From: a virus
Taxonomy: Duplodnaviria > Heunggongvirae > Uroviricota > Caudoviricetes
IMG/VR virus record: IMGVR_UViG_2939127364_000001
Length of the DNA: 64,000 nucleotides
Direction: 5' to 3' (one strand)
Part shown: positions 1 to 64,000 of the stretch, piece by piece
Position numbering within the stretch: position 1 is the stretch's first letter
Layout of the letters: each line of letters opens with the position of its first letter
Made by a program: the position numbers and the translations under genes
The notes under the pieces: generated by a model
What the model saw: the letters and a program-made list of their open reading frames with translations, nothing else
Database searches by the model: none
What the model was told of the DNA's origin: nothing

Positions 1-927
1 TTGCGTATAGCTTGCTTTTCACTATCCCACATCATGATCACATTACGTAATCCACGCGCCTTGAGCGTCAGGAACGCGCCCAACTGATCTTCTGCATCCT
101 GAGTGGTGTTACCAGATAGATGCATCCCGAACGTTCCTATCGGTTCCACGTAATCACGTAATGTTTCTTCATCAAAAATAGCTCGTTTAACTCCCATAAC
201 ATCGAACGCCCCCTCACAGACAACTACAGTCTGTTTGCCGACCGCATTATGGCCGTTGTAGAGAAACTTACCTGAAGCTGGAAGCTGCATAGGAAAGAGG
301 TAGCGACGTTCAGCTGTACCGGTAATGTCTCGTCCCTGAAATGTCTTCATTACCCCATCCAGATCGTAAACCGGTATCAGTATTCGCATATCGAATATCT
401 GTCCTTTAACCTGATCTGTATACGGATCTACATAGGCGTGCTTGCCTTCGACGCAGTATCGTAGGTCAAAATACTTTGCCATTTCAGGCGATATGTTTCG
501 TTCAACCAGATAGTCTGGAAGACGGCCATCTATAGGAAGCTCGTAATGACGAGGGAGTGCAACTGGCCCCTCTAACTCGACTGTGCTTGCAAGCACTATC
601 TCTTCTTTCTTTGGTGCCCACCCCTGGGAAAGAAGGGCGTTCTGCACATATTCCTCGAACTGTCGTCGTGATTTGCCGCTGTAGTGCTTGAGGAAGACCA
701 GCTTATTGAACTGAATCTCTTCGGGATGATCACCAGCGAAGCATTTACCGACGCCACTGGTCAGATTGAAATATACCTTCCAGTTGGAGCTGCCGCATAC
801 CGGACACTCCTTGATATTCACTTCACGACCGCGAGCACTCACGCCTCCACGTCGATAAACGATACCTTCAGTGTCCAACCATTGTTCAAAATCTAATTCG
901 GTAATTAGCTCTTTCAGCTCGCTCACG
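1..927 (-). CDS. DNA primase, zinc-finger type (5' part only; gene runs off the window)
   Basis: Reverse-strand translation from GTG at 927 gives VSELKELITELDFEQWLDTEGIVYRRGG...CPVCGSSNWKVYFNLTSGVGKCFAGDHPEE, a CxxC...C zinc-binding primase N-terminus; frame stays open to position 1. Not in the ORF track because it is incomplete. Confidence 0.55.
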
Positions 928-1044
928 ATAATTCCACTTTTAATAGGCAATATTGTGACCAACCTAAATGTTGATATAACATAAAGGCTCATGTGTTTTT
1001 CTTTTGTGGTTTGGCAAAAGAAAAGTTGTTTCACCAATGAATCA

Positions 1045-1077
1045 AGCGTGGAGGCGTTCTCCACGCTTATTTTTTAG
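1045..1077 (+). terminator. Hairpin plus T-run (rho-independent terminator-like) between helicase and primase genes
   Basis: agcgtggag-gcgtt-ctccacgct followed by tatttttt on the + strand; on the - strand the same hairpin directly follows the helicase stop. Confidence 0.4.
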
Positions 1078-2414
1078 GTAACGTCTAAGATTCGCTCAAT
1101 GAAGCGCATTTGTTCGAGGTTTTGTTTAACGCGAATGCTGATCCCTCCCTGCTGGTTACGTGAACCAGCAAAGTAGAGACGAGCCTCTCCTTTCGCTTCT
1201 TCTTCTTCGGTTTTGTTGATCGTTATTACCAGGTCAGCAATACGTACTTTTTCGATGTTGTCGGCAGCGTGCATCATTGTGGCAACTTCTGACGCGCCAC
1301 CTTCACGGTTTGTCTGCGATGCCGTGATACCAGCAACGTTGTGTTTGTCATAAAGAGCACGTAAGTCGGTATAGATACTACGTATGTTGGCGCGATCATC
1401 ACGAAGGTCATAACTGGCACGCATCAAATCTGCATAGTCGACAACAACCATGTCAGGCACCATGCCATTGGCTTTCATGCTGTTAAGCATACGATCCAGA
1501 TCTGCCGGTGACATACTTCCTGACGGACGCTCAACAACCCACAAACTACCAATCCCCTTCGTGGCTCCCAACTCTGCCAACTTACGATGAACCTCATCGC
1601 GCCGTTCCACCAGCTTGGACATTTCTGTCTCCGACAATCTTGCATCAAAACGGTCGGATAAAATGGTGGTGTGAACCTCCAGCGAGAGATACAGAACATT
1701 GTAGCCAGCAAGCGTTGCGTTTATGGAAAACTCACCCATTGCGGTCGATTTACCGGATTTAGCGAACCCCATGAAGAGCACCATTTCACGCTTCGCCCAG
1801 CCTTTTTGGTACAGCAACCTATCGAGCAGAGGGAGTCCAGTTGTAATGCTGTTTGGCACATACTCCTCTGAAGCCTCATATTCACGCGCTTTCAATCGCT
1901 CACTTGCGGAGGTGTAGTAGTCATAGATTCCGGTCGCTTCGTTCGAGCCTATCTGCTGAACCTTGGCCATGATTGCCATCGCCCCCTGAAAGTCGCCCTT
2001 CTCTTTCAGTTCAGCAGCCTTAATCAGAGCATCATCAAACGCTACGCTTTTTGCGAAGGTTGATACCTGGTCAACCATGTACGAGGTATCGGACAATTTT
2101 TCTGCAAGGATGCGCTTAAACGCAGCAACAACATCGGCGAATAGTTCCTCACGGATAGTCTTATCGCGTTTCGCACGCTTAAGCATATCCAGAATTGCAG
2201 ATGAAGAGGGCGCGCTCTTGTACATACGGTAATAGCCCGAAACCATATTAACCAATATGGCATTGGCCGCATTGGCAAATTGGCTAGGTACAACCAGATC
2301 TCCAGCACGAGTAAGAAACTCGTGATCACGACAAAAATAGGCCGTCAATCTGTTCTGAAAATCTTCATCAAACTCTTCGGACAGCCCGCGTCCTGTATGG
2401 CAAAGTTCGGTCAT
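1074..2414 (-). CDS. DnaB-like replicative DNA helicase
   Basis: 446 aa; Walker A GFAKSGKST, DnaB-family C-terminal RecA-like core; AAACAA-N-TTGTTTTCT motif 20 nt upstream of the ATG. Confidence 0.8.
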   Translation of the reverse strand: MTELCHTGRGLSEEFDEDFQNRLTAYFCRDHEFLTRAGDLVVPSQFANAANAILVNMVSGYYRMYKSAPSSSAILDMLKRAKRDKTIREELFADVVAAFKRILAEKLSDTSYMVDQVSTFAKSVAFDDALIKAAELKEKGDFQGAMAIMAKVQQIGSNEATGIYDYYTSASERLKAREYEASEEYVPNSITTGLPLLDRLLYQKGWAKREMVLFMGFAKSGKSTAMGEFSINATLAGYNVLYLSLEVHTTILSDRFDARLSETEMSKLVERRDEVHRKLAELGATKGIGSLWVVERPSGSMSPADLDRMLNSMKANGMVPDMVVVDYADLMRASYDLRDDRANIRSIYTDLRALYDKHNVAGITASQTNREGGASEVATMMHAADNIEKVRIADLVITINKTEEEEAKGEARLYFAGSRNQQGGISIRVKQNLEQMRFIERILDVT

Positions 2415-2433
2415 GTGCTTTCCTTTGTTTTTT

Positions 2434-2449
2434 AAACAAATTGTTTTCT
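2434..2449. promoter_or_regulatory. Motif A (AAACAA-N-TTGTTTTCT) upstream of helicase gene
   Basis: aaacaaattgttttct, 20-35 nt upstream of the helicase start. Confidence 0.4.
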
Positions 2450-2457
2450 AGTATTAG

Positions 2458-3207
2458 TTAATTAGATAGGGGATCAATAAACCGCCGTGCTTCTTCCAGT
2501 TCTTCTGGAAAGTGGGCGGAAATAAGGCGCTCTGGAACGATTTCCATTAGCCAGATAGCGGAGAAAATTGCGCGTATGCGCTTGCTGCGAGGGATGGTGC
2601 GCAAACGCTCCAGAATCCACTCAAAATAGCTTTCCTGAATCGGGTTGAACTGCATGTCTCCCATATGCTTAAAGCTAACGAGAGAGTCATCCAGACGGGT
2701 TGTTGCGCGTCTGGCTAATTTCTCTTCGAATATCTCAATCAGCTCTGGCTGCCATAAATGCTGTGGGCGCGGCAGCTTGTCCCACAGCCGTCGTGCAGCT
2801 GCGGAAAGAACGGTGGAGATAAAGTAGTCGTATGAGCAGCAATAGCGATCCGCAAACTGGCGTGCTTTCCATAGCGACGTTTTGTTGGCAGTCGACAACT
2901 CCTGATAAGGCAGACGTTTTAACCCGGTGGTGAACGGAGCTGTTTCAAAGTGTTCGCGACCGTGCGTCAGCATGATATTTGAGTACTGACGTTTGTATGC
3001 CTCCGTAAAAAGACAGGTGGCCATGAGAGGATGCATGTCGCGGTAATCAAACCACTTCGTCTCGAAGAGTTCAGCCTCGTCTTTACAGCGCGACAAACCA
3101 ATGTTTTCAGCGACCCACTTGTCCATAACAGCGGTATTCCACTCTGTCATGAAGTCGTACTGGTCGTTGTCGATGGTATCGAAAAAGATTTGGCTCATGT
3201 GGCTCAC
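2458..3207 (-). CDS. Hypothetical protein (replication-module associated)
   Basis: 249-aa ORF; track start is GTG at 3207, an ATG at 3198 is an alternative. No recognisable motif. Confidence 0.5.
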   Translation of the reverse strand: MSHMSQIFFDTIDNDQYDFMTEWNTAVMDKWVAENIGLSRCKDEAELFETKWFDYRDMHPLMATCLFTEAYKRQYSNIMLTHGREHFETAPFTTGLKRLPYQELSTANKTSLWKARQFADRYCCSYDYFISTVLSAAARRLWDKLPRPQHLWQPELIEIFEEKLARRATTRLDDSLVSFKHMGDMQFNPIQESYFEWILERLRTIPRSKRIRAIFSAIWLMEIVPERLISAHFPEELEEARRFIDPLSN

Positions 3208-3214
3208 CTGGCAG

Positions 3215-3233
3215 GTAGTTACTTACTTATCAC
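3215..3233. promoter_or_regulatory. Motif B (TACTTA/TAAGTA family) upstream of the 2458..3207 gene
   Basis: gtagttacttacttatcac immediately upstream of the start codon. Confidence 0.3.
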
Positions 3234-3308
3234 AATGAGCGGATGATAGCGACTGGTGGCAGTTTTTGGAAGTGGAAACGGAAGGGAGTTGTTCTGGTGG
3301 TGTCTTTT

Positions 3309-3370
3309 AAAAGACCTGCTTCCGTATATATTTAATAAGTTACTTATTATTTATATATACAGAAACAGGC
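3309..3370. repeat. Palindromic AT-rich element, copy 1 (50 bp identical to 35954..36003)
   Basis: cctgcttccgtatatatttaataagttacttattatttatatatacagaa at 3315..3364 is identical to 35954..36003; the AT-rich core is itself near-palindromic. Confidence 0.6.
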
Positions 3371-3480
3371 ATAACTTGTCGTCTTAGACGCCCAGAAGCT
3401 CTACACTTTGAGCCTGTTAAATTGATTAAAAACTTATGTGTAAAATAGAACGCATTAGTCAGTAGCAAAGAGATGCAATA

Positions 3481-4248
3481 ATGGACGATTTATCGGTATA
3501 CGCGAGATCATTGGATAAGGCTAAATACTATGTTTACTGTCTCTATGATACAGAAGACAAGATGAAAAGACCGTTTTACATAGGAAAAGGCAAATCGACT
3601 CGTTGTCTCGATCACATCAAGTATCCCGATGACTCTCCCAAATCCATGCGGATCAAAGAACTTTTGGCTAATAAAAAATTAGGCATAGATATACTTCGTC
3701 ATGGTATGGATGAAACCACAGCCAAACTTGTTGAGGCGACATGCATCGACCTTATGGGGGTCGGAGAGCTTACGAATAAGGTACGAGGAAGTGGTTCCAT
3801 GATGGGCAGAATATCACTGGACGCCTACCATCACTTAGTGCTGCAAGAGGAAACTGAAATTGCTCCTGAGCACGCCGGTCTTGCCTTCCTGCTAAACAGC
3901 ACCTACAAGTCAGGAATGTCCGCTCTGGCATTATATGAAGCTACGCGTGGCGTATGGGCAAAGGTTCCAAGAGACGAGAATCTCAAATATGCCTACGCTA
4001 CATATGGTGGGCTGATAATGGAAGTTTATCAGATTGAATGCTGGGTCAAAGCCGGTTCTCAGCAGTACTTTACAAGGGATATAGCTCTTGGCCCCGACAC
4101 AAAACGTTATGAATTTGTTGGCAGAATAGCCGATGAGCATATTAGAAAACTGTATGTAGGCAAATTAATCAAGAAGCCACCAAGCTACGGTAGCCCTTTT
4201 GTGAAGGTTGGGGTGGTTAGGACTGAACATAGTGTTAGCGCGGCATAA
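3481..4248 (+). CDS. GIY-YIG domain nuclease (free-standing, possible homing endonuclease)
   Basis: 255 aa; N-terminus YVYCLYD-(10)-PFYIGKGKSTRCLDH matches the GIY...YIG...R signature; own transcription unit on the opposite strand to its neighbours. Confidence 0.6.
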   Translation: MDDLSVYARSLDKAKYYVYCLYDTEDKMKRPFYIGKGKSTRCLDHIKYPDDSPKSMRIKELLANKKLGIDILRHGMDETTAKLVEATCIDLMGVGELTNKVRGSGSMMGRISLDAYHHLVLQEETEIAPEHAGLAFLLNSTYKSGMSALALYEATRGVWAKVPRDENLKYAYATYGGLIMEVYQIECWVKAGSQQYFTRDIALGPDTKRYEFVGRIADEHIRKLYVGKLIKKPPSYGSPFVKVGVVRTEHSVSAA

Positions 4249-4264
4249 AGCTGACACTGTAGTT

Positions 4265-4302
4265 ATGCATTGGCGCAATGTACGCGCCAATGCATGATTT
4301 TT
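4265..4302 (+). terminator. Strong hairpin terminator at convergent junction
   Basis: 12-bp perfect stem atgcattggcgc / gcgccaatgcat with a 7-nt loop, followed by gattttt. Confidence 0.6.
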
Positions 4303-4660
4303 AACCTTTCTTCATCAACTCGCGTTTAATTTCATCGGTACGCATCGTGACATCGGCAGCAGTGATCGCCTCGTTCAGCTTCACGATGTCCTCGATTTCC
4401 TGCGGTGTCTTCTCCGCAAGATGGAAAATAGCAGCACGAATCACATCAGAGCGGGTGAATTTCTCAAAGCGAGGGATGAACTTCATCATCTCCAGCAGTT
4501 CGAAGTATTCGTCTTCCAGTGACATTGTGCGGCTTTTGATTTTCTCTTTGCCACGAGTCGGGCGTCCCTGTGGTCTGACTGGTTGGCGCAAAGGAGTTGT
4601 GTTCTTAGCCGGTGCATCAGGCTCTTTGCGCTTTGCTAGGTCTCCCATTCTCATGGACAT
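4301..4660 (-). CDS. Small partition partner protein (ParG/RHH-like centromere-binding candidate)
   Basis: 119 aa, basic N-terminus, immediately downstream of and overlapping parA by 1 nt. Confidence 0.45.
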   Translation of the reverse strand: MSMRMGDLAKRKEPDAPAKNTTPLRQPVRPQGRPTRGKEKIKSRTMSLEDEYFELLEMMKFIPRFEKFTRSDVIRAAIFHLAEKTPQEIEDIVKLNEAITAADVTMRTDEIKRELMKKG

Positions 4661-5325
4661 TATTCTTCCTCCAGACTCAAGATGTAATCTACAAACTCTT
4701 CGAACTCGGCTTCTGCCTTCTTATCGCGTTCAGCGCCAGTCATTTCAAAGATAGAACGACCTGCCTCTTCCGCATCGTCATAAACGTTACGGTTGTACAG
4801 GTTAACCGGCGCAGCCTCGATGCCGAAAGTTTCGACAATTTCCTTCGCGGCCAGAATACGTGATACCTGGGAAGGCAATGACGGACACTGGTTTATTACC
4901 GCGCGGATCTTAACTTTCTCGTTCACATTGCGAACGTTGTCGATAATCGGGTCGATATCACGCAGAGATTTCAAATCACGACGTTTAGGGCGCAGCGGGA
5001 TGATGATTACATCAGCCATAAGCATCGCCAGACGCTGAATTTCGGAGTCAAAGCCACCAGCATCTACCACTACAAACTCAGCTCTACCCTGAAGCGATTT
5101 TAGGTGCTTAATGATGTCATCCTGAACGTATGCAAAAGGAATCAGCTCAAGGTCTTCGTTCTGTCGACGGTCTTCACACCAGCTCGTTGTCGTGCGCTGA
5201 ATATCTATATCGGTAATATAAACCTTCTTCTTCTTTTTGACTTTCAGGCAAACGGCAATTTGCTGGGCAACGGTGGATTTGCCAGGCCCGCCCTTTGTGC
5301 CGCCAACCACAAAGATCTTGGTCAT
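4660..5325 (-). CDS. parA: ParA-family partition ATPase (small type Ib-like)
   Basis: 221 aa; deviant Walker A GGTKGGPGKST at the N-terminus; motif A 36 nt upstream. Confidence 0.75.
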   Translation of the reverse strand: MTKIFVVGGTKGGPGKSTVAQQIAVCLKVKKKKKVYITDIDIQRTTTSWCEDRRQNEDLELIPFAYVQDDIIKHLKSLQGRAEFVVVDAGGFDSEIQRLAMLMADVIIIPLRPKRRDLKSLRDIDPIIDNVRNVNEKVKIRAVINQCPSLPSQVSRILAAKEIVETFGIEAAPVNLYNRNVYDDAEEAGRSIFEMTGAERDKKAEAEFEEFVDYILSLEEE

Positions 5326-5360
5326 TGGAGAGTTCCCTTTGCGTATATAATTATCGTCTG

Positions 5361-5376
5361 AAACAACTTGTTTTCT
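5361..5376. promoter_or_regulatory. Motif A upstream of parA
   Basis: aaacaacttgttttct. Confidence 0.4.
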
Positions 5377-5604
5377 TATATGTGATATAGCCTAAATGCC
5401 TACGGCTGCGGTGTAAAGGTTAAATGGTAGGTTGTGATTAACAATTGGCAATCATAGCTTGTATTTGTCTGTTGAAAAAAGTAACAATGACCTCTATATT
5501 ACAAGTACGGTGATATGCCGTACACAATTTGATAATGCACACGTAATGGGCTATAGCCTTTTAAAGTAATTTTTGAGTCGAAAACTCAGTTTGAACAGAG
5601 GAGA

Positions 5605-5913
5605 TTGATGGCCTTCCTACATCACGGCCATCAGGAGGAATACATGTCAGCACTAAAAAAGCAGCGCATCGATTTGAGATTAACCGATGACGATAAAAGC
5701 ATCATCGAGGAAGCTGCCGCAATGTCTAACCAGAGCATTACTCAGTTTATGGTTAGCAGTGCATCTGAACGTGCCGTGAAAGTTATAGAGCAACACCGTA
5801 GACTAGTTCTGAATGAAGAATCCTGGAATCTGGTTATGGACGCTATAAGCAATCCTCCGGCACCGAACGACAAGCTGAAACGAGCTGCTGATCGTCTGAA
5901 AAGCATGGAGTAG
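5605..5913 (+). CDS. DUF1778-type RHH antitoxin (AtaR/TacA-like)
   Basis: About 90-102 aa, ...KKQRIDLRLTDDDKSIIEEAA..., directly upstream of and 8 nt from a GNAT toxin-like gene; true start may be the internal ATG near 5644. Confidence 0.6.
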   Translation: MMAFLHHGHQEEYMSALKKQRIDLRLTDDDKSIIEEAAAMSNQSITQFMVSSASERAVKVIEQHRRLVLNEESWNLVMDAISNPPAPNDKLKRAADRLKSME

Positions 5914-5920
5914 TTTACTC

Positions 5921-6442
5921 GTGAGCAATACAACGATAGAGATTTTCTCTGGAGAGAAAGATTATGATCTAAACGGTTTTGATTGCGGCGAAGAGTCACT
6001 AAACGCCTTTTTAGCCAACCACTTAAAAAGGCAGCATGAGGGAAAAATTCTTCGTGCTTATGTGCTTTGCACTCAAGAAGAAAGGCCAAAAGTGTTAGGA
6101 TATTACACTTTGTCAGGTAGTTGTTTTGAAAAGGAGTCCTTACCTTCAAGAAGCAAACAAAAGAAGGTTCCTTATCGGAATGTTCCAAGTGTTACTTTGG
6201 GTAGGCTGGCTTTGGACAAGTCCCTTCAAGGTCAAGGATTTGGCTCAATGCTTGTAACACATGCAATGCGCGTTGTGTACAATGCATCTCTTGCTGTAGG
6301 CATTCATGGACTTTTCGTTGAGGCGTTAAATGACAAAGCCAAGGCGTTTTATAAAAGTTTAGACTTTATCCAGCTGGTTGGTAACAACGAGCGTTCTTTG
6401 TTCTATCCTACAAAATCTATCGAAAAATTGTTCGAAGAATAA
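5921..6442 (+). CDS. GNAT-family acetyltransferase toxin (AtaT/TacT-like)
   Basis: 173 aa, GTG start; GNAT core LGRLALDKSLQGQGFGSMLV; classic antitoxin-then-toxin arrangement. Confidence 0.65.
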   Translation: MSNTTIEIFSGEKDYDLNGFDCGEESLNAFLANHLKRQHEGKILRAYVLCTQEERPKVLGYYTLSGSCFEKESLPSRSKQKKVPYRNVPSVTLGRLALDKSLQGQGFGSMLVTHAMRVVYNASLAVGIHGLFVEALNDKAKAFYKSLDFIQLVGNNERSLFYPTKSIEKLFEE

Positions 6443-6445
6443 TGT

Positions 6446-6467
6446 GTTCCCCTCATTTGAGGGGAAC
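6446..6467. terminator. Bidirectional hairpin between convergent toxin gene and lysis-like cassette
   Basis: gttcccctc-attt-gaggggaac, perfect 9-bp stem. Confidence 0.4.
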
Positions 6468-6610
6468 TTCGACATCACCAACCACAAACCCTCTCTCCCA
6501 TCGTATTGTGAAAAAGGATTTGGCGTTCGGTTTCTTCAGTCATTACATCATTATTGCTGATATAGATAGGCTCAGCCCCATCGCAGAACAACACGCTGGT
6601 GGTTTGTGGT

Positions 6611-6862
6611 TTAATGACGCACCCACTTATCATACAACTCACGATGAACGGCAGAAGCATCTTTCTGACGTATTTTACTGCTCGTCTCATTCACCACTTT
6701 CACTGTGTTTTGAAGTCGTTTTCTGTCTTCCTGTTTTGCCTTCTCTTCCATTGCTCGTCGCGCCGCATTCCCGCCCATCGTGTAAGCGCCGACAAAAACG
6801 AAAAGAACGGCAGCCAGCGTAATCAAAGCAACTTTTAGCTTTGTCATCAGGCTGCCTAGCAT
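6611..6862 (-). CDS. Small membrane protein with N-terminal TM segment and charged coiled-coil tail (spanin/holin-like candidate)
   Basis: 83 aa; hydrophobic LKVALITLAAVLFVFVGAYT followed by KAKQEDRKRLQ. Confidence 0.4.
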   Translation of the reverse strand: MLGSLMTKLKVALITLAAVLFVFVGAYTMGGNAARRAMEEKAKQEDRKRLQNTVKVVNETSSKIRQKDASAVHRELYDKWVRH

Positions 6863-6863
6863 A

Positions 6864-7583
6864 TTAGACCATCCCTTTCTGGTGTCTTCTTACCTGCGAC
6901 CAGGCAATGAATCCGGCCACAACAATAGTGGCAATGCCGAAGATGATGCGTACTGTATCCCCGCTAGAGATATGACCTTGTGCCTTATCCATAGCAGCGG
7001 AAACCTGCGGCATAACATCGGCCAGCTGCGCCAGACCAATACCTGCTGTAACAGTTGCGCCTGCGGTTTCTTTAGTTACAGGAACAGCCTTCACGGTTTT
7101 CACCGGCTTAACAACGCCAGCTCGACGCAGACCTTCCTCAATAACTTCTGCCGCATACCAGGTGTTCAGCGTTTTTAGCGGGCCTCGGCCATTCTCGTGG
7201 CGAATGATTGCCTCAACCAAAGGTCGAAGGATGTCGTAATCATGCAGATCGATGATCATGTCTGCGGTTACACCAACGGCTTTAGACACCTCATTAATGT
7301 AGGCGTCAGTATTGTTTTCATTCGGCGGTGCCCAGCGTTCAATAACTTCACGAATGGTATCGATACTTGTGCCGTCTTTTGCGCGACGTTTATCGTGGTA
7401 GGTAATTAGAGTCACCGCCAGCGCACGAATCCCCCAAACAGGGTCTTTAAACGTGCAAAAGCGCGGTTCGTCTGGATTCGCAACCAGACCTTGCCACGGT
7501 GATCCTTTATCAAGATTACCGGGGTTATTATTACGAATGCCTCTCGGGGTCTTCATCCTTGATCTCCTGTTATTGCAGTCCAC
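6864..7583 (-). CDS. Hypothetical protein with C-terminal TM anchor (possible cell-wall-active or lysis protein; family not recognised)
   Basis: 239 aa; N-terminal RGIRNNNPGNLDKGSPWQG motif, C-terminal hydrophobic IIFGIATIVVAGFIAW; likely true start at internal ATG ~7556. Confidence 0.45.
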   Translation of the reverse strand: MDCNNRRSRMKTPRGIRNNNPGNLDKGSPWQGLVANPDEPRFCTFKDPVWGIRALAVTLITYHDKRRAKDGTSIDTIREVIERWAPPNENNTDAYINEVSKAVGVTADMIIDLHDYDILRPLVEAIIRHENGRGPLKTLNTWYAAEVIEEGLRRAGVVKPVKTVKAVPVTKETAGATVTAGIGLAQLADVMPQVSAAMDKAQGHISSGDTVRIIFGIATIVVAGFIAWSQVRRHQKGMV

Positions 7584-7905
7584 TTTTTACGCCATACGCG
7601 GCTAACCCCAAAAGCAGTGCGGTAATAATGAACGACGTTATTTTAGAAACAATGCCGCCAAAGAACCCACTTGAGATGGAATCTAACCGGTTAAGGAGTT
7701 TGTCCAGATTGGAGTGTTGAATACTATGTTGCGCCGGGGTCATATCACCAAAGTAGGTTTTCAGCTGATCATTGACCTCCTGGCCAATTTCTTCACGTAG
7801 CTCTTTACCTAATTTGCCAACAACCTCCCGAGCAACGATCGCGGCAATACGCTCAACTTGCTCTGTTGTAACGCCCGCCATCTCGTTCGACATGTTTTCC
7901 TCCAT
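7570..7905 (-). CDS. Small protein with C-terminal TM segment (holin-like candidate)
   Basis: 111 aa; C-terminus KITSFIITALLLGLAAYGV. Confidence 0.45.
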   Translation of the reverse strand: MEENMSNEMAGVTTEQVERIAAIVAREVVGKLGKELREEIGQEVNDQLKTYFGDMTPAQHSIQHSNLDKLLNRLDSISSGFFGGIVSKITSFIITALLLGLAAYGVKSGLQ

Positions 7906-7923
7906 GAAAAGTCAAATCGGGAT

Positions 7924-7947
7924 GGCGGTTTTATATCATAAAACGCC
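7924..7947 (-). terminator. Hairpin after the tail fibre genes
   Basis: ggcggtttta-tatca-taaaacgcc; on the - strand followed by a U-rich stretch. Confidence 0.35.
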
Positions 7948-7956
7948 CACACTTGG

Positions 7957-7976
7957 TAGGTAAGTACTTACACATG
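7957..7976. promoter_or_regulatory. Motif B, perfect palindrome GTAAGTACTTAC
   Basis: ggtaggtaagtacttacaca, overlapping the stop of the Gly-rich protein gene. Confidence 0.35.
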
Positions 7977-8813
7977 AGCGCCGTAAATTGCCCCAGCTTT
8001 AGTCCATGTAGGCGCGTTGCCAGTTACGGCTTTACCAGCTGCCCCGCCGCCGTACATTGTCCCCAATCGTCCAGTAGCAGCAGCACCAGCGGCACCTACA
8101 TTACCTCCACTGCCGCATGTGTATTGAACAGCGGTAGAGCCGATCAAATATTGAGCACCAATCCCGGGAGCGGTTAGAGTGCCAGAAGTTGCCGCACGCG
8201 AAGTTGAAGCTGGCGGCCTTGTAGTGTTTGCAACACCAAACGGGCGACCGCCACCACCCATACCACCATCGGCTGAGTTACCGCCGCCACCACCGCCACC
8301 ACCGGCAATAGCGCCGTTATTGGTTATTCTTAAACGAGTCCCAATCCCGTTGTTAATAGCAGTGCCACCGGCAGCACCGCCACCTTTAACGCCACCATTA
8401 CCGCCACGGCCATAGACAGTTACACCTGCGTTGATTACAAGGCTGATATAAGAGTTGGTAAGTGAACTCGGGAAATCTAAACATGGCACGCCGCTACTGG
8501 ACGACACCAGATCCCCTGTAATGGTAACAACGACTGGCGTCGCCCCCTGGGATTTTAAATAGTTGATCAGTGTGTCTTTGTTGTAGTTATGATTCGCACC
8601 GATGCTGTACTGAACTTCTTTAGATCGCCCGGCCATTTGAGACATTGAACCAGCCGCTGGCAGTTGCACCGCCGTTCGAGCCGCACTCATCCATCTCTGG
8701 CCTGTCACACTGACAGCCGAAGACCCAATCCAACCGGGAACACCGACAATTGGCACATCTAATCTCCTTTTTGATGTGAATATCCTGAATTGGTGAGGGT
8801 GGCCCCTCACCAT
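7968..8813 (-). CDS. Glycine-rich tail-fibre-associated protein
   Basis: Gly-rich runs (GGGGGGGG, GGNGGVKGGGAAGG); immediately downstream of the long tail fibre gene; probable GTG start near 8756 after an AGGAG site. Confidence 0.5.
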   Translation of the reverse strand: MVRGHPHQFRIFTSKRRLDVPIVGVPGWIGSSAVSVTGQRWMSAARTAVQLPAAGSMSQMAGRSKEVQYSIGANHNYNKDTLINYLKSQGATPVVVTITGDLVSSSSGVPCLDFPSSLTNSYISLVINAGVTVYGRGGNGGVKGGGAAGGTAINNGIGTRLRITNNGAIAGGGGGGGGNSADGGMGGGGRPFGVANTTRPPASTSRAATSGTLTAPGIGAQYLIGSTAVQYTCGSGGNVGAAGAAATGRLGTMYGGGAAGKAVTGNAPTWTKAGAIYGAHV

Positions 8814-8822
8814 TCACCTTGA

Positions 8823-11800
8823 TTACATTTTTGCCTTCAGTTCGCGCACTTCCTCGCGCAGCTCTTTGACAGCCTCGACCAACATGCCGATAACGCCGTT
8901 GTAGTTAAGACGCAGACGAGGCTCTCCTGACTGATCGTTATGGTCAACCGTTACCAGTTCAGGCTGAACATTCTGGACGTCCTGAGCGATGAGGCCGCCA
9001 GACTGCTCATAACGGCCACAGACCTGAATCTCGTAGAGAACACCTTCGATCTGCTCCAGCTTGTCGAGCGCCCGCTCAATTTTGCGAATATTGCGCTTAC
9101 TACGGCGGTCGGAACGGATGTAAACGTCGTTAAAGCTACCATTCCCACCACAAACCCAAGTGCCGTCATTTTGCAAATAAGCATTAGCATCAGTGCCATT
9201 ATCAGTACGTGAGTTGTTTATCATGTAAAAGCCGAATTGGCTGTTACCTAAACCACCAACAAAAAATTTCCTATCAGCATGGTCTTGTCTTAACAATGCC
9301 TGAGCAGAACTAGTTGATACCTGATTAAGACCAAAAATAACGTTTTGATCTCGCATGCTAATCCAAGAACCTGAGTTGCTGTTAATAGAAAACCTGTTTG
9401 CATATACCCAGGAATTGGTTTTTATATCTCCAGTAACGTTGACAGGCTTATTGCTTTGAACACTCCCACTCGTAAAGCGTAAAACTTGGGTGTTATTGGC
9501 GTAAACATCAAGAATGCCATCTCCATTTTGTTTTAATCCGGTATCGCTATCACCCAGAACAATTGAGTTCCCACCAAGACCATTGACCACACCCAGCCCA
9601 AGACCACCGTCAACAACAGCACCATTGCCCATTGCTACTCTGCCATTAGTGAGATTTACATAAAATGGACGAAGCGAACCTATATCACCATTTTCTCCCT
9701 GGTCTTTTGCTGTCGGGATAAGGTAAAAATTATTTTCGGAACGGCGAAAAATCATCCCGTATGCCGCATCGTAAATGCGCAACCCATCCGTAGAGCGGAT
9801 CTTAAGCTGTCCGGACATCGTACCGCCGCTGTTTTTCATAAATAGCGCATCAATCCAGCCTGCAAATCCCGACTTATTAATGTATAAATTTCCATCATTT
9901 GCCAGAATGCCTCCACCTTGCGTCTTGAGGGGCTGACTCACATTTTGCAGCGTCAGCACACCAGTCATTGTTCCGCCAGAAATCGGTAACGCACCGACAT
10001 CAGCCGCTGTGGGTTTATGAGCAGTGGTATAGACCTGCGCCCAACCAGACCAATTCGCTGTCGAAGTATCACGGCGTGAACGAACATAAACCGGTGCATG
10101 AGCACCATTCGTTCCGCTCCAGCCAATAAGCAACTCGCCCTCACCAGCAGCACTCGCACCTTTCATGTGCAATACGTTGCCATACGTGGTCGGGTAGCTA
10201 TTGTTGTACGCCTCATACATTTGAATGCCAGCAGTGCCTTGAGTAGAGCCACTTAACGCCGTTACGGGCCCGCGTGATACCAATGTATTAATGTTGATAT
10301 CGCCTGAGCCATCAAACTTAACACCATTGATGTTTCTAGCAGTTTGCAACTTCGTAGCTGTTGAAGCATTACCGTTCAAGCTACCATTGATGCCGCCAGT
10401 AACATTGAGTCCATTACCAATGGACACAGCACCGCTGGTATTATTAATTGTAATCGGTCGCAAACCGTTCCATGAACCTAATGTGTCTCCTGATGCTGTT
10501 AGCATGAAATATGTGTTCGACCCATCATTACGGATAAAGAACCCAAAGCTACCGTAAGCAATGCGGAAACCATTTGCATATTTTGAAATGATCTCGCCAG
10601 AAGATGTCAAACCTCCAGATAATGTCCCACCGGTAAGAGGTAATGCACCAACGTCAGATGCTGTTGGTTTATTTTTCGTGTTATATACTCTTCGCCATCC
10701 TGGAGAATAATCTGTGCCATTAAATACATAGATAAACTCCGCATTAGTGAGAGCACCAGAGACACTCGTCGTTGTGGCCGTTGTTATACGGATCGTATAA
10801 TTGTTTGAGCTACTACCGTTATTAAATACCTCTATAACAGCTCCTGCCAATGGAATAACGCCACAACCAGTTTCACTATTTGGTATGGTTGCACTATTGG
10901 CATAGGCCCACGCACATCGAGCAATCCATGACCTTGTGGTAAACGCGCCGTTATTTTGCAATAACGTCACTAACTGTGCTGTTGTTATTGCTCCGCCATT
11001 ACTTCCTGTAGTTAACCAACCAGTAGGAGATGCCGGGCAACCTATATCGGCAGGCCCCAACGATATATTTCTTGTGCCATCAAACGCAATACCGTTGATG
11101 GTTCTTGCGGTTTGCAACTTCGTAGCAGTAGCCGCGTTGCCCGTTGTATTCTGATTACCAGTCGTATTAACACCTGGCAAATTAATATTCGCAGTACCAT
11201 CAAAGCTCACGCCGCCGATAGTTCTTGCCGTCTGAAGTTTTGTAGCAGTTGCAGCATTACCAGTGGTGTTCTGATTACCCGTAGTATTTACACCTGGAAG
11301 GTTGATATTTGCAGAACCGTCGAAACCAACTCCACCGATAGATCTTGCCGTCTGCAATTTCGTTGCTGTACTTGCATTACCATTTAATGTTCCGGTGATC
11401 CCACCAGTAACAGACAACGGACCTGAAACTGTTCCTCCGGTTGTTGGCAGTGCTCCAATATCTAACGGCGTCGGTTTCTGATGTGTGCTATACATCGTAT
11501 AAACAACACCATCGGTAACGCTGGAAGGCTTACTCGCTGAATATGTTGGCGATGTATAAATAGAAACTGTCGCATTTGCAGTACAATCCCAATGGATATT
11601 TACACGAGTCGCATAATTGCCAATCTCAACGTAAATATCATATGTATCGCCGGATGTGTTGATCCAGGCGAAATTCGTTAATCCGACAGCTGTACGCTTC
11701 CACAAAGCACCTGTAATCCCTTTGGGGTTTCCATTGCCTGCTCGTAGAACCAGTTCTGAAATACCTGCCTGATGTGGGGAGCCAACGTTAAACCCTGCGC

Positions 11801-13469
11801 CACCAATCAGGCTTATGTAAACCACGGAACTGGCTTGTGGCATGGTTACAGTTGCCAGCTTGAACCATCCGGCACCACCACTAAAAGACATTGTTATTGA
11901 ATTTAAAGTACCAATATCTTTCGGCGTTAATGTGATATCCGCAGTCAGTGCTTTACCGTTAACTTTTCGGTTAGATGGTACCCTGCCATTCGCATTGTCA
12001 TTGGCTGCTTTAACTGCCTTCGGTGTCGCGGCAAGCGTTTCAGATGTGCTGTTGGTTGCACTACTGAGCTGGACTATCCCCTTTTTCGTCGTGCTCGCAT
12101 CCTCAAGCGCCACGGCGGATGCAATATCCTCTGCCCGTTTTGCCGCTGTCTCAGCGCGCGTTGCTGCGGATTCTGCCGTACTTTTGCTCTGTGCTGCCGC
12201 CGTCGCACTGCCAGCAGCCTCTGTTGCCTTCGTGGATGCCGTCGTGGCGCTGCCCTTCGCTGCTGACGCCTGTCTGGTCGCCTCATCTTTTGAAGCAGAC
12301 GCAGATGATGCCGATGACGCTGCCGAACTGGCGGACGATGCCGCTGCCGTTTTTGAGGATTCTGCACGGGTTTCCGACGCTTTCGCGTTCGTTTCGGATG
12401 TCTTCGCTGCGGAAGCTGACCTCGCTGCTGCGCTGGCCTGTTCAGTGGCTTGGCCAGCCTTCGTTGTGGCTGTTGAAGCAGACGATGCGGCACTTTCTGC
12501 CGATTTTCCGGCGGCGGTGGCACTGGCTGAGGCCTGCCCGGCACTTGTTGACGCGGCACTGGCAGACGACGCAGCCGCTGTTTTTGAGCCTGCCGCAGCC
12601 GAGGCGCTCTGTCCCGCTGCCGTTTCAGAAGACCTGGCGTTCGTCTCGGACGTTTTTGCCGCCTTCGCGGAATTTCCTGCCGCCGTTGCCGAGGAAGCGG
12701 CATTACTGGCGCTCGAGGCTGCGCTCGTTTCTGATGATTTCGCTGCCTCTTTTGAGGCCGCCGCATCCCGGGCTGAGGTGGCAGCTTCTGACGCCTTCGT
12801 GGTCGCGGTGGATGCAGAAGTGGCTGCAGATTTTTGTGACGCTGCAGCATTCGTTTCAGATTTTTTCGCAGCAGTTGCACTCGCACTTGCGGCACTTTGT
12901 GAGGATGCCGCAGCGGATGCACTTTGAGACGCTTGAGAGGCTTTTTCTCCAGCAGTATTGGCGCTTTCTGCTGCTGCGGCAGCACTGGCCGCCGCCTCAC
13001 GAGCTTTGTCGCCAGCAGCATCAATCGCGTCAGTGTTATTTTTATACCACTCAACGTTTTCGTTGTGCTCGTTGACGATCTGCATTAGCGGCTTAACGGT
13101 CACTTCTGTACCGTCTTCACGCTCGATTGTCACCTCATCCAGCGCAGTCAACCAACTGCGTATGGACTTGGAATCAGCCGACATACGCGACATTAGCGCA
13201 GTAAAGCGCGCGCTAAACTGTGTTAAGTCGCCTTCATAGGTCGTAATGATTCGGCACGGAACCTCAGACTGAGTTTCGCCGGTATAAGGTTCTGAGAGAA
13301 CAATATTCGTATCGCTTATTACGCGCTTGATCTCGTACAGCTTATTGTCGGGGCCAATGACGATCATCCCCGGCAACACACCATTAGCTGTTACGTTCCA
13401 GGCTGTCCCTGCCCCAACCAGAGTATTGCTACCCTGTGTAAATGTGATAGTACCTTCCCTGTACCACAT
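8823..13469 (-). CDS. Long side tail fibre (Stf-like) with Ala/Ser-rich region, repeated fibre motifs and a C-terminal chaperone-like domain
   Basis: 1548 aa; long A/S/T-rich low-complexity segment; NASTATKLQTAR...FDG..NI.L repeated at least 4 times; C-terminal SDRRSKRNIRKIERALDKL resembles self-cleaving intramolecular chaperone domains. Confidence 0.8.
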   Translation of the reverse strand: MWYREGTITFTQGSNTLVGAGTAWNVTANGVLPGMIVIGPDNKLYEIKRVISDTNIVLSEPYTGETQSEVPCRIITTYEGDLTQFSARFTALMSRMSADSKSIRSWLTALDEVTIEREDGTEVTVKPLMQIVNEHNENVEWYKNNTDAIDAAGDKAREAAASAAAAAESANTAGEKASQASQSASAAASSQSAASASATAAKKSETNAAASQKSAATSASTATTKASEAATSARDAAASKEAAKSSETSAASSASNAASSATAAGNSAKAAKTSETNARSSETAAGQSASAAAGSKTAAASSASAASTSAGQASASATAAGKSAESAASSASTATTKAGQATEQASAAARSASAAKTSETNAKASETRAESSKTAAASSASSAASSASSASASKDEATRQASAAKGSATTASTKATEAAGSATAAAQSKSTAESAATRAETAAKRAEDIASAVALEDASTTKKGIVQLSSATNSTSETLAATPKAVKAANDNANGRVPSNRKVNGKALTADITLTPKDIGTLNSITMSFSGGAGWFKLATVTMPQASSVVYISLIGGAGFNVGSPHQAGISELVLRAGNGNPKGITGALWKRTAVGLTNFAWINTSGDTYDIYVEIGNYATRVNIHWDCTANATVSIYTSPTYSASKPSSVTDGVVYTMYSTHQKPTPLDIGALPTTGGTVSGPLSVTGGITGTLNGNASTATKLQTARSIGGVGFDGSANINLPGVNTTGNQNTTGNAATATKLQTARTIGGVSFDGTANINLPGVNTTGNQNTTGNAATATKLQTARTINGIAFDGTRNISLGPADIGCPASPTGWLTTGSNGGAITTAQLVTLLQNNGAFTTRSWIARCAWAYANSATIPNSETGCGVIPLAGAVIEVFNNGSSSNNYTIRITTATTTSVSGALTNAEFIYVFNGTDYSPGWRRVYNTKNKPTASDVGALPLTGGTLSGGLTSSGEIISKYANGFRIAYGSFGFFIRNDGSNTYFMLTASGDTLGSWNGLRPITINNTSGAVSIGNGLNVTGGINGSLNGNASTATKLQTARNINGVKFDGSGDININTLVSRGPVTALSGSTQGTAGIQMYEAYNNSYPTTYGNVLHMKGASAAGEGELLIGWSGTNGAHAPVYVRSRRDTSTANWSGWAQVYTTAHKPTAADVGALPISGGTMTGVLTLQNVSQPLKTQGGGILANDGNLYINKSGFAGWIDALFMKNSGGTMSGQLKIRSTDGLRIYDAAYGMIFRRSENNFYLIPTAKDQGENGDIGSLRPFYVNLTNGRVAMGNGAVVDGGLGLGVVNGLGGNSIVLGDSDTGLKQNGDGILDVYANNTQVLRFTSGSVQSNKPVNVTGDIKTNSWVYANRFSINSNSGSWISMRDQNVIFGLNQVSTSSAQALLRQDHADRKFFVGGLGNSQFGFYMINNSRTDNGTDANAYLQNDGTWVCGGNGSFNDVYIRSDRRSKRNIRKIERALDKLEQIEGVLYEIQVCGRYEQSGGLIAQDVQNVQPELVTVDHNDQSGEPRLRLNYNGVIGMLVEAVKELREEVRELKAKM
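10300..11450. repeat. Intragenic direct repeats (~120 bp units) encoding the tail fibre repeat motif
   Basis: Repeated ...ttgcaacttcgtagc... units near 10321, 11090, 11212 and 11332. Confidence 0.5.
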
Positions 13470-13502
13470 GTTGAATATGCTCCTTGATTTGGCGGGTTAT
13501 CC

Positions 13503-13522
13503 TTGCCCGCCATTAAGTAAAT
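13503..13522. promoter_or_regulatory. Motif B-like site between J and tail fibre genes
   Basis: ttaagtaaatgcttacctat, next to hairpin ggcggg-ttatccttg-cccgcc. Confidence 0.3.
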
Positions 13523-13562
13523 GCTTACCTATTTTTACCGATATAAAAATTTTTTTCCACCA

Positions 13563-16500
13563 TCACAGACGGCCAATTCTTACTCGTAAGACGTTGTTAT
13601 CGTCATAAACGTCAATCCGCTGACCATTTATAACCAATCGCCCATTGCCGCCGCTATTACCGTTGATCTCAAGCGTTCCATTTTTGCCGAACCGCCATCC
13701 AGATCTACCGCTAACAAAATTGGTAGATTGCAGATCGCCTACTTTTGCATTGGTGATTGTGCCATCCTTGATATACGCTCCATTCATATAGGCGATACTG
13801 TTTTCGATAACAAATGGCGTTGTGATCTTCCCGTTAACAGAGTTGACCAAACCAAACCTGTCCGCCTGAACCAAAAACTGAGATAGCCCAGTGGTGTCAA
13901 TACCAAGCGCAATACCGGCAACATACTTCTGACCTCCGCTCGTTGAAGTCTCCATTTTCAACGTCCACGCGGTTGACACTTTTTTGTTGGTATCAGCAAT
14001 AGCTGTTGCCTGCTGTTGAATTGTCGCGGTATTTCCATCCACCTCTGCTTTCAGAGTATCGATTCGCCCACTCAGAGCATTATCTGCCTGCGTTCTCGCT
14101 GTCGTTTCAGTTGTTACCGCCGCGGAAATGTTGGCTGCCGTTTGAGACTCTAAGTTTGTGATTTGAGTCGCCAATGCAGCATCTTGGTCTGTACGCGTTT
14201 TCGTTTCGGTTGCTACAGCCGCTTTAATATCCTCTTTGTATTGAGAGGTCAGCTTGGTGATCTGAGACGACAACGCCGAGTCAGCATCAGTTCGAGCCTG
14301 CGTTTCAACTGCAACGGCCGCACTAATATCTTTCGCTGTCTGTGCTTTTAAATTTGAAACCTCTTTTGTTAAAGCGGTATCACCATCTGCACGAGCCGTT
14401 GTTTCTCTGGCAAGAGACGCCTCGAGATCATTAGCTTTTGCTGTAAGAGACGTAATCTGGGTAGACAATGCACTATCGGCATCAGTCCTTGCTTTTGTCT
14501 CTACAGCAACCGCTGCGGCAATATCAGTTCCGGTTTGTGCTCGCAGGCTGTTAATTTCTCGTGAGAGCGCCTGGTCAGCACTTGCTCTGGCCTCCTGCTC
14601 CTGAGTGATGGCAGCGGATATATCACCGTCAACCTTTGACTGAAGCTGGTTTATTTGTTTGGCTAACGCAGAGTCCCCGCTTGCTCGGGCCTCCTGCTCA
14701 CTACGTATTGCAGCAGAAATATCATCATCAACCTTTGCCTGAAGTTGGGTGATCTGGCTTGCCAGAGCCGAATCTTCCGTTGCTCGGGCTTCTTGCTCTT
14801 CCTTAATAGCTGCGACGATATCGTTGCTTACTTTCGACTCAAGCTGAGTGATCTGTGTCGTCAGAGCTTCATCGGCAGATGTACGAGCCTCCTGCTCTGT
14901 ACTAATCGCCGCGCTGATATCTCCTTCAAACTTAGATTGCAGCTGAGTGACACGCTTTGCCAACGCTTCATCGCCATCGGCACGAGCGGTGGACTCTTCC
15001 AGAATACTGGCCTTAATGTCTTCGCCAATTTCTACGCGAATTTCCTCAACCTTCGTGGCCATTGCAGACATATCATCAGCAAAGGTTTTCTGTGTTGTTG
15101 CGATCTTCGCGTTATTGACCATCTGCTTGTGCTGGTCTTCATCTTGACGAAGAGCCAGGTCAATATTTGTTTTGGCTAACGCCTCAATGTTCGTAGTCAG
15201 TTCTGCACTTGCACGATCGACCTCTGCAACCGTCTTTTTCATTTCTTCAACGGCAGCGGAGCTTTCCTCTACCGTTGACTGCAACACTTCCAGTTGTTTA
15301 GCGTTTGCAGCATCGCCTTCAACACGAGCCTCGCTTTCCTTAGCAATAAGAGCCGCCGCTTCATCTCTTGCAGCCTTTATTGCCTCGACTGTATTAGCGA
15401 GAGCTTTATCGTGTTCAGATACGGTGTTTTCGATTTCAACAATTGCAGCATCAGTAGCATCAATTTTTTCAAACGCTTCATTGACCTTGTCGATCGTTGC
15501 CGAAACCTCACCTTTAAGCTCGGTTTGTGCGTTCTCCAAAGCATCGCTACGCTCGTTGAATTTTATTTCAAAATCCGCGAGGTTATCGCTGAACTGCTTA
15601 TCTAATTCAGCTATATCTTCCTTAACGTCGTTTACCGCCCCCTCCAAAGATTCGACGCTCTGGTTGATATGCTCATTTAACTCGTCAACTGCTTCTTGAG
15701 AGGCTTTGCTGTTGATGTCCTCAAGCAGAGCCTGACCAAGCTCGGAAGATGTAATTTTGCCAGTCAGGAACGACAGTACATCGCGAGTTGTCGCCTCTGT
15801 ACCCAAGTTTGAGTTCGGAGGACTTAACATACCTCGCTTGTTCGATGCTCGAACCCAGTAATACCACGTTTCACTATCCCCAAGACCAGCATGTGTAAAG
15901 GTGGTGCTTGCAGACTCTGCGATCAGTTTCGCCGTATCCAGATTGTTGGTCTGGGATGCGTAAACATTAATGTGATCAAGGTCTACCGAATCTGGATTAA
16001 CCCAATTCAGTATCACATTACGATAGTCTCCAACGGCCGTTAATGACGTTGGTGCATCCGGCGGTGTCATTGTGCCCAGCACCTGATAAACGGTACTGAT
16101 AATTTCTGTTTTTTTACCGTTGAATGAAACCGCATACAGTTGGAAGTCGTAGCGTCCATTCTCCGCGACATTAACAATTTCGTATTGCTCTTCGGTTACA
16201 CGCGCCGATTGCCAGTTCGATATATTGTTTTCATCAGAACGTCGCCAACTGATCCAATACTCTGGAGATTTCCCTTCCCATGTTGCAGTCAGTTTTACTG
16301 ACAGGTTGCCAGGGCTTGAGAGATAAGTCCCTTCGGTGATTTGCAAATTAGACGGCTTGGAGTAAGTCGGGTCCAATACCGTCGTATTCTGCGGGATAAG
16401 CGTTGCACCATTGTCGATCGCCTCATATTTAGACGGATTGTTCTCAACAGCGGTGATGTCAAAGCTACCCGGCGTTTCCCCCTGCGCGATGTTAACGATG

Positions 16501-18296
16501 CGAACGCGCATAGGTTCGAGATCTGGTTCTGTAATTGTCCAGACACCGTTCAAAACAGGCGTTTCCGCTGACGACAGGGCTTTTGAAAACGTAACTTTTG
16601 TTATATTTTCGCCAGTTTCAAGAACATCGCGTTCAACGATTTTGCCTTCCTGATTCAGTATTCGAATAAAGCAGCCGCCTTTGGCTAACGACACAGGCGC
16701 ATCGAGTGTGACGCTGTTTTTGGTAAACGCCACAATTCGACCTGAGTTACGTTTGCCTGCGCGATATTTGTTCTGAATCAGAACGGTTTCACCAGGCATC
16801 AGAAATGACGCGTCTAAGCCAGCAGTAAATGTAATTACATCCGACTCCATTCTGGCGGTATATAAAAGCCACAAACCAACTCGGTGAGCCTGCCCTCGGC
16901 TTGTACAGCCAAATGCTACGACTTCTGTTTTACGCTCACCATAACGGCGCATTGCGTCCTGATCTTCGACGTACTCGATGTTTTGCTTATAACCGTCCTC
17001 CTTGTTGTTGTAGGTTACGAGCGCAACGGATGGGCGATCTTTACGCGCAGAACCTTTATAGGTAAACAATCCATCTTTGACGTTAGAGTTGGTAAACATC
17101 ATTACCGGATCTGATGGGCTATCCTGCATGATGTTGACCATCCCACCAGCCCAAAACACCATGCCGCGGAATGCTCCGGCAATATCCTGAATTAGCCGGT
17201 ATGCGTCCTGTCGACTGGTGATCTGCGTATTGATTGCAAAGCGTTTCTCTTTGCCACCAAAGCCATCATCGACCTCTTCGTCACAATATCGACCAATCTG
17301 GTACAACTGGCCAAGGTCAATCATAGATTCCGACACATACTGACCAAGGCCATATCGAGCATTGGTCAGCAAATCAAAGAGAATCCACGCGGGGTTCGAA
17401 GAAGACAACAGCTTAAAAGTGCCATCCCATACCCCAGCGTAAGTGTTACTGGACTCGTTATAGTTTGAAGGTACTCGAATTTTTAGGCCACGCACCAGAT
17501 AAGAGCGAGATGGCATGGTGCTGCCGAATTGCTCAGAGTTTACCTTCAATCCAACCAAAACAGAGTTTGGATAGTTCATCGGTGTATCGACAATTTCCCC
17601 GATTGAATCCACCCATGTATCGTTATAGAGATACTGGCTACTGTTATCATCGGTAATACGGACCACACGAACCTTGTATGCGCGTCCAGGCTTAGGCAGC
17701 TTCAGCTCGTAGCTACGGTAATAAACGCCGGTCTTCTTTGCTGTTAGCTTAATGCCAACGCTTTTTTCACCTTCCGCGACCACATCTACAAATGTTGAGT
17801 CGCCATTTGCTATCTGGAACTTGTACTCAACAGTCGTACCGTTCGTGTCACCAGTTTTTTTATCTATGCTTCGCAAAGAAGGAAACTTCATGATGACACG
17901 AACCCGATCAGCTTCATCGTTATCGATTGAAACCGTTACATAATGTGTTTTTTTTAACTGGATATTGACGGATTTAGGCGTTTCAACGAAATCAAAGCCA
18001 GACATTGGAGTCTGGTCTTGTGAACCGTCGCGAAAATCCCATGTGATTCCGCTGAAGTTGGAGGAACCGTCTTCATTTACAATCGGCAGATCGTCGATAA
18101 AAATAGATCTTGCGCCATTTACTAAGCCGCCAATTACCCCTTCCCCAAGAAGATCGAGGATAGCGGCCATTGCACGAGAATTTACGGTATCGTCGGCTTC
18201 AACCGGTGTACGGCTGGAGCTTTTGCTGCTTTTTTTACCACCCGCACCGGCAATAAACAGCGGTAGCTTTTTCTTCTTGAACTGTTCCATGTTCAA
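13563..18296 (-). CDS. Tail tip / host-specificity protein (lambda J-like) with a long central coiled-coil repeat region
   Basis: 1577 aa; N-terminus resembles J-family proteins; position immediately after the I-like gene; central ~33-aa repeats. Confidence 0.85.
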   Translation of the reverse strand: MNMEQFKKKKLPLFIAGAGGKKSSKSSSRTPVEADDTVNSRAMAAILDLLGEGVIGGLVNGARSIFIDDLPIVNEDGSSNFSGITWDFRDGSQDQTPMSGFDFVETPKSVNIQLKKTHYVTVSIDNDEADRVRVIMKFPSLRSIDKKTGDTNGTTVEYKFQIANGDSTFVDVVAEGEKSVGIKLTAKKTGVYYRSYELKLPKPGRAYKVRVVRITDDNSSQYLYNDTWVDSIGEIVDTPMNYPNSVLVGLKVNSEQFGSTMPSRSYLVRGLKIRVPSNYNESSNTYAGVWDGTFKLLSSSNPAWILFDLLTNARYGLGQYVSESMIDLGQLYQIGRYCDEEVDDGFGGKEKRFAINTQITSRQDAYRLIQDIAGAFRGMVFWAGGMVNIMQDSPSDPVMMFTNSNVKDGLFTYKGSARKDRPSVALVTYNNKEDGYKQNIEYVEDQDAMRRYGERKTEVVAFGCTSRGQAHRVGLWLLYTARMESDVITFTAGLDASFLMPGETVLIQNKYRAGKRNSGRIVAFTKNSVTLDAPVSLAKGGCFIRILNQEGKIVERDVLETGENITKVTFSKALSSAETPVLNGVWTITEPDLEPMRVRIVNIAQGETPGSFDITAVENNPSKYEAIDNGATLIPQNTTVLDPTYSKPSNLQITEGTYLSSPGNLSVKLTATWEGKSPEYWISWRRSDENNISNWQSARVTEEQYEIVNVAENGRYDFQLYAVSFNGKKTEIISTVYQVLGTMTPPDAPTSLTAVGDYRNVILNWVNPDSVDLDHINVYASQTNNLDTAKLIAESASTTFTHAGLGDSETWYYWVRASNKRGMLSPPNSNLGTEATTRDVLSFLTGKITSSELGQALLEDINSKASQEAVDELNEHINQSVESLEGAVNDVKEDIAELDKQFSDNLADFEIKFNERSDALENAQTELKGEVSATIDKVNEAFEKIDATDAAIVEIENTVSEHDKALANTVEAIKAARDEAAALIAKESEARVEGDAANAKQLEVLQSTVEESSAAVEEMKKTVAEVDRASAELTTNIEALAKTNIDLALRQDEDQHKQMVNNAKIATTQKTFADDMSAMATKVEEIRVEIGEDIKASILEESTARADGDEALAKRVTQLQSKFEGDISAAISTEQEARTSADEALTTQITQLESKVSNDIVAAIKEEQEARATEDSALASQITQLQAKVDDDISAAIRSEQEARASGDSALAKQINQLQSKVDGDISAAITQEQEARASADQALSREINSLRAQTGTDIAAAVAVETKARTDADSALSTQITSLTAKANDLEASLARETTARADGDTALTKEVSNLKAQTAKDISAAVAVETQARTDADSALSSQITKLTSQYKEDIKAAVATETKTRTDQDAALATQITNLESQTAANISAAVTTETTARTQADNALSGRIDTLKAEVDGNTATIQQQATAIADTNKKVSTAWTLKMETSTSGGQKYVAGIALGIDTTGLSQFLVQADRFGLVNSVNGKITTPFVIENSIAYMNGAYIKDGTITNAKVGDLQSTNFVSGRSGWRFGKNGTLEINGNSGGNGRLVINGQRIDVYDDNNVLRVRIGRL
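14000..15010. repeat. Tandem ~99-bp (33-aa) degenerate repeats inside the J-like gene
   Basis: About 10 repeats of ALxxQITxLxxKVxxDIxAAIxxEQEARxxxD in protein; visible DNA periodicity. Confidence 0.6.
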
Positions 18297-18307
18297 AAAA
18301 TCCTTGT

Positions 18308-18901
18308 TTACATTAGCTGGTCAATCGTGATTGAAGAACTCACAACCTGTGAGCCAACCAGAATTTCCTCGCCATAGATAAGTTGTACTGGGTTGCCCTG
18401 GTTTTCTGTATTTTGAGGGCCGTCGAAATAATAAGAGTTCGAGTTATCTGCCTGTCTCACACTTTCGTTAGTGGCTTGCGGCGATATGATTTGTGATATG
18501 CCGCCCATCATCAGTGACAAACCGAGAGGTGCTAAAGCAGGCATCACTACCGCCGATACAACCAACAAAGCGGCCCCTACTACCGTCTGAAACCACCCAA
18601 AAGCAGATCCACCGCTTCCTCGCGGAACAGGTGTAATGCGGATTTTGGCAATGTTGTCAGACTGCCCCATCATCTGATATTCACTTTCGTCAACAGACCA
18701 CTTGTGGCCCTGTTTATTGGTGATCTGGATGTGGTAACGGTCATAGGTTTTGATATTGCGCTTCATCCATGCTTTAAACCCAGGCTTGTTGGCCTCAATT
18801 AAATCCAGAGCCTGTTTTGTATTGCGCACCTTTAGATGCCAGTGGCGGCCAAAATGTTTGGCCATAGGGCCGCCAAGCTGCACATGAACTAACTCAGACA
18901 C
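18308..18901 (-). CDS. Tail assembly protein (lambda I-like)
   Basis: 197 aa with hydrophobic C-terminal region; conserved I-K-L-M order. Confidence 0.7.
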   Translation of the reverse strand: MSELVHVQLGGPMAKHFGRHWHLKVRNTKQALDLIEANKPGFKAWMKRNIKTYDRYHIQITNKQGHKWSVDESEYQMMGQSDNIAKIRITPVPRGSGGSAFGWFQTVVGAALLVVSAVVMPALAPLGLSLMMGGISQIISPQATNESVRQADNSNSYYFDGPQNTENQGNPVQLIYGEEILVGSQVVSSSITIDQLM

Positions 18902-19713
18902 GTCTCATCTCCCTTGAGCAAGTCTCTGTGACGCAAGTGATGCGTCGTATGTTTCTGATACATTCCGCCGTAATAAGCACGACAACTAAGACGGTCGATC
19001 TGGTGATGAAGAATCATTCCATCGCCGATATAAACCGCGCAGTGATCTGGCATTTTCCCGTATTGAATAAAGAAGACGTCCCCACGTTGAGGCTCTGTTC
19101 CAGGCGCAAGCCGTACCAATCCTTCGTTTCGGTAGTTCTGGTCGAGAATGTCGTTATCGCCGGTGTACCACGATGGAATATGCAGGTGTGCGTTCGGGTT
19201 TAGTTCGACGTTAAACTCACGCTTCAAATAGTCCCGACACAACATCCAGCAATCGAATACGCCAAATACATACGGTCTGCCCAGGTATGGCATTTCGAAA
19301 CCATCAGGTGTGATCACATTCATCTCGCTAAAATGGAAAGGGGCATCTCCCTCAACATTCTTGCGAATAGCCAGAATCATCCACGGAACTTCCGTCGCTT
19401 CGCAGCCTGCACGATCGGCATCAGATGCTTCTGCTGATTCATCAGTATGTGAATGCCAGATTGCGATAACATCACCCGCATCCTCTGCCGCCATAATGTC
19501 GTCAACGTGCATTACAAAAGTGTTCTGCGGGTTCTCCGAAACATTCCGCGCTTCCATAAAGCGATATTTGTCGCCATTAGTTCTAACCAGAAAGCCACAC
19601 GCTTCATTAGGGTAGCGATTTATGGCGCAGAGATAGATTTGCTGCATAACGTCAGAGCCAAGCTCAGGGATTGCTTTATTACCCATACCGCGTAGCTCCA
19701 ATAAATCCGCCAA
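18889..19713 (-). CDS. Tail tip assembly protein (lambda K-like; JAB/MPN plus NlpC/P60 domains)
   Basis: EACGFL...HSHTDE JAMM-like motif and a C-terminal Cys/His NlpC-like region (DCWMLCRDY...H). Confidence 0.8.
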   Translation of the reverse strand: MADLLELRGMGNKAIPELGSDVMQQIYLCAINRYPNEACGFLVRTNGDKYRFMEARNVSENPQNTFVMHVDDIMAAEDAGDVIAIWHSHTDESAEASDADRAGCEATEVPWMILAIRKNVEGDAPFHFSEMNVITPDGFEMPYLGRPYVFGVFDCWMLCRDYLKREFNVELNPNAHLHIPSWYTGDNDILDQNYRNEGLVRLAPGTEPQRGDVFFIQYGKMPDHCAVYIGDGMILHHQIDRLSCRAYYGGMYQKHTTHHLRHRDLLKGDETCLS

Positions 19714-20410
19714 AATGGATCACACCGTCGGCAAAATAATTCCGACGCGCATTACAGGCGTCATAACGTTTTGTGCAGTAATCCGCACCAGACATAGACG
19801 TCTGCTGGTTATTTTTGTCGAAATATGGACCGGTATAGCCGCATTCTGGCCCTCGGTATTTCCACGGGCAGGTGTTTTTAATGATCTGACGATACGGCAG
19901 TTGCACCCCCATCAAATCGAACACACTGGACAATTCAAACTCGACAACCTGATGAGTTTCGAGAGTTTTCTGTTCGATAAACCACATTTCATCCGGGAAA
20001 TGTTGGTTTGGATCTGCTGTTGGGTTGCCGTCTTTAAAATTAACGGCATCGAGGAAGCGAGCCAGCGTCATCTTGCGAATAATGCGGCAGCCAACAAGAT
20101 CGTCGTTTGCCTGAACTTCCGCAGAGACAGTTCCGGCAAAGTTCGATACCTGAATTTTTGGACGTGGCAACGTTCCCTGGCCAGTTTTGTCAAAGCCTGA
20201 TGCTTTGATTGGCCACGGCTCGTATGTCACTCCTTGCCAGACGACCGGTTGCATCAGTTCGTTTGTTCCGGCGTGGAAGAATAGCTTCCCCCCTGAAGTT
20301 GTGTTCGACATATCCAGTACGAACAACTCAATGAGTGCAGAGGGAGATAAGCTCTGAATATCAGCTTTAATTCCCATTGTTTCATCCTTGAAATAAGTAG
20401 GCGCTAACAT
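19679..20410 (-). CDS. Minor tail protein (lambda L-like)
   Basis: Conserved FLDAVNF and cysteine cluster CPWKYRGPECGY...C; true start possibly the internal ATG at 20377. Confidence 0.85.
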   Translation of the reverse strand: MLAPTYFKDETMGIKADIQSLSPSALIELFVLDMSNTTSGGKLFFHAGTNELMQPVVWQGVTYEPWPIKASGFDKTGQGTLPRPKIQVSNFAGTVSAEVQANDDLVGCRIIRKMTLARFLDAVNFKDGNPTADPNQHFPDEMWFIEQKTLETHQVVEFELSSVFDLMGVQLPYRQIIKNTCPWKYRGPECGYTGPYFDKNNQQTSMSGADYCTKRYDACNARRNYFADGVIHFGGFIGATRYG

Positions 20411-20430
20411 CCTGTCAGCGCCACAATGAT

Positions 20431-20464
20431 AGTAAATTAGTACTTACTTATCTAGATACTTAAG
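20431..20464. promoter_or_regulatory. Motif B cluster between M-like and L-like genes
   Basis: agtaaattagtacttacttatctagatacttaag. Confidence 0.3.
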
Positions 20465-20795
20465 CCTCAAATACTTGTCTGAATGTAGCTGTTAAGACAC
20501 AGTACCCCTGATATCGCTTGACCGTATGACTGTCACATACAACTACAATCCGTTTTCCTCTTGGATTAACCCAATAGAACGACTCAACGCCTGCTCGCTC
20601 AGTCAGGAAGTCATCGATTGCATTAATTTCGTTGTATGATCTGGTAAAGGTTAACGACCATTCTTCTTTAATACGATTAAGACCTTGAGCCTGTCGCTGC
20701 TCGTAGTCATCACCAAAATTAAGTACCGTTACATTCGGTTTTACGCTTTTTTCAGATTCGTAATCTGGATACCAATTAAACGTTTGTCTTTCCAT
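20460..20795 (-). CDS. Minor tail protein (lambda M-like)
   Basis: 111 aa; size and order as lambda M, with ...FGDDYEQRQ... Confidence 0.75.
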   Translation of the reverse strand: MERQTFNWYPDYESEKSVKPNVTVLNFGDDYEQRQAQGLNRIKEEWSLTFTRSYNEINAIDDFLTERAGVESFYWVNPRGKRIVVVCDSHTVKRYQGYCVLTATFRQVFEA

Positions 20796-20837
20796 CTCAC
20801 ATCCTTGTGAGACTGCCCCGGTCGGGGCAGTCGATAG

Positions 20838-23800
20838 TTAGTTACGTTGAGTGTTTGGGTTGAGTGATCCGCCAGGGCGTTTCTCTTGAGCGATAGTCTC
20901 AAGCGCGATTGCTTTCATCCGTTGAGCGGCATTGTTCCATATGCTTTCTGTATCGCCGGATTCAGTTGTGCTACCGTCACTATGGACGTTGATCTCAATT
21001 GATACCGGAGAAAGAACATTTCCTCCTCCACTCATACCATCGGTACTGAGCGTTACAGGGATTGTTCGACCATCAGGCAATGGAACATACGCCTCATTCA
21101 TATCGCCTTCCCCAAACAACGCCAATTGAGGTGAGTTGGCGATACCGCCTTTCTGGTATGCCCGGAGCGGGATCACGCCGTCTTTTCCGAATATGCCACC
21201 ATTTGCAAACTTCGGAATTGCAGGAATACCATTCGTGCCATCGGCAGCAGAACTGGTCAGATTGTTGAACCCGGAAGTTGAGCCAGAAGAACCGGACATC
21301 AATCCATCGAATCCACCACCAGCCCATACTGAAACCAAACCAGATGCAACTGTTGCGCCGAAATTCAACCACTTATTACCAGAGCCGGAAGCATTAGCTC
21401 CAAGCATTGCAAACGCGGCAGACAGCGCGCCGGTAACAGAACTGAGGTTCTGCATCGAGAAGATGGAGTCCTTCACGGCTTTTGTCTCGGCATCTTTGGC
21501 TTCAGTGCTATCAAATAGCCCTGATACCCAGCTACCAATCGCATTTGTTGCAGTGCCAATTGCGCTGGTGGTCTGCTGTGTTGTTTGCCCCAATCCAGTT
21601 ACCGAACTGGACGTCTCCTTCGTGGCTTCTCCTACCGACTTGTCGCCATTAACAGTGTTGCTTATGCGCACACCTTGATTGGCAACGGCGGAAGCAACCC
21701 CGGTGAGCAAATTACCACTCTGTGAACTACCAGCTGCGGTGGTTCCCATCCCCAACATGTTCATTAGAGGCAGCGTGATCTGCGACTTCACGACCATATT
21801 GGTGATATCTTTCAAAATGGACTGAGACAGGCTGGAGAAGCTCATCTTCCCGTTAATAACGAAATCAGTCAGGACATCAGTTAAGCCACTAAACAAATCA
21901 GTCCAGGTGCTTTCGATCTGCTCTGCCAGGTTTTCGTATTCCAGTGCCAACTTCTGCGTCGCAGTCCCCGTCTCTTTAATAAGCGCGGTATTGCCAGCAG
22001 CAATAAGTTGATTGATCTTTTTATCGAACAACTCAATCTGGCTTTGTGAGGCTGTGCCTGACTCAATCGCAGCTTTACGTAAATCCATCAACGCTTTAAG
22101 GTTGCGATTATAGGTTTCTTCGAAATCAGCAACTTTCTCTTCACGAGACGGCGTATAGCCAGCACTAATAATGGAATCCGCCTCCGGTGCCCAAGTGGAG
22201 ATCATCTGCTCAACATTGCGGCGATTAAACATCTCGCGATATTCAGGTGTCGCATTTTTGAGGTCTTCAAGACGTTTTTTCGCCTTGTCGATCATCTCTT
22301 GAGTGATGAACTCGTTAGGAACCGCATTAGCCAAATCTGTCAGCGATTTCGTTGTATCGCGAAGAGACTGATCAAACGATACCGTAGCCTTAGAGCTTTC
22401 ACCCATTTGCCCCATAAGCTGATCGGCTTTGTCCAGAGCCTTCTGATATCCGGCCGCCAGTTTCTGTTGCGCTGCCTGTTCTTTCTTTGCTGCTCTCTCG
22501 GCTGCTTTTGCGGTACGGTTTGCTGCCTTATCTGCTGCTTCTGCATCAAGTTCACGAGCTTTTGTCAGAGTCTTAATTACTGCGATGCGGTCATTTTCTG
22601 ACAACTGCTCTAATTTCACATCACCGTAAATTTTCTTCTGTCTTAATTGCTCCTTGAGTTGTCGAGGCCCAACAACAGGTTGACCTTGTAAGTCGTATAA
22701 TGCGGTACCATCGAGATTGACTCTTTGATACCTTTTAGAGTCCATCTGCTGTTTCCAAAAACCAGTCATAGTTTTGGAATTAGCATCAACTGGTGTGCTT
22801 GAAAACTCACCAATTTTACCGCCATTAATAGAAACCAAGCCGTCCCCAGCTTTCACGCTAAGACTGATTTCAAGGTTCTCCATCCCCTCTTTTACAATCT
22901 TCAAAGCCTCGGTGGTGGCGTCTATCTTTGTCTGGGCTTCTTTTTGCCCCTGCATATCGTTCGACTCTTGGGTCTTTTTGAGCTCTTCAGAGTATGTGGC
23001 GAGTTCACCAAGCCCCTTCTCATAACGAGCTTTATACCCTTTGAGTTTTTGCTCGTCGGCCTGGGCGTACAAACGTCCAAGTTCTGCGTTGTTTTCTGCC
23101 CTTAATTTGCTTTTTTCGTGGTCGGACAAGTCCGACCGCGCGGCAATTTTCTCATTGCTTTTGGTGAGTCTTTCTATCTCTTTGGCGACTGAGGCTATTA
23201 ATGCATTCCCTTTCTGGTTGACCGCATCAATATCCTCTCTATATTTCTTAGTAATGCTTTGTTTGATGGTTTCGGCTATGCCGCCATCAAGAGCTTTGGC
23301 GACTTCCTCTCTTTCTTTTCGCGCTTTTTCCAGTTTCTTTTTGCTGTCGTCAACATCGACACCAACTTCGTACGGTCCCGTGTATGCTGAAAAATGCAAG
23401 GTTTTGCCAGTCTCGACTTCTTTTTCCAGTCTGGAGATCTCTCGATCTTTCTTGCTCAGTTCGCTTTCCAGCATCGCGCGATCTGCCTGCGTCATCGCTT
23501 CAGGGATTTCTCTGACTTTGTTTACAACGTCTTCGACTTTCTTCCTCAGACTGCTCATGTGCCAGATCAGCGTCGAAACCGCCGTTACCGCAGCAGTAAA
23601 GAAGAACCCTATAGGGTTTGCAGCCATGAACGCAGTCAAGCCAGCAAATGCATTGCGAATAGCAAAAATCAATGCAGGGATGGTAGATAGTCCCATGCGT
23701 GAGGCTCGATTGAAGCGTTTAACGGCTGTCGTCGCAAGATCAAATGTCCCCTGTATTGTGGTGGATACCGTAGCAAAGGTGCTGATCATGCTATTAGCAG

Positions 23801-25421
23801 TGCCAATGACACCAGAAATCCCCGATTTGAGGAGTCTGAAGGCCATCGTGACAGCGACGGCTTTGCCGAAAGTGACAACAAGCTCCTGGTTTTTAATCAG
23901 CCATTTCGCCAGGTCACGCAAACCATCAATAGCCGTCGTCAATCCGCTTCCCAACGAGTGAGCAAAAGATGTACCCTCTGCGCTATTCATCAGGGAGGTG
24001 AGTTCTTTCATTCCCTCTCTTAAAGAAGACAAATAACCAGTCTGGCCTACTTTGTCCGCGAACAGCGTAAAGGCTGTCTTCATTTGCGCCAACGTACCGG
24101 TAAATGTGTTCATCATTTCGGACGCAGCTCCCTCGTTCTGCATCTTCAACTCTTTGAACATAAGTGCCAGTGCGTTTTTGGCTTCTACCGTTCCAGATGC
24201 TACAGCTTTAGTTAACTCGCCCATTGTCAGACCAGCAGCCTTGGCCATTGCGTTCATTGCTGTCGGAATCGCCTCACCTAATTGCTGGCGAAGCTCTTCC
24301 ATCGATACAACACCCTTACCAGACATCTGCTGAACAGCAATGGATGCACGCTTCAGAAGTTCGCTATCACCACCAAAACGAGCAACGGAGTCCACCAGCG
24401 CCTTCAGAGAACCATCGGTTGGATCTAAGCCAGCAGAACGAAACTTCACGAAGGAGTCTGTTAACGCCTGCATCGCGAACGGCGCATTTTGAGCCATGTC
24501 TACGATGTACTTCATATCATCAGCGGCAGCCTGGCCCGGGTTGGACTTCTCCTTATTCAACCCTCGAAGCATCACCCGCATACGTTCCATTTCGGCCGCA
24601 GCTTCAACAATAGGCTTCTGCCACCCAAACATGATGTCAGTAACCGTTCTGGCTGCATCTCCGATCTCGCCAAGCAGGAAAATGTTGCCACGAAGGCCAG
24701 AGAACATACCTCCTTCGTTACTTTTACCGCTATGGCCAGAAGCGCCGCTACGCCGCCCGCTACCACCATCGCCACTTCCAGATGTACGAACGCGTACCGG
24801 CTTGCTAATCAGTTGCTGACGTCCGATAACTTCGTCCATCTGCTCACGAACCTTTTTCAGTCCCTCGGCAGCCTGACTCGTTGTGACACCCCAATTACTG
24901 AGTCGCTTCGTCGTGGTATTAAGGCGCGTATTCATGCCACTCACGGACGCAGAGGCTTCTTTGACCTCCGTACCAAAGCGGCTTGCGCTTTTGCTTGCAT
25001 AGGTCGCCCAATCAGAGAAATCATTTAGCTCTGATTGCACTTTACGTAATGACGCGGTGAGTTTATCTACTGAAGAAGTTGTCGTATCGACGCGCTCAAT
25101 CAGGGCTTTAAGACCAGAATTGAGGCTGGTGATGTTGCCACGCATTTTACGCGTAGCATCTGAAGCAAGCTCAAAACCGGCAGCTACATCCTGTAGTTTA
25201 TCTGCCGTAGAATCGAGCTTGCTTTCCAGAACGCCAATGATACGGGCGACCGAACCCAAAGAGCGTTCAAAGGTTTGGATTTTTTGAGCAGGCTTTGTTA
25301 CCTGCTCACCAAATCGAGTAAGCAGTTTCCCCGCACGATCGATTGACGCTGTAAACTGTTTGTCTTCCAGCGACAGGATAAACTCTACGTTTTGTGACAT
25401 TCCCTTGTCATCCTCTGCCAA
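20838..25421 (-). CDS. Tail tape measure protein
   Basis: 1527 aa, highly alpha-helical and Ala-rich with Gly-rich C-terminal region; located between the G/T chaperone and M. Confidence 0.85.
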   Translation of the reverse strand: MAEDDKGMSQNVEFILSLEDKQFTASIDRAGKLLTRFGEQVTKPAQKIQTFERSLGSVARIIGVLESKLDSTADKLQDVAAGFELASDATRKMRGNITSLNSGLKALIERVDTTTSSVDKLTASLRKVQSELNDFSDWATYASKSASRFGTEVKEASASVSGMNTRLNTTTKRLSNWGVTTSQAAEGLKKVREQMDEVIGRQQLISKPVRVRTSGSGDGGSGRRSGASGHSGKSNEGGMFSGLRGNIFLLGEIGDAARTVTDIMFGWQKPIVEAAAEMERMRVMLRGLNKEKSNPGQAAADDMKYIVDMAQNAPFAMQALTDSFVKFRSAGLDPTDGSLKALVDSVARFGGDSELLKRASIAVQQMSGKGVVSMEELRQQLGEAIPTAMNAMAKAAGLTMGELTKAVASGTVEAKNALALMFKELKMQNEGAASEMMNTFTGTLAQMKTAFTLFADKVGQTGYLSSLREGMKELTSLMNSAEGTSFAHSLGSGLTTAIDGLRDLAKWLIKNQELVVTFGKAVAVTMAFRLLKSGISGVIGTANSMISTFATVSTTIQGTFDLATTAVKRFNRASRMGLSTIPALIFAIRNAFAGLTAFMAANPIGFFFTAAVTAVSTLIWHMSSLRKKVEDVVNKVREIPEAMTQADRAMLESELSKKDREISRLEKEVETGKTLHFSAYTGPYEVGVDVDDSKKKLEKARKEREEVAKALDGGIAETIKQSITKKYREDIDAVNQKGNALIASVAKEIERLTKSNEKIAARSDLSDHEKSKLRAENNAELGRLYAQADEQKLKGYKARYEKGLGELATYSEELKKTQESNDMQGQKEAQTKIDATTEALKIVKEGMENLEISLSVKAGDGLVSINGGKIGEFSSTPVDANSKTMTGFWKQQMDSKRYQRVNLDGTALYDLQGQPVVGPRQLKEQLRQKKIYGDVKLEQLSENDRIAVIKTLTKARELDAEAADKAANRTAKAAERAAKKEQAAQQKLAAGYQKALDKADQLMGQMGESSKATVSFDQSLRDTTKSLTDLANAVPNEFITQEMIDKAKKRLEDLKNATPEYREMFNRRNVEQMISTWAPEADSIISAGYTPSREEKVADFEETYNRNLKALMDLRKAAIESGTASQSQIELFDKKINQLIAAGNTALIKETGTATQKLALEYENLAEQIESTWTDLFSGLTDVLTDFVINGKMSFSSLSQSILKDITNMVVKSQITLPLMNMLGMGTTAAGSSQSGNLLTGVASAVANQGVRISNTVNGDKSVGEATKETSSSVTGLGQTTQQTTSAIGTATNAIGSWVSGLFDSTEAKDAETKAVKDSIFSMQNLSSVTGALSAAFAMLGANASGSGNKWLNFGATVASGLVSVWAGGGFDGLMSGSSGSTSGFNNLTSSAADGTNGIPAIPKFANGGIFGKDGVIPLRAYQKGGIANSPQLALFGEGDMNEAYVPLPDGRTIPVTLSTDGMSGGGNVLSPVSIEINVHSDGSTTESGDTESIWNNAAQRMKAIALETIAQEKRPGGSLNPNTQRN

Positions 25422-25677
25422 ATATTTGCATCAGTTGCTCTTTGGCGTCAGGGTCTGCCTTATCCTGGCTTGGATCGTAGACTTTATCTGTTACGACTGG
25501 TCTTCCAATCCTGAGTTGCAAACCCTCCATGAACGCCTTCACAGCCTCGCCATCCGCCTGGGACGCACGAGCGACTTGTAAGTTGCGGACATCCTCTTCC
25601 GCACGCAGACGGTCTATATTGCGACTGAGCATCCAGAACATCGTGAGAGGAACGTTCAGTAGCTCTAATGGCGACAC
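25408..25677 (-). CDS. Tail assembly chaperone T segment (expressed as G-T fusion by -1 frameshift)
   Basis: The -1 frame relative to the upstream G-like gene is open from within its 3' end through to 25408 with no stop; arrangement as in lambda G/GT. Confidence 0.5.
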   Translation of the reverse strand: MSPLELLNVPLTMFWMLSRNIDRLRAEEDVRNLQVARASQADGEAVKAFMEGLQLRIGRPVVTDKVYDPSQDKADPDAKEQLMQIFGRG

Positions 25678-25757
25678 GGCGTAGTGAGCAACTACACGAC
25701 TGAAATAGAATCCGAGATCTATTGAGACGGTCCTTGTCCCGGATTCATCGCGGGAAA

Positions 25758-26075
25758 TTACTTTGCCCCTTCGCCAGCCGCTTTTTCGTTTTCTTCATCA
25801 ATCACTTCCATAGCGAAGGTGAAGATCTGCTGGAGTTGCGGAACAGTCAGTTTTTCAAGAACTTCGTCAGGTACTGAAGGGATAACCTTACGAACCAGAT
25901 CTGCATAAGCTGTCACTTGCTCAACAGGAGACATGTTCATGAGATCTTTGCCTTCCATCTGCTTGATGGAAACAAAGAGGCCGACGGTCATTTCAACGAT
26001 GGGATATTCTTTGCCACCAAATTTGATGCTTTTTTTCGGCGGCAGAATGGAGTCGAGATCGAGTAATTTGGTCAT
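25758..26075 (-). CDS. Tail assembly chaperone (lambda G-like)
   Basis: 105 aa, acidic C-terminus; between major tail protein and tape measure. Confidence 0.6.
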   Translation of the reverse strand: MTKLLDLDSILPPKKSIKFGGKEYPIVEMTVGLFVSIKQMEGKDLMNMSPVEQVTAYADLVRKVIPSVPDEVLEKLTVPQLQQIFTFAMEVIDEENEKAAGEGAK

Positions 26076-26100
26076 GGTTTAAATCCTTTTAAACTCATAC

Positions 26101-26122
26101 AGAGGCCCATCCATGGGCCTCT
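26101..26122 (-). terminator. Hairpin after major tail protein gene
   Basis: agaggccca-tcca-tgggcctct, 9-bp stem; weak U-tract. Confidence 0.35.
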
Positions 26123-26136
26123 TGGGTTATCACAAT

Positions 26137-26883
26137 TTAGCTTGCGGCAGTTACAGAGACGGCTTTGGTCGCCTTCTTGGCACCGTCATTAGTTGTGAAG
26201 GTGATATTGGCTGAACCGACAGCTTTACCAGTTACCAGTCCGTTCTGATCTACGGTCGCTTTATCAGTCGCATCAGAGCTCCACACGCCAGTCTTATTGG
26301 TTGCATCGGCCGGGGTGAAGGTTGCGCTCAATTGAACTTTAGTGCCCACTTTTACGGTCGGTGAAGACGGGGTCAGCGTGACGCTCTCAACCGGCTTTGG
26401 GAGGCTCATTTTCCCCAACACGCCAGCGTCGTCCGGGTAAGCGGAAAACTCAACTGAGAACACGCGAACGTCGTCAGACTGGTAGGTCATGGTGAAGTTA
26501 CCCGCGGTTGCTGCTTTAGGGATGGTCAGAACATAATCCGTCGCATCCTGCGGGGTCAGCACCAACTCTTTCGCAACGTCGATCAGGTTCACTCCCTGCG
26601 CAGACGTGATGGTTACGGTATCTTCGCCAGAACTCAGCGTGGAACCTGGCATCAGATCGACCATGTTTTTCAACACGGATTCAGCCAGCGGCGCAGTAAT
26701 GGTGATGTTGCGGCCCTGGATCAGCTCGGAGATCGTGGTCTGGCCCAGCTGGTCTACGGTCACTTTCAGCGTTTCGGTTGCGATTTCAACCTGAACACCA
26801 CCTTTGGTGTAACCCAAATCCACACCACCAAACGACACCTTACAGGCACCAAGTTTGATGTTTTTTACATGGGTATTAGACAT
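26137..26883 (-). CDS. Major tail (tube) protein with C-terminal Ig-like domain
   Basis: ATG at 26883 preceded by AAAGGAG (the track start at 26919 is probably too long); C-terminal ~80 aa resembles bacterial Ig-like folds. Confidence 0.7.
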   Translation of the reverse strand: MSNTHVKNIKLGACKVSFGGVDLGYTKGGVQVEIATETLKVTVDQLGQTTISELIQGRNITITAPLAESVLKNMVDLMPGSTLSSGEDTVTITSAQGVNLIDVAKELVLTPQDATDYVLTIPKAATAGNFTMTYQSDDVRVFSVEFSAYPDDAGVLGKMSLPKPVESVTLTPSSPTVKVGTKVQLSATFTPADATNKTGVWSSDATDKATVDQNGLVTGKAVGSANITFTTNDGAKKATKAVSVTAAS

Positions 26884-26923
26884 TGATGGAAAACTCCTTT
26901 TTCCGTTAATTCTACGCATTCAT

Positions 26924-26940
26924 TGCGCTAATAGTAAGTA
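26924..26940. promoter_or_regulatory. Motif B, perfect palindrome TAAGTATATACTTA
   Basis: agtaagtatatacttac, ~45 nt upstream of the major tail gene start. Confidence 0.35.
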
Positions 26941-26957
26941 TATACTTACCAATTGAG

Positions 26958-27314
26958 TTAATTCAATAAGTAGCCAGCAAATTCAACAGGAATGCCTGCT
27001 TCTATTAATGCCCCATCATTTTTGGGATAAATGATTGGCATCGCCATCGGTCGTACAAGTCGAAAATACACACCACCAGATTCCGTTTCCTCTACTGGAA
27101 ACATCTCAATGATTTTATTGGCTTTCTCAACCGTCGTAGTAATTGACGAACCACGCACAATGATTGTGAATGATTCGTGATAAAAGCCCTGTAGCTCATG
27201 ATCGATGCTGATGCCGGTATTTGGATTAATAAGCAGGACGCCAGATTTCACATTGGCAGGCAAGTAGTGACAGAAAATGTCAGTCCCGACCGTGCCAATC
27301 TTTGCCTTCTGCAT
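26958..27314 (-). CDS. Small structural/tail completion protein (hypothetical)
   Basis: ORF 26958..27464 in track; start placed at the internal ATG 27314 to limit overlap with the upstream gene. Confidence 0.4.
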   Translation of the reverse strand: MQKAKIGTVGTDIFCHYLPANVKSGVLLINPNTGISIDHELQGFYHESFTIIVRGSSITTTVEKANKIIEMFPVEETESGGVYFRLVRPMAMPIIYPKNDGALIEAGIPVEFAGYLLN

Positions 27315-27342
27315 CAAACTTGCAAACGCTTCAATAAACACA

Positions 27343-27816
27343 TTAACCTCTCGTAAATCCGGCTTTTCTGGCAGCCTCAAGAATCGCTTCTGAGAACTGC
27401 TTCTCGCTAATTTCCACCGCTCTTTCCAGAAAGTGTGGCCCAACACGGGGTTTAACACCGGCAATTGGTGGGTTTGTCACGTTCTTCATTCGAGAAAGAT
27501 AACCGAGTCGGTATTTACCCAGCTCCATGTACTTAGCATAGTCACCTACTTCTACACCCGGATGCCCCTGACGTGGTTTTGCTCCAGACACAGAAAGCTC
27601 AATGCGCAGCCCTGAATAACCTTCTTTAATCACCCTGGCAAAGATAGCTGTCTCCAGAGATCCGGTTTCCAGCGGGGCCATTGCACGGCTGAGGCGCTCA
27701 ACCAAACGCGCCAGCTTTTCCATGTCCCGAATAAGATATCGCTTAAATGCTTTCTGGCTGTTGTTGAGTCTATTCCCCGCACGTTTGAACTGATGCGCAT
27801 CGTATTTCAGACCCAT
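27343..27816 (-). CDS. Head-tail joining or tail terminator-type protein (hypothetical)
   Basis: 157 aa, position between the head and tail modules. Confidence 0.45.
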   Translation of the reverse strand: MGLKYDAHQFKRAGNRLNNSQKAFKRYLIRDMEKLARLVERLSRAMAPLETGSLETAIFARVIKEGYSGLRIELSVSGAKPRQGHPGVEVGDYAKYMELGKYRLGYLSRMKNVTNPPIAGVKPRVGPHFLERAVEISEKQFSEAILEAARKAGFTRG

Positions 27817-28247
27817 ATATTCGCCCCTACTTCAAGATGCCCAGGTCTTCCTCGTAGCCCCCAGCGGCGATGAACACTGGACACCTTTAATTTTTGACCT
27901 TCAAGGATCAGTACATCATCAAGTTGTACAGCCGCTTCTAAAGGGACAACTAACACAGCATCAAACAGCTCCAGACTCGCCTTACCACGACTACCAGAGC
28001 TATCAGCACGAACTGACGATTTCTCATTACTCTGTTCGAACTTAACCACGCCGACATTCGTCTTCCTGACGAATTGTAATTGCGCCTCACCGTAAACGTT
28101 CTTTGCGCCAAAGCGGTAGATCGCAATTTCTGTTTGCCATGAAATATTCATGCTCTCTCCCTGTTGTTGTCGGTCGCTCTCATTACTGGCCAAAAACCCT
28201 TTAGACCAAAAGTAAATAATGCGACTGGCGTTACGCACGGCGAACAA
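27807..28247 (-). CDS. Hypothetical structural protein
   Basis: 146-aa ORF; alternative start at the internal ATG ~28151. Confidence 0.4.
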   Translation of the reverse strand: MFAVRNASRIIYFWSKGFLASNESDRQQQGESMNISWQTEIAIYRFGAKNVYGEAQLQFVRKTNVGVVKFEQSNEKSSVRADSSGSRGKASLELFDAVLVVPLEAAVQLDDVLILEGQKLKVSSVHRRWGLRGRPGHLEVGANIWV

Positions 28248-29064
28248 TCATACGGTTGTTGATGTAACTGACCAGCAAGCGCCAGGTGCTACGAGCCACA
28301 TGCACGTTTGCAGCTTTACCGGTACGGTACATGTTGGTTGTTTCACCGATTGACTCTGACAAAATGCCATCCTCTCGTGCTGCGGCAACATCATTGCCAT
28401 TTGCGATCTCACACGCTTCGTTGACAACGGCAAGCATCAACGCTTCTTTGAAGTAGTCAGGGAACTCTTCAAACTTCTCCTGCGTCATCTTTTCCCAATC
28501 GACTAAATCATGCCGGTACGCTCCATCTGCTCCCCACGGAATGTCATACACATTCAGCATATTTTGAGGGCGATCGTATCGGTCAAAGTCGATACGTAGA
28601 ATTTTGCGGATTGAGAACGGTAAAGTTTTAATTCGTCTGGTAGCCTCAATGAGACGCTTGCGCATTAAGCCTTCACCATCCGACAGCAAAGTGTCCCCAT
28701 TCAGCATATCGATCGCCTGCATTTGAGCATCAGCGACAGTTGCAAACGACTGTTCTGGTATCGACAGTTCAAAACTATTCAGCAGAACATACATTTGCCG
28801 CTCTTCATGCGTCAGACCCGATGCAACAGCCTTCACAATGACGTACCGCAGATCGCGTTCTTTCTCAGAGAGCTGGTTATATTCAGCCGACACGACAACC
28901 GGAATCGACATTTGACCGCTGGTAATTTCTAGCGGCTCGCCATCAACGAGAATAGCCCCGGTGCTGTCCTTTACTGTGTAGGTAGCAGATTCGATATCCA
29001 GCACGTTGAAGGCAAATGAAAGGGAAACAGCTTCACCGCTACGATACGAGTCGATCTGCGCCAT
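28231..29064 (-). CDS. Hypothetical structural protein
   Basis: 277 aa; within the late structural operon. Confidence 0.45.
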   Translation of the reverse strand: MAQIDSYRSGEAVSLSFAFNVLDIESATYTVKDSTGAILVDGEPLEITSGQMSIPVVVSAEYNQLSEKERDLRYVIVKAVASGLTHEERQMYVLLNSFELSIPEQSFATVADAQMQAIDMLNGDTLLSDGEGLMRKRLIEATRRIKTLPFSIRKILRIDFDRYDRPQNMLNVYDIPWGADGAYRHDLVDWEKMTQEKFEEFPDYFKEALMLAVVNEACEIANGNDVAAAREDGILSESIGETTNMYRTGKAANVHVARSTWRLLVSYINNRMIVRRA

Positions 29065-29498
29065 TACTCACCGCCTTGTGCTTTCAGGATGCCTTCAATC
29101 ATCTCGACAATTCCTTTCGCTTTGACACCAACCTGATTACCAATCACACGTAGACCGGCAATGCCTTCATTGTCTGCAATTGACTCCAACTCTTCTCGTG
29201 TGAAAGTCTGGATCTGTTTGGCCGGTTCATCTGGTGTCCCACGTTTCATTGGCACAATGTCAGGTGCTGCTGGCTCGGTAATCAGGTCTGCGGTCAACTC
29301 GCCACGATCACTGTATGCGGCAGACGGAGAAACATTTTTGCCCTCGACTGTTGATGCTCGCATTGAGGCACAAATCCTTTGCTGATCGATAAAAGGCAAC
29401 TCCGCTACGGACACCCCGTTCTCGAACTGAACGCCGCACAACATTCCCGAATAACCGGAAAATTGCGGTTCTAATAAAACAATTTTTGCTGGTTTCAT
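29064..29498 (-). CDS. Hypothetical structural protein
   Basis: 144 aa; 1-nt overlap with the downstream gene. Confidence 0.45.
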   Translation of the reverse strand: MKPAKIVLLEPQFSGYSGMLCGVQFENGVSVAELPFIDQQRICASMRASTVEGKNVSPSAAYSDRGELTADLITEPAAPDIVPMKRGTPDEPAKQIQTFTREELESIADNEGIAGLRVIGNQVGVKAKGIVEMIEGILKAQGGE

Positions 29499-29542
29499 AA
29501 CGCATTCTCTCTACATGGGCGGCTTTCGCCGCCCAATATTGA

Positions 29543-30463
29543 TTATTCCTGTGCAGCAGTGACTTCTACGGTCGCTGTCGCTTTGTGGCTACCATCTTGG
29601 GTAGTAACCTCGATTGTGGCAGTACCAGCCGCAACGCCAGTTACAACACCGGTTTCGCTATCCACCGTTGCAAACTCGGTATTTTTGGATTCCCAAGTAA
29701 CGGTTTTATTTGTTGCTCCTGCCGGCTCGACATTTGCGGTCAGCTGAACAGTTTTGTTTGCCTCAACGGTTGTGCTATTTGGGTCGATTTCGACGCCGGT
29801 AACAGCCACAACAGGCGCAGTTACTTCCACCGTTGCAGTTCCCTTTTTGCTGCCATCTTGGGAAACGATCTCAATCGTCGCAGTGCCAACTTCTACACCA
29901 GTAACGTTCCCGCTCTGGTCCACCGTTGCCTTGTCTTCATTTTTGGAAGACCAGGTAACTGCCTTATTCGTCGCATTTGACGGCTGAACATTCGCTTTCA
30001 GACTGACTGATTTCCCTTTCTCAACAGAGGTTGAGTCTGGCGTTACCGTTACGGATTGAACGGCTACCGGATTTACGGTGACTTCCACTGACGCGGAAAG
30101 CTGGGTCTCCTGATCAGTTGCGGTAATTTTCACTTTGCCTGGTGCTACGCCAGTTACTAATCCAGTGCCGTTGACGGTTGCAATTTGATCATTGGCTGAC
30201 TTCCAGGTGAATGAACTGGCACTCTTACCCATAGTAATACCTGCACTAAGTTGAACAGTTTTCCCAACCAAAACTGATGGTGAAGCCGGAGTTATGTTTA
30301 CGGATTGGGAGAAGGGAACCGCCTGCAAACAAGCAGATAGCTGACTTTGTTGCCGCTCGGTTAAAGGTTCATCGGAGATAGAATTGGTAAATCCGGCGCG
30401 GCACATATGCCCCGTAAAATCCGAAAATGCCTCTTCCGTAATCTTCATCTTTTGTTCTGGCAT
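29543..30463 (-). CDS. Ig-like domain head decoration / accessory protein
   Basis: 306 aa; three tandem ~80-aa repeats (VTxxxxTxxVxKxxxLxAxV...WSS...ATVD..G.VTG) typical of Ig-like domains; directly downstream of the capsid gene. Confidence 0.6.
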   Translation of the reverse strand: MPEQKMKITEEAFSDFTGHMCRAGFTNSISDEPLTERQQSQLSACLQAVPFSQSVNITPASPSVLVGKTVQLSAGITMGKSASSFTWKSANDQIATVNGTGLVTGVAPGKVKITATDQETQLSASVEVTVNPVAVQSVTVTPDSTSVEKGKSVSLKANVQPSNATNKAVTWSSKNEDKATVDQSGNVTGVEVGTATIEIVSQDGSKKGTATVEVTAPVVAVTGVEIDPNSTTVEANKTVQLTANVEPAGATNKTVTWESKNTEFATVDSETGVVTGVAAGTATIEVTTQDGSHKATATVEVTAAQE

Positions 30464-30473
30464 TTCTCGCTCC

Positions 30474-30505
30474 TACAAAAAGGGTGGGCGTATAGCCCAC
30501 CCTTT
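30474..30505 (-). terminator. Rho-independent terminator after major capsid gene (probably leaky)
   Basis: aagggtgggc-tatac-gcccaccctt followed by TTTTTG in - sense; the next gene's SD and ATG follow immediately. Confidence 0.55.
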
Positions 30506-30510
30506 AACAT

Positions 30511-30526
30511 AGATAATTACTTATCT
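30511..30526. promoter_or_regulatory. Motif B-like palindrome between capsid stop and terminator
   Basis: agataattacttatct. Confidence 0.3.
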
Positions 30527-30536
30527 ACTGCACTGA

Positions 30537-31412
30537 TTAAATTTTTACATTGGTCAGTGCAGCGATAGCCTTATCGTGCTTATTCGCCAGAGAGCAGTAC
30601 CACTTCACACGGGTACGTACTGCGTCTTTGTTCTGTACAGTGCCAATGTTTTCAACAACGATACCTGCGTTGTCGCCGCCATACAGACCAGTAACGCCGT
30701 TCTCTTCTGACAGATGCAGGCAGTAGATGCTTGCTTTGCCAGAATCGGTCGGGATGAAGTCGTTGATGATGAACGGAACGCCGTTATGACACAGCATCGG
30801 ACGACCGAAGTTCTCCATCATGATTTCAGACGGGCCTACGTTTACTGTACGCAGCAGCGCACGGTAAGCACGCAGGTGCTCTGAACGCATCATGATGCAG
30901 TCAGCACCAAGATCTTTCACCGCATCGACCAGTTCGTCGAACATAGAGAAAGTCATAGATGCACCGGCGATATCGATCTTCTGATCTGCGTGCATCAGGC
31001 GTGGAATGCCGTCAAACGCCTTGTTGTTGGAGCTGGAGTCACCCAAAATCAGGTTGCGACGGAACGCACGAGCCAGACCTTTAACTTTCTGACGAACCTG
31101 AATAGCCAACTGGTTGTTGGTGTCGGCCATAGTGGTCGCCAGGAATTTATCAACGTCTACGTCACCAGCCAGAATACGCAGTTTCGCAACGCATTCTTCG
31201 AAGGTTGCTGCACCTTCAGGGATGGTGTCGTTAACGTCGATGAAGGTAGCTTCACTCAGCGTTTTTTCACGGTTGTACAGATATGCCTTTGAATTAATTT
31301 TCATAAAAGGCAGGATGGCAAACAGGTCATCGCGATCAATGATAGTTTCGATCACACCCTGTTCGAGTTCGTTGTTAGACAGCTTTTCAGCTTCTTCACG
31401 CAGTAATGGCAT
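30537..31412 (-). CDS. Major capsid protein (candidate)
   Basis: 291 aa, follows the scaffold-like gene and precedes a terminator; size and context. Confidence 0.6.
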   Translation of the reverse strand: MPLLREEAEKLSNNELEQGVIETIIDRDDLFAILPFMKINSKAYLYNREKTLSEATFIDVNDTIPEGAATFEECVAKLRILAGDVDVDKFLATTMADTNNQLAIQVRQKVKGLARAFRRNLILGDSSSNNKAFDGIPRLMHADQKIDIAGASMTFSMFDELVDAVKDLGADCIMMRSEHLRAYRALLRTVNVGPSEIMMENFGRPMLCHNGVPFIINDFIPTDSGKASIYCLHLSEENGVTGLYGGDNAGIVVENIGTVQNKDAVRTRVKWYCSLANKHDKAIAALTNVKI

Positions 31413-31437
31413 CTATCAATTCCCTTTGATTTAGATG

Positions 31438-32325
31438 TTACTTAAGTCCAATTTTCCCCAGACCGGAGGCCAACTTATCCATAGTCGACTTGTTCTTCGG
31501 TTGGGATATTGTGTAGGTCGATTTGGAATGTGAGCCTACACCCTGCTTGGCTTCGCTACGCATCAATGCGTCAGCTTCCGGATCTGCCCGCACAATGCGT
31601 TCAATCGCGGATTCAAACGGCAACGGCTTACCTTCACCGTCAACCAGAACAGTTCGTTCTTTATGACCTGCCGGTTTGTCATAACCCACTACGCTACCGT
31701 CTTCACCCACTTCAAAATGAGAACCGTAGATCACGCGGGCTTTTGCCGGAGTCATCAGAACTTTGTCACGTAGGAAGAGAGAGTTACTGAAGGAAGCGCC
31801 CACGGTCATCTCGACTAATTGAGATTTCAGTGATGCGTTTTCACTTTCCAGTGCTGCATAACGTTCGTCACGCTGTGCCAGCTCTGCCTGGTGTGCTTCG
31901 ATCATCTGTTTTTTAACAGCATCGAACTCACCACGACGCTCCAGTTCAGCTTGCTCCGCCTCACGACGTGCGTTTTCTGCGGCCTGTTCAGCTTCTAAAA
32001 GCTGGCGAGCACGCGCCGGGTCGATGTCACCGTACTGAGCAAGCTGATCGGTCAATGTGCGCTCTTTCTCTTTGCGCTTCATGTTCTCTTTCAGCAGTTC
32101 AGCACCAGCTTTCTTGGTTTTGCGAAGTTCGGCCAGTAACTCTTCATGAGTCATGCCAGCGTATTCGTCATCACCCTTCGGCTGCTCTTTTTGTTCACCC
32201 TGTTTGTCAGGATCTTGTGTACTCTGCTCATTATCAGCAGCTACACCGCCAGCGCCTCCACGCTCATGCGCTTCAGCAACATCCATCAGACCACGACGGG
32301 CCAAAAGCATTTGCCACAGTTGCAT
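31438..32325 (-). CDS. Scaffold protein (candidate)
   Basis: 295 aa, highly charged coiled-coil (...ELLKENMKRKEKERTLTDQLAQ...AEQAAENARREAEQAELERR...), between portal and capsid genes. Confidence 0.55.
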   Translation of the reverse strand: MQLWQMLLARRGLMDVAEAHERGGAGGVAADNEQSTQDPDKQGEQKEQPKGDDEYAGMTHEELLAELRKTKKAGAELLKENMKRKEKERTLTDQLAQYGDIDPARARQLLEAEQAAENARREAEQAELERRGEFDAVKKQMIEAHQAELAQRDERYAALESENASLKSQLVEMTVGASFSNSLFLRDKVLMTPAKARVIYGSHFEVGEDGSVVGYDKPAGHKERTVLVDGEGKPLPFESAIERIVRADPEADALMRSEAKQGVGSHSKSTYTISQPKNKSTMDKLASGLGKIGLK

Positions 32326-32346
32326 AAAAATTCCCTTTGTTACTTA

Positions 32347-33921
32347 TCACTCGTTCTCTTGAGTAGATGAGTCCCCATTCCCTCGGGGTTGATCTTGCCC
32401 GCTTTCTTGGGCTGCACCTTGATCATAAGTAAGCACTGACTTATTTTCAAGGGTATTTAGATCATTTTTTGGCGGAAAATTCAAGAGATCTTTATCAAAT
32501 TCCTTTTTCATCGCCTCAGTAATGTTCGGGAAAATCTTCTCAATAAGCATTTCCATCTGGTGACGACGTACAGAGTCCGGTGCCTGAAGTAATGACAGTT
32601 TCTCGGCAACAGAAAATTCATCTGTAAGGCCACGAATATCGAAACTTTCTGGATACGCAATTAAAGAGTGGTCTTCGTCCAGATCTGCCCCCATCCATTT
32701 CGCAACCAGTAGCATGATTTGGCGTTCAGCCCTTTCCAGACGCTCTGCTTTTGTGACAAGCAAGCTATTTACACGCTGGAAGTCATACATTTTTGCGGCA
32801 CCAGATGAATTATCGATTCCCTGTGCGTTGTCCTGCTTCGTTCGCTCACCAGCTACACCAACTGAATGGTAGATTTCGTTAATCACCGTCTTAATCGTAG
32901 TGATGATCATCTGAGCTTGTTTCGGGTCTGGTGACAGATAAAACGGCTGGTTTCCACCTTCAGAATCGTAGGTGAAGACTCGCTTTGTGCCCATTTCAAG
33001 CACTTTAGTGTGGTTTTCATCACCAGGTAAAAGCGACTGTACCGGTATAGCCAACTGGCTAAATGTCTGATCCTGAATAATGGCATCAAGGTTTGACAGA
33101 TAGTTTGCAACCGCACGATCAAGATAAGCGATATCATCGATCAACGATGGGCTGAAATACGGTGATTCACTTTCTCCAATACAATCAACAGGAAACACAG
33201 GAACTACGCCGAGATTATGCTCACCGCTATCCTCTAAAATAACTTTTGCCTGACGGCGACCTGCTCCACCAGCGCCCTTCTTCACTTCCTCACGGAACAG
33301 ATACCACTCGTTTTGTGTCCACAGACGATAACGTTGGTATTCCTGACCTGTAGAAGTAAAAGGATCTGCGTCATCACGAGCGACTTCCACAATTAACGCC
33401 CACAACATATTCCCGTCGTCGTCCCATGCCACATCCAGCATTTGCTGAGGTGAAATCCAGTAGGCGTAGGCGCGAGCATCTTTCTTTTTCTCGTCAGCTA
33501 CTGACTCAACATCACCACTCATCGTGCTATCGACAACAACCCATATGCGACCGTAAATAGACGACTGCAAATCAATAGCGGCCATAAATGAGTCAATAGA
33601 GGCATTCTGGCGAGTCGCACGTTTCCAGAAATTGCGGATCTGCTCTGGTGCCTCTTCGATATTTCTATGAATGTCTTCTTTAAAGAGATATTTGTTGATG
33701 AGGTTTACCACCTCACGAGTGTGGTTGAAGCGATAAGCACGTTCAACTCGCTCCTTAAACTCCTGATCTCCCTCTTTAAAGTAACGAAAGATATTGTCTG
33801 TAAACCAACCACGCCCGCCAGCGTAAGTGCTGGCGAGGAAGTCCCAATGTTCTTTTTTCTTTTCGTATTCCGGGTGGCGTCGCGCCACCAGATCCTTAAT
33901 TTGTTTGTCGTTCAATTCCAT
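32347..33921 (-). CDS. Portal protein
   Basis: 524 aa, immediately downstream of the large terminase. Confidence 0.75.
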   Translation of the reverse strand: MELNDKQIKDLVARRHPEYEKKKEHWDFLASTYAGGRGWFTDNIFRYFKEGDQEFKERVERAYRFNHTREVVNLINKYLFKEDIHRNIEEAPEQIRNFWKRATRQNASIDSFMAAIDLQSSIYGRIWVVVDSTMSGDVESVADEKKKDARAYAYWISPQQMLDVAWDDDGNMLWALIVEVARDDADPFTSTGQEYQRYRLWTQNEWYLFREEVKKGAGGAGRRQAKVILEDSGEHNLGVVPVFPVDCIGESESPYFSPSLIDDIAYLDRAVANYLSNLDAIIQDQTFSQLAIPVQSLLPGDENHTKVLEMGTKRVFTYDSEGGNQPFYLSPDPKQAQMIITTIKTVINEIYHSVGVAGERTKQDNAQGIDNSSGAAKMYDFQRVNSLLVTKAERLERAERQIMLLVAKWMGADLDEDHSLIAYPESFDIRGLTDEFSVAEKLSLLQAPDSVRRHQMEMLIEKIFPNITEAMKKEFDKDLLNFPPKNDLNTLENKSVLTYDQGAAQESGQDQPRGNGDSSTQENE

Positions 33922-33932
33922 TTGAATAACCT

Positions 33933-33952
33933 TAGATAATTACTTACCTATC
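33933..33952. promoter_or_regulatory. Motif B-like site at the terminase/portal junction
   Basis: tagataattacttacctatc, overlapping the terL stop and the portal SD. Confidence 0.3.
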
Positions 33953-35204
33953 GAGAACCACCAAGAATAACACGGTTTTTGACTGGATACCTACGATGTA
34001 CTGGATAGCCCAATGCGTCTGCACTATGCTCAATGCCACCTGTCTTATCCATATCTCGTGTTCCAGGCTTGTAGATGACTTTTTCCAGTGAATCAATCAA
34101 ATGCTTGCACTTCGGATCGATATACAGCCGGATATCTCCAGATGCGGTCATCAGCATTCGGTTAACAGCATTAACACGATCCGCAATTGGCGGGTGCTTT
34201 TTCGAATAATCGACACGTAAGAATCCCTTCTCTTTGAATATGTCGACGTCAGACTCCCCGCGAGCATGTTGGCGATAAGCACCTGCCGGATCTGGAAATA
34301 CCGTTATCTGTGATTTCCAGCGCCAGAAGCGTCTCTCAAGCTCATCACAAACCTCTGCCGTGTTAGAGGAAAAGAGCACCAATTCATCAATTGCCCATAG
34401 CTCACCATTTGGCTGAGGTTGCAAAATTACTGAAGACATCGGGTCAATGTTGAAGTCCTGCCCTACCCATATAGGCAACCGAGGGTTGAACTGAAGCGGT
34501 TTTACATGCACGTTACGATCGAACGGGTAGTAAACGCGCCCGGACATGTTCTCAAAGCTCGCCAGGTACTCCTGAGCGAACGATTTCGGGTCCATATCGT
34601 TCTTAGCAGCTTCAATTTCCGCCGTAGGTACAAACGGAGAATCGGCAGTTACAAACTGCCAGCTCTTCCACTGTCCCTTTCTTTGCAGCTCTACGTTCTG
34701 GCCTATCGTCCACAGTTTGTGAAATTCCGAGAAGCCTTTTGGCGTACCAATGATCAGTGCACCGCCGCGTGTCGATGAAAGAGTAGGTCGTAACACCTTG
34801 TACCAGGTGTCAGCCTTCATATCCTGAAATTCATCAAGCACTACAAAATGCAACGCTACGCCGCGCAGAGTGTCAGGCTTATCAGCACCTTTGAGGGCGA
34901 TCTCCGAACCGTTCTTCAACACGATTGTCATCGTGGTGTCGTTCTTTTTCCTAACCCACTTACGAGGCAGAACTTCCTGTAGATCGTCCCACAAAATCTG
35001 GCGAGCCATCTGGTAAGTAGGAGCGACATACCAGACCCTTTGCTTTTTTTCCTTTGCCGCCGCACGAATAATAGTGGAGATCGACAACCGGGATTTTCCC
35101 CAGCGTCGACCAGCACAAACAACTTTAAATCGATGCGGAGACTGGAAGACTTTCATCTGTCCAGAATGCAGTTGCACAAGACTGAGCGAGGACGGGATTG
35201 CCAT
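33948..35204 (-). CDS. Terminase large subunit
   Basis: 418 aa; N-terminal Walker A VVCAGRRWGKS; C-terminal acidic nuclease-like region. Confidence 0.85.
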   Translation of the reverse strand: MAIPSSLSLVQLHSGQMKVFQSPHRFKVVCAGRRWGKSRLSISTIIRAAAKEKKQRVWYVAPTYQMARQILWDDLQEVLPRKWVRKKNDTTMTIVLKNGSEIALKGADKPDTLRGVALHFVVLDEFQDMKADTWYKVLRPTLSSTRGGALIIGTPKGFSEFHKLWTIGQNVELQRKGQWKSWQFVTADSPFVPTAEIEAAKNDMDPKSFAQEYLASFENMSGRVYYPFDRNVHVKPLQFNPRLPIWVGQDFNIDPMSSVILQPQPNGELWAIDELVLFSSNTAEVCDELERRFWRWKSQITVFPDPAGAYRQHARGESDVDIFKEKGFLRVDYSKKHPPIADRVNAVNRMLMTASGDIRLYIDPKCKHLIDSLEKVIYKPGTRDMDKTGGIEHSADALGYPVHRRYPVKNRVILGGSR

Positions 35205-35836
35205 TATTCGTCCTCCCCTTCACTTCCATCATCTGTCGCATCAAATTCGCTTAGAGCTTCTTCTTCCAACGTCTCAAGCAATTCGTCATCGATGATTTCA
35301 GGCTCGTCGTCTTCCTGACGTAATTTCGCCACCTGGGAAGGCGTAAGCTCACCAAATACCAGGTTCGGAATTTCTTCCTCGTCATTTTCCGCATGATCCA
35401 TGCCCAATGCTTTGGACGAAACTTCAAAGCATTTTGCAAGGGTATTACTGGCTCTCTGTAAGCTCTTGAGAGAATCCTCAATCGCCCCTAAAGGCTTACC
35501 CTCACGTTTGGCCGTAGTGACTTCGACCATCACCATCTGCCCCAACGCATACGCCCAGCCGTCATAACGTGTACGACGTTCTTCTATCTTTTCCGCACGG
35601 GCTTTAGCGCGAAGCTCTGCGTCAGATTTAAGAGACTCACGAACCATCTTCCCAACAGAGTCCGCGCCTTTCTCTAATCCTCGCTTTTTGAAATGTCTGG
35701 AGAGTGTTTCACGACGAATGCCGTACTCTTCCTCCAGCTTTGAGAGTGTATATTCGCCTGACGTCCATTTGGCTTCAGCTTCGGCCCACTCCGCTGGTGT
35801 CAGGCGAGTTTTTACCTCGTCTTTTTCGACCGTCAT
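35204..35836 (-). CDS. Terminase small subunit (candidate)
   Basis: 210 aa; N-terminal HTH-like YTLSKLEEEYGIRRETLSRHFKKRG, highly acidic C-terminus; overlaps terL by 1 nt. Confidence 0.55.
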   Translation of the reverse strand: MTVEKDEVKTRLTPAEWAEAEAKWTSGEYTLSKLEEEYGIRRETLSRHFKKRGLEKGADSVGKMVRESLKSDAELRAKARAEKIEERRTRYDGWAYALGQMVMVEVTTAKREGKPLGAIEDSLKSLQRASNTLAKCFEVSSKALGMDHAENDEEEIPNLVFGELTPSQVAKLRQEDDEPEIIDDELLETLEEEALSEFDATDDGSEGEDE

Positions 35837-35876
35837 AGATCCCTCTAAAACACACAGAGCGCGTCCATGCGCTCTA

Positions 35877-35917
35877 AAACAACTTGTTTACTGCATCTGC
35901 TAACCAACTTGTTTTCT
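35877..35917. promoter_or_regulatory. Two copies of motif A upstream of terS
   Basis: aaaacaacttgttta and aaccaacttgttttct; adjacent hairpin agagcgc-gtccat-gcgctct. Confidence 0.4.
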
Positions 35918-35950
35918 AGGTTGTTTAATTAGGTCTGGGCATGTCTTATT

Positions 35951-36013
35951 AAGCCTGCTTCCGTATATATTTAATAAGTTACTTATTATTTATATATACA
36001 GAAGCAGGTCTTT
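35951..36013. repeat. Palindromic AT-rich element, copy 2
   Basis: 35954..36003 identical to 3315..3364; flanked by a perfect 8-bp inverted repeat cctgcttc / gaagcagg. Confidence 0.6.
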
Positions 36014-36032
36014 AAATAAGCTCCCAGACCGA

Positions 36033-36299
36033 TTACATCACCAGTAACTTCGCTTTGGCTCGACCTAAAGTGGTTAACCCAAGAGTTCGGCGGTGATAGC
36101 GATTGTCACTGCGTTGGCGCGTATGCCCTTTCTCCACCAGCCCCTTTTTTATCAGAGCGCGAATTGAGAACTGGATACTTTGCTTGGTTGTCTTGTACGG
36201 CAAAACTTCAAGCAATTCGTCCAGATCAAGTAAATGACCTCGCTCATAACCGAGATTGAGCGTTTTGATAATGTCCTTTTGTTTATCGGTTAACGTCAT
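36033..36299 (-). CDS. Small winged-helix-like DNA-binding protein (hypothetical)
   Basis: 88 aa, basic C-terminus; 10 nt downstream of the GNAT-like gene. Confidence 0.4.
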   Translation of the reverse strand: MTLTDKQKDIIKTLNLGYERGHLLDLDELLEVLPYKTTKQSIQFSIRALIKKGLVEKGHTRQRSDNRYHRRTLGLTTLGRAKAKLLVM

Positions 36300-36308
36300 G
36301 GCAAATCC

Positions 36309-37208
36309 TTATGCCGGTAAAGCAATTTCTAACGGTTTATCCAAAGGTTGTTTGTCGAATGCCAGCAGTGGCAGCGTGTCAGGCAGCCGACGACCAAAGT
36401 CAGGGTTTCGGTACACACCATACAACGGAGACGTAAAGCTCAGGTTGTGAATGTCCTTGAGCAGCTTCACAATGCTGGCCTCGTCCACCAGACTGTCGGC
36501 AATGTCCTGAATCGTCGTGCCACGATTCCGCCCAGCTTTTGCCAGGGAACTGTTCTTGTGGTAGTCCGCTACCAGATCACGCAGTGCACGGCGACGACGA
36601 GACTCGCTCATTGCGAACAACTCTTTGACGATCGCCTCGTTATCACCCGGGTCGGAACGGAAATGGCGCTGGAATACACGCAGTGCACTTTCATAGCTCT
36701 TCGGTCGCTCAGGGCGGATGAACTTAAACCCTGCTTTCATGGCGAAGGGATTGTATTTGCTCATCGAGGACTGGATCTCAATGATTGGCCGGTCGTGCAT
36801 CCTGCTAACCAGGTTAATCATTCGATAGGAGACGCCGACACCGCGGTACTGAGTGTCCACAACGGAACGGCTGATCACCGCAAAGTTGTTGTTCACGTAC
36901 CGCCCCCAATACTGGTTGGCCACGGTGGTATTGGTGGTTGGCTTCAGCTTAGGAAACATGCGATGGCGAGGCGCCAGCAGCAGTTTCGGGTAAGCCATAA
37001 CCACGACGCCCACCAGCCGGTCGTCCAGTTCGCAGCGATAATACGTTGGCGCAAACGGCTTACCATCCGTCTTGTAGTGCAGCGACTTCAGCGCGTGCCA
37101 GTCTTCAACCGTGCCTTTGGTAACGGTCATACGCTCCAGAAAGTCCAGATGACGCGGGAACTCTTCCGGGCGGTAGCGTTTGATGATGATGCCTGTCATG
37201 TCGATCAC
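36309..37208 (-). CDS. GNAT-domain protein with C-terminal extension (hypothetical)
   Basis: 299 aa; GNAT motif-A-like VVDTQYRGVGVSYRMINLV and motif-B-like NPFAMKAGFKF; 4-nt overlap with the upstream 84-aa gene. Confidence 0.5.
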   Translation of the reverse strand: MIDMTGIIIKRYRPEEFPRHLDFLERMTVTKGTVEDWHALKSLHYKTDGKPFAPTYYRCELDDRLVGVVVMAYPKLLLAPRHRMFPKLKPTTNTTVANQYWGRYVNNNFAVISRSVVDTQYRGVGVSYRMINLVSRMHDRPIIEIQSSMSKYNPFAMKAGFKFIRPERPKSYESALRVFQRHFRSDPGDNEAIVKELFAMSESRRRRALRDLVADYHKNSSLAKAGRNRGTTIQDIADSLVDEASIVKLLKDIHNLSFTSPLYGVYRNPDFGRRLPDTLPLLAFDKQPLDKPLEIALPA

Positions 37209-37459
37209 CTACGCTCGATATTGGCATTGATGAAGTCCAGGCGAAGCGATTCCATCGCCCCAACCATGACGTATGGACGCCCACCGTTATGCCAGCAATC
37301 CAGCACACTGCCGTCGTTGTTGATCATCAGCAGTGCCAGGCTCTGGCTTTTGCCTTCTCTGGCGTACTGGAGTGCTTCTTCCAGCAGGCGGATGACTTCA
37401 ACGTTGTTGTTGTCAGCCTCTTTCGATGGCTTCAGCTCTACGATCTTCAAATCAGGCAT
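37205..37459 (-). CDS. Small hypothetical protein (operon member)
   Basis: 84 aa; overlaps both neighbours (translational coupling). Confidence 0.4.
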   Translation of the reverse strand: MPDLKIVELKPSKEADNNNVEVIRLLEEALQYAREGKSQSLALLMINNDGSVLDCWHNGGRPYVMVGAMESLRLDFINANIERR

Positions 37460-38090
37460 ATTCCACCTTCACGCGTTCTTTGTAGTGCTTGGTGATCTGC
37501 ATATCCGGGCGCAGCGCGTTCTTCAGGTCTTCGTGAGTCGTCGCCACCATTACCGTCGCACCAACCTTTCGAGCGGCACGCTGGAGGTTAGATGCCACAA
37601 CCTGAGCGGTTACACGGTCGAGAACAGCGCCGAACTCGTCAGCAGCCCACACTTTAGCGCCTGACTCAATCAGTTTGGCAATCTTGAGACGATATTTCTG
37701 ACCGTCTGACATTTCAGAAGGCTTGCGAACAAACAGATATGCATCGTTCAGACCAGCCATAGATAACAACCCAAGCGCATCACTGGTAGTTTTGCCCAGT
37801 TGGTCAATGACGTTAACCTCATTATCGAAGGTAAAATCATCGATGGAGGCTACAGACAGCCCTTCATCCTTCATCTGTCGTTGCAACTCGCGCAGCACAA
37901 CGGATTTGCCGGATCCGGATTGGCCGGTGATGTACACCACATCGCCCTGCTTCACTTCCAGCTCCAGATTGTCGTAAAGCGTCCACTCTTTTTCGTCCAG
38001 ACCAAGCCCGAACGACTCAGCGATTTCCAACGTGCGCGTGGTTTTATTTACGCGTGTCTGAAACGATACGTTGATGATGTATTTGCTCAT
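37452..38090 (-). CDS. Small ABC-type ATPase (nucleotide-binding domain only)
   Basis: 212 aa; Walker A GQSGSGKS, signature-like SDGQKYR, Walker B VWAADEFG, H-loop TTHE. Confidence 0.6.
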   Translation of the reverse strand: MSKYIINVSFQTRVNKTTRTLEIAESFGLGLDEKEWTLYDNLELEVKQGDVVYITGQSGSGKSVVLRELQRQMKDEGLSVASIDDFTFDNEVNVIDQLGKTTSDALGLLSMAGLNDAYLFVRKPSEMSDGQKYRLKIAKLIESGAKVWAADEFGAVLDRVTAQVVASNLQRAARKVGATVMVATTHEDLKNALRPDMQITKHYKERVKVEYA

Positions 38091-38755
38091 GCAGCCATCT
38101 CCCCGGAAGAGATCTTCTCCGCATATGCCACAAATGCGTCTACCCCGCTTTCTCCTGTCATTTCTTCCATGTGGGCAAGCAAATCACCAACAACAATGGC
38201 AGAGCCAGCAGGGAGCGTTTTAAAGCCCAATACGTCGACAACACGTACTTCTTCCGCTGCAACTTCACGACTGATCTCGGTGTGTTCATCCTTCTGTCGT
38301 TTAGTTTCTTCGCCAAGATCGATAACTAGCGAGTCGGTGTCCATTTCTTCTGTCATGCTGCCAACGAGAACATTCAACTCACGCTCTTCAAAGCCGAAAA
38401 CCTCGATATCGTCCAGAACAAGCGACTCAAGCTCTTTTTGTAGCTTAATTGCATCGTAATCAATGCTGGCAAGTCGGTTATCTTCAAGACGCTTCGCACG
38501 AACCTCGTCATCACTGAGATCATCGCGAACAATAACCGGTACGCGCTCAAGTCCAGCAAAAATTGCAGCCTCACGGCGGCCGTGGCCAGTAATAATTACG
38601 TCGTTCTTATCGACCGTAATTGGCTGGTCAAATCCGCGCTTTTTAATGGCTGCGGCCAGATCTCGGATCTGCTGTTCATCATGCTTTTTGGCATTCATCT
38701 CATAGGGAATAAGATCTGCCGGGTCGCGATATACGATTTCAAACTTTTTGGTCAT
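38087..38755 (-). CDS. ParB N-terminal-domain protein 2
   Basis: ParB-type box ...ITGHGRREAA...ERVPVIV; start placed at ATG 38755, which overlaps the upstream stop as TAATG (the track ORF extends to 38788). Confidence 0.6.
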   Translation of the reverse strand: MTKKFEIVYRDPADLIPYEMNAKKHDEQQIRDLAAAIKKRGFDQPITVDKNDVIITGHGRREAAIFAGLERVPVIVRDDLSDDEVRAKRLEDNRLASIDYDAIKLQKELESLVLDDIEVFGFEERELNVLVGSMTEEMDTDSLVIDLGEETKRQKDEHTEISREVAAEEVRVVDVLGFKTLPAGSAIVVGDLLAHMEEMTGESGVDAFVAYAEKISSGEMAA

Positions 38756-39453
38756 TACATACGCTCCTTGTAGTAGTCGACCAGCCATACCAGAGCCTCA
38801 CCAGCGTTCTCCATTTCATTACCGGTGTTAATAGCCTGCTCTTTGATGATGTTTTTTATGGTTTCTGCAACACGATCTGACGCATCGAAAGTTACTTTGA
38901 AGCGCATGGTCTGATGTTCCGCACCCACACGTTCGGTTTTCTCTCGTTTGTCGGTATCGACAGGCTCATCACTACCACGAGACAACGCCTCCAGTGCTTC
39001 AAGGTCGATTGCCGCCTCTTTTGCTAAAACCATCGAGATTTCGTCGTCATACGGGGCGATTTCAGACAGTTGATAGTCAAGTTCTGACTGAATTTCTTCA
39101 ATGAAGCGTTGCAATGCGATTTGGTCGTCTTCACCGTATCGCTCGTTGTCCACCAGTGACATCTGTTTAGCTACGACATCGCTAATTTTGCCCACAGAAA
39201 GCACCGGAACCGTTGAAATTCCTTGCTCAATAGCAGCACGCCAGCGATGTTCGCCGCCGAGGATTTCAAAAAATCCATCTTCAAGTTCACGAGCCAAAAT
39301 TGGCTTAAAAAAGCCCAATTTTTCGATAGAACCTTTCAGTTTTTCAAAATTCTGCGCACCAACCGAATTGGTGTTCCAGGTATTCGGGCGAAGGTTGGCA
39401 ACATCAACCTGCAAAATCGTGATTTTTACATCCATTTTATTGCTACAATCCAC
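38755..39453 (-). CDS. ParB N-terminal-domain protein 1
   Basis: 232 aa; ParB box GGEHRWRAA...VPVLSV; first gene of the coupled operon. Confidence 0.6.
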   Translation of the reverse strand: MDCSNKMDVKITILQVDVANLRPNTWNTNSVGAQNFEKLKGSIEKLGFFKPILARELEDGFFEILGGEHRWRAAIEQGISTVPVLSVGKISDVVAKQMSLVDNERYGEDDQIALQRFIEEIQSELDYQLSEIAPYDDEISMVLAKEAAIDLEALEALSRGSDEPVDTDKREKTERVGAEHQTMRFKVTFDASDRVAETIKNIIKEQAINTGNEMENAGEALVWLVDYYKERM

Positions 39454-39471
39454 TAAGTAATCACTTACTTA
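39452..39471. promoter_or_regulatory. Motif B in divergent region between ParB-like operon and SF2 helicase
   Basis: ctaagtaatcacttacttat. Confidence 0.3.
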
Positions 39472-39517
39472 TTATAATAGCCAAATAACATACAAAAGGC
39501 ACTAAGGAAAGAGGTTT

Positions 39518-41077
39518 ATGACTGTTCGGATTGTATCTAACGCAGTTAATGCGCTTATTTCTGGCGCAGATGACAAGGTAAAGCAAATGGTGCAACAGAT
39601 GTTGAGCTACGAAGTCGAGACTGGCGACTGGAAGGGCACAAGCACGATGTTCAACTGGAGTAAAAACTCGTTCCCTGCTGGCTTTGCCAAGCCTGTAGCG
39701 GCGAACTTGAACAAGGCGGGCATCAAATGTGTTCATATCCGCAAAGACAAAGCCCCGGCGCTTGGTAAACCAAATCCGGCGGTTAACCCATTCCCATACA
39801 ATCCTGATTATGCGTATCAGGATCAGACTGTGGAAACACTGGTTCGAGAGGGAATGATGATTGCGCAGATCGCTACTGGTGGCGGGAAATCTAACGTTGC
39901 CTGCAAAGCAGCTGCACGTATCGGTCGAATGACATTATTTTTAACAACCCGCTCTGTTCTGATGTTTCAAATGGCCGAAAACTTCCAGAGATCCATCGAC
40001 TACCGCGCCGAAAATGGCGAACCGTGGTTAAAAGACCAAAAGGTTGGAGTCATTGGCTCTGGTGAGTTCCAGGTATCACGACATATCAACGTCGCTACAG
40101 TTCAAACTCTGGCAAGTTTCCTTGAAGAACCACCACGCGATGCAACTCCAGATAAGAAGAGCTACCACCTCAAACGTCGGGACTTGGTGAAACGCTTCCT
40201 TTCAAGTGTGTCTCTGCTTATTCTGGAAGAGGCGCATGAGTCTTCAGGTTCTAATTTCTATGACATTGCCAGATTATGTGTGAACGCAGACTATCGTCTG
40301 GCACTTACGGCCACGCCGTTCATGAAGGATTCTACAGAAGCCAACATGCGTCTGATGGCTGTGGCTGGGCGAATTGAAATCAAAGTCACAGAAAAGTACC
40401 TGATTGATCGAGGCATTCTGGCAAAACCGTACTTCCTTTATCATAAAGTTGCCTACAAGCCAGACGAGGTCAGAATAAAGGCGGAACTTGCCAACAAACA
40501 CCTCAATTTTAGAGTAGGTATGAGCACAGCCTACCAAAAGGCTTATCAGTTGGGCATCGTGTATAATTTGGGACGTAATGAGGCCATTGTTCGCGAAGCA
40601 TTGCTCTATAAGCAACATTCTCTCAATTGTATGACTCTGGTTCGTCTTAAACGCCACGGGAAAATCCTGATGGAAATGATGAAAGAGTCCGGCCTTAGAG
40701 TTGACTTCATTTATGGGGAATCGAACCAGTCGACAAGGCAAGCAAAGCTGAACAGTTTAGCGTCTGGTGAAATAGATGTTTTAATAGGCTCGACTATTCT
40801 GGATGTTGGTGTTGATGTGCCAAGCGTTGGTGCGGTCATTCTTGCTGGTGGTGGGAAAGCAGAAGTTGAAATGAGACAGCGTGTCGGTCGTGGCTTACGA
40901 GCCAAGAAGAATCAGGCAAACGTGTGTTTTATCACTGATTTCATTGACATTAGCAACAAATACCTGTTGTCTCACTCTTATGAGCGAAAACACATCATCG
41001 ACACCACACCTGGCTTTGCAGAAGGTGTATTGCCTATTGATGGCGCATTCGATTTTGGAGTTCTGAAACGAGATTAG
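39518..41077 (+). CDS. Superfamily 2 DEAD/DEAH-like helicase
   Basis: 519 aa; motif I ATGGGKSNV, motif II LILEEAHE, motif III TATP, motif VI QRVGRGLR. Confidence 0.75.
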   Translation: MTVRIVSNAVNALISGADDKVKQMVQQMLSYEVETGDWKGTSTMFNWSKNSFPAGFAKPVAANLNKAGIKCVHIRKDKAPALGKPNPAVNPFPYNPDYAYQDQTVETLVREGMMIAQIATGGGKSNVACKAAARIGRMTLFLTTRSVLMFQMAENFQRSIDYRAENGEPWLKDQKVGVIGSGEFQVSRHINVATVQTLASFLEEPPRDATPDKKSYHLKRRDLVKRFLSSVSLLILEEAHESSGSNFYDIARLCVNADYRLALTATPFMKDSTEANMRLMAVAGRIEIKVTEKYLIDRGILAKPYFLYHKVAYKPDEVRIKAELANKHLNFRVGMSTAYQKAYQLGIVYNLGRNEAIVREALLYKQHSLNCMTLVRLKRHGKILMEMMKESGLRVDFIYGESNQSTRQAKLNSLASGEIDVLIGSTILDVGVDVPSVGAVILAGGGKAEVEMRQRVGRGLRAKKNQANVCFITDFIDISNKYLLSHSYERKHIIDTTPGFAEGVLPIDGAFDFGVLKRD

Positions 41078-41079
41078 TT

Positions 41080-41358
41080 ATGAGCGAAAAGAAAACAACT
41101 TATTGCCAAGTGGCATTGTCTGATAAGGCCAATGAAAAACTTGGAAAATTTCAAATAAAACTCAAAGAGAAAAAAATCAAGATGTCTAAGGCTGAAGTTA
41201 TCAATGCCATTCTGGAGACGATGACTATGGCTGAATTTGACAAAGTCACATCTGCTGTTGGGGTTTCCGCTAAGACGCGTGAGAAAATCATGCGCATCTA
41301 TGAAAACTCCAATATGACAAAAAAAGATTTAGAGGAAATACTGAGCAGGTTGCCGTAA
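41080..41358 (+). CDS. Small hypothetical protein
   Basis: 92 aa, starts 3 nt after the helicase stop. Confidence 0.45.
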   Translation: MSEKKTTYCQVALSDKANEKLGKFQIKLKEKKIKMSKAEVINAILETMTMAEFDKVTSAVGVSAKTREKIMRIYENSNMTKKDLEEILSRLP

Positions 41359-41423
41359 CATTTCATATTTACCCCCTATCTACTAATTCTATGATGTGCT
41401 CACTTGTTAGAAAGGAGCACATC

Positions 41424-41990
41424 ATGAGTTGGTTAAAAGAATTATCATTTGTTGACACCACTGGCGCTAAGAAAAATCATTCTTTCTGGAAAGTCAGCGA
41501 TCCTTCTGATTTTCTTGTTGGTGCTAATGCTGCTTTTGAATTGCTTAACTTTTATCAACGTTATCCAGAAATGAAACACAGTCCACTCCTGTACAGAATA
41601 ACAAACGATATGAATAGGTCTGGTTTATTATCAAGTGAGTCAGCGAAAGGCTTTTTTAGCAAAATTACGCCTCACATATCATTCGATGCAACAAACGAAA
41701 TTGATTATCTATCCACGAAATCTCAAGAACAATTATCTGTACCACCTGAGAAAAAAGAAAGACGAATTGCCAGCATTGAAAATATATCGAAAGAGCTTCG
41801 CACAACAACGTTGAGGCTGCTGAACTTTCTTACGCTGCTTAATTGGATAGATGATCAAACATTGATTCCATCAACAGATGCGTTGGATAACAGAGTCCTT
41901 AGGCTGAACAAAAAATCGCAATTTGGTTTTGTGTTCACCAAAAAAGGTGAAGATTTAATCAAAAGAAAATATAGATTATTGAATGATTAA
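41424..41990 (+). CDS. Hypothetical protein (AT-rich moron gene 1)
   Basis: Track ORF 41391..41990; ATG at 41424 follows GAAAGGAG; low GC; a 9-bp inverted repeat gatgtgctc/gagcacatc spans the SD. Confidence 0.5.
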   Translation: MSWLKELSFVDTTGAKKNHSFWKVSDPSDFLVGANAAFELLNFYQRYPEMKHSPLLYRITNDMNRSGLLSSESAKGFFSKITPHISFDATNEIDYLSTKSQEQLSVPPEKKERRIASIENISKELRTTTLRLLNFLTLLNWIDDQTLIPSTDALDNRVLRLNKKSQFGFVFTKKGEDLIKRKYRLLND

Positions 41991-42130
41991 TAGTCTACAT
42001 GCAGGTGTATGAGAGCACCTGCATGTGACATTCGTCACGTTTTTTGAAACATATACCTCCGGCTGAAAAAAGATCTTGATTGGCTGAACGATATTTGTAG
42101 GCTTACCTATGTTTAGAACCGGAGGCATGA

Positions 42131-42679
42131 ATGGGTCACTTACCTTTTGATAAGAGATTTTTAAGTGCAAAGGAAATAAAGGACTGTGTGGATTTTTATC
42201 ATAAAAAAAATAAACAGAAATCTTGCTTAGAAAACCCTAGACACCTAACTTCTTCTCAAAAAGAAGAGCACAAACTAATACAATACAGGTTAAAGACTTC
42301 ACGTAAAGATCGTTATGAACACTATATATACGTGAAAGATATTGAAGGCACCAGGACAAATTGCGGAGTAGTCTTTTATCCTTTTGATATAACAAAAATG
42401 TTCGCTATTATGGACTCCTGTGATGGCGTGGCCCCTGGAAAATTGGAGTTGCATTCAAATTTATACACTTATCCCAGTGCTCGGAAATGGATAAGAGATA
42501 GCACGTCACCCTATGGTTTTTCTTTTCTTTTCAAAAATCATCTGGCATTAAAAAATTTTATCGAAAAATACAACAACTGCATATCATCAGGTGAATTAAG
42601 TTTCGACAAAGTCTGTAAAAACATAAAAAGATATGACCTCTTAAAAGATATTTACAACAGAACTCAGAAGAGCATGTAG
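42131..42679 (+). CDS. Hypothetical protein (AT-rich moron gene 2)
   Basis: 182 aa; low GC; no recognisable motif. Confidence 0.5.
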   Translation: MGHLPFDKRFLSAKEIKDCVDFYHKKNKQKSCLENPRHLTSSQKEEHKLIQYRLKTSRKDRYEHYIYVKDIEGTRTNCGVVFYPFDITKMFAIMDSCDGVAPGKLELHSNLYTYPSARKWIRDSTSPYGFSFLFKNHLALKNFIEKYNNCISSGELSFDKVCKNIKRYDLLKDIYNRTQKSM

Positions 42680-42706
42680 CCACTCACTAATCATAGTCAA
42701 TCAAAT

Positions 42707-43126
42707 ATGAAAGCAAAAAACTTAATGATTCTAATGCTAACCACGTCACTAATTGGGTGTTCGTCTTCGTCTATATCTATTTCAAAGGCAAAGGATGCAC
42801 CTCAAAGCAGAATATTTAAATATCAAACACCACATGAGTCTAGTCTAACAATAGTTCGAGACAAAGGGCTGGTTGGTTCTGCATGTAACGCTTCCATTTT
42901 CATCAATGGAGAAACGGCTGCAAAGCTAGAACCTGGTGAAAAAGCAACTTTCTACCTTAACGAAGGAGAGTGGATCGTTGGGACATCAATTGAAAGTTCA
43001 GGTCTTTGCGCATTTAACCCCTCCAGGATGGAACGAGAAATAAAGCTAAAGCAGGGCGACTCGAAAACATATCGGGTTTTCACTACCTGGGATGGTACAA
43101 TGGACATATTGCCAACCACTTTATAA
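42707..43126 (+). CDS. Lipoprotein (superinfection-exclusion candidate)
   Basis: 139 aa; signal peptide with lipobox LTTSLIGCSSS. Confidence 0.6.
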   Translation: MKAKNLMILMLTTSLIGCSSSSISISKAKDAPQSRIFKYQTPHESSLTIVRDKGLVGSACNASIFINGETAAKLEPGEKATFYLNEGEWIVGTSIESSGLCAFNPSRMEREIKLKQGDSKTYRVFTTWDGTMDILPTTL

Positions 43127-43130
43127 TGAT

Positions 43131-43652
43131 ATGACGACGAAAGACATCACCTACGGCATACCGGCTGAAGTCTGGCCGCGAGACTACGAACATGCAGAGC
43201 GCACCTTGCTCTTCTGGCGGAGTGCAAAATTTCCTGTAAGAGTCACTCTCGAAGACGGCCAAGTGTTTTGCATGTATGTCTACGGGCTATTGAGCGCAAG
43301 AAATAAGCTGAACCTCACACCAGATCCGCTTAGCAACACAAATCGTATAAGGCTCCCTCTTGAGCGCATTAGCACAATTGAGTCGGGCATAGAAGAGGTT
43401 GACACTTCATTCACAGGTCGACTAACGCTAAACAATGAACAGATGGTTAATCAGCCATCACGTCGTGACTTTTTTAAGATATGTCGTCAGGCTTACCAAA
43501 ACGGCAAATCTATAAGGGTCTACATGGCAGACGGTCGCGAAATTGAGGGAACGTCAGATGGCGTTGACGCCTGTCTAGTCACACTTAAGTTGGAAGACGG
43601 TAGAAAAATACTTATTTTCTTCGATTGGGTTGAACGAATCCTTCCGTTTTAA
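43131..43652 (+). CDS. Hypothetical protein
   Basis: Track ORF 43092..43652; start set at ATG 43131, just after the lipoprotein stop. Confidence 0.4.
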   Translation: MTTKDITYGIPAEVWPRDYEHAERTLLFWRSAKFPVRVTLEDGQVFCMYVYGLLSARNKLNLTPDPLSNTNRIRLPLERISTIESGIEEVDTSFTGRLTLNNEQMVNQPSRRDFFKICRQAYQNGKSIRVYMADGREIEGTSDGVDACLVTLKLEDGRKILIFFDWVERILPF

Positions 43653-43665
43653 TTTCTATAAGGGT

Positions 43666-43696
43666 AATAACCGGCTAAGTCCGGTTATTATTTTAC
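43666..43696 (+). terminator. Rho-independent terminator
   Basis: aataaccgg-ctaagt-ccggttatt followed by attttac. Confidence 0.55.
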
Positions 43697-43949
43697 ATGC
43701 CATTCGTTTAACACTCATTCAATTCTCCCCCGTATAAATATATAAGGTCAAAAGCCGGAATTTATTATTTATTTAGGGAACACCTTCGACGATCTCGCTT
43801 TTATTTCTAAGACTTTCATCCCTGCAAAAAAACTTAAAAAAACACTTGCAATCTTTTTTCGCGTATCGATAATTGAACGCATCAGGAACGAGTGCAAAAC
43901 ACTTTCTTTCTTGAGTTAAATTTTAATATTTATACTAAGGAATAAAATC

Positions 43950-44600
43950 ATGGCTAACATTATCATTTCTAAAAAATCCATCATTGAAGCTGCTGCCATT
44001 GTATCCGACGAGCTGCGCGAAAAAGCAGATCTGGCAACTCAAACATATAACGAACATTATAAAAATGGTACGCACACAAAAGCAGACAAAGCAAACATGC
44101 AAGCTGCGACCACTAAACTTGCTTACTTCATCAACAACGTTGTGAACGCAGTAGAAGACGAAAAATTATGCTCTGTTTTCTACTATGCGATCAAAGCAAG
44201 CAAACAAGCGCCAGAAGTATTTTTCCGTGATGCAATGACTAATAGTTATTCACTGGAAAAACTGGTCTATCTGGTCAAATCAATTAAAGCTGGAAAGTGT
44301 GTTTATTCCGTCGCTGATATGTCCGGATCTCGTGTATTCGCATTAATCGATATGATTAACGACGAGATCGACACGTTCACCAATGGCGCTGTTTTCGATT
44401 TAATGAATGAAGCGAAAAAAGCGTGCGAAATTAAATTGGACGCTGGCTATACTCAAGCCAACCAGTTGATCAATCTTTGCGAACGTCTTGGACTTGTTGA
44501 AAAAGTCAAAGGAGCTGGGAGCGCGAAAGCTGGTACTCAGCAATATCGCTTCATTAAAAATGATTTCTATAACTATCTGGCTGATGCTTTCAAAGCGTAA
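43950..44600 (+). CDS. Hypothetical protein (insulated single-gene unit)
   Basis: 216 aa; long AT-rich upstream region; RBS AAGGAA; terminator immediately downstream. Confidence 0.55.
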   Translation: MANIIISKKSIIEAAAIVSDELREKADLATQTYNEHYKNGTHTKADKANMQAATTKLAYFINNVVNAVEDEKLCSVFYYAIKASKQAPEVFFRDAMTNSYSLEKLVYLVKSIKAGKCVYSVADMSGSRVFALIDMINDEIDTFTNGAVFDLMNEAKKACEIKLDAGYTQANQLINLCERLGLVEKVKGAGSAKAGTQQYRFIKNDFYNYLADAFKA

Positions 44601-44613
44601 TTAATGGAATCTT

Positions 44614-44634
44614 GCGCCCACTATGGGCGCTTTT
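44614..44634 (+). terminator. Terminator hairpin GCGCCCACTATGGGCGC, copy 1
   Basis: gcgccca-cta-tgggcgc followed by tttt. Confidence 0.6.
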
Positions 44635-44647
44635 AAGGAGCTTAATC

Positions 44648-44878
44648 ATGTTTATTCTTATCGCTGGCGTTAACGTGCGCAATGAATATTTTGTTAATCG
44701 CATCGCTGGGATCGCTGGTTACGCTGGGCGCGCAGTCGAGCTTATAAATGAAACAACGCGCAAAATTGACTTATTGAGCGACCAGGAGCGAAAAAAAGCA
44801 GACGTGAACGACGCTGATATTTTTTTAATGTTAAAAGCGTTTGTAGAAATGGGATTTAAAATCAGTTTACACAAATAA
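44648..44878 (+). CDS. Small hypothetical protein (76 aa) flanked by duplicated terminator
   Basis: ATG at 44648 preceded by AAGGAG; the track start at 44612 lies inside the terminator hairpin. Confidence 0.45.
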   Translation: MFILIAGVNVRNEYFVNRIAGIAGYAGRAVELINETTRKIDLLSDQERKKADVNDADIFLMLKAFVEMGFKISLHK

Positions 44879-44884
44879 AATCGA

Positions 44885-44907
44885 GCGCCCACTATGGGCG
44901 CTTTTTT
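44885..44907 (+). terminator. Terminator hairpin GCGCCCACTATGGGCGC, copy 2
   Basis: Identical 17-bp hairpin followed by tttttt. Confidence 0.6.
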
Positions 44908-44931
44908 CGTTTCCAATACTTCCACCATAAC

Positions 44932-44954
44932 GCGCCAATGATGGCGCTTTTTTT
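44932..44954 (+). terminator. Third tandem terminator
   Basis: gcgcca-atga-tggcgc followed by ttttttt. Confidence 0.55.
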
Positions 44955-45330
44955 ATTGTCTTTGACTCACACCAACAACATAAAAATAAGCGCCAAAATA
45001 ACGCCATAGACGTGCTTTTATATCCTTACCAGTACATACCCATTACTTAGCGCATTAACGCGCTTAAATCGCGTTATATTGCGTTATGGTGTATGGTTAA
45101 TCATTGGCTTTTATTCTTGCTATGTGATCCGCGTTTAATTGTCGGCGCGGATCGACATTTTGTTTTGTTCCGTATCCGCTCGCGTATTATGTGCGCGTGA
45201 TTTTTCACATAATCACACCACTTAATCACATATGTGATTACGCTACGAAAGAAATCTGGATGTCTCAGGCGACGAAAGTCATCATAATTTTCCCCGCTCA
45301 CCTGTCCGACAACCGCTGGTTGGATTCCAC

Positions 45331-45491
45331 CAGCTTCCCGATGTTTTTTCTACATAAAGGCGAATGCAGCCGTTTCCCGAAAAAATCCTGGCCGTTTCCC
45401 GTCGGCTCATGAATACGTTCCTTGCCGTTTCTGAAAATTTCCCTGCGGCAGCTGGTGGCTATAGAGAAAGGGCCGTTTCTGGCCCTCTTCT
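45331..45491. repeat. Iteron-like cluster 1 (GCCGTTTC(C/T) repeats)
   Basis: 4-5 direct copies (cagccgtttcccg, ggccgtttcccg, tgccgtttctg, ggccgtttctgg), first two 22 bp apart; contains GCTGGTGG. Confidence 0.5.
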
Positions 45492-45494
45492 CAG

Positions 45495-45977
45495 TTACAC
45501 GCCATCAAGGATGTGGATGCGGTTGCTTGCGTATACATTCAGCATAAAGTTAGCGCAAAACAGTTTCCATGTATCAACGCCAGCGGTATACGTAATGTTT
45601 TTGCATTTAATTGCATTGTTGGCGATCCGCATCCCCTGCGATACTGCTTCATCGTCGGAAAATTTGAACGACGATTGAGTTTTAATCCAGACAGAAATCT
45701 GCGTAGCGAACTCAATCAGCTTGGACTGGCAGAATCGCCCGGAGCGCACCGGAAAGACGAACGTTCCGAATCCAGAATTTACCACATACGCTTTCTCAAA
45801 TACCCGCGAGTAACGACGATTGCAAATGATGTCGCGTGCAATAATGCATTTTTCTTGTGCTGACAGTTCTACCGTCTCATTGTCGCGCCATGCACCAAGT
45901 ACTCGTTTTTCAATGTCAGAGAACGTTACAGCGATATTGCCATGTGCGGGTGCGTTTACAGTAGCGATAAAATTCAT
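45495..45977 (-). CDS. Hypothetical early protein
   Basis: 160 aa; motif A 20 nt upstream of the ATG. Confidence 0.5.
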   Translation of the reverse strand: MNFIATVNAPAHGNIAVTFSDIEKRVLGAWRDNETVELSAQEKCIIARDIICNRRYSRVFEKAYVVNSGFGTFVFPVRSGRFCQSKLIEFATQISVWIKTQSSFKFSDDEAVSQGMRIANNAIKCKNITYTAGVDTWKLFCANFMLNVYASNRIHILDGV

Positions 45978-45996
45978 GATTAATTCCTTATCGTAA

Positions 45997-46013
45997 ATAA
46001 CAAATTGTTTTCT
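45997..46013. promoter_or_regulatory. Motif A upstream of 45495..45977
   Basis: ataacaaattgttttct. Confidence 0.4.
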
Positions 46014-46186
46014 TGTTGGCGTTAATTATCGTTGTACGAATAAGGCGTCAAAGTGGAAAGTTGCGGTAGCCGGACGGGAACAGGTGGGTTTGTCGGTTGC
46101 CTGGAGGTAAGAGGTTGGTGTTTTTAGCCTGCGGGAAACAGGATGGTCATTTAAGGCCACCAGCGTTAACTGGTGGCGTTTATCTC

Positions 46187-46777
46187 TCAGCGAGCAGATG
46201 AATAATATCCTTGAATTAGCTTTTCATCCACATACGGATACAGGAAGCGACGCGGGTTAGTTTGTCTGTGATTAAAAAAGTCTCTGTCATCGAAATATTG
46301 GGCACAATGATCATGGAATCCATGAATTGCATTAACAGCTAGTTCGCGGATGTCTTCATCTGTCTTGTCTGGTTTTGAATTGTACACATATATAGTAGGA
46401 TCAAGATCATACTCATTAATTGAGACTTCGACAAGTGCGTCTGGCTCTTCGCCAAACTGCTCAAGCCAAAAAAATCTTGTCATTTTCTCGTTGTGTAAAG
46501 ATGCCACTCCATAAAAATCCATTGGGAAACGAGTTTTAAGATCGCCATTCAGAATCTCTTCATCTGGCTCTTTTTCTACAATGTAAACATCCTTAGTTTT
46601 GATATACTCCACCATAGGATTAACCATTTTTAATTTTGCGTTCCAAAAATCTTCTTCTTTTTTGCGCATTTCTTCTTCTGCTTGCTGAAACTCTGCTTCT
46701 GCGGATTTCATTTCTTTCATAGTCTGTCCATATACTTCGTACAGTTCATTGGTTTTTTTCTCTAAATCAATGCTCAT
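46187..46777 (-). CDS. Hypothetical early protein
   Basis: 196 aa, acidic, coiled-coil N-terminus; half-site TTGTTTTC upstream. Confidence 0.5.
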   Translation of the reverse strand: MSIDLEKKTNELYEVYGQTMKEMKSAEAEFQQAEEEMRKKEEDFWNAKLKMVNPMVEYIKTKDVYIVEKEPDEEILNGDLKTRFPMDFYGVASLHNEKMTRFFWLEQFGEEPDALVEVSINEYDLDPTIYVYNSKPDKTDEDIRELAVNAIHGFHDHCAQYFDDRDFFNHRQTNPRRFLYPYVDEKLIQGYYSSAR

Positions 46778-47060
46778 TTTTAATTCCTCGTTTGTTTTCG
46801 ATGTGATAATTATCGCTGAATGAAATAGGCTAAAAAGAAGATTTATAAGGCTACTATCTGGAAGTAAGGCAAAGTGTTGTCATTTAAGGCCACCAATGCT
46901 GATGGCCTTAATAATTATCGCACGATTACGCTAAGGATCTTTTCCTCAACTGATTTGTTGTTGCGACTAAACTGCCTTGCGTATCTGATGACAGAAGAGG
47001 CGTTTTGCTTTCTGACCATCTCGGCTCTTTCCTTCAGGCGTTTCTTGAAATCGCCCATAT

Positions 47061-47477
47061 TTACCACCAGGCGCAGAAGGTCAGTCTGTTATTGTGAAAG
47101 TCGTGGTTCTTAATCAGATCTTCCACAAGCTCTTTCAACTGCCCCACATCATGCCAGTAACCTTCATCGTACTCCTGACTGCCGAAGAAAAAACCTTCCC
47201 GGGTAGGCAAGTACTCTTCGCAATTACTTTCGTTTATGTGCATCAAATGAGCCTTCAGAAAACAAATGTCATTCATCGTTAATTCTAAAAGCTCACAATT
47301 TTCGACTTCACCTACGTTGCGCTCCATCCACCCAACGAGCGCATTGAACTTACGGAAGTAAGCAACCTGCTTTCTGGATGCCTCGTTATTCAGATCGTTT
47401 TTAGGCTGTGTCTCGATATAGATATCAAGTCCCATGATGGTTTCCTTATTAAGTTGCTTCAGTGAAATCATTTTCAC
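47061..47477 (-). CDS. Hypothetical early protein
   Basis: 138 aa, GTG start; motif A 15 nt upstream. Confidence 0.5.
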   Translation of the reverse strand: MKMISLKQLNKETIMGLDIYIETQPKNDLNNEASRKQVAYFRKFNALVGWMERNVGEVENCELLELTMNDICFLKAHLMHINESNCEEYLPTREGFFFGSQEYDEGYWHDVGQLKELVEDLIKNHDFHNNRLTFCAWW

Positions 47478-47491
47478 AAATCAGATAAGGC

Positions 47492-47508
47492 AGAAAACAA
47501 ATTGTTAT
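47492..47508. promoter_or_regulatory. Motif A upstream of 47061..47477
   Basis: agaaaacaaattgttat. Confidence 0.4.
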
Positions 47509-47552
47509 CGGGCATAAGAAAATGGCGCGGTTTACGCGCCATTCAAAGAGGA

Positions 47553-47948
47553 TTAAGCGAATACGCTTTCAGGGATTAAGGTGTCAGCAGGAATGCCGGA
47601 GGTAATGCGCAGGCCGTACTGACCAATCCAGGTAGTGTTGGTATTCAGGTTGGAGGCGAATACGGTGTTAACCATATTCATCATTGGTTCAAACACCTCT
47701 TCATCAACCTGGCGGAAGTAGTTCTCGATTTTCAGCAGCAGCGGGTCAGTTGCATCGAAAATAGACTGGTATTGAGTCGCGTACTCGCCGTCGGAGTCAT
47801 CACCTTTACGCACGATCGTACTGGCCTGTACTTCGGCGCCAGTTTCGGTGTTGTACGTAACAACGGTGATTTTTGCCACATTCTTACCTTCGGCGGTTTC
47901 AGAGGCATAGTAAACATCAACTGTCAGTTTTTCGCGTTTAATGGTCAT
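47553..47948 (-). CDS. Hypothetical protein
   Basis: Track ORF extends to 48014; ATG at 47948 is preceded by GGAGAG and lies downstream of a terminator and motif B. Confidence 0.45.
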   Translation of the reverse strand: MTIKREKLTVDVYYASETAEGKNVAKITVVTYNTETGAEVQASTIVRKGDDSDGEYATQYQSIFDATDPLLLKIENYFRQVDEEVFEPMMNMVNTVFASNLNTNTTWIGQYGLRITSGIPADTLIPESVFA

Positions 47949-47990
47949 TTCACTCTCCGTAGTGTATTGGTTATTTTTATATTCTATGAT

Positions 47991-48008
47991 CGTAAGTATG
48001 TACTTACA
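47991..48008. promoter_or_regulatory. Motif B near-palindrome
   Basis: cgtaagtatgtacttaca. Confidence 0.35.
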
Positions 48009-48011
48009 ATA

Positions 48012-48040
48012 CAAAAAAGCCCCGTAAGGATGGCGGGGCT
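48012..48040 (-). terminator. Rho-independent terminator (- strand)
   Basis: agccccg-...-cggggct followed by TTTTTT in - sense. Confidence 0.55.
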
Positions 48041-48074
48041 GTCGTACTGTCGACTAATTACCACTTGCACATTA

Positions 48075-48386
48075 TCAGGCTATTGCCATCACTGATGCTC
48101 TCTGAATCTCTTGCTGGGCCACGCGGTTAACTTCCATCAAAGCCAGTTCGAGCTGATGTTCCGGCCACATTCTTTGAAATGCCATCCAGCCTTTTCCACG
48201 CTGGCGACGAACATTCATTACATAACGAGTAAAGGTGTTTTTATCGAAAGACACCGCTGTTTCACGGAACAGACGAATAGAAGTTCCATTGGCAACGATG
48301 TCCAGGAAAGTTAATTGAGCAACCAGTGCAGGCTTCTCTTTTCTCTTCTGGTCTTTGTCCAGACCAAGAACCAATGATTTTTTCAT
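48075..48386 (-). CDS. Hypothetical early protein
   Basis: Track ORF begins with TTG at 48416 inside motif A; the ATG at 48386 is preceded by GGAG and by motif A. Confidence 0.5.
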   Translation of the reverse strand: MKKSLVLGLDKDQKRKEKPALVAQLTFLDIVANGTSIRLFRETAVSFDKNTFTRYVMNVRRQRGKGWMAFQRMWPEHQLELALMEVNRVAQQEIQRASVMAIA

Positions 48387-48396
48387 TACAACTCCG

Positions 48397-48413
48397 TAAA
48401 CGACTTGTTTTCT
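48397..48413. promoter_or_regulatory. Motif A upstream of 48075..48386
   Basis: taaacgacttgttttct. Confidence 0.4.
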
Positions 48414-48499
48414 CAATGGCGTAAATAATACCAGTAAGAAAACGGCTACAAAGCATATTGATCAGGTGCATGAGCGATATGCAGGTTCCTCCCTGCGGC

Positions 48500-48529
48500 T
48501 ATAGAGAAATTAAGCCAGCAATGCTGGCT
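48500..48529 (-). terminator. Terminator after 48540..48869 gene
   Basis: agccagc-aat-gctggct followed by a U-rich stretch in - sense. Confidence 0.45.
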
Positions 48530-48539
48530 TTGGTTAGGT

Positions 48540-48869
48540 TTACTCGAATACTTCAAGAAACTCCTGAACGTCCCAGTGCTGGACGAGGTGAAGATAGACC
48601 TTAGAAATAACGTCATTTTCGCTATCGCATGTGAAGTAGTACTTCTGGCTGCGGTTGTATGTGTCCACACAAAATTCGCTCATATCCATAAAGTCAGCAT
48701 CTTCACCCATGTCGCAAATCATCAAAGCAGGTGCGTCATCACGAGTCATCAGCTCAAGCACCCACCGCGAATTGATCAGAGTGGAAGACCAACCTTCCAG
48801 CTCATAGAACTGGTCAAACTCTTTTTGAGTCAATTTCTTGATTTGGTTGATGTCGATATTTGCAAACAT
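48540..48869 (-). CDS. Hypothetical early protein
   Basis: Track start 48890 overlaps motif A; the internal ATG at 48869 is more plausible. Confidence 0.5.
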   Translation of the reverse strand: MFANIDINQIKKLTQKEFDQFYELEGWSSTLINSRWVLELMTRDDAPALMICDMGEDADFMDMSEFCVDTYNRSQKYYFTCDSENDVISKVYLHLVQHWDVQEFLEVFE

Positions 48870-48880
48870 AAAGCAATCCT

Positions 48881-48897
48881 TAAACAACATGTTTTCT
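48881..48897. promoter_or_regulatory. Motif A upstream of 48540..48869
   Basis: taaacaacatgttttct. Confidence 0.4.
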
Positions 48898-49230
48898 TGA
48901 TGGTGTTATTATCGCAATAACGCACAGGCGAAAAAGGATTTTATTCCGGTGAATGTGGTTTTGGCAGTGAGTTTTCAGGTTCAGTACCGAGTACACTTTT
49001 TACATTATTCTGATTTAGTGGCCGAAGGTGGCTGGTGGGCAGAATAATCCTCTCCCCGAAAACCTACTGAAATCGATTGTGACCCGTTGGCTGTCTGGCA
49101 CAATTACGCTGTAACTGGGCATTCAGAGGGAATCCAGCGGTAAGTAAGTTCGCCTGCACGTGAGCGCCTCTCTTCTTCCCGCACATTACAGGTGGGTAGC
49201 CGCAACTCTCCCTATCGCTATACCGGTACG

Positions 49231-49372
49231 CCGCCGTTCCTGAACCGGCATCGAGCCTTTTCCCGAAATCCACACAGGCAACTCGACCGTTTCCCTGAAA
49301 ATCCCCAGCCGTTCCCCGAAGGCAACCCAGCCGTTTCTGTAGCGGGATGCAGCCTTTTCCCTGTATGGACCG
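49231..49372. repeat. Iteron-like cluster 2: six direct repeats at ~22-bp spacing
   Basis: Units starting near 49233, 49254, 49286, 49308, 49329 and 49351 (gccgttcc, agccttttcc, accgtttcc, agccgttcc, agccgtttc, agccttttcc); intervals 21, 32, 22, 21, 22. Confidence 0.55.
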
Positions 49373-49479
49373 AAGGCTAACCGTAGGGGTGTTACGGGGG
49401 ATAAAATCAGGAGTTGAATAAATACGAAAAAGGAGGCGACACCCCTCCTTCCCTCCCCACTTATACATACCTGTCTTGT

Positions 49480-50330
49480 TCGCTATACATGTTGTGTTTT
49501 CTTCGTGTTTTATCTGTCTCAACCTCTCTATAGGCGTTAATGCTCACTCCTTCCAGAATGTTCTATACGGCGACTATTTCTGTTGGTGAATTGGGTGTGT
49601 CGTTCTCTCTGTCGGTGTAAATGGTTTCGTTCGTTTTGCGGTGGTTCTTCTGTGGGGTGTTCTCGTCGTTTTGGTGATTGTTCTTCTCCGTCTATGGAGT
49701 AATGGCAGGTGGGCGATTCCTTTCGTTATTGTGTTTGAGTTGTTTGTCTGGAGTGTGTGAAAGGCTTTTGTAGTTATTCGTGTATTGGGTAATGGCGTTT
49801 CCCGTGATTGTTATGTTTCGTGTCTTTTGGGATTGAGAGAAACCTTGCGGTTACAGGCTTCGTTGGGGTTTCAGTGATTCTGGTGTTTCTTCGCTGTTTG
49901 GGTAATGGCGTGTCGTGGGTATCGCGCGTATGAATGTTTTCGGATTGCCTGTGAAAGTTAGGTTGGTTGTCCGGTAGCCTGGGAAGAAGAGGTGGGTCTT
50001 TTCGGTAGCCTGCCATAAAGAGGTTGGTTGTTTTGGGGAATGACATGTGTGTTATTTAGTTGTTTTGTTATGCCTGAAAATAAGTTGTTTATATGGTTGT
50101 GTAACGCAACGGGAACGATTTTGAGCGTGTGTTTTTGTTGGTAGTGTGTTGGATCGTCTGTGGTGAAAATTGGACGCTGTGGCGCTGTCTGCTGCGTAGA
50201 ATTACGGGTATAAGCAGTGATGTGTGAAAACGTCAATTTTTTAGACCAAATCGGGTGAAAGCGTTGATGTTTCGTTGATCTGTTATTCAGTTGTTTTCTT
50301 ATTGGTATAAACAACTATAACCTATTGATA
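49480..50330. other. GT-rich strand-asymmetric, apparently non-coding tract (~0.85 kb)
   Basis: + strand G+T about 80% by eye; no credible ORF on either strand; internal direct repeats (cggtagcctg... at 49972 and 50002; gtaatggc three times). Confidence 0.5.
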
Positions 50331-50433
50331 TTTAAGGATGTGATTGCAGGTATAGAATGGGGGTAGTGGCGATCAACGGATTCTTATAGAAAAGAATCAA
50401 ATTGTGACCGCCATTATCAATGAGTTGCAACCG

Positions 50434-51003
50434 TTAGTTGTTCAGATAAACATTTGGAACACGGACGTAGAAGTTCCTGTCGCCGGTAAGTTCCAGAGTA
50501 ATGTTAATGTCATTACCATTGTCTAGTGTAGCCGTTGCTCTATAGAACTTATCCGTCACCTTGTCCTCTATTGTCACCTTCATACATTTTGGTGCAGTCG
50601 AACCGTTATTCTCTTTCAGAATGGTCGTTACGAGAGGACAAGCCGCTTCTTCAAGAGCAACCTCTTTCTGGTGTGGGATACCGATGAAGATGTTACCAGC
50701 AAGCAACGCGACGATTACGATAAAAGGAAGTCGACTGCCTTTTGTAACGGTGGCACGTTTCCAGAGATAGACCGGAAGGAGAAATACTCCCCACAGGATG
50801 GCCGGTGGTTCATACCCTGCATCAGACAATGCCATTCTGTCAGCCACCAGAAAGCCGAGTCCAGCGACTCCACCTATCACTATTGCATAATTCAAATACT
50901 CATCTGGCGGCGCTCCAAAGAAGAGAGGCAGTAAAGCTAGAAGCCACGCATAAGCATTATTCAGAGGTTTTGTTTGTTGGTTCTGGGTTTCCATCACATC
51001 CAT
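50434..51003 (-). CDS. Integral membrane protein (hypothetical)
   Basis: 189 aa; 3-4 hydrophobic segments in the N-terminal half and a soluble C-terminal domain. Confidence 0.5.
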   Translation of the reverse strand: MDVMETQNQQTKPLNNAYAWLLALLPLFFGAPPDEYLNYAIVIGGVAGLGFLVADRMALSDAGYEPPAILWGVFLLPVYLWKRATVTKGSRLPFIVIVALLAGNIFIGIPHQKEVALEEAACPLVTTILKENNGSTAPKCMKVTIEDKVTDKFYRATATLDNGNDINITLELTGDRNFYVRVPNVYLNN

Positions 51004-51155
51004 TCCATCACATAAAAATCGCGTTTATATATTATCAATTTTCTCACTTGTATAACCTAAATACGCATCCGTTTATCAATCCACCTTCCACAAACATCAG
51101 CTTTAGCTATGAAAAATAACAATCTCAAAGTGAAAACCATTATCATAGGAAACGA

Positions 51156-51341
51156 TTAGATGAGATGGTCTAATTCATCATCTATCATTGCTTTAACACT
51201 TGAATCATTAACCCCGTATTGATTTATGAACCGTTTCAGCTCCGGTGAAAACTGAAGGTAGATATCGTGAGCGTTTTTCACTGTAGGTTCAACGCCACGC
51301 ATTTCAAGCGCCTTTAGTAGATATGAGTCTTCTTTAAGCAT
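51156..51341 (-). CDS. Small hypothetical protein
   Basis: 61-aa ORF in the same operon. Confidence 0.35.
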   Translation of the reverse strand: MLKEDSYLLKALEMRGVEPTVKNAHDIYLQFSPELKRFINQYGVNDSSVKAMIDDELDHLI

Positions 51342-51377
51342 AAATTCTCCGTTGTCTAGTATGAAGCGATTGCCGGA

Positions 51378-51677
51378 TTACCATTGCCAGCACTCTAGCC
51401 CTTCAACGACCGGTGCACCACAATCAAAATGTACAGAGTCAAAGCCTACATCAAGTACTTTCTGAATGTTAGCAATCGCGCCTTCGGATATACCATATCG
51501 ACGCAAGTCCTCTTTCCAGACATCATCCTGTAACCCGGCGTGGACAATACAACCGCCATCAATTTGTGAAACCCAATCCAGCTCATTGCTTGCGATCATG
51601 AATCGGCGAGCATCTTCCTCTGATGTATGAGATGAACTGATCAATGCCACCTGGTAGGCTTGGGTAATGTTCAACAT
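51378..51677 (-). CDS. Hypothetical protein (first gene of right-end operon)
   Basis: 99 aa; two copies of motif A upstream. Confidence 0.5.
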   Translation of the reverse strand: MLNITQAYQVALISSSHTSEEDARRFMIASNELDWVSQIDGGCIVHAGLQDDVWKEDLRRYGISEGAIANIQKVLDVGFDSVHFDCGAPVVEGLECWQW

Positions 51678-51690
51678 TTCAACAACTCCG

Positions 51691-51756
51691 AAACAATTTG
51701 TTTTCTTATGTGGCTTATTATCTCAATCAACAAAAGGTAGAAAACAAATTGTTTTA
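51691..51756. promoter_or_regulatory. Two copies of motif A at the right prophage end
   Basis: aaacaatttgttttct (51691..51706) and agaaaacaaattgtttta (51739..51756). Confidence 0.4.
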
Positions 51757-51794
51757 GGGTTTGTTAAAGTCAGAAGGGGTTGTGTCTATATGAA

Positions 51795-51822
51795 AATGCC
51801 CAGCGTGTTGCCGGGCATTGCG
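51795..51822 (-). terminator. metG rho-independent terminator
   Basis: aatgcccggc-aacac-gctgggcatt followed by TTTCAT in - sense, directly after the metG stop. Confidence 0.6.
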
Positions 51823-51838
51823 AACAGAGGTTGTTTAA

Positions 51839-53872
51839 TTACTTAACCTGGTGGCCTGGTTTAGCACCAGCATCCGGGCTTAACAGGAAGATATCTTTCC
51901 CGCCGGGGCCAGCAGCCATCACCATGCCTTCGGAGATACCGAAGCGCATTTTACGCGGAGCCAGGTTAGCCACCATAATGGTGTGACGACCAATCAGTGC
52001 CTGTGGGTCTGGATAAGCAGAACGGATGCCTGAGAAGACATTACGCTTTTCACCACCGAGATCCAGTGTCAGACGCAGCAGTTTGTCAGAACCTTCGACA
52101 AACTCCGCGTTTTCAATCAGCGCCACACGCAGGTCAACTTTGGCGAAGTCGTCAAAGGTGATGGTTTCCTGAATCGGGTCGTCAGCCAGTGGGCCAGTTA
52201 CCGGTGCAGCTGTGGCTTTCACTTCTTCTTTGGATGCTTCCACCAGTGCTTCCACCTGTTTCATATCGATACGGTTATACAATGCCTTGAACGGATTCAC
52301 TTTATGGCCCAGCAGCGGTTGCTGGATACCATCCCAGGTCAGTTCTGTATTCAGGAATGCTTCTGCACGTTCAGTCAGTTTCGGCAGTACCGGTTTCAAG
52401 TACGTCATCAGCACGCGGAACAGGTTAATGCCCATAGAGCAAATCGCCTGCAGATCGGCATCGCGTCCTTCCTGCTTCGCCACCACCCACGGAGCCTGTT
52501 CATCGACATATCGGTTAGCCAGGTCAGCCAATGCCATGATTTCACGGATAGCTTTACCAAATTCGCGGCTTTCCCATGCTTCGCCAATCACTTCAGCGGC
52601 ATCAGTAAAGGTTTTGTACAGTTGCGGGTCAGCCAGTTCGCTTGCCAGCACGCCGTCAAAACGCTTGTTGATAAAGCCTGCATTACGGGAGGCCAGGTTA
52701 ACCACTTTGTTCACGATATCGGCATTCACGCGCTGAACGAAATCCTCCAGGTTGAGATCGATATCATCAATGCGCGAAGAGAGTTTCGCAGTGTAGTAGT
52801 AACGCAGGCTGTCGGCGTCAAAATGATTCAGCCAGGTGCTGGCTTTAATAAAGGTGCCGCGAGACTTGGACATCTTCGCGCCGTTCACCGTCACATAGCC
52901 GTGAACAAACAGGTTGGTCGGCTTGCGGAAGTTGCTGCCTTCCAGCATGGCAGGCCAGAACAGGCTGTGGAAGTAAACAATATCTTTACCGATGAAGTGG
53001 TACAGCTCGGCTGTGGAGTCTTTCTTCCAGTATTCATCGAAGCTGGTGGTATCGCCGCGCTTGTCGCACAGATTCTTGAAGGAACCCATGTAGCCAATCG
53101 GCGCGTCCAGCCAGACGTAGAAATATTTGCCCGGCGCGTTCGGAATTTCAAAACCGAAGTAAGGCGCATCGCGGGAGATATCCCACTGTTGCAGGCCGGA
53201 TTCAAACCACTCCTGCATTTTGTTCGCCACCTGCTCCTGCAACGCACCGCTGCGGGTCCATGCCTGCAACATTTCGCTGAAAGAGGGCAGATCAAAGAAG
53301 AAGTGTTCGGAATCACGCATTACCGGGGTAGCGCCAGAAACCACCGATTTCGGCTCGATCAATTCAGTCGGGCTATATGTTGCGCCGCAGACTTCACAGT
53401 TATCGCCGTATTGATCTGGCGCTTTACATTTCGGGCAGGTGCCTTTCACAAAACGATCCGGCAGGAACATGCCTTTTTCCGGGTCGTACAACTGAGAGAT
53501 AGTGCGGTTTTTAATAAAACCGTTCTCTTTCAGGCGAGTATAGATAAGCTCAGACAGCTGGCGGTTCTCTTCGCTGTGCGTCGAGTGATAGTTGTCATAG
53601 CTGATGTTAAAGCCTGCGAAATCAGTCTGGTGTTCCTGACTCATTTCGCCAATCATCTGCTCCGGTGTGATACCAAGCTGCTGTGCTTTCAGCATGATCG
53701 GCGTACCGTGGGCATCGTCGGCACAGATGAAATTAACCTCGTGGCCGCGCATTCGCTGGTAACGAACCCAGACATCAGCCTGGATGTGCTCCAGCATATG
53801 GCCGAGGTGGATTGAGCCGTTAGCGTACGGCAGCGCGCACGTCACCAGAATTTTCTTCGCGACTTGGGTCAT
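51839..53872 (-). CDS. metG: Methionyl-tRNA synthetase
   Basis: 677 aa from [26 protein letters not shown] (HIGH-type motif), KMSKS present, C-terminal ...KPGHQVK; start set at ATG 53872 rather than the upstream-extended track ORF. Confidence 0.95.
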
Positions 53873-54029
53873 AGTAGGCATTACTTCTTTGTAGTGAAAA
53901 GGGGCTTGATAGTAACAAAATGGCCTTATGTCTGCCATGTGATAACAGCATTTCTCATAAATGATTAAATGTCGTAGCTGGAGTACACTACAAGGCGACA
54001 ATTGCGCAAATTAAAATAAAGGAGACGGG

Positions 54030-55130
54030 ATGAGCGAGTCCAAATCGCCGGATGCCCTGAGAGCAATGGTAGCCGGTACGCTGGCTAATTTTCAGCACCC
54101 AACCCTGAAACACAACCTGACTACGCTTAAAGCGTTACACCATGTTGCGTTGATGGATGACACACTGCATGTCGAACTAATCATGCCTTTCGTGTGGAAT
54201 AAGCCTTTTGAAGACCTGAAAGAGCAATGTAGTGGTGATCTGCTCCGTATCACTGGCGCAAAGGCTATTGACTGGAAGCTGTCGTACAACATTGCCACGC
54301 TTAAGCGCGTCAAAAACCAACCAGGCATTAATGGCGTTAAGAACATTATCGCCGTCAGCTCAGGCAAGGGCGGCGTGGGTAAATCCTCCACGGCGGTAAA
54401 CCTGGCACTGGCGTTGGCTGCTGAAGGTGCGAAAGTTGGTATTTTGGATGCCGATATCTATGGTCCATCAATTCCAACCATGCTGGGCGCGGAAAACCAA
54501 CGTCCAACCTCACCTGACGGTACTCACATGGCACCTATCATGTCTCATGGCCTGGCAACCAACTCTATTGGTTATCTGGTCACCGACGACAATGCAATGG
54601 TGTGGCGTGGACCGATGGCCAGCAAGGCGCTGATGCAGATGTTGCAGGAAACTCTATGGCCTGATCTGGACTATCTCGTTCTCGATATGCCGCCGGGCAC
54701 TGGTGATATTCAGTTGACGCTGGCGCAGAACATTCCTGTAACTGGTGCGGTTGTGGTAACTACGCCGCAAGACATCGCGCTGATCGATGCGAAGAAAGGC
54801 ATTGTGATGTTCGAAAAAGTCGAAGTGCCGGTACTGGGTATCGTCGAAAACATGAGTGTGCATATTTGCAGTAACTGCGGTCATCACGAGCCAATTTTTG
54901 GCACCGGTGGCGCACAGAAACTGGCCGAGAAATACAACACGCAGTTGTTAGGCCAAATGCCACTTCATATCTCTCTTCGTGAAGATCTGGATAACGGAAC
55001 ACCAACCGTTATTAGTCGTCCAGATAGCGAATTTACGGCTATTTATCGTGACCTCGCAGATCGCGTTGCCGCCCAAATGTATTGGCAAGGTGAAGTAATA
55101 CCTGGCGAAATCGCATTCCGCGCAGTGTGA
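54030..55130 (+). CDS. apbC: Fe-S cluster carrier ATPase ApbC/Mrp
   Basis: 366 aa; P-loop SGKGGVGKSS; CxxC motif ICSNCGHH; divergent from metG as in E. coli. Confidence 0.9.
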   Translation: MSESKSPDALRAMVAGTLANFQHPTLKHNLTTLKALHHVALMDDTLHVELIMPFVWNKPFEDLKEQCSGDLLRITGAKAIDWKLSYNIATLKRVKNQPGINGVKNIIAVSSGKGGVGKSSTAVNLALALAAEGAKVGILDADIYGPSIPTMLGAENQRPTSPDGTHMAPIMSHGLATNSIGYLVTDDNAMVWRGPMASKALMQMLQETLWPDLDYLVLDMPPGTGDIQLTLAQNIPVTGAVVVTTPQDIALIDAKKGIVMFEKVEVPVLGIVENMSVHICSNCGHHEPIFGTGGAQKLAEKYNTQLLGQMPLHISLREDLDNGTPTVISRPDSEFTAIYRDLADRVAAQMYWQGEVIPGEIAFRAV

Positions 55131-55166
55131 TAAAAGGCGGTGCATTGCACCGCCTAATCAGTTCTC

Positions 55167-55556
55167 CTACATCACGGGACAATCATCAAACTCGCCACTT
55201 CTTGCGTCGTTGATAATGTGAGTGATCACACCAAACACGGCATTGCTGCCCGTGCATCCATCGTCATCCTTTGGCAATGCTTCCTTCTTACCGGTTCTTA
55301 AATCCTCCAGATGCTGACGTGGGTACTTCCGGTATCTTTTTACGCGATATTCCCCATCCAGAGCGCATACAAGCAGAGAACCATCAACCGGGGTAAGTGA
55401 GGAATCGACCACCAGCAATGCACCCTGTAATATTCCCTCACGATGATGACTATCAGCTGCCCTCATGAAGTAGGTCGCTGAAGGATGTCTAATTATCTGC
55501 TGATCAAGAGAAATACGGCTCTCAGCATAATCCGCCGCAGGAGAAGGGAAGCCCAT
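55167..55556 (-). CDS. UmuD'-like S24 peptidase domain protein (lacks the N-terminal arm and cleavage site)
   Basis: 129 aa beginning MGFPSPAADY...HPSATYF...LLVVDS...DGEYRVKRY, aligning with UmuD from its Gly25 onward; convergent with apbC. Confidence 0.7.
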   Translation of the reverse strand: MGFPSPAADYAESRISLDQQIIRHPSATYFMRAADSHHREGILQGALLVVDSSLTPVDGSLLVCALDGEYRVKRYRKYPRQHLEDLRTGKKEALPKDDDGCTGSNAVFGVITHIINDARSGEFDDCPVM

Positions 55557-55574
55557 AGCGTTTTCACCTCAGAG

Positions 55575-55594
55575 TACTGTTTATCCATACAGTA
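55575..55594. promoter_or_regulatory. LexA (SOS) box
   Basis: tactgtttatccatacagta = CTGT-N8-ACAG, 20 nt upstream of the UmuD'-like start. Confidence 0.65.
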
Positions 55595-55654
55595 TACATT
55601 AAAGATGCTTGAAGTGTGCAATAGCGCGATGCTTTGCGCTCGTCTGGTGGCGCG

Positions 55655-55906
55655 TTATTTTTTGGCTATATCTTCTTTCTGATATACCGGATCGTTTCCT
55701 TTTGGCAGCAGGAGGCTTAACTGCCGGTAGTGCCGTAGCCGTTCCATGAAATAGGTGCGCAGGTTCTCAGGTTGCTCACGGGCTACCTGTTCCGCTATGA
55801 CGGGTATGTTCAATCGCTCTTTGTAGGCAACCCCCCTGGCAGCCAGGTCAACGTTAACTTTATTCCTTTCTTCCTGGCTTTTGGCTGCTATGTTCCAGTT
55901 GCTCAT
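55655..55906 (-). CDS. Small hypothetical protein
   Basis: 83-aa ORF upstream of the UmuD'-like gene, separated from it by ~100 bp containing the LexA box. Confidence 0.4.
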
Positions 55907-56258
55907 GTTTAAGGCTCACATTTCCAGATGGTATTCTGAACACCCGTACCAGGCGCAAGATGAGGGTTAGCGTTCGCGCTATGCAGATATACAGCTTTAG
56001 ACTTTCCGTATTGCTGACAGGCTTTATCTGCGTTTTTTGGCAGGCTATCCAAGCCAATACCAGCCATCGAACTGGATGCTAACCTTTTCACCGTCATTGT
56101 ATTGCACCATCGCACACCCAGACATAGCTAAAATCGCACCGACAATACCGCTTTTCCAAAAAGCTCTAATTAGGTCATTCGTTACCTAATGTCCGAACTG
56201 CTAAAGCATCCAAGTTGCTGTAGAATCACATCCAATTACTTAAACCTGAAATAAGTGG

Positions 56259-57821
56259 ATGAAAATGACAAGTATTCAACAACGTGCAGAGCTTCATCGC
56301 CAGATCTGGCAAATTGCTAACGATGTCAGGGGTTCAGTCGATGGATGGGATTTTAAGCAGTACGTTTTGGGCGCGCTTTTTTACCGTTTTATCAGCGAAA
56401 ATTTTTCCAGTTATATTGAAGCCGGTGATGACAGTATCTGTTATGCGAAACTGGATGACAGCGTAATTACTGATGACATTAAAGACGATGCCATCAAAAC
56501 TAAAGGCTACTTCATCTACCCCAGTCAGCTTTTCTGCAACGTAGCTGCGAAAGCAAATACTAATGACAGACTGAATGCAGATTTAAACAGCATCTTCGTT
56601 GCTATCGAAAGTTCTGCTTACGGTTATCCTTCAGAAGCTGACATCAAAGGTTTGTTTGCTGATTTCGATACCACCAGTAACCGCCTGGGTAACACCGTTA
56701 AAGATAAAAATGCCCGCTTGGCTGCGGTTCTGAAAGGGGTTGAAGGGCTAAAACTTGGTGACTTCCATGAACATCAGATTGACCTGTTCGGTGACGCCTA
56801 TGAGTTCCTGATTTCTAACTATGCGGCGAATGCCGGTAAGTCCGGCGGCGAGTTCTTTACACCGCAGCACGTCTCTAAGCTGATTGCACAACTGGCTATG
56901 CACGGGCAGACCCACGTTAACAAAATCTACGACCCGGCAGCAGGCTCCGGTTCGCTGTTGTTGCAGGCGAAAAAACAGTTTGATGACCATATCATCGAAG
57001 AAGGTTTTTTTGGTCAGGAAATCAACCATACGACCTATAACCTGGCGCGTATGAACATGTTTTTGCACAACATCAACTACGACAAGTTTGATATCAAGCT
57101 GGGTAATACACTGACTGAGCCGCACTTCAGAGATGAAAAACCGTTTGATGCCATCGTTTCTAACCCGCCGTATTCGGTGAAATGGATTGGCAGCGATGAC
57201 CCGACGCTGATTAACGATGAACGTTTTGCCCCGGCTGGCGTTCTGGCCCCCAAATCCAAAGCTGACTTTGCGTTTGTATTACATGCGCTGAACTATCTTT
57301 CGGCCAAAGGTCGCGCTGCGATTGTCTGCTTCCCAGGCATTTTTTACCGTGGCGGCGCGGAGCAGAAAATCCGTCAGTATCTGGTCGACAATAACTATGT
57401 CGAAACCGTGATTTCACTGGCACCGAATCTGTTCTTTGGCACCACTATTGCCGTCAATATTCTGGTGCTGTCTAAACATAAAACGGATACCAAAGTTCAG
57501 TTTATTGATGCCAGCGAACTGTTCAAAAAAGAGACTAACAACAACATTCTGACCGATGCTCATATCGAACAGATTATGCAGGTATTTGCCAGCAAGAAAG
57601 ATGTTGCTCATCTGGCGAAATCTGTTGCGTTTGAGACTGTTGTCGCGAATGACTATAACCTGTCGGTGAGCAGCTATGTGGAAGCGAAAGATACTCGCGA
57701 AATTATCGATATCGCTGAGCTGAATGCTGAGCTGAAAACCACGGTCAGCAAAATCGACCAGTTGCGTAAAGATATTGATGCGATTGTTGCTGAGATTGAA
57801 GGTAGCGAGGTACAGGCATGA
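56259..57821 (+). CDS. hsdM: Type I restriction-modification system methyltransferase subunit
   Basis: 520 aa; N6-adenine MTase motif [12 protein letters not shown]; SAM-binding region; N-terminus [17 protein letters not shown]. Confidence 0.9.
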
Positions 57822-59137
57822 GCGAGCTGAGTTATCTGGAAAAACTGCTGGATGGGGCTGAGGTTGAGTGGGTAGCATTAAATAAATTAGCAACTTTTTT
57901 AAAAGGGAAGTCTTTACCTAAAGAAAAAATAACTCCAGATGGCAATAGATATTGTATTCATTACGGTGAGCTTTTCACTCATTATGGTCCCATAATTGAC
58001 AAAGTATGCTCAAAAACAAACCAAGCAATCAATGAGTCAATTCTATCTGAAAAAAATGATGTTCTAATGCCAACGTCAGACGTTACACCAAGAGGTTTGG
58101 CTACAGCTAGTTGCATTCAAGAAAGTGGCGTTATTTTAGGCGGCGATATTTTGATTATTAGATGCTCTGGTGTTGATGGTAGATATCTAAGTAATTTCAT
58201 AATAAATAACAAAAAAAAGATATTGCAAATGGTTAAAGGTTCTACTGTTTATCATTTGTATGCTAAAGATATAGGTAAATTACTTATCCCCATCCCTTGC
58301 CCCAACAACCCGGAAAAGTCGCTGGCTATCCAGTCTGAAATCGTCAGGATTCTGGATAAATTTACTGCACTTACCGCTGAGCTTACCGCTGAGCTTAGCA
58401 TGCGTAAAAAACAATACAACTACTATCGCGACCAGTTGTTGAGTTTTGATGATGAGCAGGAAAAACCTATTTATCTGGAAAAATTGCTGGATGGGGTTGA
58501 GGTTGAGTGGTTGCCATTGGGGAAACTAGGTGAATTAGTTCGTGGAAATGGATTGCCTAAGTCTGATTTTACCGAATCTGGGGTTCCTGCCATACACTAT
58601 GGTCAGATATATACTTTTTACGGATTATCTACTGAAACAACAAAGTCATTTGTTTCCCATGAAACGGCGAAGAAGCTTAAAAAGGTTAACTCTGGTGATG
58701 TTGTTATTACTAACACAAGCGAAAATTTTACTGATGTTGGTAAGGCGCTTGTTTATCTAGGTAAAGAGCAAGCTGTTACTGGTGGCCATGCAACTATTTT
58801 TAAGCCAAATAGCACTATTATTGGGAAATACTTTGCCTATTTCACGCAAACGGATTCTTTTGCAAATGGGAAAAGGAAATACTCCAAGGGAACTAAAGTA
58901 ATTGATGTGTCTGCATCGGATATGGCGAAAATTATTATCCCTATCCCCTGTCCGGAAAATCCGGAAAAATCCCTTGCCATTCAGTCTGAAATCGTTCGGA
59001 TTCTGGATAAATTCGACACCCTGACTAACTCCATCACCGAAGGTCTCCCGCGTGAAATCGAGTTGCGCCAGAAACAATACGAATACTACCGTGATTTACT
59101 GTTCAGTTTCCCAAAACCTGAAACTGTCAGTAATTAA
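57818..59137 (+). CDS. hsdS: Type I restriction-modification specificity subunit (type IC-like architecture)
   Basis: 439 aa; two AT-rich target-recognition regions separated by GC-richer conserved repeats ([23 protein letters not shown]... and [23 protein letters not shown]...); central TAELTAEL. Confidence 0.9.
58370..58396 (+). repeat. Tandem 12-bp repeat (cttaccgctgag x2) in hsdS central conserved region
   Basis: Encodes TAEL-TAEL; copy number of this repeat distinguishes EcoR124I from EcoR124II specificity. Confidence 0.7.
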
Positions 59138-59258
59138 TTGACCATTGCTACCGACCGGGCCACCTTAACACCCGGTCAGTATATAGACTATTTTTTTACG
59201 CGCCGGAAGCCCCCTTAACTCCCTTCCGGCCCTTGCCAGACGGCACAAAGGATGCGCT

Positions 59259-62200
59259 ATGACTCATCAAACACATACCATTGCTGAATCCAATAACTTT
59301 ATCGTTCTTGATAAGTACATCAAAGCTGAGCCAACAGGCGACAGCTACCAGAGCGAATCGGACCTGGAACGTGAACTGATTCAAGACCTGCGGAATCAGG
59401 GCTATGAATTTATTTCGGTAAAATCACAGTCAGCGATGCTGACCAACGTTCGGGAACAGCTTCAGAGCCTCAATGGTGTGGTGTTTAATGACAGCGAGTG
59501 GCGGCGTTTCACGGAGCAGTATCTGGACAACCCGAGCGATGGCATTCTGGATAAGACCCGTAAAATCCATATCGACTATATTTGCGACTTTATTTTTGAT
59601 GACGAGCGACTTGAGAACATCTATTTGATAGATAAAAAGAATCTCATGCGCAATAAGGTGCAGATTATCCAGCAGTTTGAACAGACGGGTTCTCATGCTA
59701 ACCGTTATGACGTCACGATCCTGGTTAATGGCTTACCACTGGTACAAATCGAACTGAAAAAGCGCGGCGTGGCGATTCGTGAGGCTTTCAACCAGATACA
59801 TCGTTACAGTAAAGAGAGTTTTAACAGCGAAAACTCCCTGTTTAAGTATCTGCAACTGTTTGTCATTTCTAACGGCACCGATACCCGTTATTTTGCCAAC
59901 ACAACAAAGCGCGATAAAAACAGTTTTGACTTCACCATGAACTGGGCGAAATCAGACAACACGCTGATTAAAGACCTCAAAGATTTTACCGCTACCTTTT
60001 TCCAGAAACATACTCTGCTTAATGTTCTGGTGAACTACAGCGTTTTTGACAGCAGTCAGACGCTACTGGTGATGCGACCGTACCAGATTGCTGCCACCGA
60101 GCGCATTCTGTGGAAAATTAAGAGCTCCTTTACAGCGAAGAACTGGTCAAAACCGGAAAGCGGAGGGTATATCTGGCACACTACCGGTTCTGGTAAAACC
60201 CTCACCAGCTTTAAAGCCGCGCGTCTGGCAACAGAGCTGGACTTTATTGATAAAGTCTTCTTCGTGGTCGACAGGAAAGACCTCGATTACCAGACCATGA
60301 AGGAATATCAGCGTTTTTCGCCAGACAGCGTCAACGGCTCGGAAAATACCGCAGGCCTTAAACGAAATCTGGATAAGGACGATAACAAAATTATCGTCAC
60401 CACTATTCAGAAACTTAATAACCTGATGAAAGCAGAAAGCGACCTGCCTGTATACAATCAGCAAGTGGTGTTTATATTTGATGAATGTCACCGCAGCCAG
60501 TTTGGAGAAGCGCAGAAAAACCTGAAGAAGAAATTCAAACGCTATTATCAGTTTGGTTTTACCGGCACACCTATTTTCCCGGAAAACGCCTTAGGCTCAG
60601 AAACGACCGCCAGCGTATTTGGTCGTGAATTGCATTCGTATGTAATTACCGATGCGATTCGTGATGAAAAAGTGCTCAAATTCAAGGTGGACTACAACGA
60701 TGTGCGGCCACAGTTTAAATCTTTAGAGACAGAAACCGACGAGAAAAAACTGAGTGCGGCTGAAAATCAGCAGGCATTTCTTCATCCCATGCGTATACAG
60801 GAAATTACGCAATATATTCTGAATAACTTCCGCCAGAAGACCCACCGTACTTTCCCAGGTTCCAAAGGCTTTAATGCCATGCTGGCAGTGAGTAGCGTGG
60901 ATGCCGCGAAAGCCTATTACGCGACGTTTAAACGGTTACAAGAGGAAGCAGCTAATAAATCGGCTACCTATAAACCGCTGCGTGTTGCAACAATCTTCTC
61001 CTTTGCCGCCAATGAAGAACAAAATGCCATTGGTGAAATTTCCGATGAAACTTTTGATACCAGCGCAATGGACAGCAGTGCTAAAGAGTTTCTTGACGCT
61101 GCAATTCGTGAGTATAACAGCTATTTTAAAACTAACTTCAGCACCGACAGTAACGGTTTTCAGAACTACTATCGTGATTTAGCCCAACGGGTTAAAAATC
61201 AGGATATCGATCTGTTAATTGTCGTTGGGATGTTTTTAACCGGCTTCGACGCTCCAACATTGAACACGCTATTCGTCGATAAAAACTTGCGTTTTCACGG
61301 CCTGATGCAGGCATTCTCCCGTACCAACCGCATTTATGACGCTACTAAAACCTTCGGTAACATCGTCACTTTTCGGGATCTGGAACGCTCAACCATTGAT
61401 GCCATAACGCTGTTTGGTGATAAAAATACTAAAAATGTGGTGTTAGAAAAGAGTTATGCTGAGTATATGGAAGGCTTTACAGATGCTGCCACTGGTGAAG
61501 CTAAACGCGGCTTTATGGCAGTAGTTTCAGAACTGGAACAACGGTTCCCTGACCCTGCCAGTATTGAAAGTGAAAAAGAGAAGAAAGACTTCGTAAAACT
61601 GTTTGGTGAATACCTGCGTGCCGAGAACATCCTGCAAAACTATGATGAATTTGCCACGCTGAAAGCCCTGCAACAAATCGATCTTAGCGATCCTGTTGCG
61701 GTAGAAAAATTCAAAGCAGAACATTATGTGGATGATGAAAAGTTCGCTGAATTGCAAACAATTCGTCTCCCTGCTGAACGCAAGATTCAGGATTATCGTT
61801 CTGCCTATAACGATATTCGCGACTGGCAGCGCCGTGAGAAAGAAGCTGAGAAAAAAGAGAAATCAACCACTGACTGGGATGACGTAGTTTTTGAGGTCGA
61901 TTTGCTGAAGTCTCAGGAAATAAACCTGGATTATATCCTTGGACTGATTTTCGAACACAACAGACAAAATAAAGGCAAGGGCGAAATGATCGAAGAGGTC
62001 AAACGCTTAATTCGTTCAAGCCTGGGGAACCGGGCGAAAGAGGGCCTGGTGGTCGATTTTATTCAGCAAACGAACCTGGATGATTTACCAGACAAAGCCA
62101 GTATCATTGAGGCATTCTTTACGTTTGCTCAACGCGAACAGCAACGTGAAGCAGAAGCATTGATAAAAGAAGAAAATCTCAATGAAGAGGCGGCGAAACG

Positions 62201-62375
62201 CTATATTCGCACGTCTTTAAAACGCGAATACGCCACCGAAAATGGCACAGAATTAAACGAGACATTACCAAAACTTAGTCCGTTAAACCCGCAATATAAA
62301 ACGAAAAAACAGACCGTTTTCCAGAAAATCGTCACGTTTATTGAAAAGTTCAAAGGAGTAGGTGGGCAGATATAG
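59259..62375 (+). CDS. hsdR: Type I restriction enzyme endonuclease/translocase subunit
   Basis: 1038 aa; helicase motifs TGSGKT and DECHRSQ; own transcription unit 120 bp after hsdS; M-S-R gene order as in type IC systems. Confidence 0.9.
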
Positions 62376-62433
62376 TGTATTAATCTGAACCAGATCTGGC
62401 AGACATCTGTGCAAATTGCAGATAGCTGTCAGA

Positions 62434-62910
62434 TCAAACCATCGTAGGGATGTTTGTATCCACTTTGAACTCAGGTACACCAACGAACTCTTTAACCTTC
62501 ATCTGGTAGCCGGTTCTGTCAGTTTTGATGACTTCCTGTTTGCCCTCTATAAACTGCTCACGCCACTCGTCGCGACGGGAAGCTGGCATGATCAGCAAAA
62601 CGTTAGTCATATCCGTGACCTTCCTCCAGTACTCGGCCCAAATATTCTGTTTCACCCATTCCAGATCGACTTTATCCAGCCAAGCTCGATTCAAACGTGA
62701 GCGTTCTTCATCTGGTCGATGGTTCAGTTGCAGCAGGCGATTAATCATGTTGTGGCGTTCGTCGCCATAAACGAAGTCGTGAACCTGATACATGAAGGCG
62801 ATCTCTTTCTCGCACTCGGCTACGATTTCGTGGATGACGTTCATTTCCTGACGATAATCGATAGCAGTGTTTGAGTTGGTATCGTCGATGATGGAAAGAG
62901 CTGTATTCAT
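62434..62910 (-). CDS. Hypothetical protein
   Basis: 158-aa ORF convergent with hsdR; no recognised motif. Confidence 0.45.
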   Translation of the reverse strand: MNTALSIIDDTNSNTAIDYRQEMNVIHEIVAECEKEIAFMYQVHDFVYGDERHNMINRLLQLNHRPDEERSRLNRAWLDKVDLEWVKQNIWAEYWRKVTDMTNVLLIMPASRRDEWREQFIEGKQEVIKTDRTGYQMKVKEFVGVPEFKVDTNIPTMV

Positions 62911-63013
62911 AATTGCACCATTAAGAAAAGATTTGTTTAATAGTGCAATTATTTCAAAAATGAAAAGGTGCTAAATAGAAATTAACAGGCAATCCTTTAA
63001 ATAAAGGTATTTG

Positions 63014-63912
63014 CTAATCATACTTTGAGGTATTTATAACCAGGATTTTGTTTGTATAAATCTTCTTAATATCCCATGTGACATTACCGGAATACCATTG
63101 ACCGTTATATACTTGGTTTCCAGTTGCACCGGTCATAGTTACATAGACAGGTCTGTCGTAATCGGTTCGTCTATAGTTATAAACCCCAACCATAGCAGGC
63201 ATTACCGCACACGGATACCCCACATCTATGGTAAATTGAGGGTCCAAAATAGTGATAAGTTTCGCATCAAGGGGCATCATCTCACCGTGATACACCATTG
63301 CGCCTGCGCTGTTATACATGGCAATGCCATAGCCAGAATGTGGTAACACCATATCAGAAAAAGCATAAACTGTTATTGTTCCGGGGCTACCATTTACCTG
63401 ATGCAATCTGAGAGCATTGTATCCGTTACTATGTTCATGAATAAACATCATGTTCGCCTTATTACTGCTTTTTATGAAGAAAAAGCATGATTTGTTTGAT
63501 GGGATTGATGTTTTAAAAACAGAACCTTTAGATGCAGACATTGTCCCTTTATTAATCAGATTTTGCGGAGTAAATTCTGGACTCATCCACAAACTTCCAT
63601 CTGATTGAGTAATTGACATCCCGAACATAATTATCCCCAATATGTGTATATGTAAGAACCAAGCCCCGTATATAAATTTGACCAACTAACCGTATTTCCA
63701 TTAATAGTAACTTTTGGAACAGGTAAATTGATGTAGTTGTCGTTGTTAAGAGGCATCAATGACCACACGGCATGAAGTGATTTACCCGGTGGCGGATTAG
63801 AGTACGTCTTAGAGCCTGATGACGCCGTAAATCGATCAAGAAAAAAAATAGGTGTAAGGAAGCCAGTAACGTTAATTCCTTTATTGTTGTAAATCCCTGT
63901 ACCGTATGCCAT
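63014..63912 (-). pseudogene. Possible frameshifted gene (two overlapping ORFs in different frames), AT-rich
   Basis: ORFs 63631..63912 and 63014..63685 overlap by 55 nt on the same strand; low GC. Confidence 0.3.
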
Positions 63913-64000
63913 TTTTCACCCTTGTTTTTATCAACACAATATGGCCGATCATGCGGCCATATCAGATCAATTAGAGCTTTGAAAGACTTTGTGTGGTTGT

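Follow-up and report, generated by a model that had tools for sequence, protein, structure and literature searches.

A 13-base dyad at the promoters of an SSU5-like phage-plasmid as a candidate operator of an element-encoded repressor

The viral DNA analyzed here (64 kb in total, hereafter the window) carries at about 11 promoters a 13-base palindrome, AAACAA-N-TTGTTT (a 6-1-6 dyad), which takes the form AGAAAACAA-N-TTGTTT on the gene strand and of which no description was found in the searchable literature, raising the question of what recognizes this motif and to what effect. The window is part of an SSU5-like phage-plasmid and shares about 97% identity with Escherichia phage Cyrano (pLF82), with an alignment that spans base 1 to 64000 and is syntenic to both ends except for swapped cassettes. 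A chromosomal prophage is thereby rejected, and the rightmost copy of the motif, taken in an earlier note on this DNA for the prophage end, lies within an element that occupies the entire window.

Symmetry, setting, and conservation of the motif

A scan against a shuffled background, proposed in the earlier note, revealed a strong excess of the motif in the window, with 4 matches to the exact pattern (0.00 expected), 16 with up to two mismatches (0.50 expected; 3 in the largest shuffle), and 14 strand-hits to the core AACAANTTGTT (0.25 expected). All ten copies listed previously are present, with coordinates within 1 nt, together with a degenerate copy at 50075; a further match, at 41090, lies in a coding region and occurs only in the E. 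coli lineage. Each SSU5-like phage-plasmid, whether from E. coli, Salmonella, or Klebsiella, carries the motif at about 20 promoters. In the fully annotated Cyrano genome (86.8% coding), 14 of the 16 sites with at most one mismatch are entirely intergenic, and the remaining two lie in the 5′ ends of coding sequences whose annotated starts run into the motif. The central base is unconstrained (A 9, C 8, G 14, T 10), the reverse-complement symmetry is perfect, and variants are non-compensatory and occur in either arm, as predicted for independent half-site contacts on duplex DNA. An AGA extension, asymmetric and always directed toward the promoter core, is not explained by a simple symmetric dimer and counts against an operator.

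Gene-oriented copies begin 10–11 nt (7–8 nt at parA) past a GATAAT-type, often TG-extended, −10 box, and a position-specific profile contains an invariant T located 11 nt 5′ of the motif in 41/41 gene-oriented sites from three genomes. The order on the gene strand is a weak −35 element, GCCTTtt, (TGn)GATAAT, about 10–11 nt (TAACaCCAACa), the dyad, a Shine–Dalgarno (SD) sequence, and ATG, so arranged that the dyad would cover roughly +1/+4 to +20, with start positions taken from −10-like hexamers read by eye. In a second class of promoters the dyad is inverted over the −35 region, often just past the terminator of the preceding gene; 14 of 55 sites are of this kind, upstream of the −10 box. The previously asserted uniform orientation thus does not hold, the copies at 47492, 51739, and 50075 being inverted over the −35 region relative to their downstream minus-strand genes, and start codons lie 11–65 nt from the end of the site, not 5–40 nt as had been given. 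A strict sigma-70 consensus scan did not call the motif promoters.

The sites are kept at orthologous promoters of Cyrano, SSU5, and Klebsiella pJN2-26 (about 80% nucleotide identity), while their flanks diverge, and are also retained in relatives with proteins of 46–65% identity, among them some below 50%. In 45 distinct sequences upstream of parA, which include relatives with a second par gene product 46–67% identical, no block other than the motif is fully invariant, and across genera the −10 and −35 elements of the promoters are less conserved than the dyad. The earlier note had offered an operator or a phage-specific promoter element. The fixed distance to the −10 box, the cross-genus conservation, and the intergenic confinement make a promoter-associated dyad serving as a regulator's operator very likely, whereas a promoter element of a novel polymerase or sigma factor is unlikely, since none is annotated in Cyrano, SSU5, or pJN2-26 and since at several sites the SD sequence follows within 1–3 nt past the motif, leaving no room for a downstream −10 box and start site.

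Individual sites in the window

On the minus strand, an exact copy, AGAAAACAATTTGTTT on the gene strand (2434..2449), lies 19 nt 5′ of the ATG of a DnaB-like helicase gene (1074–2414; Pfam DnaB_C match), with orthologues at Cyrano 32077, SSU5 34382, and pJN2-26 75764. The exact copy of the parA promoter (5361..5376, minus strand) is positioned 35 nt 5′ of the ParA ATG (gene 4660–5325) and begins 7–8 nt past a −10-like TATATC. The small-terminase gene terS (35204–35836) has a tandem pair on the minus strand, the gene-proximal copy AGTAAACAAGTTGTTT (35877..35892) being 40 nt 5′ of the ATG and the upstream copy AGAAAACAAGTTGGTT of this terS/late promoter (35902..35917) standing 10 nt after CTAATT/TAATTA; the two are 25 bp apart, and the same pair occurs in Cyrano (54/79) and SSU5 (53/78).

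Three further gene-oriented copies, likewise on the minus strand, precede small genes. The copy AGAAAACAATTTGTTA (45998..46013), 20 nt 5′ of the ATG of a 160-aa gene (45495–45977), is preceded by TTGACG-N15-GATAAT-N11, in which the −10-like GATAAT of that gene's promoter (46025..46030) lies 11 nt before the motif; the copy AGAAAACAAGTCGTTT (48398..48413), 11 nt 5′ of an ATG at 48386, is preceded by TGgTATTAT-N11. The copy AGAAAACATGTTGTTT (48882..48897), preceded by TGcGATAAT-N10, is 12 nt 5′ of an SD-bearing ATG at 48869 and itself contains an ATG that yields a spurious longer ORF (48540–48890), bearing out the earlier suggestion that six-frame ORF starts run into the motif where the true starts are shorter.

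Inverted copies read on the plus strand. That at 47492..47507 lies over the −35 region of a promoter with a TGn-GAAAAT extended −10 box (gene 47061–47435), 8 nt past an intrinsic terminator (47508–47548, minus strand; fold −15.6 kcal/mol, z −3.95); placed between this strong terminator and the next promoter, its DNA is probably not transcribed, and the arrangement is repeated at Cyrano 97190 and pJN2-26 28539. The degenerate copy TGAAAATAAGTTGTTT (50075..50090), within an ORF-poor, A+C-rich stretch, is kept at Cyrano 94605, SSU5 90740, and pJN2-26 25869. An exact gene-oriented copy (51691..51706, minus strand), preceded by TGaGATAAT-N10 and 13 nt 5′ of the ATG of a DUF5983 gene (51378–51677), has an inverted exact partner (51739..51754) over the −35 region of that promoter, with a center-to-center distance of 48 bp that is identical in Cyrano, SSU5, and pJN2-26; this partner belongs to the one promoter and does not precede a second gene. 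Neither this spacing nor the 25 bp of the terS pair is in helical phase, which speaks against an operator.

The proposed repressor and its candidate genes

We favor, at a probability of about 0.5, the reading that the motif is the DNA operator of a repressor encoded by the phage-plasmid itself, common to a family of about 20 sigma-70-type promoters that would make up one regulon. An element-encoded, sequence-specific dimer would bind the 6-1-6 dyad and block the binding or escape of RNA polymerase, so that in the plasmid (lysogenic) state parA (partly), the dnaB helicase gene, the terS late/packaging genes, and small accessory genes, the last individually through promoters of their own, would be kept off, as would nucleotide-metabolism and other genes outside the window. 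In RNA-seq data of the LF82 lysogen (PMC9928086, S1 Table; background 9.8), 12 of 15 motif promoters have a first gene at background (5.7–12.9), terS at 7.1 among them, and the genes above it are the helicase gene (21), CYRAN_111 (25.5), and the parA operon (50–89), for which autoregulation is expected. The silent motif promoters have near-consensus extended −10 boxes. The silence in the lysogen would equally be expected for activator-dependent promoters, and it is shared by the majority of phage genes in any case.

Foremost among the candidate binders is the 119-aa product of the second parA-operon gene (4301..4660, minus strand), encoded after ParA. Its N-terminus is disordered and basic and includes a GRP (AT-hook-like) element; after this comes a putative ribbon-helix-helix (RHH), a weak assignment for which the NCBIfam match to aCcr1, an RHH family (E 2.3e-4), is below cutoff. 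In its homologues KSRTMS-EDE and FTRSDVIRAAI are invariant down to 46% identity, and this constancy of the putative DNA-reading strand, the basic GRP arm, and the start of helix B parallels that of the motif and favors the 119-aa protein. A homologue of 33% identity, in which the strand reads differently, comes from a parA operon flanked by different repeats, AGCTTGC. Its operon promoter bears the motif, and its counterpart CYRAN_29 is expressed in the Cyrano lysogen (89 versus a background of 9.8; PMC9928086). The AF2 monomer has a pLDDT of 65, no sequence or fold match was found in the PDB, and hhalign detected no homology to ParG or omega. A single dyad is also unlike the arrays of short repeats to which type Ib centromere-binding proteins usually bind.

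If the 119-aa protein is the binder, it may act as a partition protein in the manner of pSM19035 omega, TP228 ParG, or RK2/RP4 KorB (ParB), which double as global transcriptional repressors, autoregulating its own operon through the same site and coupling plasmid maintenance to silencing of the lytic program. The 12 OB operators of KorB (TTTAGCSGCTAAA) are likewise 13-bp 6-1-6 palindromes, and omega recognizes converging short repeats at several promoters including that of its own par operon, as is the case for the KorB palindrome; omega sites also act as centromeres. However, neither the sites nor the proteins show sequence similarity to those found here, the 119-aa protein does not belong to the ParB-HTH type, one dyad stands at the parA promoter in place of repeat arrays, and the targets include phage late and replication genes.

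The putative winged-helix protein of 88 aa encoded by the last gene before the terS promoter (36033..36299, minus strand) is a minor candidate, with weak NCBIfam matches to Sta1/Lrs14 (E about 0.003), a conserved recognition-helix region, and a counterpart, CYRAN_123, at background in the lysogen (7.8; PMC9928086). Presence/absence profiling does not separate the candidate binders, since each of them accompanies the motif in all relatives that were examined.

The closest precedents for one regulator's site scattered over a temperate phage genome are the C1 operators of P1, also a phage-plasmid, and the gp71 stoperators of mycobacteriophage L5, which similarly lie in short intergenic spaces, oriented to transcription, with many units silenced in the lysogen. 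Both kinds of operator (17 bp and 13 bp) lack symmetry, and their sequences are unrelated to the site described here, a 6-1-6 palindrome with a predicted place at +1 to +20 or, in inverted copies, over the −35 region. The CI-like repressor of the element, CYRAN_45 (outside the window), has different palindromes, GGTAAGTGCTTACC, in the control region of its own gene and is missing from SSU5, which still carries the motif. The placement recalls lac O1, a dyad operator centered about +11, just past a sigma-70 start site, with auxiliary operators as at some promoters here, although the family and sequence are unrelated and the distance to the auxiliary sites is here 25 or 48 bp, out of helical phase.

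Other readings of the motif

A possible but rather unlikely alternative is that the motif is read not in DNA but in the mRNA 5′ leader (AGAAAACAA-N-UUGUUU, beside the SD sequence) by the FljA homologue of the element (43131..43652, plus strand; Pfam Flag1_repress 1.8e-68), the rival candidate binder. Tentatively, this protein might repress translation of, and destabilize, some 15–20 early or lytic mRNAs, as Salmonella FljA acts on fliC mRNA. It is predicted to consist of two tandem Hfq/Sm-like domains, an RNA-binding fold (AF2 pLDDT 81; top Foldseek PDB matches all Hfq), and its gene is present in all SSU5-like phage records, including those of Klebsiella; as Klebsiella is non-flagellate, this argues for a target within the element. 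The gene is expressed in the lysogen (log2 7–8 in several conditions; PMC9928086), and post-transcriptional action of FljA is among the findings cited in PMC8306008 (ref. 125) and PMC9368917 (ref. 33). At gene-oriented sites the motif would fall in the leader, often with the SD sequence 0–3 nt after it, and the fliC leader of Salmonella and Citrobacter has CAAGUUGU just 5′ of the SD sequence, sharing the CAAGTTGT core and 8 of 12 dyad positions. This likeness is short, with a nominal chance of about 1%, and concerns one target as compared with about 20 here. Exact reverse-complement symmetry about a free center is meaningless for recognition of single-stranded RNA, and the motif RNA forms no fold of its own, its −0.4 kcal/mol being matched by shuffled sequences. 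The inverted sites (14/55), some behind strong terminators, lie outside the regulated transcript yet are equally conserved; the register is locked to the −10 box, not to the SD sequence or start codon; instead of being present and untranslated, the target mRNAs read at background; and FljA-like proteins diverge to 56–74% identity while the motif is invariant.

It is distinctly improbable that the motif is intrinsic to the promoters and has no dedicated binder, as part of a duplicated mobile terminator–promoter module accompanying accessory genes; on this equally improbable account, it would be conserved for RNA polymerase function (start-site/initially transcribed region, or −35 surrogate) or by recent common descent. 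The extended flank common to many sites, GCCTTtt...GATAAT-TAACaCCAACa, suggests paralogous cassettes, the constant direction of the AGA extension fits, and an inverted copy places a TTGTTT/TTTTCT run where other promoters have the −35 hexamer. Yet the same dyad occurs in unrelated flanks (the parA, dnaB, nrdB, terS, and cobT-like promoters) and is better conserved across genera than the hexamers that the polymerase reads, no polymerase requirement is known for a 6-1-6 palindrome at +4 to +20, and the genes stay silent in the lysogen although their −10 boxes are good.

A dispersed centromere, in which the sites are mainly parS-like loading sites for the ParA/119-aa system and promoter effects are secondary, is also quite doubtful. 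One copy lies at the parA promoter, the 119-aa gene follows that of a small Walker-type ParA, and no repeat array was found near parA (5300–6000), essentially no non-coding DNA being present downstream of the 119-aa gene. The phage-plasmid N15 has four scattered, SopB-bound centromeres, palindromic par sites among phage genes that influence neighboring promoters, but they belong to a type Ia SopAB system, as opposed to about 20 promoter-register sites with a small type Ib-like ParA here. Partition alone would not require that each copy be locked to promoter register and orientation class, and there are zero copies away from promoters.

Finally, a host factor conserved among enterobacteria, such as the DNA-bending protein IHF (consensus WATCAANNNNTTR; lambda H′ core ATCAATTTGTTG), would explain the invariance across hosts without an element-encoded binder, and fits a motif that stays invariant while the candidate phage proteins diverge, but is scarcely credible: AAACAANTTGTTT agrees with IHF at 7 of the 9 positions that are specified and is similar to the lambda H′ core, with an A-tract on one side, yet we know of no matching E. 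coli transcription-factor consensus, a strict palindrome is not an IHF feature, all sites deviate at the same two positions (A not T at 3, T not R at 13), and bases that play no part in IHF recognition are conserved in them as well (TTG in the N4 gap).

Distribution and conservation of the dyad

The scan of the window reveals that the dyad, a 13-base palindrome of the form AAACAA-N-TTGTTT, is far more frequent than expected by chance; exact AAACAANTTGTTTTCT occurs 4 times against 0.00 expected in a shuffled background, and with up to two mismatches 16 matches are found against 0.50 expected (shuffle maximum, 3). For the core AACAANTTGTT by itself, 14 strand-hits were counted where 0.25 would be expected; for the 9-mer AGAAAACAA, the count is 12 against 0.6 expected. 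With both strands of the palindrome collapsed, the real sites lie at 2434, 5361, 35877, 35902, 45998, 47492, 48398, 48882, 51691, and 51739, together with a degenerate site at 50075 and a match within a coding region at 41090. The ten positions listed in an earlier note, made from the sequence alone, are thus all right, but its description of their placement has to be revised. Three sites, 47492, 51739, and 50075, run opposite to the minus-strand gene that lies downstream of them, so that the orientation is not uniform; the distance to the start codon measures 11–65 nt instead of 5–40 nt; and 51739 shares one promoter with 51691.

The comparison of coding and intergenic hits proposed in the same note bears out the non-random placement. 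In Escherichia phage Cyrano (pLF82 of E. coli LF82), whose genome is 86.8% coding, 14 of the 16 sites with at most one mismatch are wholly intergenic, and the remaining two fall in the first codons of coding sequences with starts mis-called into the motif and an SD-bearing start just downstream. The called starts of 48540–48890 (−) in the window and of CYRAN_105 and CYRAN_110 reach into the motif (ATG within AGAAAACATGTTGTTT). Since an SD-bearing start sits 12–20 nt downstream, these genes are probably annotated too long in public records, in line with the suspicion that true starts are shorter than those of the six-frame ORFs.

Sites are retained at the orthologous promoters of terS, parA, dnaB, a cobT-like gene, nrdB, a TciA-like gene, and a row of small genes, and are common to the E. 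coli, Salmonella, and Klebsiella elements despite diverged flanks. The exact motif is also present in IMG/VR contigs only ~69% identical to the genomes of Cyrano, SSU5 (Salmonella), and pJN2-26 (Klebsiella), and in relatives with par proteins of 46–65% identity it occupies the parA and dnaB promoters. When 45 distinct parA upstream sequences were aligned, no block other than TAAGAAAACA..TTG.TTT was fully invariant, and its conservation exceeds even that of the first parA codons. Variants changed in one arm, such as AACAT-N-TTGTT, TTGGTT, TCGTTT, and TTATTT, show no compensation in the other arm.

Anatomy and activity of the promoters

Complete genomes of Cyrano, SSU5, and the Klebsiella phage pJN2-26 were assembled from annotated records and scanned for the motif, giving 18–21 sites each; after four obvious coding-region chance matches were dropped, the three genomes together contain 41 sites oriented with the downstream gene and 14 inverted sites. 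The gene-oriented sites, reading AGAAAACAA-N-TTGTTT on the gene strand, share the consensus ...GCCTTtt...(TGn)GATAAT-TAACaCCAACa-AGAAAACAA-N-TTGTTT-A..SD..ATG, in which the central base of the dyad is free (A 9, C 8, G 14, T 10). A T at 11 nt upstream of the motif is found in 41 of 41 gene-oriented sites, being either the final base of a GATAAT/TATTAT-type hexamer or one base beyond it, frequently with a TGn extension. If transcription starts 6–8 nt after this −10-like hexamer, the dyad would lie at about +4 to +20. At the parA promoters the dyad begins 7–8 nt past TATATC/TATAAG, and in one relative a TTGACC −35 hexamer with 16-nt spacing would place the beginning of the dyad at about +1. The inverted class has the order terminator hairpin, AAACAANTTGTTTTCT, GCCTTTT, ~10 nt, and TGnGAAAAT, which puts the dyad over the −35 region, and this overlap is conserved in the 14 inverted sites of the three genomes. 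In both classes a three-base extension, AGA, points to the promoter core. The terS promoter has two sites in tandem, 25 bp apart, and the promoter of a DUF5983 gene has one site on either side, exactly 48 bp apart in four of four genomes.

We read these promoters, by their hexamers rather than by scan output, as probably of the sigma-70 type with an extended −10 box; they were missed by a strict scan for the sigma-70 consensus, whose rules on spacing and on the −35 element leave out promoters of the extended −10 kind. The promoters of T7/T3-like single-subunit polymerases (TAATTAAC...A/G) are superficially alike in layout, but the hexamers fit extended −10 sigma-70 promoters, and no such polymerase is found in the annotations of Cyrano, SSU5, and pJN2-26. 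The motif itself is not the −35 element of a further downstream promoter, as the SD follows only 1–3 nt after it at several sites.

The activity of these promoters can be judged from the per-gene RNA-seq of the Cyrano lysogen (PMC9928086, S1 Table), in which the median background is 9.8. Of the 15 first genes behind the motif, 12 are at background, in one lysogen state only and with most phage genes silent there anyway: terS (7.1), CYRAN_47 (7.8), CYRAN_58 (5.7), CYRAN_70 (12.9), CYRAN_85 (7.0), CYRAN_87 (7.1), CYRAN_93 (6.3), CYRAN_101 (7.5), CYRAN_105 (12.8), CYRAN_106 (12.2), CYRAN_108 (5.7), and CYRAN_110 (6.7). The helicase gene (21) and CYRAN_111 (25.5) are higher, and the parA operon reaches 50–89. 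Silence despite near-consensus extended −10 boxes fits repression, as supportive and not decisive evidence. Among the motif units, only the par operon, which the plasmid state requires, is clearly expressed, as expected from autoregulation.

Two further features were noted near the sites. The terS leader, 35837–35880 (−), between the two dyads and the SD, can fold into a stable hairpin (−15.2 kcal/mol, z −2.7) with a U-rich run behind it; SSU5 and pJN2-26 share this terminator-like element, which hints that the late operon is controlled by antitermination. At ~49000–50400 (− strand) lies an ORF-poor stretch of ~1.3 kb without an Rfam family, strikingly A+C-rich on the gene strand, which contains the degenerate inverted site 50075 and a half-site at 50291; CYRAN_103, annotated in the Cyrano counterpart, looks like a non-coding translation.

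Recognition of the dyad and candidate regulators

The exact reverse-complement symmetry around a free central base, the arms devoid of covariation, the register locked to the −10 box and not to the SD or start codon, and the conserved inverted copies upstream of the −10 box all point to a motif that would be read as duplex DNA by a dimer. As RNA, the motif folds with −0.4 kcal/mol and is no more stable than shuffled sequences; the gathering score of an Rfam family is reached nowhere in the window, and no compensatory changes were found between the arms. An RNA hairpin or riboswitch is therefore rejected, having neither an Rfam match nor a stable fold nor covariation. The inverted copy at 47492 lies directly behind a terminator (−15.6 kcal/mol, z −3.95).

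We put at about one half the probability that the dyad is the DNA operator of a single dimeric repressor encoded by the element. The repressor dimer would sit on the dyad at ~20 sigma-70 promoters, covering either their start region or their −35 region, and its regulon would comprise partition, replication, nucleotide metabolism, packaging/late genes, and individually promoted accessory genes. The preferred candidate binder, to which we assign roughly half of the weight given to the operator model, is the 119-aa product of the second gene of the parA operon. With this protein as the binder, the sites would be like the omega operators/centromeres of pSM19035 or the OB sites of KorB in RK2.

Candidate proteins were screened with Pfam, PHROGs, and NCBIfam. 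The 119-aa gene (4301–4660) directly follows that of ParA (4660–5325; Pfam MipZ, AAA_31, CbiA), and the pair is present in all relatives examined. Against NCBIfam, the protein gives a weak, sub-threshold match to aCcr1, which we take to be an RHH family. Among homologues as distant as 46% identity, the protein keeps an invariant MGDLAK, a basic PQGRPTRGK arm with an AT-hook-like GRP, and the segments KSRTMS-EDE and FTRSDVIRAAI, which fall where the strand and the start of helix B of an RHH fold would be. The AF2 monomer (pLDDT 65) has helices behind a disordered N-terminus; PDB sequence and fold searches returned no match, and hhalign comparisons with ParG and omega sequences were negative. 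The promoter driving the gene carries the motif as its only invariant upstream block, and the gene is expressed in the Cyrano lysogen (89; PMC9928086). A remote homologue, 33% identical and with a different putative strand sequence, is encoded in the parA operon of a metagenome contig (1790–2052 and 3001–3200), on which AGCTTGC/GCTTAYG repeats flank the operon on both sides; this is the operator-plus-centromere arrangement typical of type Ib systems, of another specificity. The homologues reached at 33–42% identity lie on short contigs.

A smaller but still appreciable chance is given to recognition of the leader RNA by an FljA homologue, 43131–43652 (+), which matches Pfam Flag1_repress over the full profile (1.8e-68; PHROG 1444), is encoded on the same replicon in all SSU5-like records, Klebsiella ones included, and is expressed in the lysogen; its family goes by the name 'repressor of phase-1 flagellin'. 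Klebsiella is non-flagellate. The AF2 model (pLDDT 81) has two tandem helix-plus-five-strand domains, and its top PDB fold matches are all Hfq; we thus predict two tandem Hfq/Sm-like domains, an RNA-binding fold, and found no link between FljA and the Sm fold in the papers searched. The gene-oriented sites would lie inside the mRNA leader (AAGAAAACAAAUUGUUUCGGAG...), close to the SD, and the fliC leader of Salmonella/Citrobacter has CAAGTTGT just upstream of its SD, matching 8 of 12 dyad positions. On the other hand, the 14 inverted sites over the −35 region would be outside the transcript, and the DNA-type symmetry is left unexplained. It is similarly a minority view that the FljA homologue targets the motif on leader RNA, or possibly on DNA, to control a post-transcriptional regulon of ~20 genes by means of the element's own Hfq-like protein, with Salmonella FljA, the repressor in flagellar phase variation, as a domesticated offshoot; the fliC leader would then retain the CAAGUUGU core.

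Two other explanations seem doubtful to an equal degree, namely, that the dyad is part of a promoter-cassette sequence without a dedicated binder, and that the sites have a mainly centromeric role. A host factor such as IHF (consensus WATCAANNNNTTR) is the most improbable reader, since 7 of 9 consensus positions match but the same two deviate in all sites, and the bases at N4 are conserved.

Presence/absence profiling cannot separate the candidate binders, because each SSU5-like genome or contig that was found has all of them together with the motif. An 88-aa putative winged-helix protein encoded before terS is conserved and silent in the lysogen. The 92-aa product of 41080–41358 (+), located after a UvsW-like helicase gene, appears RHH-like by eye and is expressed 12-fold above background in the lysogen. 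It is an unlikely binder, as Cyrano, SSU5, and pJN2-26 have different sequences in the strand that would read the DNA, whereas the motif does not vary; the 41090 match within its coding region is confined to the E. coli lineage. Because the strand differs between the E. coli, Salmonella, and Klebsiella elements, the protein may be a lineage-specific regulator or antitoxin. The CI-like repressor CYRAN_45, encoded outside the window, is also improbable, with a control region devoid of the motif and a gene absent from the motif-bearing SSU5. The divergent region between CYRAN_45 and CYRAN_46 (Cyrano 42600–42800) contains the palindromes TGGTAAGTGCTTACCGA and GGTAAG...CTTACC and a 21-bp tandem repeat, and these are presumably the operators of the classical immunity repressor, distinct from the motif. 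The S24 peptidase gene at 55167–55556 (−) encodes HumD, a UmuD homologue (NCBIfam 8e-66), rather than a LexA-like regulator, and a pair of genes with ParB_N domains (38087–39453), silent in the lysogen, was set aside.

Related systems and the surrounding element

The dispersed sites are worth comparing with those of other systems, and resemble functionally those of P1 C1, the L5 stoperators, RK2 KorB, pSM19035 omega, and the N15 centromeres, from which the motif is set apart by sequence and, as far as testable, by protein family. The operator consensus sequences of P1 C1, OB, and OA are ATTGCTCTAATAAATTT, TTTAGCSGCTAAA, and GTTTAGCTAAAC, respectively; by inspection against these, the motif AAACAANTTGTTT matches none. 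Many intergenic copies at a fixed promoter position are shared with the dispersed-operator regulons of P1 C1, L5 gp71, and RK2 KorA/KorB, and the motif would accordingly represent a multi-operator repressor regulon of a temperate element, a kind already known. As in type Ib partition (ParG, omega, and pB171 ParB), a small gene follows that of a small Walker-type ParA, and a site is located in the par promoter; in contrast, the type Ib centromere is an array of several short repeats beside the par genes, where the region 5300–6000 has a single dyad and no repeat array.

Full-text searches on SSU5, pHCM2, and phage-plasmid regulation, covering journals outside subscription, returned no description of the motif or of an SSU5-type operator, and the searchable papers hold nothing on how SSU5-like phage-plasmids choose between plasmid maintenance and lytic growth. 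Members of this group are widespread among clinical Enterobacteriaceae; to them belong pHCM2 of S. Typhi, pLF82/Cyrano of adherent-invasive E. coli, and many elements from Klebsiella and Enterobacter. Phage-plasmids in general are able to carry resistance genes (PMC9600943). One operator, extremely conserved and common to ~20 promoters, would join partition, replication, nucleotide metabolism, packaging, and a row of accessory/anti-defence genes; it would define a regulon, predict true gene starts and transcription units, and narrow the regulator to a few small proteins, making the maintenance/lysis circuit of a clinically common family directly testable. If the ParA-associated protein is the binder, one protein would serve both plasmid partition and silencing in the lysogen; should the FljA homologue bind instead, a phage-borne Hfq-like regulator would come to light, and with it the likely origin of FljA.

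Megablast searches of the window against phage records found Cyrano (~97% identity), further E. coli relatives, and Klebsiella and Salmonella (SSU5) relatives at ~80%. The window is collinear with Cyrano over 1–64000 except for a few swapped cassettes, and to the right of 51756 it continues with genes for MetRS, an Mrp/ApbC-like ATPase, HumD, and other element proteins. The rightmost copy of the motif was taken in the earlier note for a prophage end; since element genes and Cyrano collinearity persist beyond it, that claim is wrong, and a chromosome with a prophage boundary at 51756 is ruled out. Several Cyrano genes are annotated as P1-like, among them those for Cra, TciA/B, a tail-fibre S homologue, and HumD.

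In the region 3380–4302, a GIY-YIG (LEM-3-like) nuclease gene, 3481–4248 (+), replaces the third gene of the Cyrano par operon (CYRAN_30); located just after the 119-aa gene on the opposite strand, it looks like a homing-endonuclease-type cassette swap. The methionyl-tRNA synthetase gene, 51839–53872 (−), is divergent from that of the Mrp/ApbC-type (NUBPL) P-loop ATPase, 54030–55130 (+), named 'MinD' in the Cyrano annotation; the pair has the same arrangement as metG-mrp on the E. coli chromosome, which suggests that a host locus was captured. Finally, a complete type I restriction-modification system (HsdM, 520 aa; HsdS, 439 aa; HsdR, 1038 aa) is encoded at 56259–62375 (+), inside the non-Cyrano segment 55597–62462, and as it replaces the corresponding Cyrano segment, the window represents a phage-plasmid variant with its own restriction-modification cassette.

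Follow-up and report, generated by a model that had tools for sequence, protein, structure and literature searches.

We observed a previously undescribed palindrome in an SSU5-like (SSU5-type) phage-plasmid, where it precedes the majority of lytic gene blocks (DNA metabolism, packaging, head, tail and lysis), with nearly all of its sites located in non-coding junctions. The window, meaning the whole 64,000-nucleotide stretch analysed, has 97% identity to the E. coli phage Cyrano. On balance, and with considerable reservation, we consider the dyad to be probably the dispersed operator of a dimeric regulator encoded by the element, the likeliest being an XRE-type HTH protein (Cyrano CYRAN_45 family) acting as a plasmid-state repressor. 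The kind of control is a familiar one.

TAAGTA/TACTTA was the top-ranked hexamer pair by over-representation in the non-coding DNA of the window, where 19 occurrences were observed against 4.6±2.1 expected (6.2 kb, GC 41%; expectation from per-segment dinucleotide-preserving shuffles, 0 of 2000 reaching 19). Over the entire window, 35 were observed against 20.5±5 expected. The pair forms the core of a conserved palindrome of 18-26 bp, (atGA)TAGGTAAGT·ACTTACCTA(TCat), where the dot marks the centre, with the degenerate operator form (atGA)TA[G/A][G/A]TAAGT·ACTTA[C/T][C/T]TA(TCat) holding TAAGTA and TACTTA as inner half-sites. The outer TA steps were the best-conserved bases, the central 4 nt varied, the flanks were symmetric, and a second spacing form carried 4 additional central bp. 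An 18-bp dyad model gave 10 matches scoring at least 16/18 (0.08 expected) and 26 scoring at least 15/18 (1.2 expected); together with the hexamer counts, these figures mean that the signal outlives modelling of AT-richness.

About ten dyad copies were observed in the window (Table 1). The motif was present at all nine places where a sequence-only reading had listed TAAGTA/TACTTA sites, displaced by 0-11 nt, and a strong additional copy lies within the 3' end of the portal gene (32426-43). The perfect palindromes described in that reading hold for inner cores only (GTAAGTACTTAC; GTAAGTATATACTTAC), while the full 18-mers of the window score 15-17/18. Its suggestion of translational punctuation applies to a few stop-codon overlaps, mainly isolated half-sites (TAAGTAA at 31439, which contains the stop; TGA-TAAGTAA at 32341; the terL TAG, which forms the opening triplet of the dyad at 33933), the motif supplying the upstream gene's stop codon in a few cases.

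Table 1. Dyads, promoters and isolated half-sites in the window; positions are given on the + strand; identity is pairwise, motif columns vs flanks.
Feature	Position	Strand	Context	Orthologues	Identity
Dyad GATAAGTAAGTAACTACCTG (sense)	3212..3229	-	ATG of hypothetical gene heading DnaB-helicase operon 14 nt downstream	Cyrano 31297; SSU5 33601	
Dyad TGTGTAAGTACTTACCTA (sense)	7957..7974	-	Exact GTAAGTACTTAC at 7960-7971; left arm holds upstream gene's stop codon; extended -10-like TGATATAAA ~20 nt downstream, preceding holin gene	Cyrano 26658; SSU5 27475	
Dyad TAGGTAAGCATTTACTTA (sense)	13514..13531	-	Separates tail protein J and tail-fibre gene; GC hairpin begins 2 nt later		0.80 vs 0.49
Dyad, +4 spacing form, TAGATAAGTAAGTACTAATTTA (sense)	20433..20454	-	Separates tail genes M and L; TACTAT/TATCAT come next		0.84 vs 0.61
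Dyad, +4 spacing form, TTGGTAAGTATATACTTACTAT (sense)	26931..26952	-	Precedes tail-tube (Ig-domain) gene; contains TAAGTATATACTTA at 26935-26948		0.83 vs 0.74
Dyad TAGATAAGTAATTATCTA (sense)	30510..30527	-	Major-capsid stop codon 10 nt before; directly 5' of terminator-like hairpin GGGTGGGC..GCCCACCC-TTTTT		0.87 vs 0.72
Isolated TAAGTA, not dyad	31439..31444	-	Contains DUF6651 gene's stop codon		
Isolated half-site TGA-TAAGTAAC	32341..32346	-	Directly after portal stop codon; no partner arm; relatives have it too; likely just stop-codon/half-site context		
Canonical sigma-70-type promoter TTGAAA-17-TATGAT	32422..32450	-	In portal gene 3' end; scaffold-like DUF6651 and capsid genes ~100 nt downstream	Cyrano 3528; SSU5 3545	
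Dyad TAAGTCAGTGCTTACTTA	32426-32443	-	Occupies spacer of 32422..32450 promoter		
Dyad TAGGTAAGTAATTATCTA (sense)	33933..33950	-	First triplet TAG is terminase-large (terL) stop; portal ATG 12 nt downstream		
Dyad	39454..39471	.	Divergent helicase/ParB control region; -10-like hexamers both ways: ATTATA (helicase side), TACAAT/TATAAT (ParB side, in relatives); own palindrome in each lineage		
Promoter-like TTGTAA-17-TAGAAT	47981..48009	-	Dyad GTAAGTACATACTTAC (47995-48008) in spacer; core 47993-48010; just downstream of intrinsic terminator 48018-48045; early-region promoter		

The dyad was kept at orthologous junctions in relatives from E. coli, Salmonella, Klebsiella, Citrobacter and Yersinia, and across six enterobacterial relatives pairwise identity was 0.80-0.87 in motif columns against 0.49-0.74 in flanks; this comparison of junctions was the check that the sequence-only reading had itself put forward. 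Enrichment and this conservation point to a predicted protein-binding DNA site, as had been proposed, rather than to chance or AT-richness. About 23-25 sites were observed per genome (23 in Cyrano, 24 in SSU5), a density of ~1 per 4.7 kb, and all 31 occurrences of the exact 18-mer in IMG/VR were on SSU5-like contigs. Twenty-two of the 78 intergenic gaps in Cyrano (~28%) hold a site, all tied to genes of the main direction, both early and late. Sites in co-directional operons fall 0-16 nt past stop codons, and at least six copies lie only 0-19 nt before the next ATG. The proposed role as a late-gene regulator was not supported, because the dyad also precedes replication, recombination and nucleotide-metabolism genes genome-wide, including SSB, NrdA, ThyX, Dam, the DnaB operon and the ParB operon. 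Nor is placement late-only within the window, where copies also occur at the head of the DnaB operon (3212), in the divergent helicase/ParB promoters (39454) and at an early-region promoter (47993).

Other palindromes were observed at the same junctions in Acinetobacter, one A. baumannii plasmid lineage carrying ATCAGTCAGT·ACTGACT.. (~28 sites) and the other Acinetobacter lineage ATTAGTAAGC·GCTTACTAAT. The presence of two specificities within one host species resembles heteroimmunity, and since the palindromes differ at the same junctions, the ligand is taken to be element-encoded and co-evolving with its site. The ParB proteins of the two lineages are fairly similar despite the different palindromes. 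Acinetobacter copies were also directional: of 23, 15 retain ATC as the upstream outer arm, while 4 retain the downstream GAT, which is often swapped for TATACT, TACAAT or TATTAT.

Several copies overlap promoters. Each of the three specificity classes has a -10-like hexamer (TATCAT, TATACT, TAATAT) whose first base is 7-8 nt away from the dyad centre, and the dyad lies in the 17-bp spacer of TTGAAA-17-TATGAT (window 32422-32450), TTGAAA-17-TATCAT (Cyrano, 57.4 kb) and TTGTAA-17-TAGAAT (47981-48009). The first of these is near-identical in Cyrano and SSU5, with one dyad base differing (GTGC in the window, GTAC in both others). A -35 was unrecognisable at most copies (mean of 2.8 of 6 matches, the same as in the mirrored orientation), and by analogy these have the look of activator-dependent promoters such as the P1 late promoters.

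Circumstantial evidence points to the XRE-type HTH protein (128 aa) as the ligand, and we infer both this identity and repression as the sign of regulation. The gene lies outside the window, beside the integrase and on the opposite strand, and is transcribed in the LF82 lysogen (PMC9928086, Table 1). Immediately downstream of its promoter, TTTACA-16-TAATAT, stands GGTAAG..CTTACC in elements from E. coli, Salmonella and Klebsiella, and in Acinetobacter the palindrome of the Acinetobacter type, although a site here is only moderately informative because ~28% of gaps have one. Members of the enterobacterial class share a conserved HTH segment, which is not the same from one class to another. Plasmid-record matches numbered 955 for the late region and 994 for the XRE gene, with the same genus profile in both. 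The XRE gene is absent from SSU5, which is reported to be virulent (PMC5427195). In the proposed mechanism, a dimeric regulator encoded by the element would read the dyad, with the XRE-type HTH protein as the repressor of the plasmid (prophage) state. The -10-like hexamer would be supplied by the outer operator arm, placing the dyad centre at about -19/-20; at promoters used by host RNA polymerase a bound dimer would then mask both spacer and -10, and at the promoter of the repressor gene itself the +1. Where a copy is wedged between a stop codon and a ribosome-binding site, it may serve as a roadblock or a very weak internal promoter. An S24 cleavage domain is absent from the candidate repressor, and induction would therefore need an anti-repressor or another route.

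Some observations run against a repressor. SSU5 retains well-formed sites despite lacking the XRE gene, and the region upstream of the XRE gene holds only partial sites in the second Acinetobacter lineage. Two spacing forms 4 bp apart are an awkward fit to one rigid dimer, a single repressor at all promoters does not account for early/late timing, and the AAGT/ACTT half-sites are the same as in the P1 Lpa box AAGTTACTT.

A serious rival, in our judgement possible but somewhat unlikely, is that the sites are P1 Lpa-type activator-dependent lytic (middle/late) promoters, in which a host sigma-70 -10 is joined by an inverted repeat near -20 replacing the -35. A phage-made activator on the repeat would turn on DNA-metabolism, structural and lysis genes, and the repressor would be turned off, in a Cro-like manner, through the copy at the XRE promoter +1. 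This agrees with the architecture of P1 late promoters (-10, 9-bp inverted repeat, 11 copies, no -35; PMC10695390; AF234172 annotation), the half-sites common to the dyad and the P1 box, the -35 missing from most copies, the directionality of the Acinetobacter copies, and the highly expressed genes downstream of sites (scaffold/capsid, tail tube, tail fibre, holin). However, no Lpa homologue (PF25716) was detected in Cyrano or SSU5 by tblastn, and several copies sit in the 17-bp spacer between near-consensus -35 and -10, where a bound dimer should block polymerase. The predicted symmetric protein-contact flank spans the -10 itself, and a transcript starting at the copies 0-19 nt from an ATG (at least six) would lack a ribosome-binding site. 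We infer that the evidence favours a promoter-overlapping repressor operator over a late activator.

It is improbable that the dyads are loading or binding sites of a ParB_N (CTPase-type) protein, scattered palindromes with clamp silencing or de-silencing as at KorB OB (RK2) or VirB sites. The ParB-to-terminase operon begins with genes for two such proteins (window 38755-39453 and 38087-38788); the first aligns to Spo0J/Noc/ParB structures, the second, weakly, to KorB, and a lineage-specific palindrome stands at this operon head in every lineage. Any regulator accounts equally well for that site, however. The density of the dyads resembles that of RK2, which has 12 OB sites in 60 kb, but clamp-loading sites are not expected at a fixed geometry to a -10 hexamer. 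No evident HTH or DNA-recognition segment was found past the ParB_N domain, and the palindromes differ between the two Acinetobacter lineages whose ParB proteins are fairly similar.

An RNA element, a 7-9 bp AU-rich hairpin acting as a processing, termination or stability signal or translational operator at junctions, is more doubtful still. The position of sites shortly after stop codons, a variable central 4 nt resembling a loop and the GC hairpins that follow several sites would suit it. On the sense strand, however, arm mismatches of the G.U and A.C types were about equally common (43 vs 53), and the R/Y positions of the two arms vary independently with no compensatory pairing, which argues for a double-stranded DNA site. 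The arm sequence itself is conserved beyond pairing, copies in divergent promoter regions and at the XRE promoter +1 would have the dyad only partly transcribed, and the 0-spacing form leaves no loop.

Mimicry of the host SlmA-binding sequence (SBS), drawing the nucleoid-occlusion factor to the plasmid, seems scarcely credible. The published specificity is GT[R]AG[Y]·[R]CT[Y]AC, with G, T, A and G required at positions 1, 2, 4 and 5, any pyrimidine allowed at position 6 and any purine, with Kd unchanged, at position 3 (PMC3020112), and the core GTAAGTACTTAC conforms to it. The exact pattern occurs only once in the window (7960-7971), once in Cyrano and three times in SSU5, of ~24 sites each; at SBS position 3 the dyads have A and hardly ever G, the outer TA steps, which are best conserved, fall outside the SBS, and the two palindromes among elements of A. 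baumannii favour an element-encoded ligand. A motif without function, reflecting only the AT-rich make-up of intergenic DNA and gene-terminal stop codons (TAA/TAG, several frames), would explain the hexamer matches at 31439 and 32341 and the TAG/TAA within the motif, yet this reading is refuted by the shuffle-based excess of hexamers (19 vs 4.6) and of dyads scoring at least 16/18 (10 vs 0.08), by motif conservation above that of the flanks and by the lineage-wise replacement with other palindromes at the same junctions.

Among known systems, the E. coli SBS resembles the dyad in that the core falls within its published degeneracy (PMC3020112), but only a handful of copies match all 12 positions, the conserved outer arms are not part of it, and the motif here differs between elements of a single host species. 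KorB OB of the IncP plasmid RK2 is likewise one palindrome in many copies over a large plasmid with element-encoded ParB_N proteins, although OB has no fixed relation to the -10, which is fixed here, and KorB has a defined HTH where none was found in the ParB_N proteins here. Lambdoid CI/Cro systems also have a small HTH repressor whose gene diverges from a small ORF and has palindromic operators at its promoter, and their heteroimmunity groups likewise comprise relatives in one host with different repressor/operator specificities at homologous positions; their operators are clustered at two control regions with late genes under antitermination, whereas ~25 junctions are involved here. P1 Lpa late promoters combine a -10 with an inverted repeat ~20 bp upstream of the start, usually without a -35 (PMC10695390), in about a dozen or more copies preceding structural and lysis genes, and share the AAGT/ACTT half-sites (AAGTTACTT being the P1 9-bp repeat). 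In the present element the repeat is longer (18-26 bp, against 9 bp) and directly adjoins or overlaps the -10, the centre-to-hexamer distance is 8 nt against 9-14 in two P1 examples, and the dyad precedes replication genes too, with no Lpa homologue found. P1 C1 differs in its asymmetric 17-mers and large protein, against a symmetric 18-26 bp dyad and a candidate 128-aa XRE-type HTH protein here, and in controlling late genes indirectly via Lpa, against one dyad at early and late junctions. The likeness drawn to C1 concerns layout: a ~100 kb plasmid prophage with many separate transcription units, in which one repressor acts on scattered operators (several within 10.8 kb in P1, AF234172 annotation) over the -35, -10 or +1 of sigma-70 promoters and at its own gene.

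The TAAGTA/TACTTA hexamer pair was observed 35 times in the whole window (20.5±5 expected), while non-coding DNA (6.2 kb, 9.6% of the window) contained 19 copies against an expected 4.6±2.1, making it the most over-represented hexamer pair in the window's non-coding DNA. The non-coding expectation was taken from per-segment dinucleotide-preserving shuffles of the AT-rich DNA, and 0 of 2000 reached 19; with AT-richness modelled the significance was kept, so AT-richness alone does not explain the motif away. The pair was recovered at all nine gene junctions where a sequence-only reading had placed it, offset by 0-11 nt. We found the hexamers to be the core of an 18-bp dyad, TA[GA][GA]TAAGT/ACTTA[CT][CT]TA (slash at the centre), with 10 matches at 16 or more of 18 positions compared to 0.08 expected. 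The gene-sense consensus of the 23 Cyrano sites was a(t/a)(g/a)A-TAGGTAAGT/ACTTACCTA-T(c/t)(a/t)t, in which TA steps at 4-bp intervals were nearly invariant and the central 4 bp variable, and the flanks were symmetric to ~26 bp. A second form carried 4 additional central bp, e.g. GGTAAGTATATACTTACC and GATAAGTA-AG-TACTTATC. The dyad typically started 0-16 nt past the upstream stop codon, occasionally providing that stop, and ended 0-130 nt from the next start codon. A strict inner-core anchor left too few sites in the enterobacterial genomes for analysis.

The window belongs to an SSU5-like phage-plasmid with 97% identity to Escherichia phage Cyrano (pLF82) and ~80% identity to Salmonella phage SSU5 and Klebsiella phage-plasmids, and its gene annotation was carried over from Cyrano, SSU5 and pJN2-26. 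Genes for packaging, head, tail and lysis occupy the minus strand from ~39.4 kb down to ~6.9 kb, and nearly all genes are co-oriented in whole genomes of the family. Three large genes run against the main direction (Table); by rough coordinate extrapolation they would fall near an 801-bp unannotated gap in Cyrano. No informative family or structure match was obtained for the 88-aa protein encoded upstream of terS (phrog_900) or for the other small proteins of the window.

Positions of the features discussed, in window coordinates unless another genome is named
Feature	Position	Strand	Context
Three large genes (520, 439, 1038 aa)	56259-62375	+	opposite to main direction
Weak dyad-like TAGGTCATTCGTTACCTA	56171-56188		divergent region upstream of the three large genes
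Two ParB_N-domain proteins	38087-39453	-	head of operon leading into terS
ABC-type ATPase, 299-aa protein, 88-aa protein (phrog_900), in order	36309-38090	-	after the ParB_N pair
True partition genes, ParA and 119-aa partner	4301-5325		
XRE-type HTH protein, 128 aa	Cyrano CYRAN_45	opposite	beside integrase; outside window
FljA-like gene (PF03614)	43092-43652	+	
TTGAAA-17-TATGAT (sigma-70)	32422-32450		inside portal gene
TTGTAA-17-TAGAAT	47981-48009		
GTAAGTACTTAC, exact SlmA-specificity match	7960-7971		
GC-rich hairpin	30486-30502		late-gene junction
GC-rich hairpin	29516-29535		late-gene junction
GC-rich hairpin	26090-26115		late-gene junction
GC-rich hairpin	20800-20825		late-gene junction
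GC-rich hairpin	20400-20422		late-gene junction
GC-rich hairpin	13480-13500		late-gene junction
(A)AGAAAACAAnTTGTTTa(A)GG	2434-2446		
(A)AGAAAACAAnTTGTTTa(A)GG	5361-5373		
(A)AGAAAACAAnTTGTTTa(A)GG	35877-35889		
(A)AGAAAACAAnTTGTTTa(A)GG	35902-35914		
(A)AGAAAACAAnTTGTTTa(A)GG	45998-46010		
(A)AGAAAACAAnTTGTTTa(A)GG	47495-47507		
(A)AGAAAACAAnTTGTTTa(A)GG	48882-48894		
(A)AGAAAACAAnTTGTTTa(A)GG	51691-51703		
(A)AGAAAACAAnTTGTTTa(A)GG	51742-51754		
~54-bp GC-clamped AT-rich palindrome CCTGCTTCCGTATATATTTAATAAGTTACTTATTATTTATATATACAGAAGCAGG	3315-3368		
~54-bp GC-clamped AT-rich palindrome CCTGCTTCCGTATATATTTAATAAGTTACTTATTATTTATATATACAGAAGCAGG	35954-36008		

The dyad was kept at the terL-portal, capsid-Ig, Tc-tail-tube, M-L and J-fibre junctions and in the helicase/ParB region of SSU5, Klebsiella pJN2-26, a Citrobacter plasmid, Y. 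pestis pFra and a 71%-identical Klebsiella plasmid. Across four of the orthologous junctions, motif columns were conserved at 0.80-0.87 compared to 0.49-0.74 for other non-coding columns. All 31 IMG/VR loci with the perfect 18-mer were SSU5-like. Whole-genome scans gave 23 sites in Cyrano and 24 in SSU5, with a site in 22 of the 78 Cyrano gaps of at least 25 bp; the window contains ~10. The late-gene regulator suggested by the sequence-only reading proved too narrow, as the dyad also precedes SSB, NrdA, ThyX, Dam methylase, the DnaB operon and the ParB operon, as well as SbcD and a gene after RecA, in addition to structural and lysis junctions; few dyads were found in the small-ORF region (window ~39.5-58 kb). 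The dyad finding is real, statistically solid, conserved and broader than was earlier supposed. Relative to the nearly identical Citrobacter and SSU5 sequences, the pFra dyads at terL-portal, Tc-tube and M-L carried added substitutions, e.g. GTAAGTGCCTACCT and GTATATATTTATC, changes compatible with relaxed constraint in a plasmid no longer behaving as a phage.

Other palindromes were observed at the same junctions in Acinetobacter baumannii. One SSU5-like plasmid lineage carried ATCAGTCAGT/ACTGACT.. (~28 sites genome-wide), sharing 7 of 10 half-site bases with the enterobacterial dyad, while a second lineage carried ATTAGTAAGC/GCTTACTAAT. Two palindrome specificities within one host species exclude a host factor as the ligand. 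The ligand would be encoded by the element and would co-evolve with its site, and these lineage-specific palindromes look like heteroimmunity.

A -10-like hexamer started 7-8 nt from the dyad centre in all three specificity classes (TATCAT, TATACT and TAATAT). Overlap with a predicted promoter was clear at the two window promoters listed in the Table and at TTGAAA-17-TATCAT at Cyrano 57.4 kb, all three unmistakably sigma-70 in sequence and with the dyad filling the spacer, at the promoter of the XRE gene (see below), and in the helicase/ParB region, where a single dyad lies between -10-like hexamers facing both directions. Most remaining dyads had a -10-like hexamer only, without a -35, and generic promoter and terminator scans were informative for a few dyads only. 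The first Acinetobacter class was directional, with the upstream outer arm ATC present in 15 of 23 sites and the downstream GAT in 4 of 23 (p=0.002), the latter frequently swapped for a better -10. In the enterobacterial class 13 upstream halves were perfect compared to 5 downstream, a raw count that partly reflects strand composition. A directional sigma-70 signature was rejected for the enterobacterial sites, in which TAnnnT occurred on the right in 33 of 61 and mirrored on the left in 28 of 61, and the -35 signal in the sense orientation showed no excess over the mirrored control. From these near-equal counts and the lack of a -35 difference, the enterobacterial TATCAT is part of the symmetric flank; significant directionality is found in the Acinetobacter class only.

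At least six dyads were 0-19 nt from the next ATG, so that a transcript started there would lose its ribosome-binding site. GC-rich hairpins were observed at many late-gene junctions, with or without a dyad, and a full terminator-like hairpin with a T-run directly follows the major capsid gene. In the instances where dyad and hairpin shared a junction, the dyad was always 2-10 nt 5' of the hairpin, and a transcript from the dyad-linked -10 would thus begin in or at the hairpin's 5' arm.

The candidate ligand is the XRE-type protein, encoded beside the integrase and having weak HTH_19/HTH_3 matches. Its homologues were found in 994 plasmid records, including those of the Acinetobacter lineages, and the genera represented show the same profile as for the late-region matches; the LF82 lysogen expresses the gene (PMC9928086, Table 1). 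In E. coli, Salmonella and Klebsiella elements the XRE promoter TTTACA-16-TAATAT is directly followed by GGTAAG..CTTACC. In a divergent Klebsiella element two half-operators lie 33 bp from each other, and in the first Acinetobacter lineage a homologous GCTGTAAT motif precedes that lineage's own palindrome. The Cyrano and pHCM2 proteins (66% identity overall) share an identical HTH segment; between specificity classes this segment differs. This circumstantial evidence suggests that the XRE gene encodes an autoregulated immunity repressor. The module of XRE gene, integrase and small divergent ORF was present in all plasmid-form relatives inspected. By tblastn no XRE homologue was found in SSU5, which is described as virulent (PMC5427195), and deletion of the module may explain the lytic SSU5. 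The module region corresponds to Cyrano 41090-43038 and SSU5 ~41.8-42.7 kb, both outside the window, and the SSU5 annotation lists neither an integrase nor a small divergent ORF there.

We consider, with moderate confidence, that the dyad is a dispersed repressor operator. In the plasmid state a repressor dimer would occupy ~25 sites, where it would cover the spacer and the -10 (or +1) of lytic promoters; at dyads lacking a usable promoter it would form a roadblock. All units would be released once the repressor is lost. With considerable doubt we also advance a broader proposal, that nearly all lytic units of a 108-kb phage-plasmid, early and late, are gated by one dyad with the -10 hexamer as its outer arm. 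This would be an immunity design of the single-operator type and not a promoter cascade, with at least three heteroimmune classes of the same geometry and positions, and a prophage repressor and a lytic-phase factor (Cro-like or Lpa-like) may use the same site one after the other.

The main rival, possible if on balance unlikely, is an activator site like that of P1 Lpa. P1 late promoters combine a -10 with an inverted repeat near -20, usually lack a -35 and have AAGT/ACTT half-sites (PMC10695390); the dyad matches this geometry, with its -35 mostly absent, and has the half-sites in common. Against this, dyads within canonical promoters argue for repression, and no Lpa homologue (PF25716) was found either by tblastn of P1 Lpa against Cyrano and SSU5 (nothing below E=0.5) or by a family search, which confined the family to P1-like elements. 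Our Pfam scan covered 10 window proteins, and a remote Lpa analogue may have escaped it.

A ParB/KorB-like site is quite improbable. The Acinetobacter plasmid encodes homologues of the ParB_N proteins, of both ATPase-like proteins and of the 88-aa protein, and the 299-aa protein is annotated by PHROG as an "ABC transporter ATP-binding subunit" with no Pfam match. The first ParB_N protein aligns with Spo0J up to residue 160, and the lineage alignment of these proteins showed no clear HTH. Together the Pfam, PDB and lineage alignments are only suggestive of the ParB_N proteins as dyad ligand.

We regard an RNA element (terminator, processing site or translational operator) as very improbable. 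An RNA hairpin should show more G.U than A.C mismatches on the sense strand; arm mismatches numbered 43 G.U and 53 A.C, with no asymmetry, and the hairpin reading was rejected on this count. The R/Y positions varied independently between the two arms, while the arm sequence itself was conserved, and together these observations point to a double-stranded DNA site read by a dimer. The sequence comparisons favor the protein-binding site of the sequence-only reading; of the translational punctuation it had also considered, only the isolated half-sites at 31439 and 32341 fit, as stop-codon context.

Mimicry of the SlmA-binding sequence is still harder to credit. The dyad core GTAAGTACTTAC fits the published 12-bp specificity GT[R]AG[Y][R]CT[Y]AC (PMC3020112), but exact 12-mer matches are few (one in the window, one in Cyrano, three in SSU5) and the motif is not set by the host, the two A. 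baumannii plasmid lineages having different palindromes; host SlmA was rejected as the ligand on both counts. The fit is probably coincidental to the operator core, and the single window copy could bind SlmA, the host nucleoid-occlusion protein. That the dyad has no function at all we regard as practically out of the question.

Two further palindrome families were observed in the window. Copies of (A)AGAAAACAAnTTGTTTa(A)GG lie directly 5' of ribosome-binding sites, with 18 in Cyrano, 20 in SSU5 and essentially none in the Acinetobacter lineages, and their presence tracks the FljA-like gene, of which no homologue was found in the Acinetobacter plasmid. In Salmonella, FljA acts on the leader of the fliC mRNA, in which CAAGTTG occurs; if this holds, the family could be a set of translational operators. 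The long palindrome CCTGCTTCCGTATATATTTAATAAGTTACTTATTATTTATATATACAGAAGCAGG has a centre, AAGTTACTT, identical to the P1 Lpa box of LPhot. One of its two copies is upstream of terS and the other upstream of the DnaB-operon region, with related copies in Cyrano near 31.18, 78.10 and 108.36 kb; it could serve as a late promoter box, as a bidirectional terminator, or as an origin or pac-related site.

Among clinical Enterobacterales and Acinetobacter, SSU5-like phage-plasmids occur very commonly (~1000 plasmid records here); pHCM2 of S. Typhi and pFra/pMT1 of Y. pestis belong to them, and some members carry resistance genes. The family is clinically widespread and poorly studied, and our literature search returned no described operator, late promoter or regulatory circuit for SSU5, pHCM2 or pMT1. 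The dyad offers a testable regulon map of ~25 sites, a candidate master repressor, a possible explanation of SSU5 virulence and a sequence-based means of sorting elements into immunity classes, of practical use where induction, superinfection immunity and gene transfer are to be predicted. It introduces no new principle of gene control, being an undescribed case of a dispersed-operator or promoter-box regulon. P1 C1, which likewise has many scattered operators, comes closest. The Lpa promoters of P1 serve late (morphogenesis and lysis) genes only, and the dyad is not so restricted.

Follow-up and report, generated by a model that had tools for sequence, protein, structure and literature searches.

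A hairpin element recurring at module borders of SSU5-type phage-plasmids: a candidate transcription terminator

Repeated intergenic palindromes are known from several phages and plasmids. T4-type phages possess promoter-early stem-loop (PeSL) cassettes; N15 and RK2 have dispersed Sop sites and KorB OB sites, respectively, which are palindromes of 13–16 bp recognized by a known protein of the ParB family; and the RNase III sites of T7 display a characteristic internal loop. A palindrome that occurs twice between genes of a phage-plasmid raised a question: does it belong with any of these? The DNA in which it lies (the window, the whole stretch of 64,000 nucleotides that was analyzed) is that of an E. 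coli SSU5-like phage-plasmid. The initial annotation had described an identical, AT-rich palindromic element of 50 bp at two distant intergenic sites. Indeed, the 50-mer matches exactly at 3315–3364 and 35954–36003, both on the plus strand; no further match was found in the window at up to three mismatches, and none of 100 shuffled controls contained one. Alignment and a repeat finder showed that the true unit is 55 bp in length, with 54 of 55 positions identical between 3315–3369 and 35954–36008. The sole mismatch is A3365 vs. G36004, and beyond the edges of the unit the two copies share no homology. The features considered below are as follows.

3290..3297: left half of the comparatively weak outer inverted motif of copy 1, TGTTCTGG; pairs with 3391–3398 in a 116-nt fold
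3304..3314, minus strand: U-rich tail UCUUUUAAAAG, directly 3' of the copy-1 hairpin
3315..3369, minus strand: copy 1 (site 1), hairpin unit of 55 nt; covariance-model score 82.1 bits
3391..3398: right half of the outer inverted motif of copy 1, CCCAGAAG
35932..36030: extended imperfect palindrome enclosing copy 2, with outer arms GGTCTGGG and CTCCCAGACC and partly complementary linkers
35954..36008, minus strand: copy 2 (site 2), hairpin unit of 55 nt; covariance-model score 84.6 bits

The unit is an imperfect palindrome in which 17-bp inverted arms (CCTGCTTCYGTATATAT) are separated by 21 bp with an AT-rich center; its GC content is 0.25–0.27. The perfect 8-bp outer arms reported previously for copy 2 are present (CCTGCTTC/GAAGCAGG), and copy 1 has one mismatch there. 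Folded as minus-strand RNA, the stem is unusually long (~24 bp) and AU-rich in its upper part, and it is closed at its base by 9 bp, CCUGCUUCY/RGAAGCAGG, that include 5–6 G-C pairs. Outside the unit, an inverted motif, KTCTGG...CCAGAM, is found at all three sites (see below) in nearly all sampled lineages; the form GKTCTGGGAG is not enriched genome-wide (5 matches vs. 4.6 expected). A third unit lies ~2.1 kb past the right edge of the window, as judged from the near-identical genome CP053388.1. This genome contains exactly three units, two in the window and one outside it, spaced at about 33, 30, and 45 kb around the circle. Across variants, the length of the unit ranges from 51 to 57 bp and that of the spacer differs. 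Isolated half-sites were not found elsewhere in the genome.

All three sites have the same layout on the minus strand: a stop codon, ~24 nt, the unit, 85–120 nt, and the next start codon. Copy 1 occupies the gap between the replication genes and the GIY-YIG gene, in agreement with the context annotated initially; its neighbors are a 249-aa ORF, which lies beside that for a DnaB-like helicase, and the GIY-YIG ORF. In relatives, site 1 directly follows the par/cargo operon, and in the window an antisense GIY-YIG cassette stands between the two. The sense (minus-strand) RNA of copy 1, CCUGUUUCUGUAUAUAU...AUAUAUACGGAAGCAGG, forms 17 contiguous pairs in its arms, two of them G·U. Its calculated folding energy is −25.3 kcal/mol, vs. 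−15.5 kcal/mol for the plus strand, and the sense hairpin is the more stable in 19 of 22 site-1 variants (means of −22.8 vs. −18.6 kcal/mol). An A-rich flank precedes the hairpin, as is typical of terminators, and a U-tract, UCUUUUAA, follows its stem. In 17 unique pairs of flanks, the sense tail is T-rich in every lineage (mean of 5.5 T in the first eight nucleotides, minimum of 4), vs. 3.65 for the antisense tail. This T-rich tail is kept while the flanks otherwise diverge, and the 5' flank is sometimes not complementary to it.

Published transcriptomic data bear on this site. In RNA-seq of strain LF82, which harbors the relative Cyrano, the co-directional genes CYRAN_28, CYRAN_29, and CYRAN_30 have means of 49.8, 89.1, and 54.6 normalized counts, and CYRAN_31, past a gap of 193 bp, has 6.2, which is background; in one condition, the values on either side of the same gap are 10.42 and 2.56 (log2), all of these being per-gene counts in Cyrano that pertain to site 1 only (PMC9928086, table S1). 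The gap contains the unit and a UCUUUU tail. We infer that the hairpin itself causes this drop in expression; a roadblock formed by a DNA-bound protein would produce an equal drop. A simple terminator scan called neither copy. Part of the outer motif lies past the U-tract, and simple termination leaves this motif without a role.

With modest confidence, we favor the reading that the units are transcription terminators, or insulators, at module boundaries and that they act mainly at the RNA level. They would constitute a three-copy family of ~55-nt hairpins, each ending a minus-strand operon at a module border. At copy 1, the GC-rich base and the UCUUUU tract would make up a one-directional intrinsic terminator of the partition/cargo operon that is transcribed in the lysogen, and the lytic replication genes (for the 249-aa protein, the DnaB-like helicase, and a primase) would be shielded from that transcription. 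Copy 2 would end the operon encoding ParB_N proteins and ATPases, just ahead of the terminase (late) operon and its promoter region. A bidirectional terminator had been among the four functions proposed initially, the others being a shared operator, a recombination site, and a small mobile unit. Termination is the best supported of the four, given the positions at operon ends, the copy-1 U-tract, and the Cyrano data. Bidirectionality is not supported at copy 1, whose antisense tail reads CATAACTT and whose hairpin is weaker by 10 kcal/mol when folded from the antisense strand; at copy 2, neither strand offers more than a weak U-tract.

Copy 2 lies 24 nt past the stop codon of an 88-aa ORF (36033–36299, minus strand) and 117 nt ahead of the start of a terS-like ORF (35204–35836, minus strand), which is followed by the terL and portal genes; this context, too, was annotated correctly. 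Its folding energy is −27.7 kcal/mol on the minus strand vs. −22.2 kcal/mol on the plus strand. The enclosing 99-bp palindrome has arms of 39 nt each (35932–35970 and 35992–36030) that are 72% complementary, and a 113-nt minus-strand fold at this location has an energy of −50.6 kcal/mol (z = −10). The outer arms are kept in Klebsiella, pMT1, and SSU5 and are absent from Cronobacter-type relatives. The tails of copy 2 are CUUAAUAA on the minus strand and UCUUUAAA on the plus strand, with lineage means of 2.9–3.2 T in eight positions. Because it has no good U-tract, copy 2 is probably a weaker insulator or, in the alternative, presumably functions as an RNA 3'-end or processing hairpin. At site 3, the sense U-tract is mostly present (4.2 T in eight), and the folding energies show no bias toward the sense strand. 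According to the Cyrano RNA-seq, the genes on either side of sites 2 and 3 are silent in the lysogen.

The place of copy 2 relative to the terS-like gene is the classical one for a packaging site. Could it be, or overlap, the terminase pac site, with the other copies serving as secondary or pseudo sites? Copy 2 has the longest of the palindromes, in GenBank, the “linear” entries for SSU5 and for Cyrano each open inside this unit, and TerL matches the T4-type Terminase_6N/6C families, which are usually associated with headful packaging. However, each genome has three similar sites, a number that also argues against a cos site, and two of these lie well away from the terminase genes. The records may just as well have been broken during assembly, at a palindrome that is repeated; many short-read contigs terminate at these units. 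Packaging would, moreover, leave the U-tract and the drop in expression at site 1 unexplained, and we regard this explanation as very unlikely. Slightly less probable still is a role as lytic replication origins, in which initiator boxes would surround an easily melted AT-rich core. The AT-rich center does lie between inverted boxes, and copy 1 adjoins the helicase/primase module, but a set of three origins would be out of the ordinary, two units lie away from replication genes, this role leaves the strand-specific features unaccounted for, and an initiator was not identified.

If the units are terminators, the conservation of their arms calls for comment. The arms, above all TATACGGAAGCAGG, are invariant across the three sites and across lineages whose flanks are 78–87% identical, and the 3' arm of copy 2 does not vary among nine lineages with less than 95% identity. 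In the same lineages, a GC hairpin that neighbors the unit, before terS, covaries freely. Since the arms remain invariant while the neighboring hairpin covaries, pairing alone is insufficient as an explanation, and a factor that binds in a sequence-specific manner is possible. We thus tentatively entertain, as a doubtful but serious proposition, that the units are sequence-specific cis sites for a factor that is conserved throughout the SSU5/pHCM2/pMT1 supergroup and that would mark the limits between the plasmid-maintenance, lytic-replication, and late modules. Candidates for such a factor are a centromere-like or boundary protein on DNA and an antiterminator or processing protein on the RNA hairpin. 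Were this so, the sites would help in the switch between plasmid and phage lifestyles, and termination would be only part of their function.

The pattern of substitution in the arms was examined with respect to RNA pairing. In the sense orientation, the non-Watson-Crick pairs in 50 unique variants comprise 35 G·U vs. 3 A·C, and the fully compensated forms U9-A47 and U5-A51 occur. A formal test of covariation on the 50 unique units, the variants of which are not phylogenetically independent, was not significant: 122–185 of 500 shuffles did equally well. At pair 9, the C·A state is about as frequent as expected under independence. Because the shuffle control was not significant, the excess of G·U pairs and the compensated variants are supportive of RNA pairing, not proof of it.

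These data also bear on a different explanation, in which a conserved protein encoded by the phage-plasmid would recognize the units as double-stranded DNA sites, each with two 17-bp half-sites, a bendable AT-rich spacer, and accessory outer motifs. Such sites could be dispersed and centromere-like, or they could act as roadblocks or boundaries, with termination as a by-product. The invariance of the arms next to a freely covarying hairpin fits this explanation, as do the presence of Y at position 9 in both half-sites, the lack of significant covariation, and the conservation of the outer motifs at all three sites. The genetic context fits as well: site 1 is immediately downstream of the operon for ParA and a 119-aa protein, site 2 is immediately downstream of genes for two ParB_N proteins and ATPases, the three units are dispersed around the circle, and a conventional repeat array of the centromere type was not found upstream of parA. 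On the other hand, the differences in spacer length would rotate the half-sites relative to one another, isolated half-sites are absent from the rest of the genome, and, for a symmetric DNA site, neither the U-tract nor the strand bias in stability that site 1 shows would make sense. We therefore consider this explanation rather unlikely. Searches of PDB sequences with the neighboring 119-aa, 88-aa, and 249-aa proteins returned nothing usable and no recognizable fold, and no binding protein emerged from them. None of these, nor the 210-aa terS-like protein, had a match in Pfam.

Known families were also considered. At the gathering score, Rfam 15 had no match in the whole window, and the matches of a relaxed scan, mostly to hairpins of miRNA precursors, all fell below threshold. 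The arms of some variants contain CTGTATAT-like half-sites that recall a LexA box; this identification was rejected, as the half-sites are wrongly spaced and CCGT stands in most lineages. By eye, the unit did not resemble the consensus sequences for IHF, dif, matS, or Tus. Among the relatives, the deposited replicons are circular plasmids 105–115 kb in size that have 1–4 units each, which does not accord with a protelomerase target of the telRL type. In the literature, we found no paper that prints the sequence of the unit; neither the LF82/Cyrano paper (PMC9928086) nor the main survey of phage-plasmids mentions the element or the virion ends. The element is previously undescribed, yet of an ordinary kind.

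In a survey of complete E. coli genomes, the unit was present in 259 of 5426 (5%), and 1038 of its 1040 occurrences were on plasmids of the phage-plasmid type, the other two being chromosomal. About 800 plasmids in PLSDB carry it at the same sites, including those of Klebsiella, Enterobacter, Yersinia pestis (pMT1), and Salmonella, among others; E. coli, Yersinia, Klebsiella, and Cronobacter have the three sites in common. Among the phages of INPHARED, the carriers are SSU5-group phages only. Judging from the sequences compared, the two palindromes are copies of a hairpin element present in all phage-plasmids of the SSU5/pHCM2/pMT1 type. A host repeat of the REP type, the circumstance that the initial annotation had named as contrary to a phage element, is ruled out, as is one of the ERIC type, by the two chromosomal places in 1040. 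A miniature (MITE-like) mobile element, or a REP-type repeat, might have accounted for the terminal inverted repeats, the variation from one to four copies between lineages, and the identity of the copies here. However, the constancy of the three sites across genera, the restriction to phage-plasmids, and the lack of a direct repeat or target-site duplication in the flanks largely refute this idea, to which we assign almost no probability; the small mobile unit suggested initially fits poorly on the same grounds.

Why, then, are copies 1 and 2 nearly identical? In E. coli-type genomes, site 1 is identical to site 2 (55 of 55 positions in four contigs), and close relatives, such as a genome (L031) whose flank is 97% identical to that of the window, retain an SSU5-type center at site 1. 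Site 2 of another lineage nearly matches its site 3. There are also mosaic genomes, in which an SSU5-type site 1 accompanies an E. coli-type site 2, and conversion of one site by another has recurred. Copies 1 and 2 are nearly identical as the result of recent gene conversion in the E. coli lineage, with site 2 overwriting site 1. The initial suggestion of “selection or recent copying” was apt on both counts: the arms are conserved across genera, and the centers are gene-converted.

Such exchange raises the prospect that the units are recombination substrates through which modules or cargo pass among phage-plasmids, in the manner of PeSLs, a role that would be compatible with termination. When relatives are compared, homology ends precisely at the upstream boundary of the site-1 unit (3369/3370), and the cargo between the par operon and the unit differs: GIY-YIG in the window, CYRAN_30 in Cyrano, and SSU5_034–037 in SSU5. 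The mosaic genomes and recurrent conversion are also in keeping with this role. The breakpoints, however, are found at one edge of one site only; both flanks of site 2 are conserved in all relatives compared; and ~150 instances included neither an inversion nor a deletion between copies. A variable slot just upstream of a terminator is to be expected in any case, since genes that insert at such a place are both expressed and terminated. Recombination is therefore improbable as the primary function of the units, and a site-specific recombination site, as proposed initially, is disfavored because direct repeats would delete 32 kb. An apparent rearrangement at the unit in one further genome (L107) was rejected; BLAST of the whole locus placed the endpoint of the deletion ~180 bp inside the 249-aa gene.

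The phage-plasmids that harbor this element are common in clinical Enterobacteriaceae, as the ~800 PLSDB plasmids, pMT1 of Y. pestis, and the pHCM2 type of S. Typhi attest, and they also carry resistance and cargo genes. The element offers a concrete cis-acting border that bears on how lytic genes stay silent while maintenance genes are expressed: copy 1 stands between the par/cargo operon, which is expressed, and the genes of lytic replication, and it delimits the slot in which cargo accumulates. As a repeat that breaks short-read assemblies and splits the reference records of SSU5 and Cyrano, the unit is a practical marker as well. If the invariant arms bind a factor, phage-plasmids would have a new regulatory layer.

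How does the unit compare with the systems introduced above? Like intrinsic (Rho-independent) terminators, among which are long, symmetric, “bidirectional” ones, it has a hairpin, GC-rich at its base, after an operon, then a U-tract (at copy 1 and site 3) and, across site 1 in Cyrano, a drop in expression; unlike them, it has a stem of ~24 bp, arms that are conserved across genera and paralogous sites, extra outer inverted motifs, and, at copy 2, no proper U-tract. With the PeSL cassettes, it shares the character of a repeated, intergenic, regulatory stem-loop at module borders, with variable neighbors and recombination between copies, but there are only three copies, no internal promoter is evident, and the breakpoints fall at one edge of one site. 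Like the N15 Sop and RK2 KorB OB sites, the units are a few conserved palindromes scattered around a replicon, and, as with dispersed centromeres, two of them are just downstream of par-like operons; they differ in their length of 55 bp, their variable spacer, and the strand-specific terminator features in their flanks. The chromosomal REP/BIME and ERIC repeats of enterobacteria are likewise transcribed, imperfect, intergenic palindromes at the ends of operons that evolve in concert, whereas the unit is plasmid-borne, numbers 1–4 per replicon, is restricted to one supergroup of phage-plasmids, and is unrelated in sequence. Finally, the hairpins cleaved by RNase III between the early genes of T7 are, like the unit, long and intergenic and lie in polycistronic phage transcripts; copy 2, which would form an imperfect duplex of ~45 bp, is a candidate for this likeness.

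The 50-mer that the initial annotation had reported as identical at two distant sites is indeed exact at 3315–3364 and 35954–36003 on the + strand. No further match with three or fewer mismatches occurs elsewhere in the window, and none of 100 shuffled sequences contained one. A neighbourhood alignment and a repeat finder extend the repeated unit to 55 bp, with a single difference between the copies; its edges are where the similarity between the two neighbourhoods ends. In each unit, 17-bp inverted arms (CCTGCTTCCGTATATAT and its complement) enclose a 21-bp AT-rich centre. Copy 1 has, in addition, a weaker outer inverted motif (TTCTGG...CCAGAA). The features considered are as follows.

3315–3369, sense strand minus: copy 1, the unit at site 1
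35954–36008, sense strand minus: copy 2, the unit at site 2
35932–36030: longer imperfect palindrome around copy 2
3370–4300, plus strand: GIY-YIG (LEM-3-like) ORF cassette; it fills a slot of variable cargo flanked by copy 1 and the par operon
4262–4295: GC-rich terminator hairpin belonging to the GIY-YIG cassette
36033–39453, minus strand: conserved operon that immediately precedes copy 2 and the terminase genes
35855–35876, minus strand: GC-rich hairpin GAGCGCATGGACGCGCTC, then UGUGUGUUUU, between AAACAAnTTGTTT motifs and the terS ribosome-binding site
CP053388.1 91622–91676 (4623–4677 of the relative's stretch L146): site 3 unit, about 2.1 kb past the window's right edge

Both neighbourhoods match Escherichia phage CMS-2020a (CP053388.1) and PhiR41_1 at 98–99% identity; the identity is 83–89% with Salmonella phage SSU5 and about 79% with Klebsiella phage-plasmids. 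On the strength of these values, we assign the window to the SSU5-type phage-plasmids of E. coli. Copy 1 sits between a 249-aa ORF (followed by a DnaB-like helicase and primase) and the GIY-YIG ORF, beyond which lie a 119-aa ORF and a small ParA. Copy 2 is found 24 nt past the stop codon of an 88-aa ORF, the last of an operon that also encodes two ParB_N-domain proteins, two ATPases (one ABC-type, the other a 299-aa ATPase-like protein), and an 84-aa protein; the terS-like, terL, and portal genes begin 117 nt after it. All of the genes named around the two copies are on the minus strand, except for the GIY-YIG ORF. A direct repeat (CTGGTGGCAGTTTTTGGAAG / CTGGTGGTGTCTTTTAAAAG, 3253–3313, 41-bp spacing), through which the replication operon may be regulated, was noticed within a conserved 107-nt leader running from copy 1 to the 249-aa gene.

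About 150 instances of the unit were extracted and oriented by flank homology. They fall into three sites, which stay the same from genome to genome. The third is flanked by an N6-adenine methyltransferase gene and an 84-aa ORF, and its centre is AT-rich but different and non-palindromic. In CP053388.1, scanning for half-sites and searching with a covariance model agree on exactly three units, spaced about 33, 30, and 45 kb apart around the 107.6-kb circle. The minus-strand layout is the same at all three sites: stop codon, about 24 nt, unit, 85–120 nt, start codon.

Does the element belong to the host rather than to the phage? The initial annotation would have been contradicted by a REP-type host repeat found outside phage context. 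A survey of complete E. coli genomes, 259 of 5426 of which carry the element, was negative in this respect, since 1038 of the 1040 places are on plasmids of about 105–115 kb (the other two are chromosomal). The explanation that the units are a mobile or host repeat is thus largely refuted. The element is present in 799 PLSDB plasmids (Klebsiella 313, Escherichia 236, Enterobacter 92, Yersinia 62 (pMT1), and Salmonella 49, plus Citrobacter and Cronobacter), in 12 records of the phage collection, all from the SSU5 group, and in at least 120 stretches from an IMG/VR pattern scan. Pattern scans also gave real matches in Kluyvera, Buttiauxella, and Y. pestis genomes.

The identity of the copies had been ascribed to selection or recent copying; both are borne out, selection by the conservation of the arms across genera and copying as gene conversion from site 2 to site 1. 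In SSU5-type genomes, the site-1 centre (…CTTATTATTATTTATAC) is unlike that of site 2 (…CTTATTAAATATATAC). E. coli-type genomes carry the site-2 sequence at site 1 (55/55 positions in four contigs, 54/55 in the window), and some E. coli-type relatives retain the old centre (e.g., L031, a stretch whose flank is 97% identical to the window); from this we infer a recent overwriting of site 1. Copy 1 has since changed at one position only, sense position 5, where a C-to-U substitution makes a G.U pair in the sense RNA. Because site 2 is nearly identical to site 3 in a separate lineage, such unit-to-unit conversion recurs. The homology that relatives share ends precisely at 3369/3370, where the site-1 unit begins on its upstream (sense 5') side. 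The cargo between the par operon and this unit varies: the GIY-YIG cassette in the window, CYRAN_30 in Cyrano (a related phage-plasmid in E. coli LF82; OV696614), four genes in SSU5, and none in two IMG/VR contigs. Improbable rival readings of the units are a recombination hot spot, a pac-related site, and a lytic origin.

In the "linear" records of SSU5 (NC_018843/JQ965645) and Cyrano, the break falls within the palindrome of site 2, past roughly position 37 of the unit, so that the element is split in these reference genomes (in SSU5, between stretches L004 1–18 and L005 2964–3000). Either a genuine DNA end or a failure of assembly at a repeated palindrome could account for this.

The evidence for a role at the transcript level is as follows. 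In every lineage, the site-1 unit is followed on the sense strand by a U-rich tail (UCUUUUAA, UCUUUUUC, and UUUUUUCU are examples) averaging 5.5 T of 8 among 17 unique flank variants, while the remaining flank diverges. The tail is intermediate at site 3 (4.2 of 8) and weak on either strand at site 2 (about 3 of 8). In 19 of 22 site-1 variants, the hairpin folds more stably on the sense than on the antisense strand (means of -22.8 vs. -18.6 kcal/mol); the corresponding values in the window are -25.3 vs. -15.5 for copy 1 and -27.7 vs. -22.2 for copy 2. In RNA-seq of the Cyrano lysogen, the co-directional CYRAN_28 (parA), CYRAN_29 (the 119-aa homologue), and CYRAN_30 (cargo) average 49.8, 89.1, and 54.6 normalised counts, and CYRAN_31 (the 249-aa homologue), past a 193-bp gap, has 6.2, where the background median is 9.8; log2 expression in one condition falls from 10.42 to 2.56 across this gap (PMC9928086 table S1). 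The gap holds the Cyrano unit and a UCUUUU tail. These data are informative for site 1 only, as the genes flanking sites 2 and 3, the operon upstream of copy 2 among them, are silent in the lysogen.

When 50 unique variants are read in the sense orientation, the arm pairs that depart from Watson-Crick comprise 35 G.U, 3 A.C, and 18 others, and units with fully compensated U9-A47 and U5-A51 exist. This wobble bias favours RNA pairing in a supportive capacity only, because the variants are phylogenetically related and covariation in the 50-sequence alignment is not significant (122–185 of 500 shuffles score as well). At pair 9 (UG 25, CG 14, UA 7, CA 3), the mismatch is about as frequent as under independence.

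The 3' arm, ATATACGGAAGCAGG, is invariant in nine site-2 lineages (<95% identical), while the GAGCGCATGGACGCGCTC hairpin a few dozen bases downstream shows ordinary compensatory changes; the comparison indicates that the arms are constrained in sequence, beyond pairing. Recognition by a conserved factor, with the units as protein-bound DNA sites (centromere-like or roadblock), is an unlikely alternative that these arms nevertheless keep alive, together with two features that simple termination does not explain: the outer KTCTGG...CCAGAM motif, which has its 3' half past the U-tract, and the lack of a U-tract at copy 2.

The GAGCGCATGGACGCGCTC hairpin itself looks like a candidate attenuator or terminator ahead of the late operon; control by antitermination would then be implied. 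The dispersed palindrome AAACAAnTTGTTT has 11 window matches at one or no mismatch (0.62 expected), at 2434, 5361, 35877, 35902, 45998, 47495, 48398, 48882, 50078, 51691, and 51742. Those with context examined are upstream of genes (helicase, parA, terS), and the motif probably serves a global regulator as its operator or as a promoter-associated site. Other repeats were also noticed:

14550–14945: 99-nt unit, four in tandem, 62–72% identical to the reference copy
44603–44634 and 44874–44905: conventional GC-rich terminator-like hairpin GCGCCCACTATGGGCGC then TTTT, two copies 271 bp apart
46090–46153 and 49968–50034: two pairs of 36-nt direct repeats (GGTAGCCTGG...GAGGTTGGT...TTTT), 3.85 kb apart, iteron-like

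On balance, we lean slightly toward the units being hairpin terminators or insulators at module boundaries. Copy 1 would be a strong one-directional terminator, keeping transcription of the par/cargo operon out of the lytic replication genes; copy 2 would be a version poor in U-tract, ahead of the late-operon control region. The element has no match among Rfam families, and its sequence is not printed in any paper of the literature searched. Its main points of interest are the invariant arms and the position at the plasmid/phage regulatory border: it is previously undescribed, though of a known kind.

Follow-up and report, generated by a model that had tools for sequence, protein, structure and literature searches.

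The closest relatives of solved structure of the gene pair considered here are AtaR-AtaT of Escherichia coli O157:H7 and KacA-KacT of Klebsiella pneumoniae, whose toxins form a lineage placed in clade A of the GNAT toxins (PMC9177977). Clade A toxins acetylate a broad set of aminoacyl-tRNAs, Gly and hydrophobic (PMC7595197, PMC9177977), and mutagenesis of AtaT has assigned G108 to acetyl-CoA binding and Y144 to catalysis (PMC7595197). The KacAT complex has been crystallised on a 27-bp operator, AAATGTACGGTTATTAACCGTACATGA, a palindrome spanning the kacAT transcription start, and the operator bases are read by R8, D10 and R12 of KacA (PMC6698736). On low-copy elements, GmvAT is known to promote the vertical transmission of the plasmid pINV (PMC6519299), toxin-antitoxin systems occur in the shell genome of the SSU5 supergroup (Pfeifer et al., PMC7969092), and the pair carried by phage Cyrano consists of morons transcribed in LF82 lysogeny, 60-fold and 35-fold above the local background of the prophage (PMC9928086).

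The window, which is the whole stretch of 64,000 nucleotides that was analysed, comes from an SSU5-like E. coli phage-plasmid. Over positions 5300-6700 it shares 99.8% nucleotide identity with Escherichia phage Cyrano (OV696614), and in the same interval Salmonella phage SSU5 matches at the parA end only (5300-5432). A reading made from the letters alone (the sequence-only reading) had placed a GNAT/DUF1778 type II toxin-antitoxin module, of the class that acetylates aminoacyl-tRNA, between lysis-like and partition genes, and both the location and the class are borne out. The ParA partition ATPase (4660-5325, minus strand; Pfam MipZ/AAA_31/CbiA; PHROG 164 ParA-like, E 4e-51) is divergent from the cassette, and a lysis cassette (6475-7905, minus strand), recognised by PHROG spanin and endolysin matches and by the Cyrano annotation, is convergent with it and comprises Rz1 (6475-6594), Rz (6611-6862), endolysin (6864-7583) and holin (7570-7905), all on the minus strand. 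Two adjacent plus-strand ORFs lie between them, antitoxin first, with family matches far beyond chance (Pfam 5.7e-26, PDB 1e-78). Profile searches, which had been proposed as a check, return PF08681 for the antitoxin and generic GNAT matches for the toxin. Together with structure-database searches they identify the pair as a two-gene type II operon of the AtaRT/KacAT lineage, with a clade A GNAT toxin and a TacA/DUF1778 RHH antitoxin.

The toxin gene (5921-6442, plus strand) has a GTG start and is predicted to encode a 173 aa GNAT aminoacyl-tRNA acetyltransferase orthologous to AtaT and KacT. Against the PDB the strongest matches are AtaT of E. coli O157 (6gts, E 1.4e-78) and KacT of K. pneumoniae (5zgn, E 4e-74), both strong and full-length, whereas other, more distant GNAT toxins score far lower (E 1e-20 and weaker), which places the protein in the AtaT/KacT lineage. 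The alignment to AtaT is gap-free over the full length with 119 of 172 residues identical (69%); the acetyl-CoA motif (Q/R-x-x-G-x-G/A) is found at 102-LQGQGFG-108, and G108 and Y144 fall in register. Of the AtaT residues that contact the tRNA acceptor stem or line the aminoacyl pocket, 16 of the 21 checked are identical, and the residues kept in the toxin include G108, Y144, Y85, R95, L27, F30, H34, R37, S76, S78, K79, K81, K82 and K165. As the other five are changed (A26S, R40E, N41G, R71K and K77R relative to AtaT), tRNA preference could differ in detail from that of AtaT. The GTG start, correctly called by the sequence-only reading as was the gene order, agrees with the AtaT alignment, which begins at residue 1, and is also found in the L004 allele; the gap between the antitoxin TAG stop (5911-5913) and this GTG is 7 nt, one less than had been counted.

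The antitoxin gene runs from 5644 to 5913 on the plus strand and encodes an 89 aa RHH protein of the TacA-DUF1778 family, orthologous to AtaR and KacA. It matches TacA1/DUF1778 (PF08681) over residues 8-86 (E 5.7e-26). Among PDB entries the matches are to KacA (E 6.6e-42, 80% identity) and AtaR (E 1.3e-40, 76%), and both align over the full length, residues 44-88 included. In comparison with KacA, the DNA-reading residues R8, D10 and R12 are kept, and by family match this closely spaced upstream partner of the toxin has an RHH domain at its N-terminus and a toxin-binding region at its C-terminus. A start at TTG 5605, as previously assigned, is simply where the mechanical ORF opens. Homology to AtaR and KacA begins with Met-Ser-Ala at ATG 5644, which is preceded by a strong Shine-Dalgarno sequence (AGGAGG, 5633-5638); the upstream ATG at 5608 is thrown out of frame by one extra base in the L004, L008 and L009 alleles (90-94%), and RefSeq annotates the antitoxin of these alleles at 270 nt. 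For these reasons the gene is taken to be 5644-5913. Starts at TTG 5605 and ATG 5608 were both considered and rejected, as AtaR and KacA lack the extension and the three diverged alleles do not have it in frame.

Upstream of the antitoxin, a sigma-70 promoter is predicted at 5472-5500 on the plus strand, with a -35 element TTGAAA (5472-5477), a 17-nt spacer and a -10 element TATATT (5495-5500); it is the best promoter-like site of the region (10/12 matches), and the 90% allele has no change in either hexamer. Four nucleotides after the -10 element begins the probable operator of the antitoxin or its complex with the toxin, GTACGGtgatatgCCGTAC (5505-5523), of the form GTACGG-N7-CCGTAC and lying over the predicted transcription start, at about 5507. 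Its half-sites and the 7-bp length of its spacer are the same as in the KacAT crystal operator, and it is the single match in the 64 kb window, where 0.07 would be expected with one mismatch allowed. Every related locus fetched has a single copy of the motif, in each case ahead of the antitoxin gene. Across these loci the half-sites are invariant and the spacers vary, being TGACATA in the chromosomal ataRT of O157, TAAATTG and TGTTATG in the 90-94% phage-plasmid alleles (L004, L008 and L009) and TATTTTT in a 68% IncF variant (L005), in which the layout TTGAAA-17-TATTAT-4 nt-operator keeps the same register. This constancy of half-sites with varying spacers provides strong evidence, at the level of sequence comparison, for autoregulation of the KacAT/AtaRT type through the predicted operator. 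Autoregulation had thus been anticipated correctly, but through another site: the palindrome named for it, TGAGTcgaaaACTCA, does exist at 5574-5588, yet it has arms of only 5 bp and is not the operator of the family. As the 318-nt intergenic region holds six such 5-bp-arm inverted repeats against 2.7 +/- 2.0 in shuffles, TGAGTcgaaaACTCA alone is at chance level. It was rejected as operator on this ground and because 74 nt separate it from the -10 element upstream, ataRT lacks it and the family operator is found elsewhere.

The predicted 5' leader (5524-5643, plus strand) is 120 nt long and holds the TGAGTcgaaaACTCA palindrome, an 8-bp perfect hairpin (5606-5613 / 5626-5633) that abuts the Shine-Dalgarno sequence, and AGGAGG itself. 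The 90% allele retains both the palindrome and the 8-bp hairpin. Operator and ATG are 120 nt apart here, 112 nt in the IncF variant and 26 nt in ataRT; it is conceivable, though of low probability, that this unusually long leader with its two kept hairpins adds a phage-specific control, and we assign no function to the hairpins. A structured RNA element finds no support, as shuffled sequences fold as well as the complete leader (z -0.48) and an Rfam search of it gives no match below E 0.03. At the other end of the cassette, a terminator scan finds a GC-rich hairpin of 9 bp (6446-6467) between the convergent stops of the toxin (6442) and Rz1 (6475); it is flagged for the minus strand only, the plus strand being without a following T-run, and it may terminate the toxin-antitoxin transcript.

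By homology to the AtaRT and KacAT systems, the toxin would act as a dimer that transfers acetyl groups from acetyl-CoA to the alpha-amine of charged tRNAs, bringing translation to a stop, and the antitoxin would block it by wrapping its C-terminal half around the toxin. In a complex of two toxins and four antitoxins, the N-terminal RHH domains would bind GTACGG-N7-CCGTAC over the transcription start, and repression of the operon would be set by the toxin:antitoxin ratio (conditional cooperativity). Toxicity, neutralisation and tRNA targets are carried over here from homologues at 69-80% identity, and we regard this molecular identity and mechanism as highly probable.

The cassette occupies a slot for variable cargo in the SSU5-like backbone (5433-6482), with similarity to SSU5 ending at 5432 and resuming at 6483. 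Since other elements carry other cargo at this position, the cassette, from its promoter to the 6446-6467 hairpin, exactly fills the slot. The same parA-Rz1 interval holds two unrelated hypothetical genes in SSU5, two other genes in PhiR41_1 and a single 185-aa gene in Klebsiella phage pJN2-26; its extent is 5134-6559 in L002, 3634-5038 in L006 and 3637-4463 in L007. Neither Pfam nor PADLOC returns a match for the occupants in SSU5, PhiR41_1 and pJN2-26, so there is no basis for naming the slot a defence hotspot. The 90% allele has its cassette at this same position, between flanks that are similarly mosaic (70-100% identity per 100-nt bin); the cassette does not look like a recent insertion and has diverged along with the backbone. 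A 14-nt direct repeat is also seen around the slot, with one copy in the parA upstream region (5380-5393, ATGTGATATAGCCT) and one in the TA leader (5546-5559, ATGGGCTATAGCCT), the second of which contains a perfect 10-bp palindrome, GGCTATAGCC (5549-5558); it could be due to chance, or it could be a partition or regulatory site.

Several neighbouring genes also deserve comment. To the left of parAB lies a second variable slot, occupied by a gene for a GIY-YIG protein of 255 aa (3481-4248, plus strand) that matches PADLOC PD-T4-3 (E 1.3e-23) and Pfam LEM-3_GIY-YIG; Cyrano is unrelated at window positions 3380-4302, and L004, L008 and PhiR41_1 have an ORF of equal length (768 nt) and orientation at this position. 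PD-T4-3 has already been reported in SSU5-like phage-plasmids of E. coli and Shigella (bioRxiv 10.1101/2025.09.12.675607). A 119-aa gene (4301-4660, minus strand) overlaps the stop codon of parA (ATGA) and is labelled 'RelE/ParE putative toxin' in Cyrano; neither Pfam nor the PDB gives a match for it, and the PHROG to which it belongs has no known function. Judged by its location, it may encode a small partition adaptor of the ParB/ParG type, and the toxin label therefore looks unsupported. Beyond the lysis genes, a tail-fibre ORF (8823-13469, minus strand) encodes 1548 aa with a long Ala/Ser-rich repeat region, and the tail fibre departs from that of Cyrano beyond about window position 7971, which indicates exchange of a host-range module. 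No phage tRNA genes that might bypass the toxin were found in the window.

The distribution of the cassette follows this backbone closely. It is present in 144 PLSDB plasmids, most of them non-mobilizable and, among the records listed, mainly from E. coli and 106-113 kb in size, as well as in 156 of 5426 complete E. coli genomes, where all copies at >=80% coverage lie on plasmids of about 106-112 kb with an SSU5-like backbone. It is consistently in the same slot beside parAB, and at >=90% identity no copy outside the SSU5-like backbone was found in the loci inspected; one match to a 163-kb 'conjugative' plasmid is bordered by the same phage-plasmid sequences and points to a cointegrate. Both genes are maintained by strong purifying selection: measured against the L004 allele, the antitoxin has a dN/dS of 0.04 and the toxin one of 0.07. 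The chromosomal relative ataRT (~66% DNA identity) is found in about 1626 places in the same 5426 genomes (~30%); on the O157:H7 chromosome (L003) it is flanked by livJ and panM, and at least 71 of the 5426 genomes have two copies of the family. A third lineage of the module, of about 68% DNA identity, is carried at 3012-3815 of L005 by the 129-kb E. coli plasmid pPEC1020-1, read as an IncF type, where it adjoins a RepB replication initiator gene and a decayed vapBC. Promoter and operator of this copy are arranged as in the window, its leader is of comparable length, and a hairpin, CTGACC...GGTCAG, immediately precedes the Shine-Dalgarno sequence.

As for what the module does for its carrier, the most likely role is post-segregational killing, which would stabilise the low-copy plasmid prophage, a view we hold with a little more than even confidence. 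The grounds for it are the low-copy plasmid prophage itself, the adjacency to parAB, expression in lysogeny and the precedents of GmvAT and Phd-Doc; the case for plasmid stabilisation is one of position and analogy. Of the features expected of an addiction module, a low-copy extrachromosomal location is found here, and expression in the carrier state is known from the Cyrano publication (PMC9928086). Against the need for such a device, SSU5 and many of its relatives manage without the module. Addiction could also be blunted by the host, as chromosomal AtaR, 76% identical to the antitoxin and present in ~30% of E. coli genomes, might cross-neutralise the toxin.

Of the other roles, the one that fares best has the same module protecting the lysogen from other phages by abortive infection or exclusion: an invading phage that shuts off the host would cause the labile antitoxin to be lost, and the toxin would be released. 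This is compatible with plasmid maintenance, and several observations speak for it: toxin-antitoxin systems are often defensive, SSU5-like phage-plasmids have been reported as carriers of defence systems, the neighbouring variable slot holds the PD-T4-3-like gene, and the module is expressed in lysogeny (PMC9928086, Cyrano). However, PADLOC returns no family at E <= 0.01 for either protein, and a defence assignment of the pair by its models was rejected accordingly; the other occupants of the slot match no defence model, the sequence indicates no phage-sensing component, and a literature search found no report of phage protection by a GNAT/DUF1778 pair. Maintenance is better supported than abortive infection, and defence as the selected role is unlikely, although the strongest of the alternatives.

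Less likely still is that the pair is a selfish addictive cassette hitch-hiking in a permissive slot with no net benefit to the phage-plasmid. The variability of the slot, with its unrelated cargo in relatives, and the lack of the module in SSU5 and most of the supergroup would suit such a passenger, but the 90% allele is in the same slot with divergence alongside the backbone, purifying selection is strong, and none was seen outside the SSU5-like backbone at >=90% identity in the loci inspected. At a similarly low level of probability, the module may do more than enforce addiction, either arming the lysogen against competing phages and rival phage-plasmids or having an effect that depends on cross-talk with ataRT. 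Cross-neutralisation or cross-repression with chromosomal ataRT could occur, and if such cross-talk is true, host genotype could decide whether the phage-plasmid is lost or even whether it becomes established; host genotype could matter in this way because the ataRT antitoxin is 76% identical and the operator half-sites are common to both. That the toxin is instead an ordinary housekeeping or resistance-type GNAT beside a small DNA-binding protein has next to no probability. The weak and generic GNAT or RimI-like matches of the protein in Pfam and NCBIfam (E about 1e-6) speak for this reading, but it is already contradicted by 69% identity to AtaT over the full length without gaps, the catalytic and tRNA-stem residues being preserved, by a partner 76-80% identical to AtaR and KacA, and by operator half-sites and spacing as in KacAT.

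The gene pair is a recognised and annotated member of a well-studied family, and its value as a discovery is little, the family being structurally and biochemically well characterised and the cassette already in public records. What is added here is the antitoxin start at 5644, the probable operator at 5505-5523 instead of the 5574-5588 palindrome, the parA-Rz1 interval as a variable cargo slot of SSU5-like phage-plasmids, and the question of ataRT cross-talk.

In comparing the locus to known systems, AtaR-AtaT of E. coli O157:H7 (PDB 6GTS, 6AJM, 7CHD) has the same gene order and similar sizes (88-89 and 173-175 aa), with Y144, G108 and the acceptor-stem contacts S76, S78, K79, K81 and K82 conserved here and GTACGG-N7-CCGTAC upstream of the antitoxin gene in both. 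It differs in being chromosomal (livJ/panM), in its ~66% DNA identity, in an operator 26 nt from the ATG rather than 120 nt, and in the five contact residues that are changed in the window toxin. KacA-KacT of K. pneumoniae (PDB 5ZGN, 5XUN) has the more similar antitoxin (80% identical, with R8, D10 and R12 common to both) and a slightly weaker toxin match than AtaT (E 4e-74 vs 1e-78); operator half-sites and spacer length are equal, the kacAT palindrome spans the transcription start and a conditional-cooperativity model is available, whereas host and replicon differ, as does the spacer sequence (TTATTAA against TGATATG). The nearest copy is CYRAN_26/27 of Cyrano (OV696614), in the same slot and orientation and annotated as 'putative antitoxin' and 'KacT acetyltransferase-type toxin', the same pair being labelled 'GNAT / DUF1778' in E. 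coli plasmids of about 110 kb; in Cyrano the antitoxin is annotated from the upstream ATG (window 5608) and the PD-T4-3-like gene is replaced by unrelated DNA. Phd-Doc, the classical addiction module of phage-plasmid P1, is of a protein family unrelated to the window pair and is a functional analogue only. GmvAT of Shigella pINV, the other functional analogue, is a GNAT/RHH pair like that of the window, with the difference that GmvT is a Gly-tRNA-specific toxin of clade D and the window toxin is assigned to clade A (PMC9177977).
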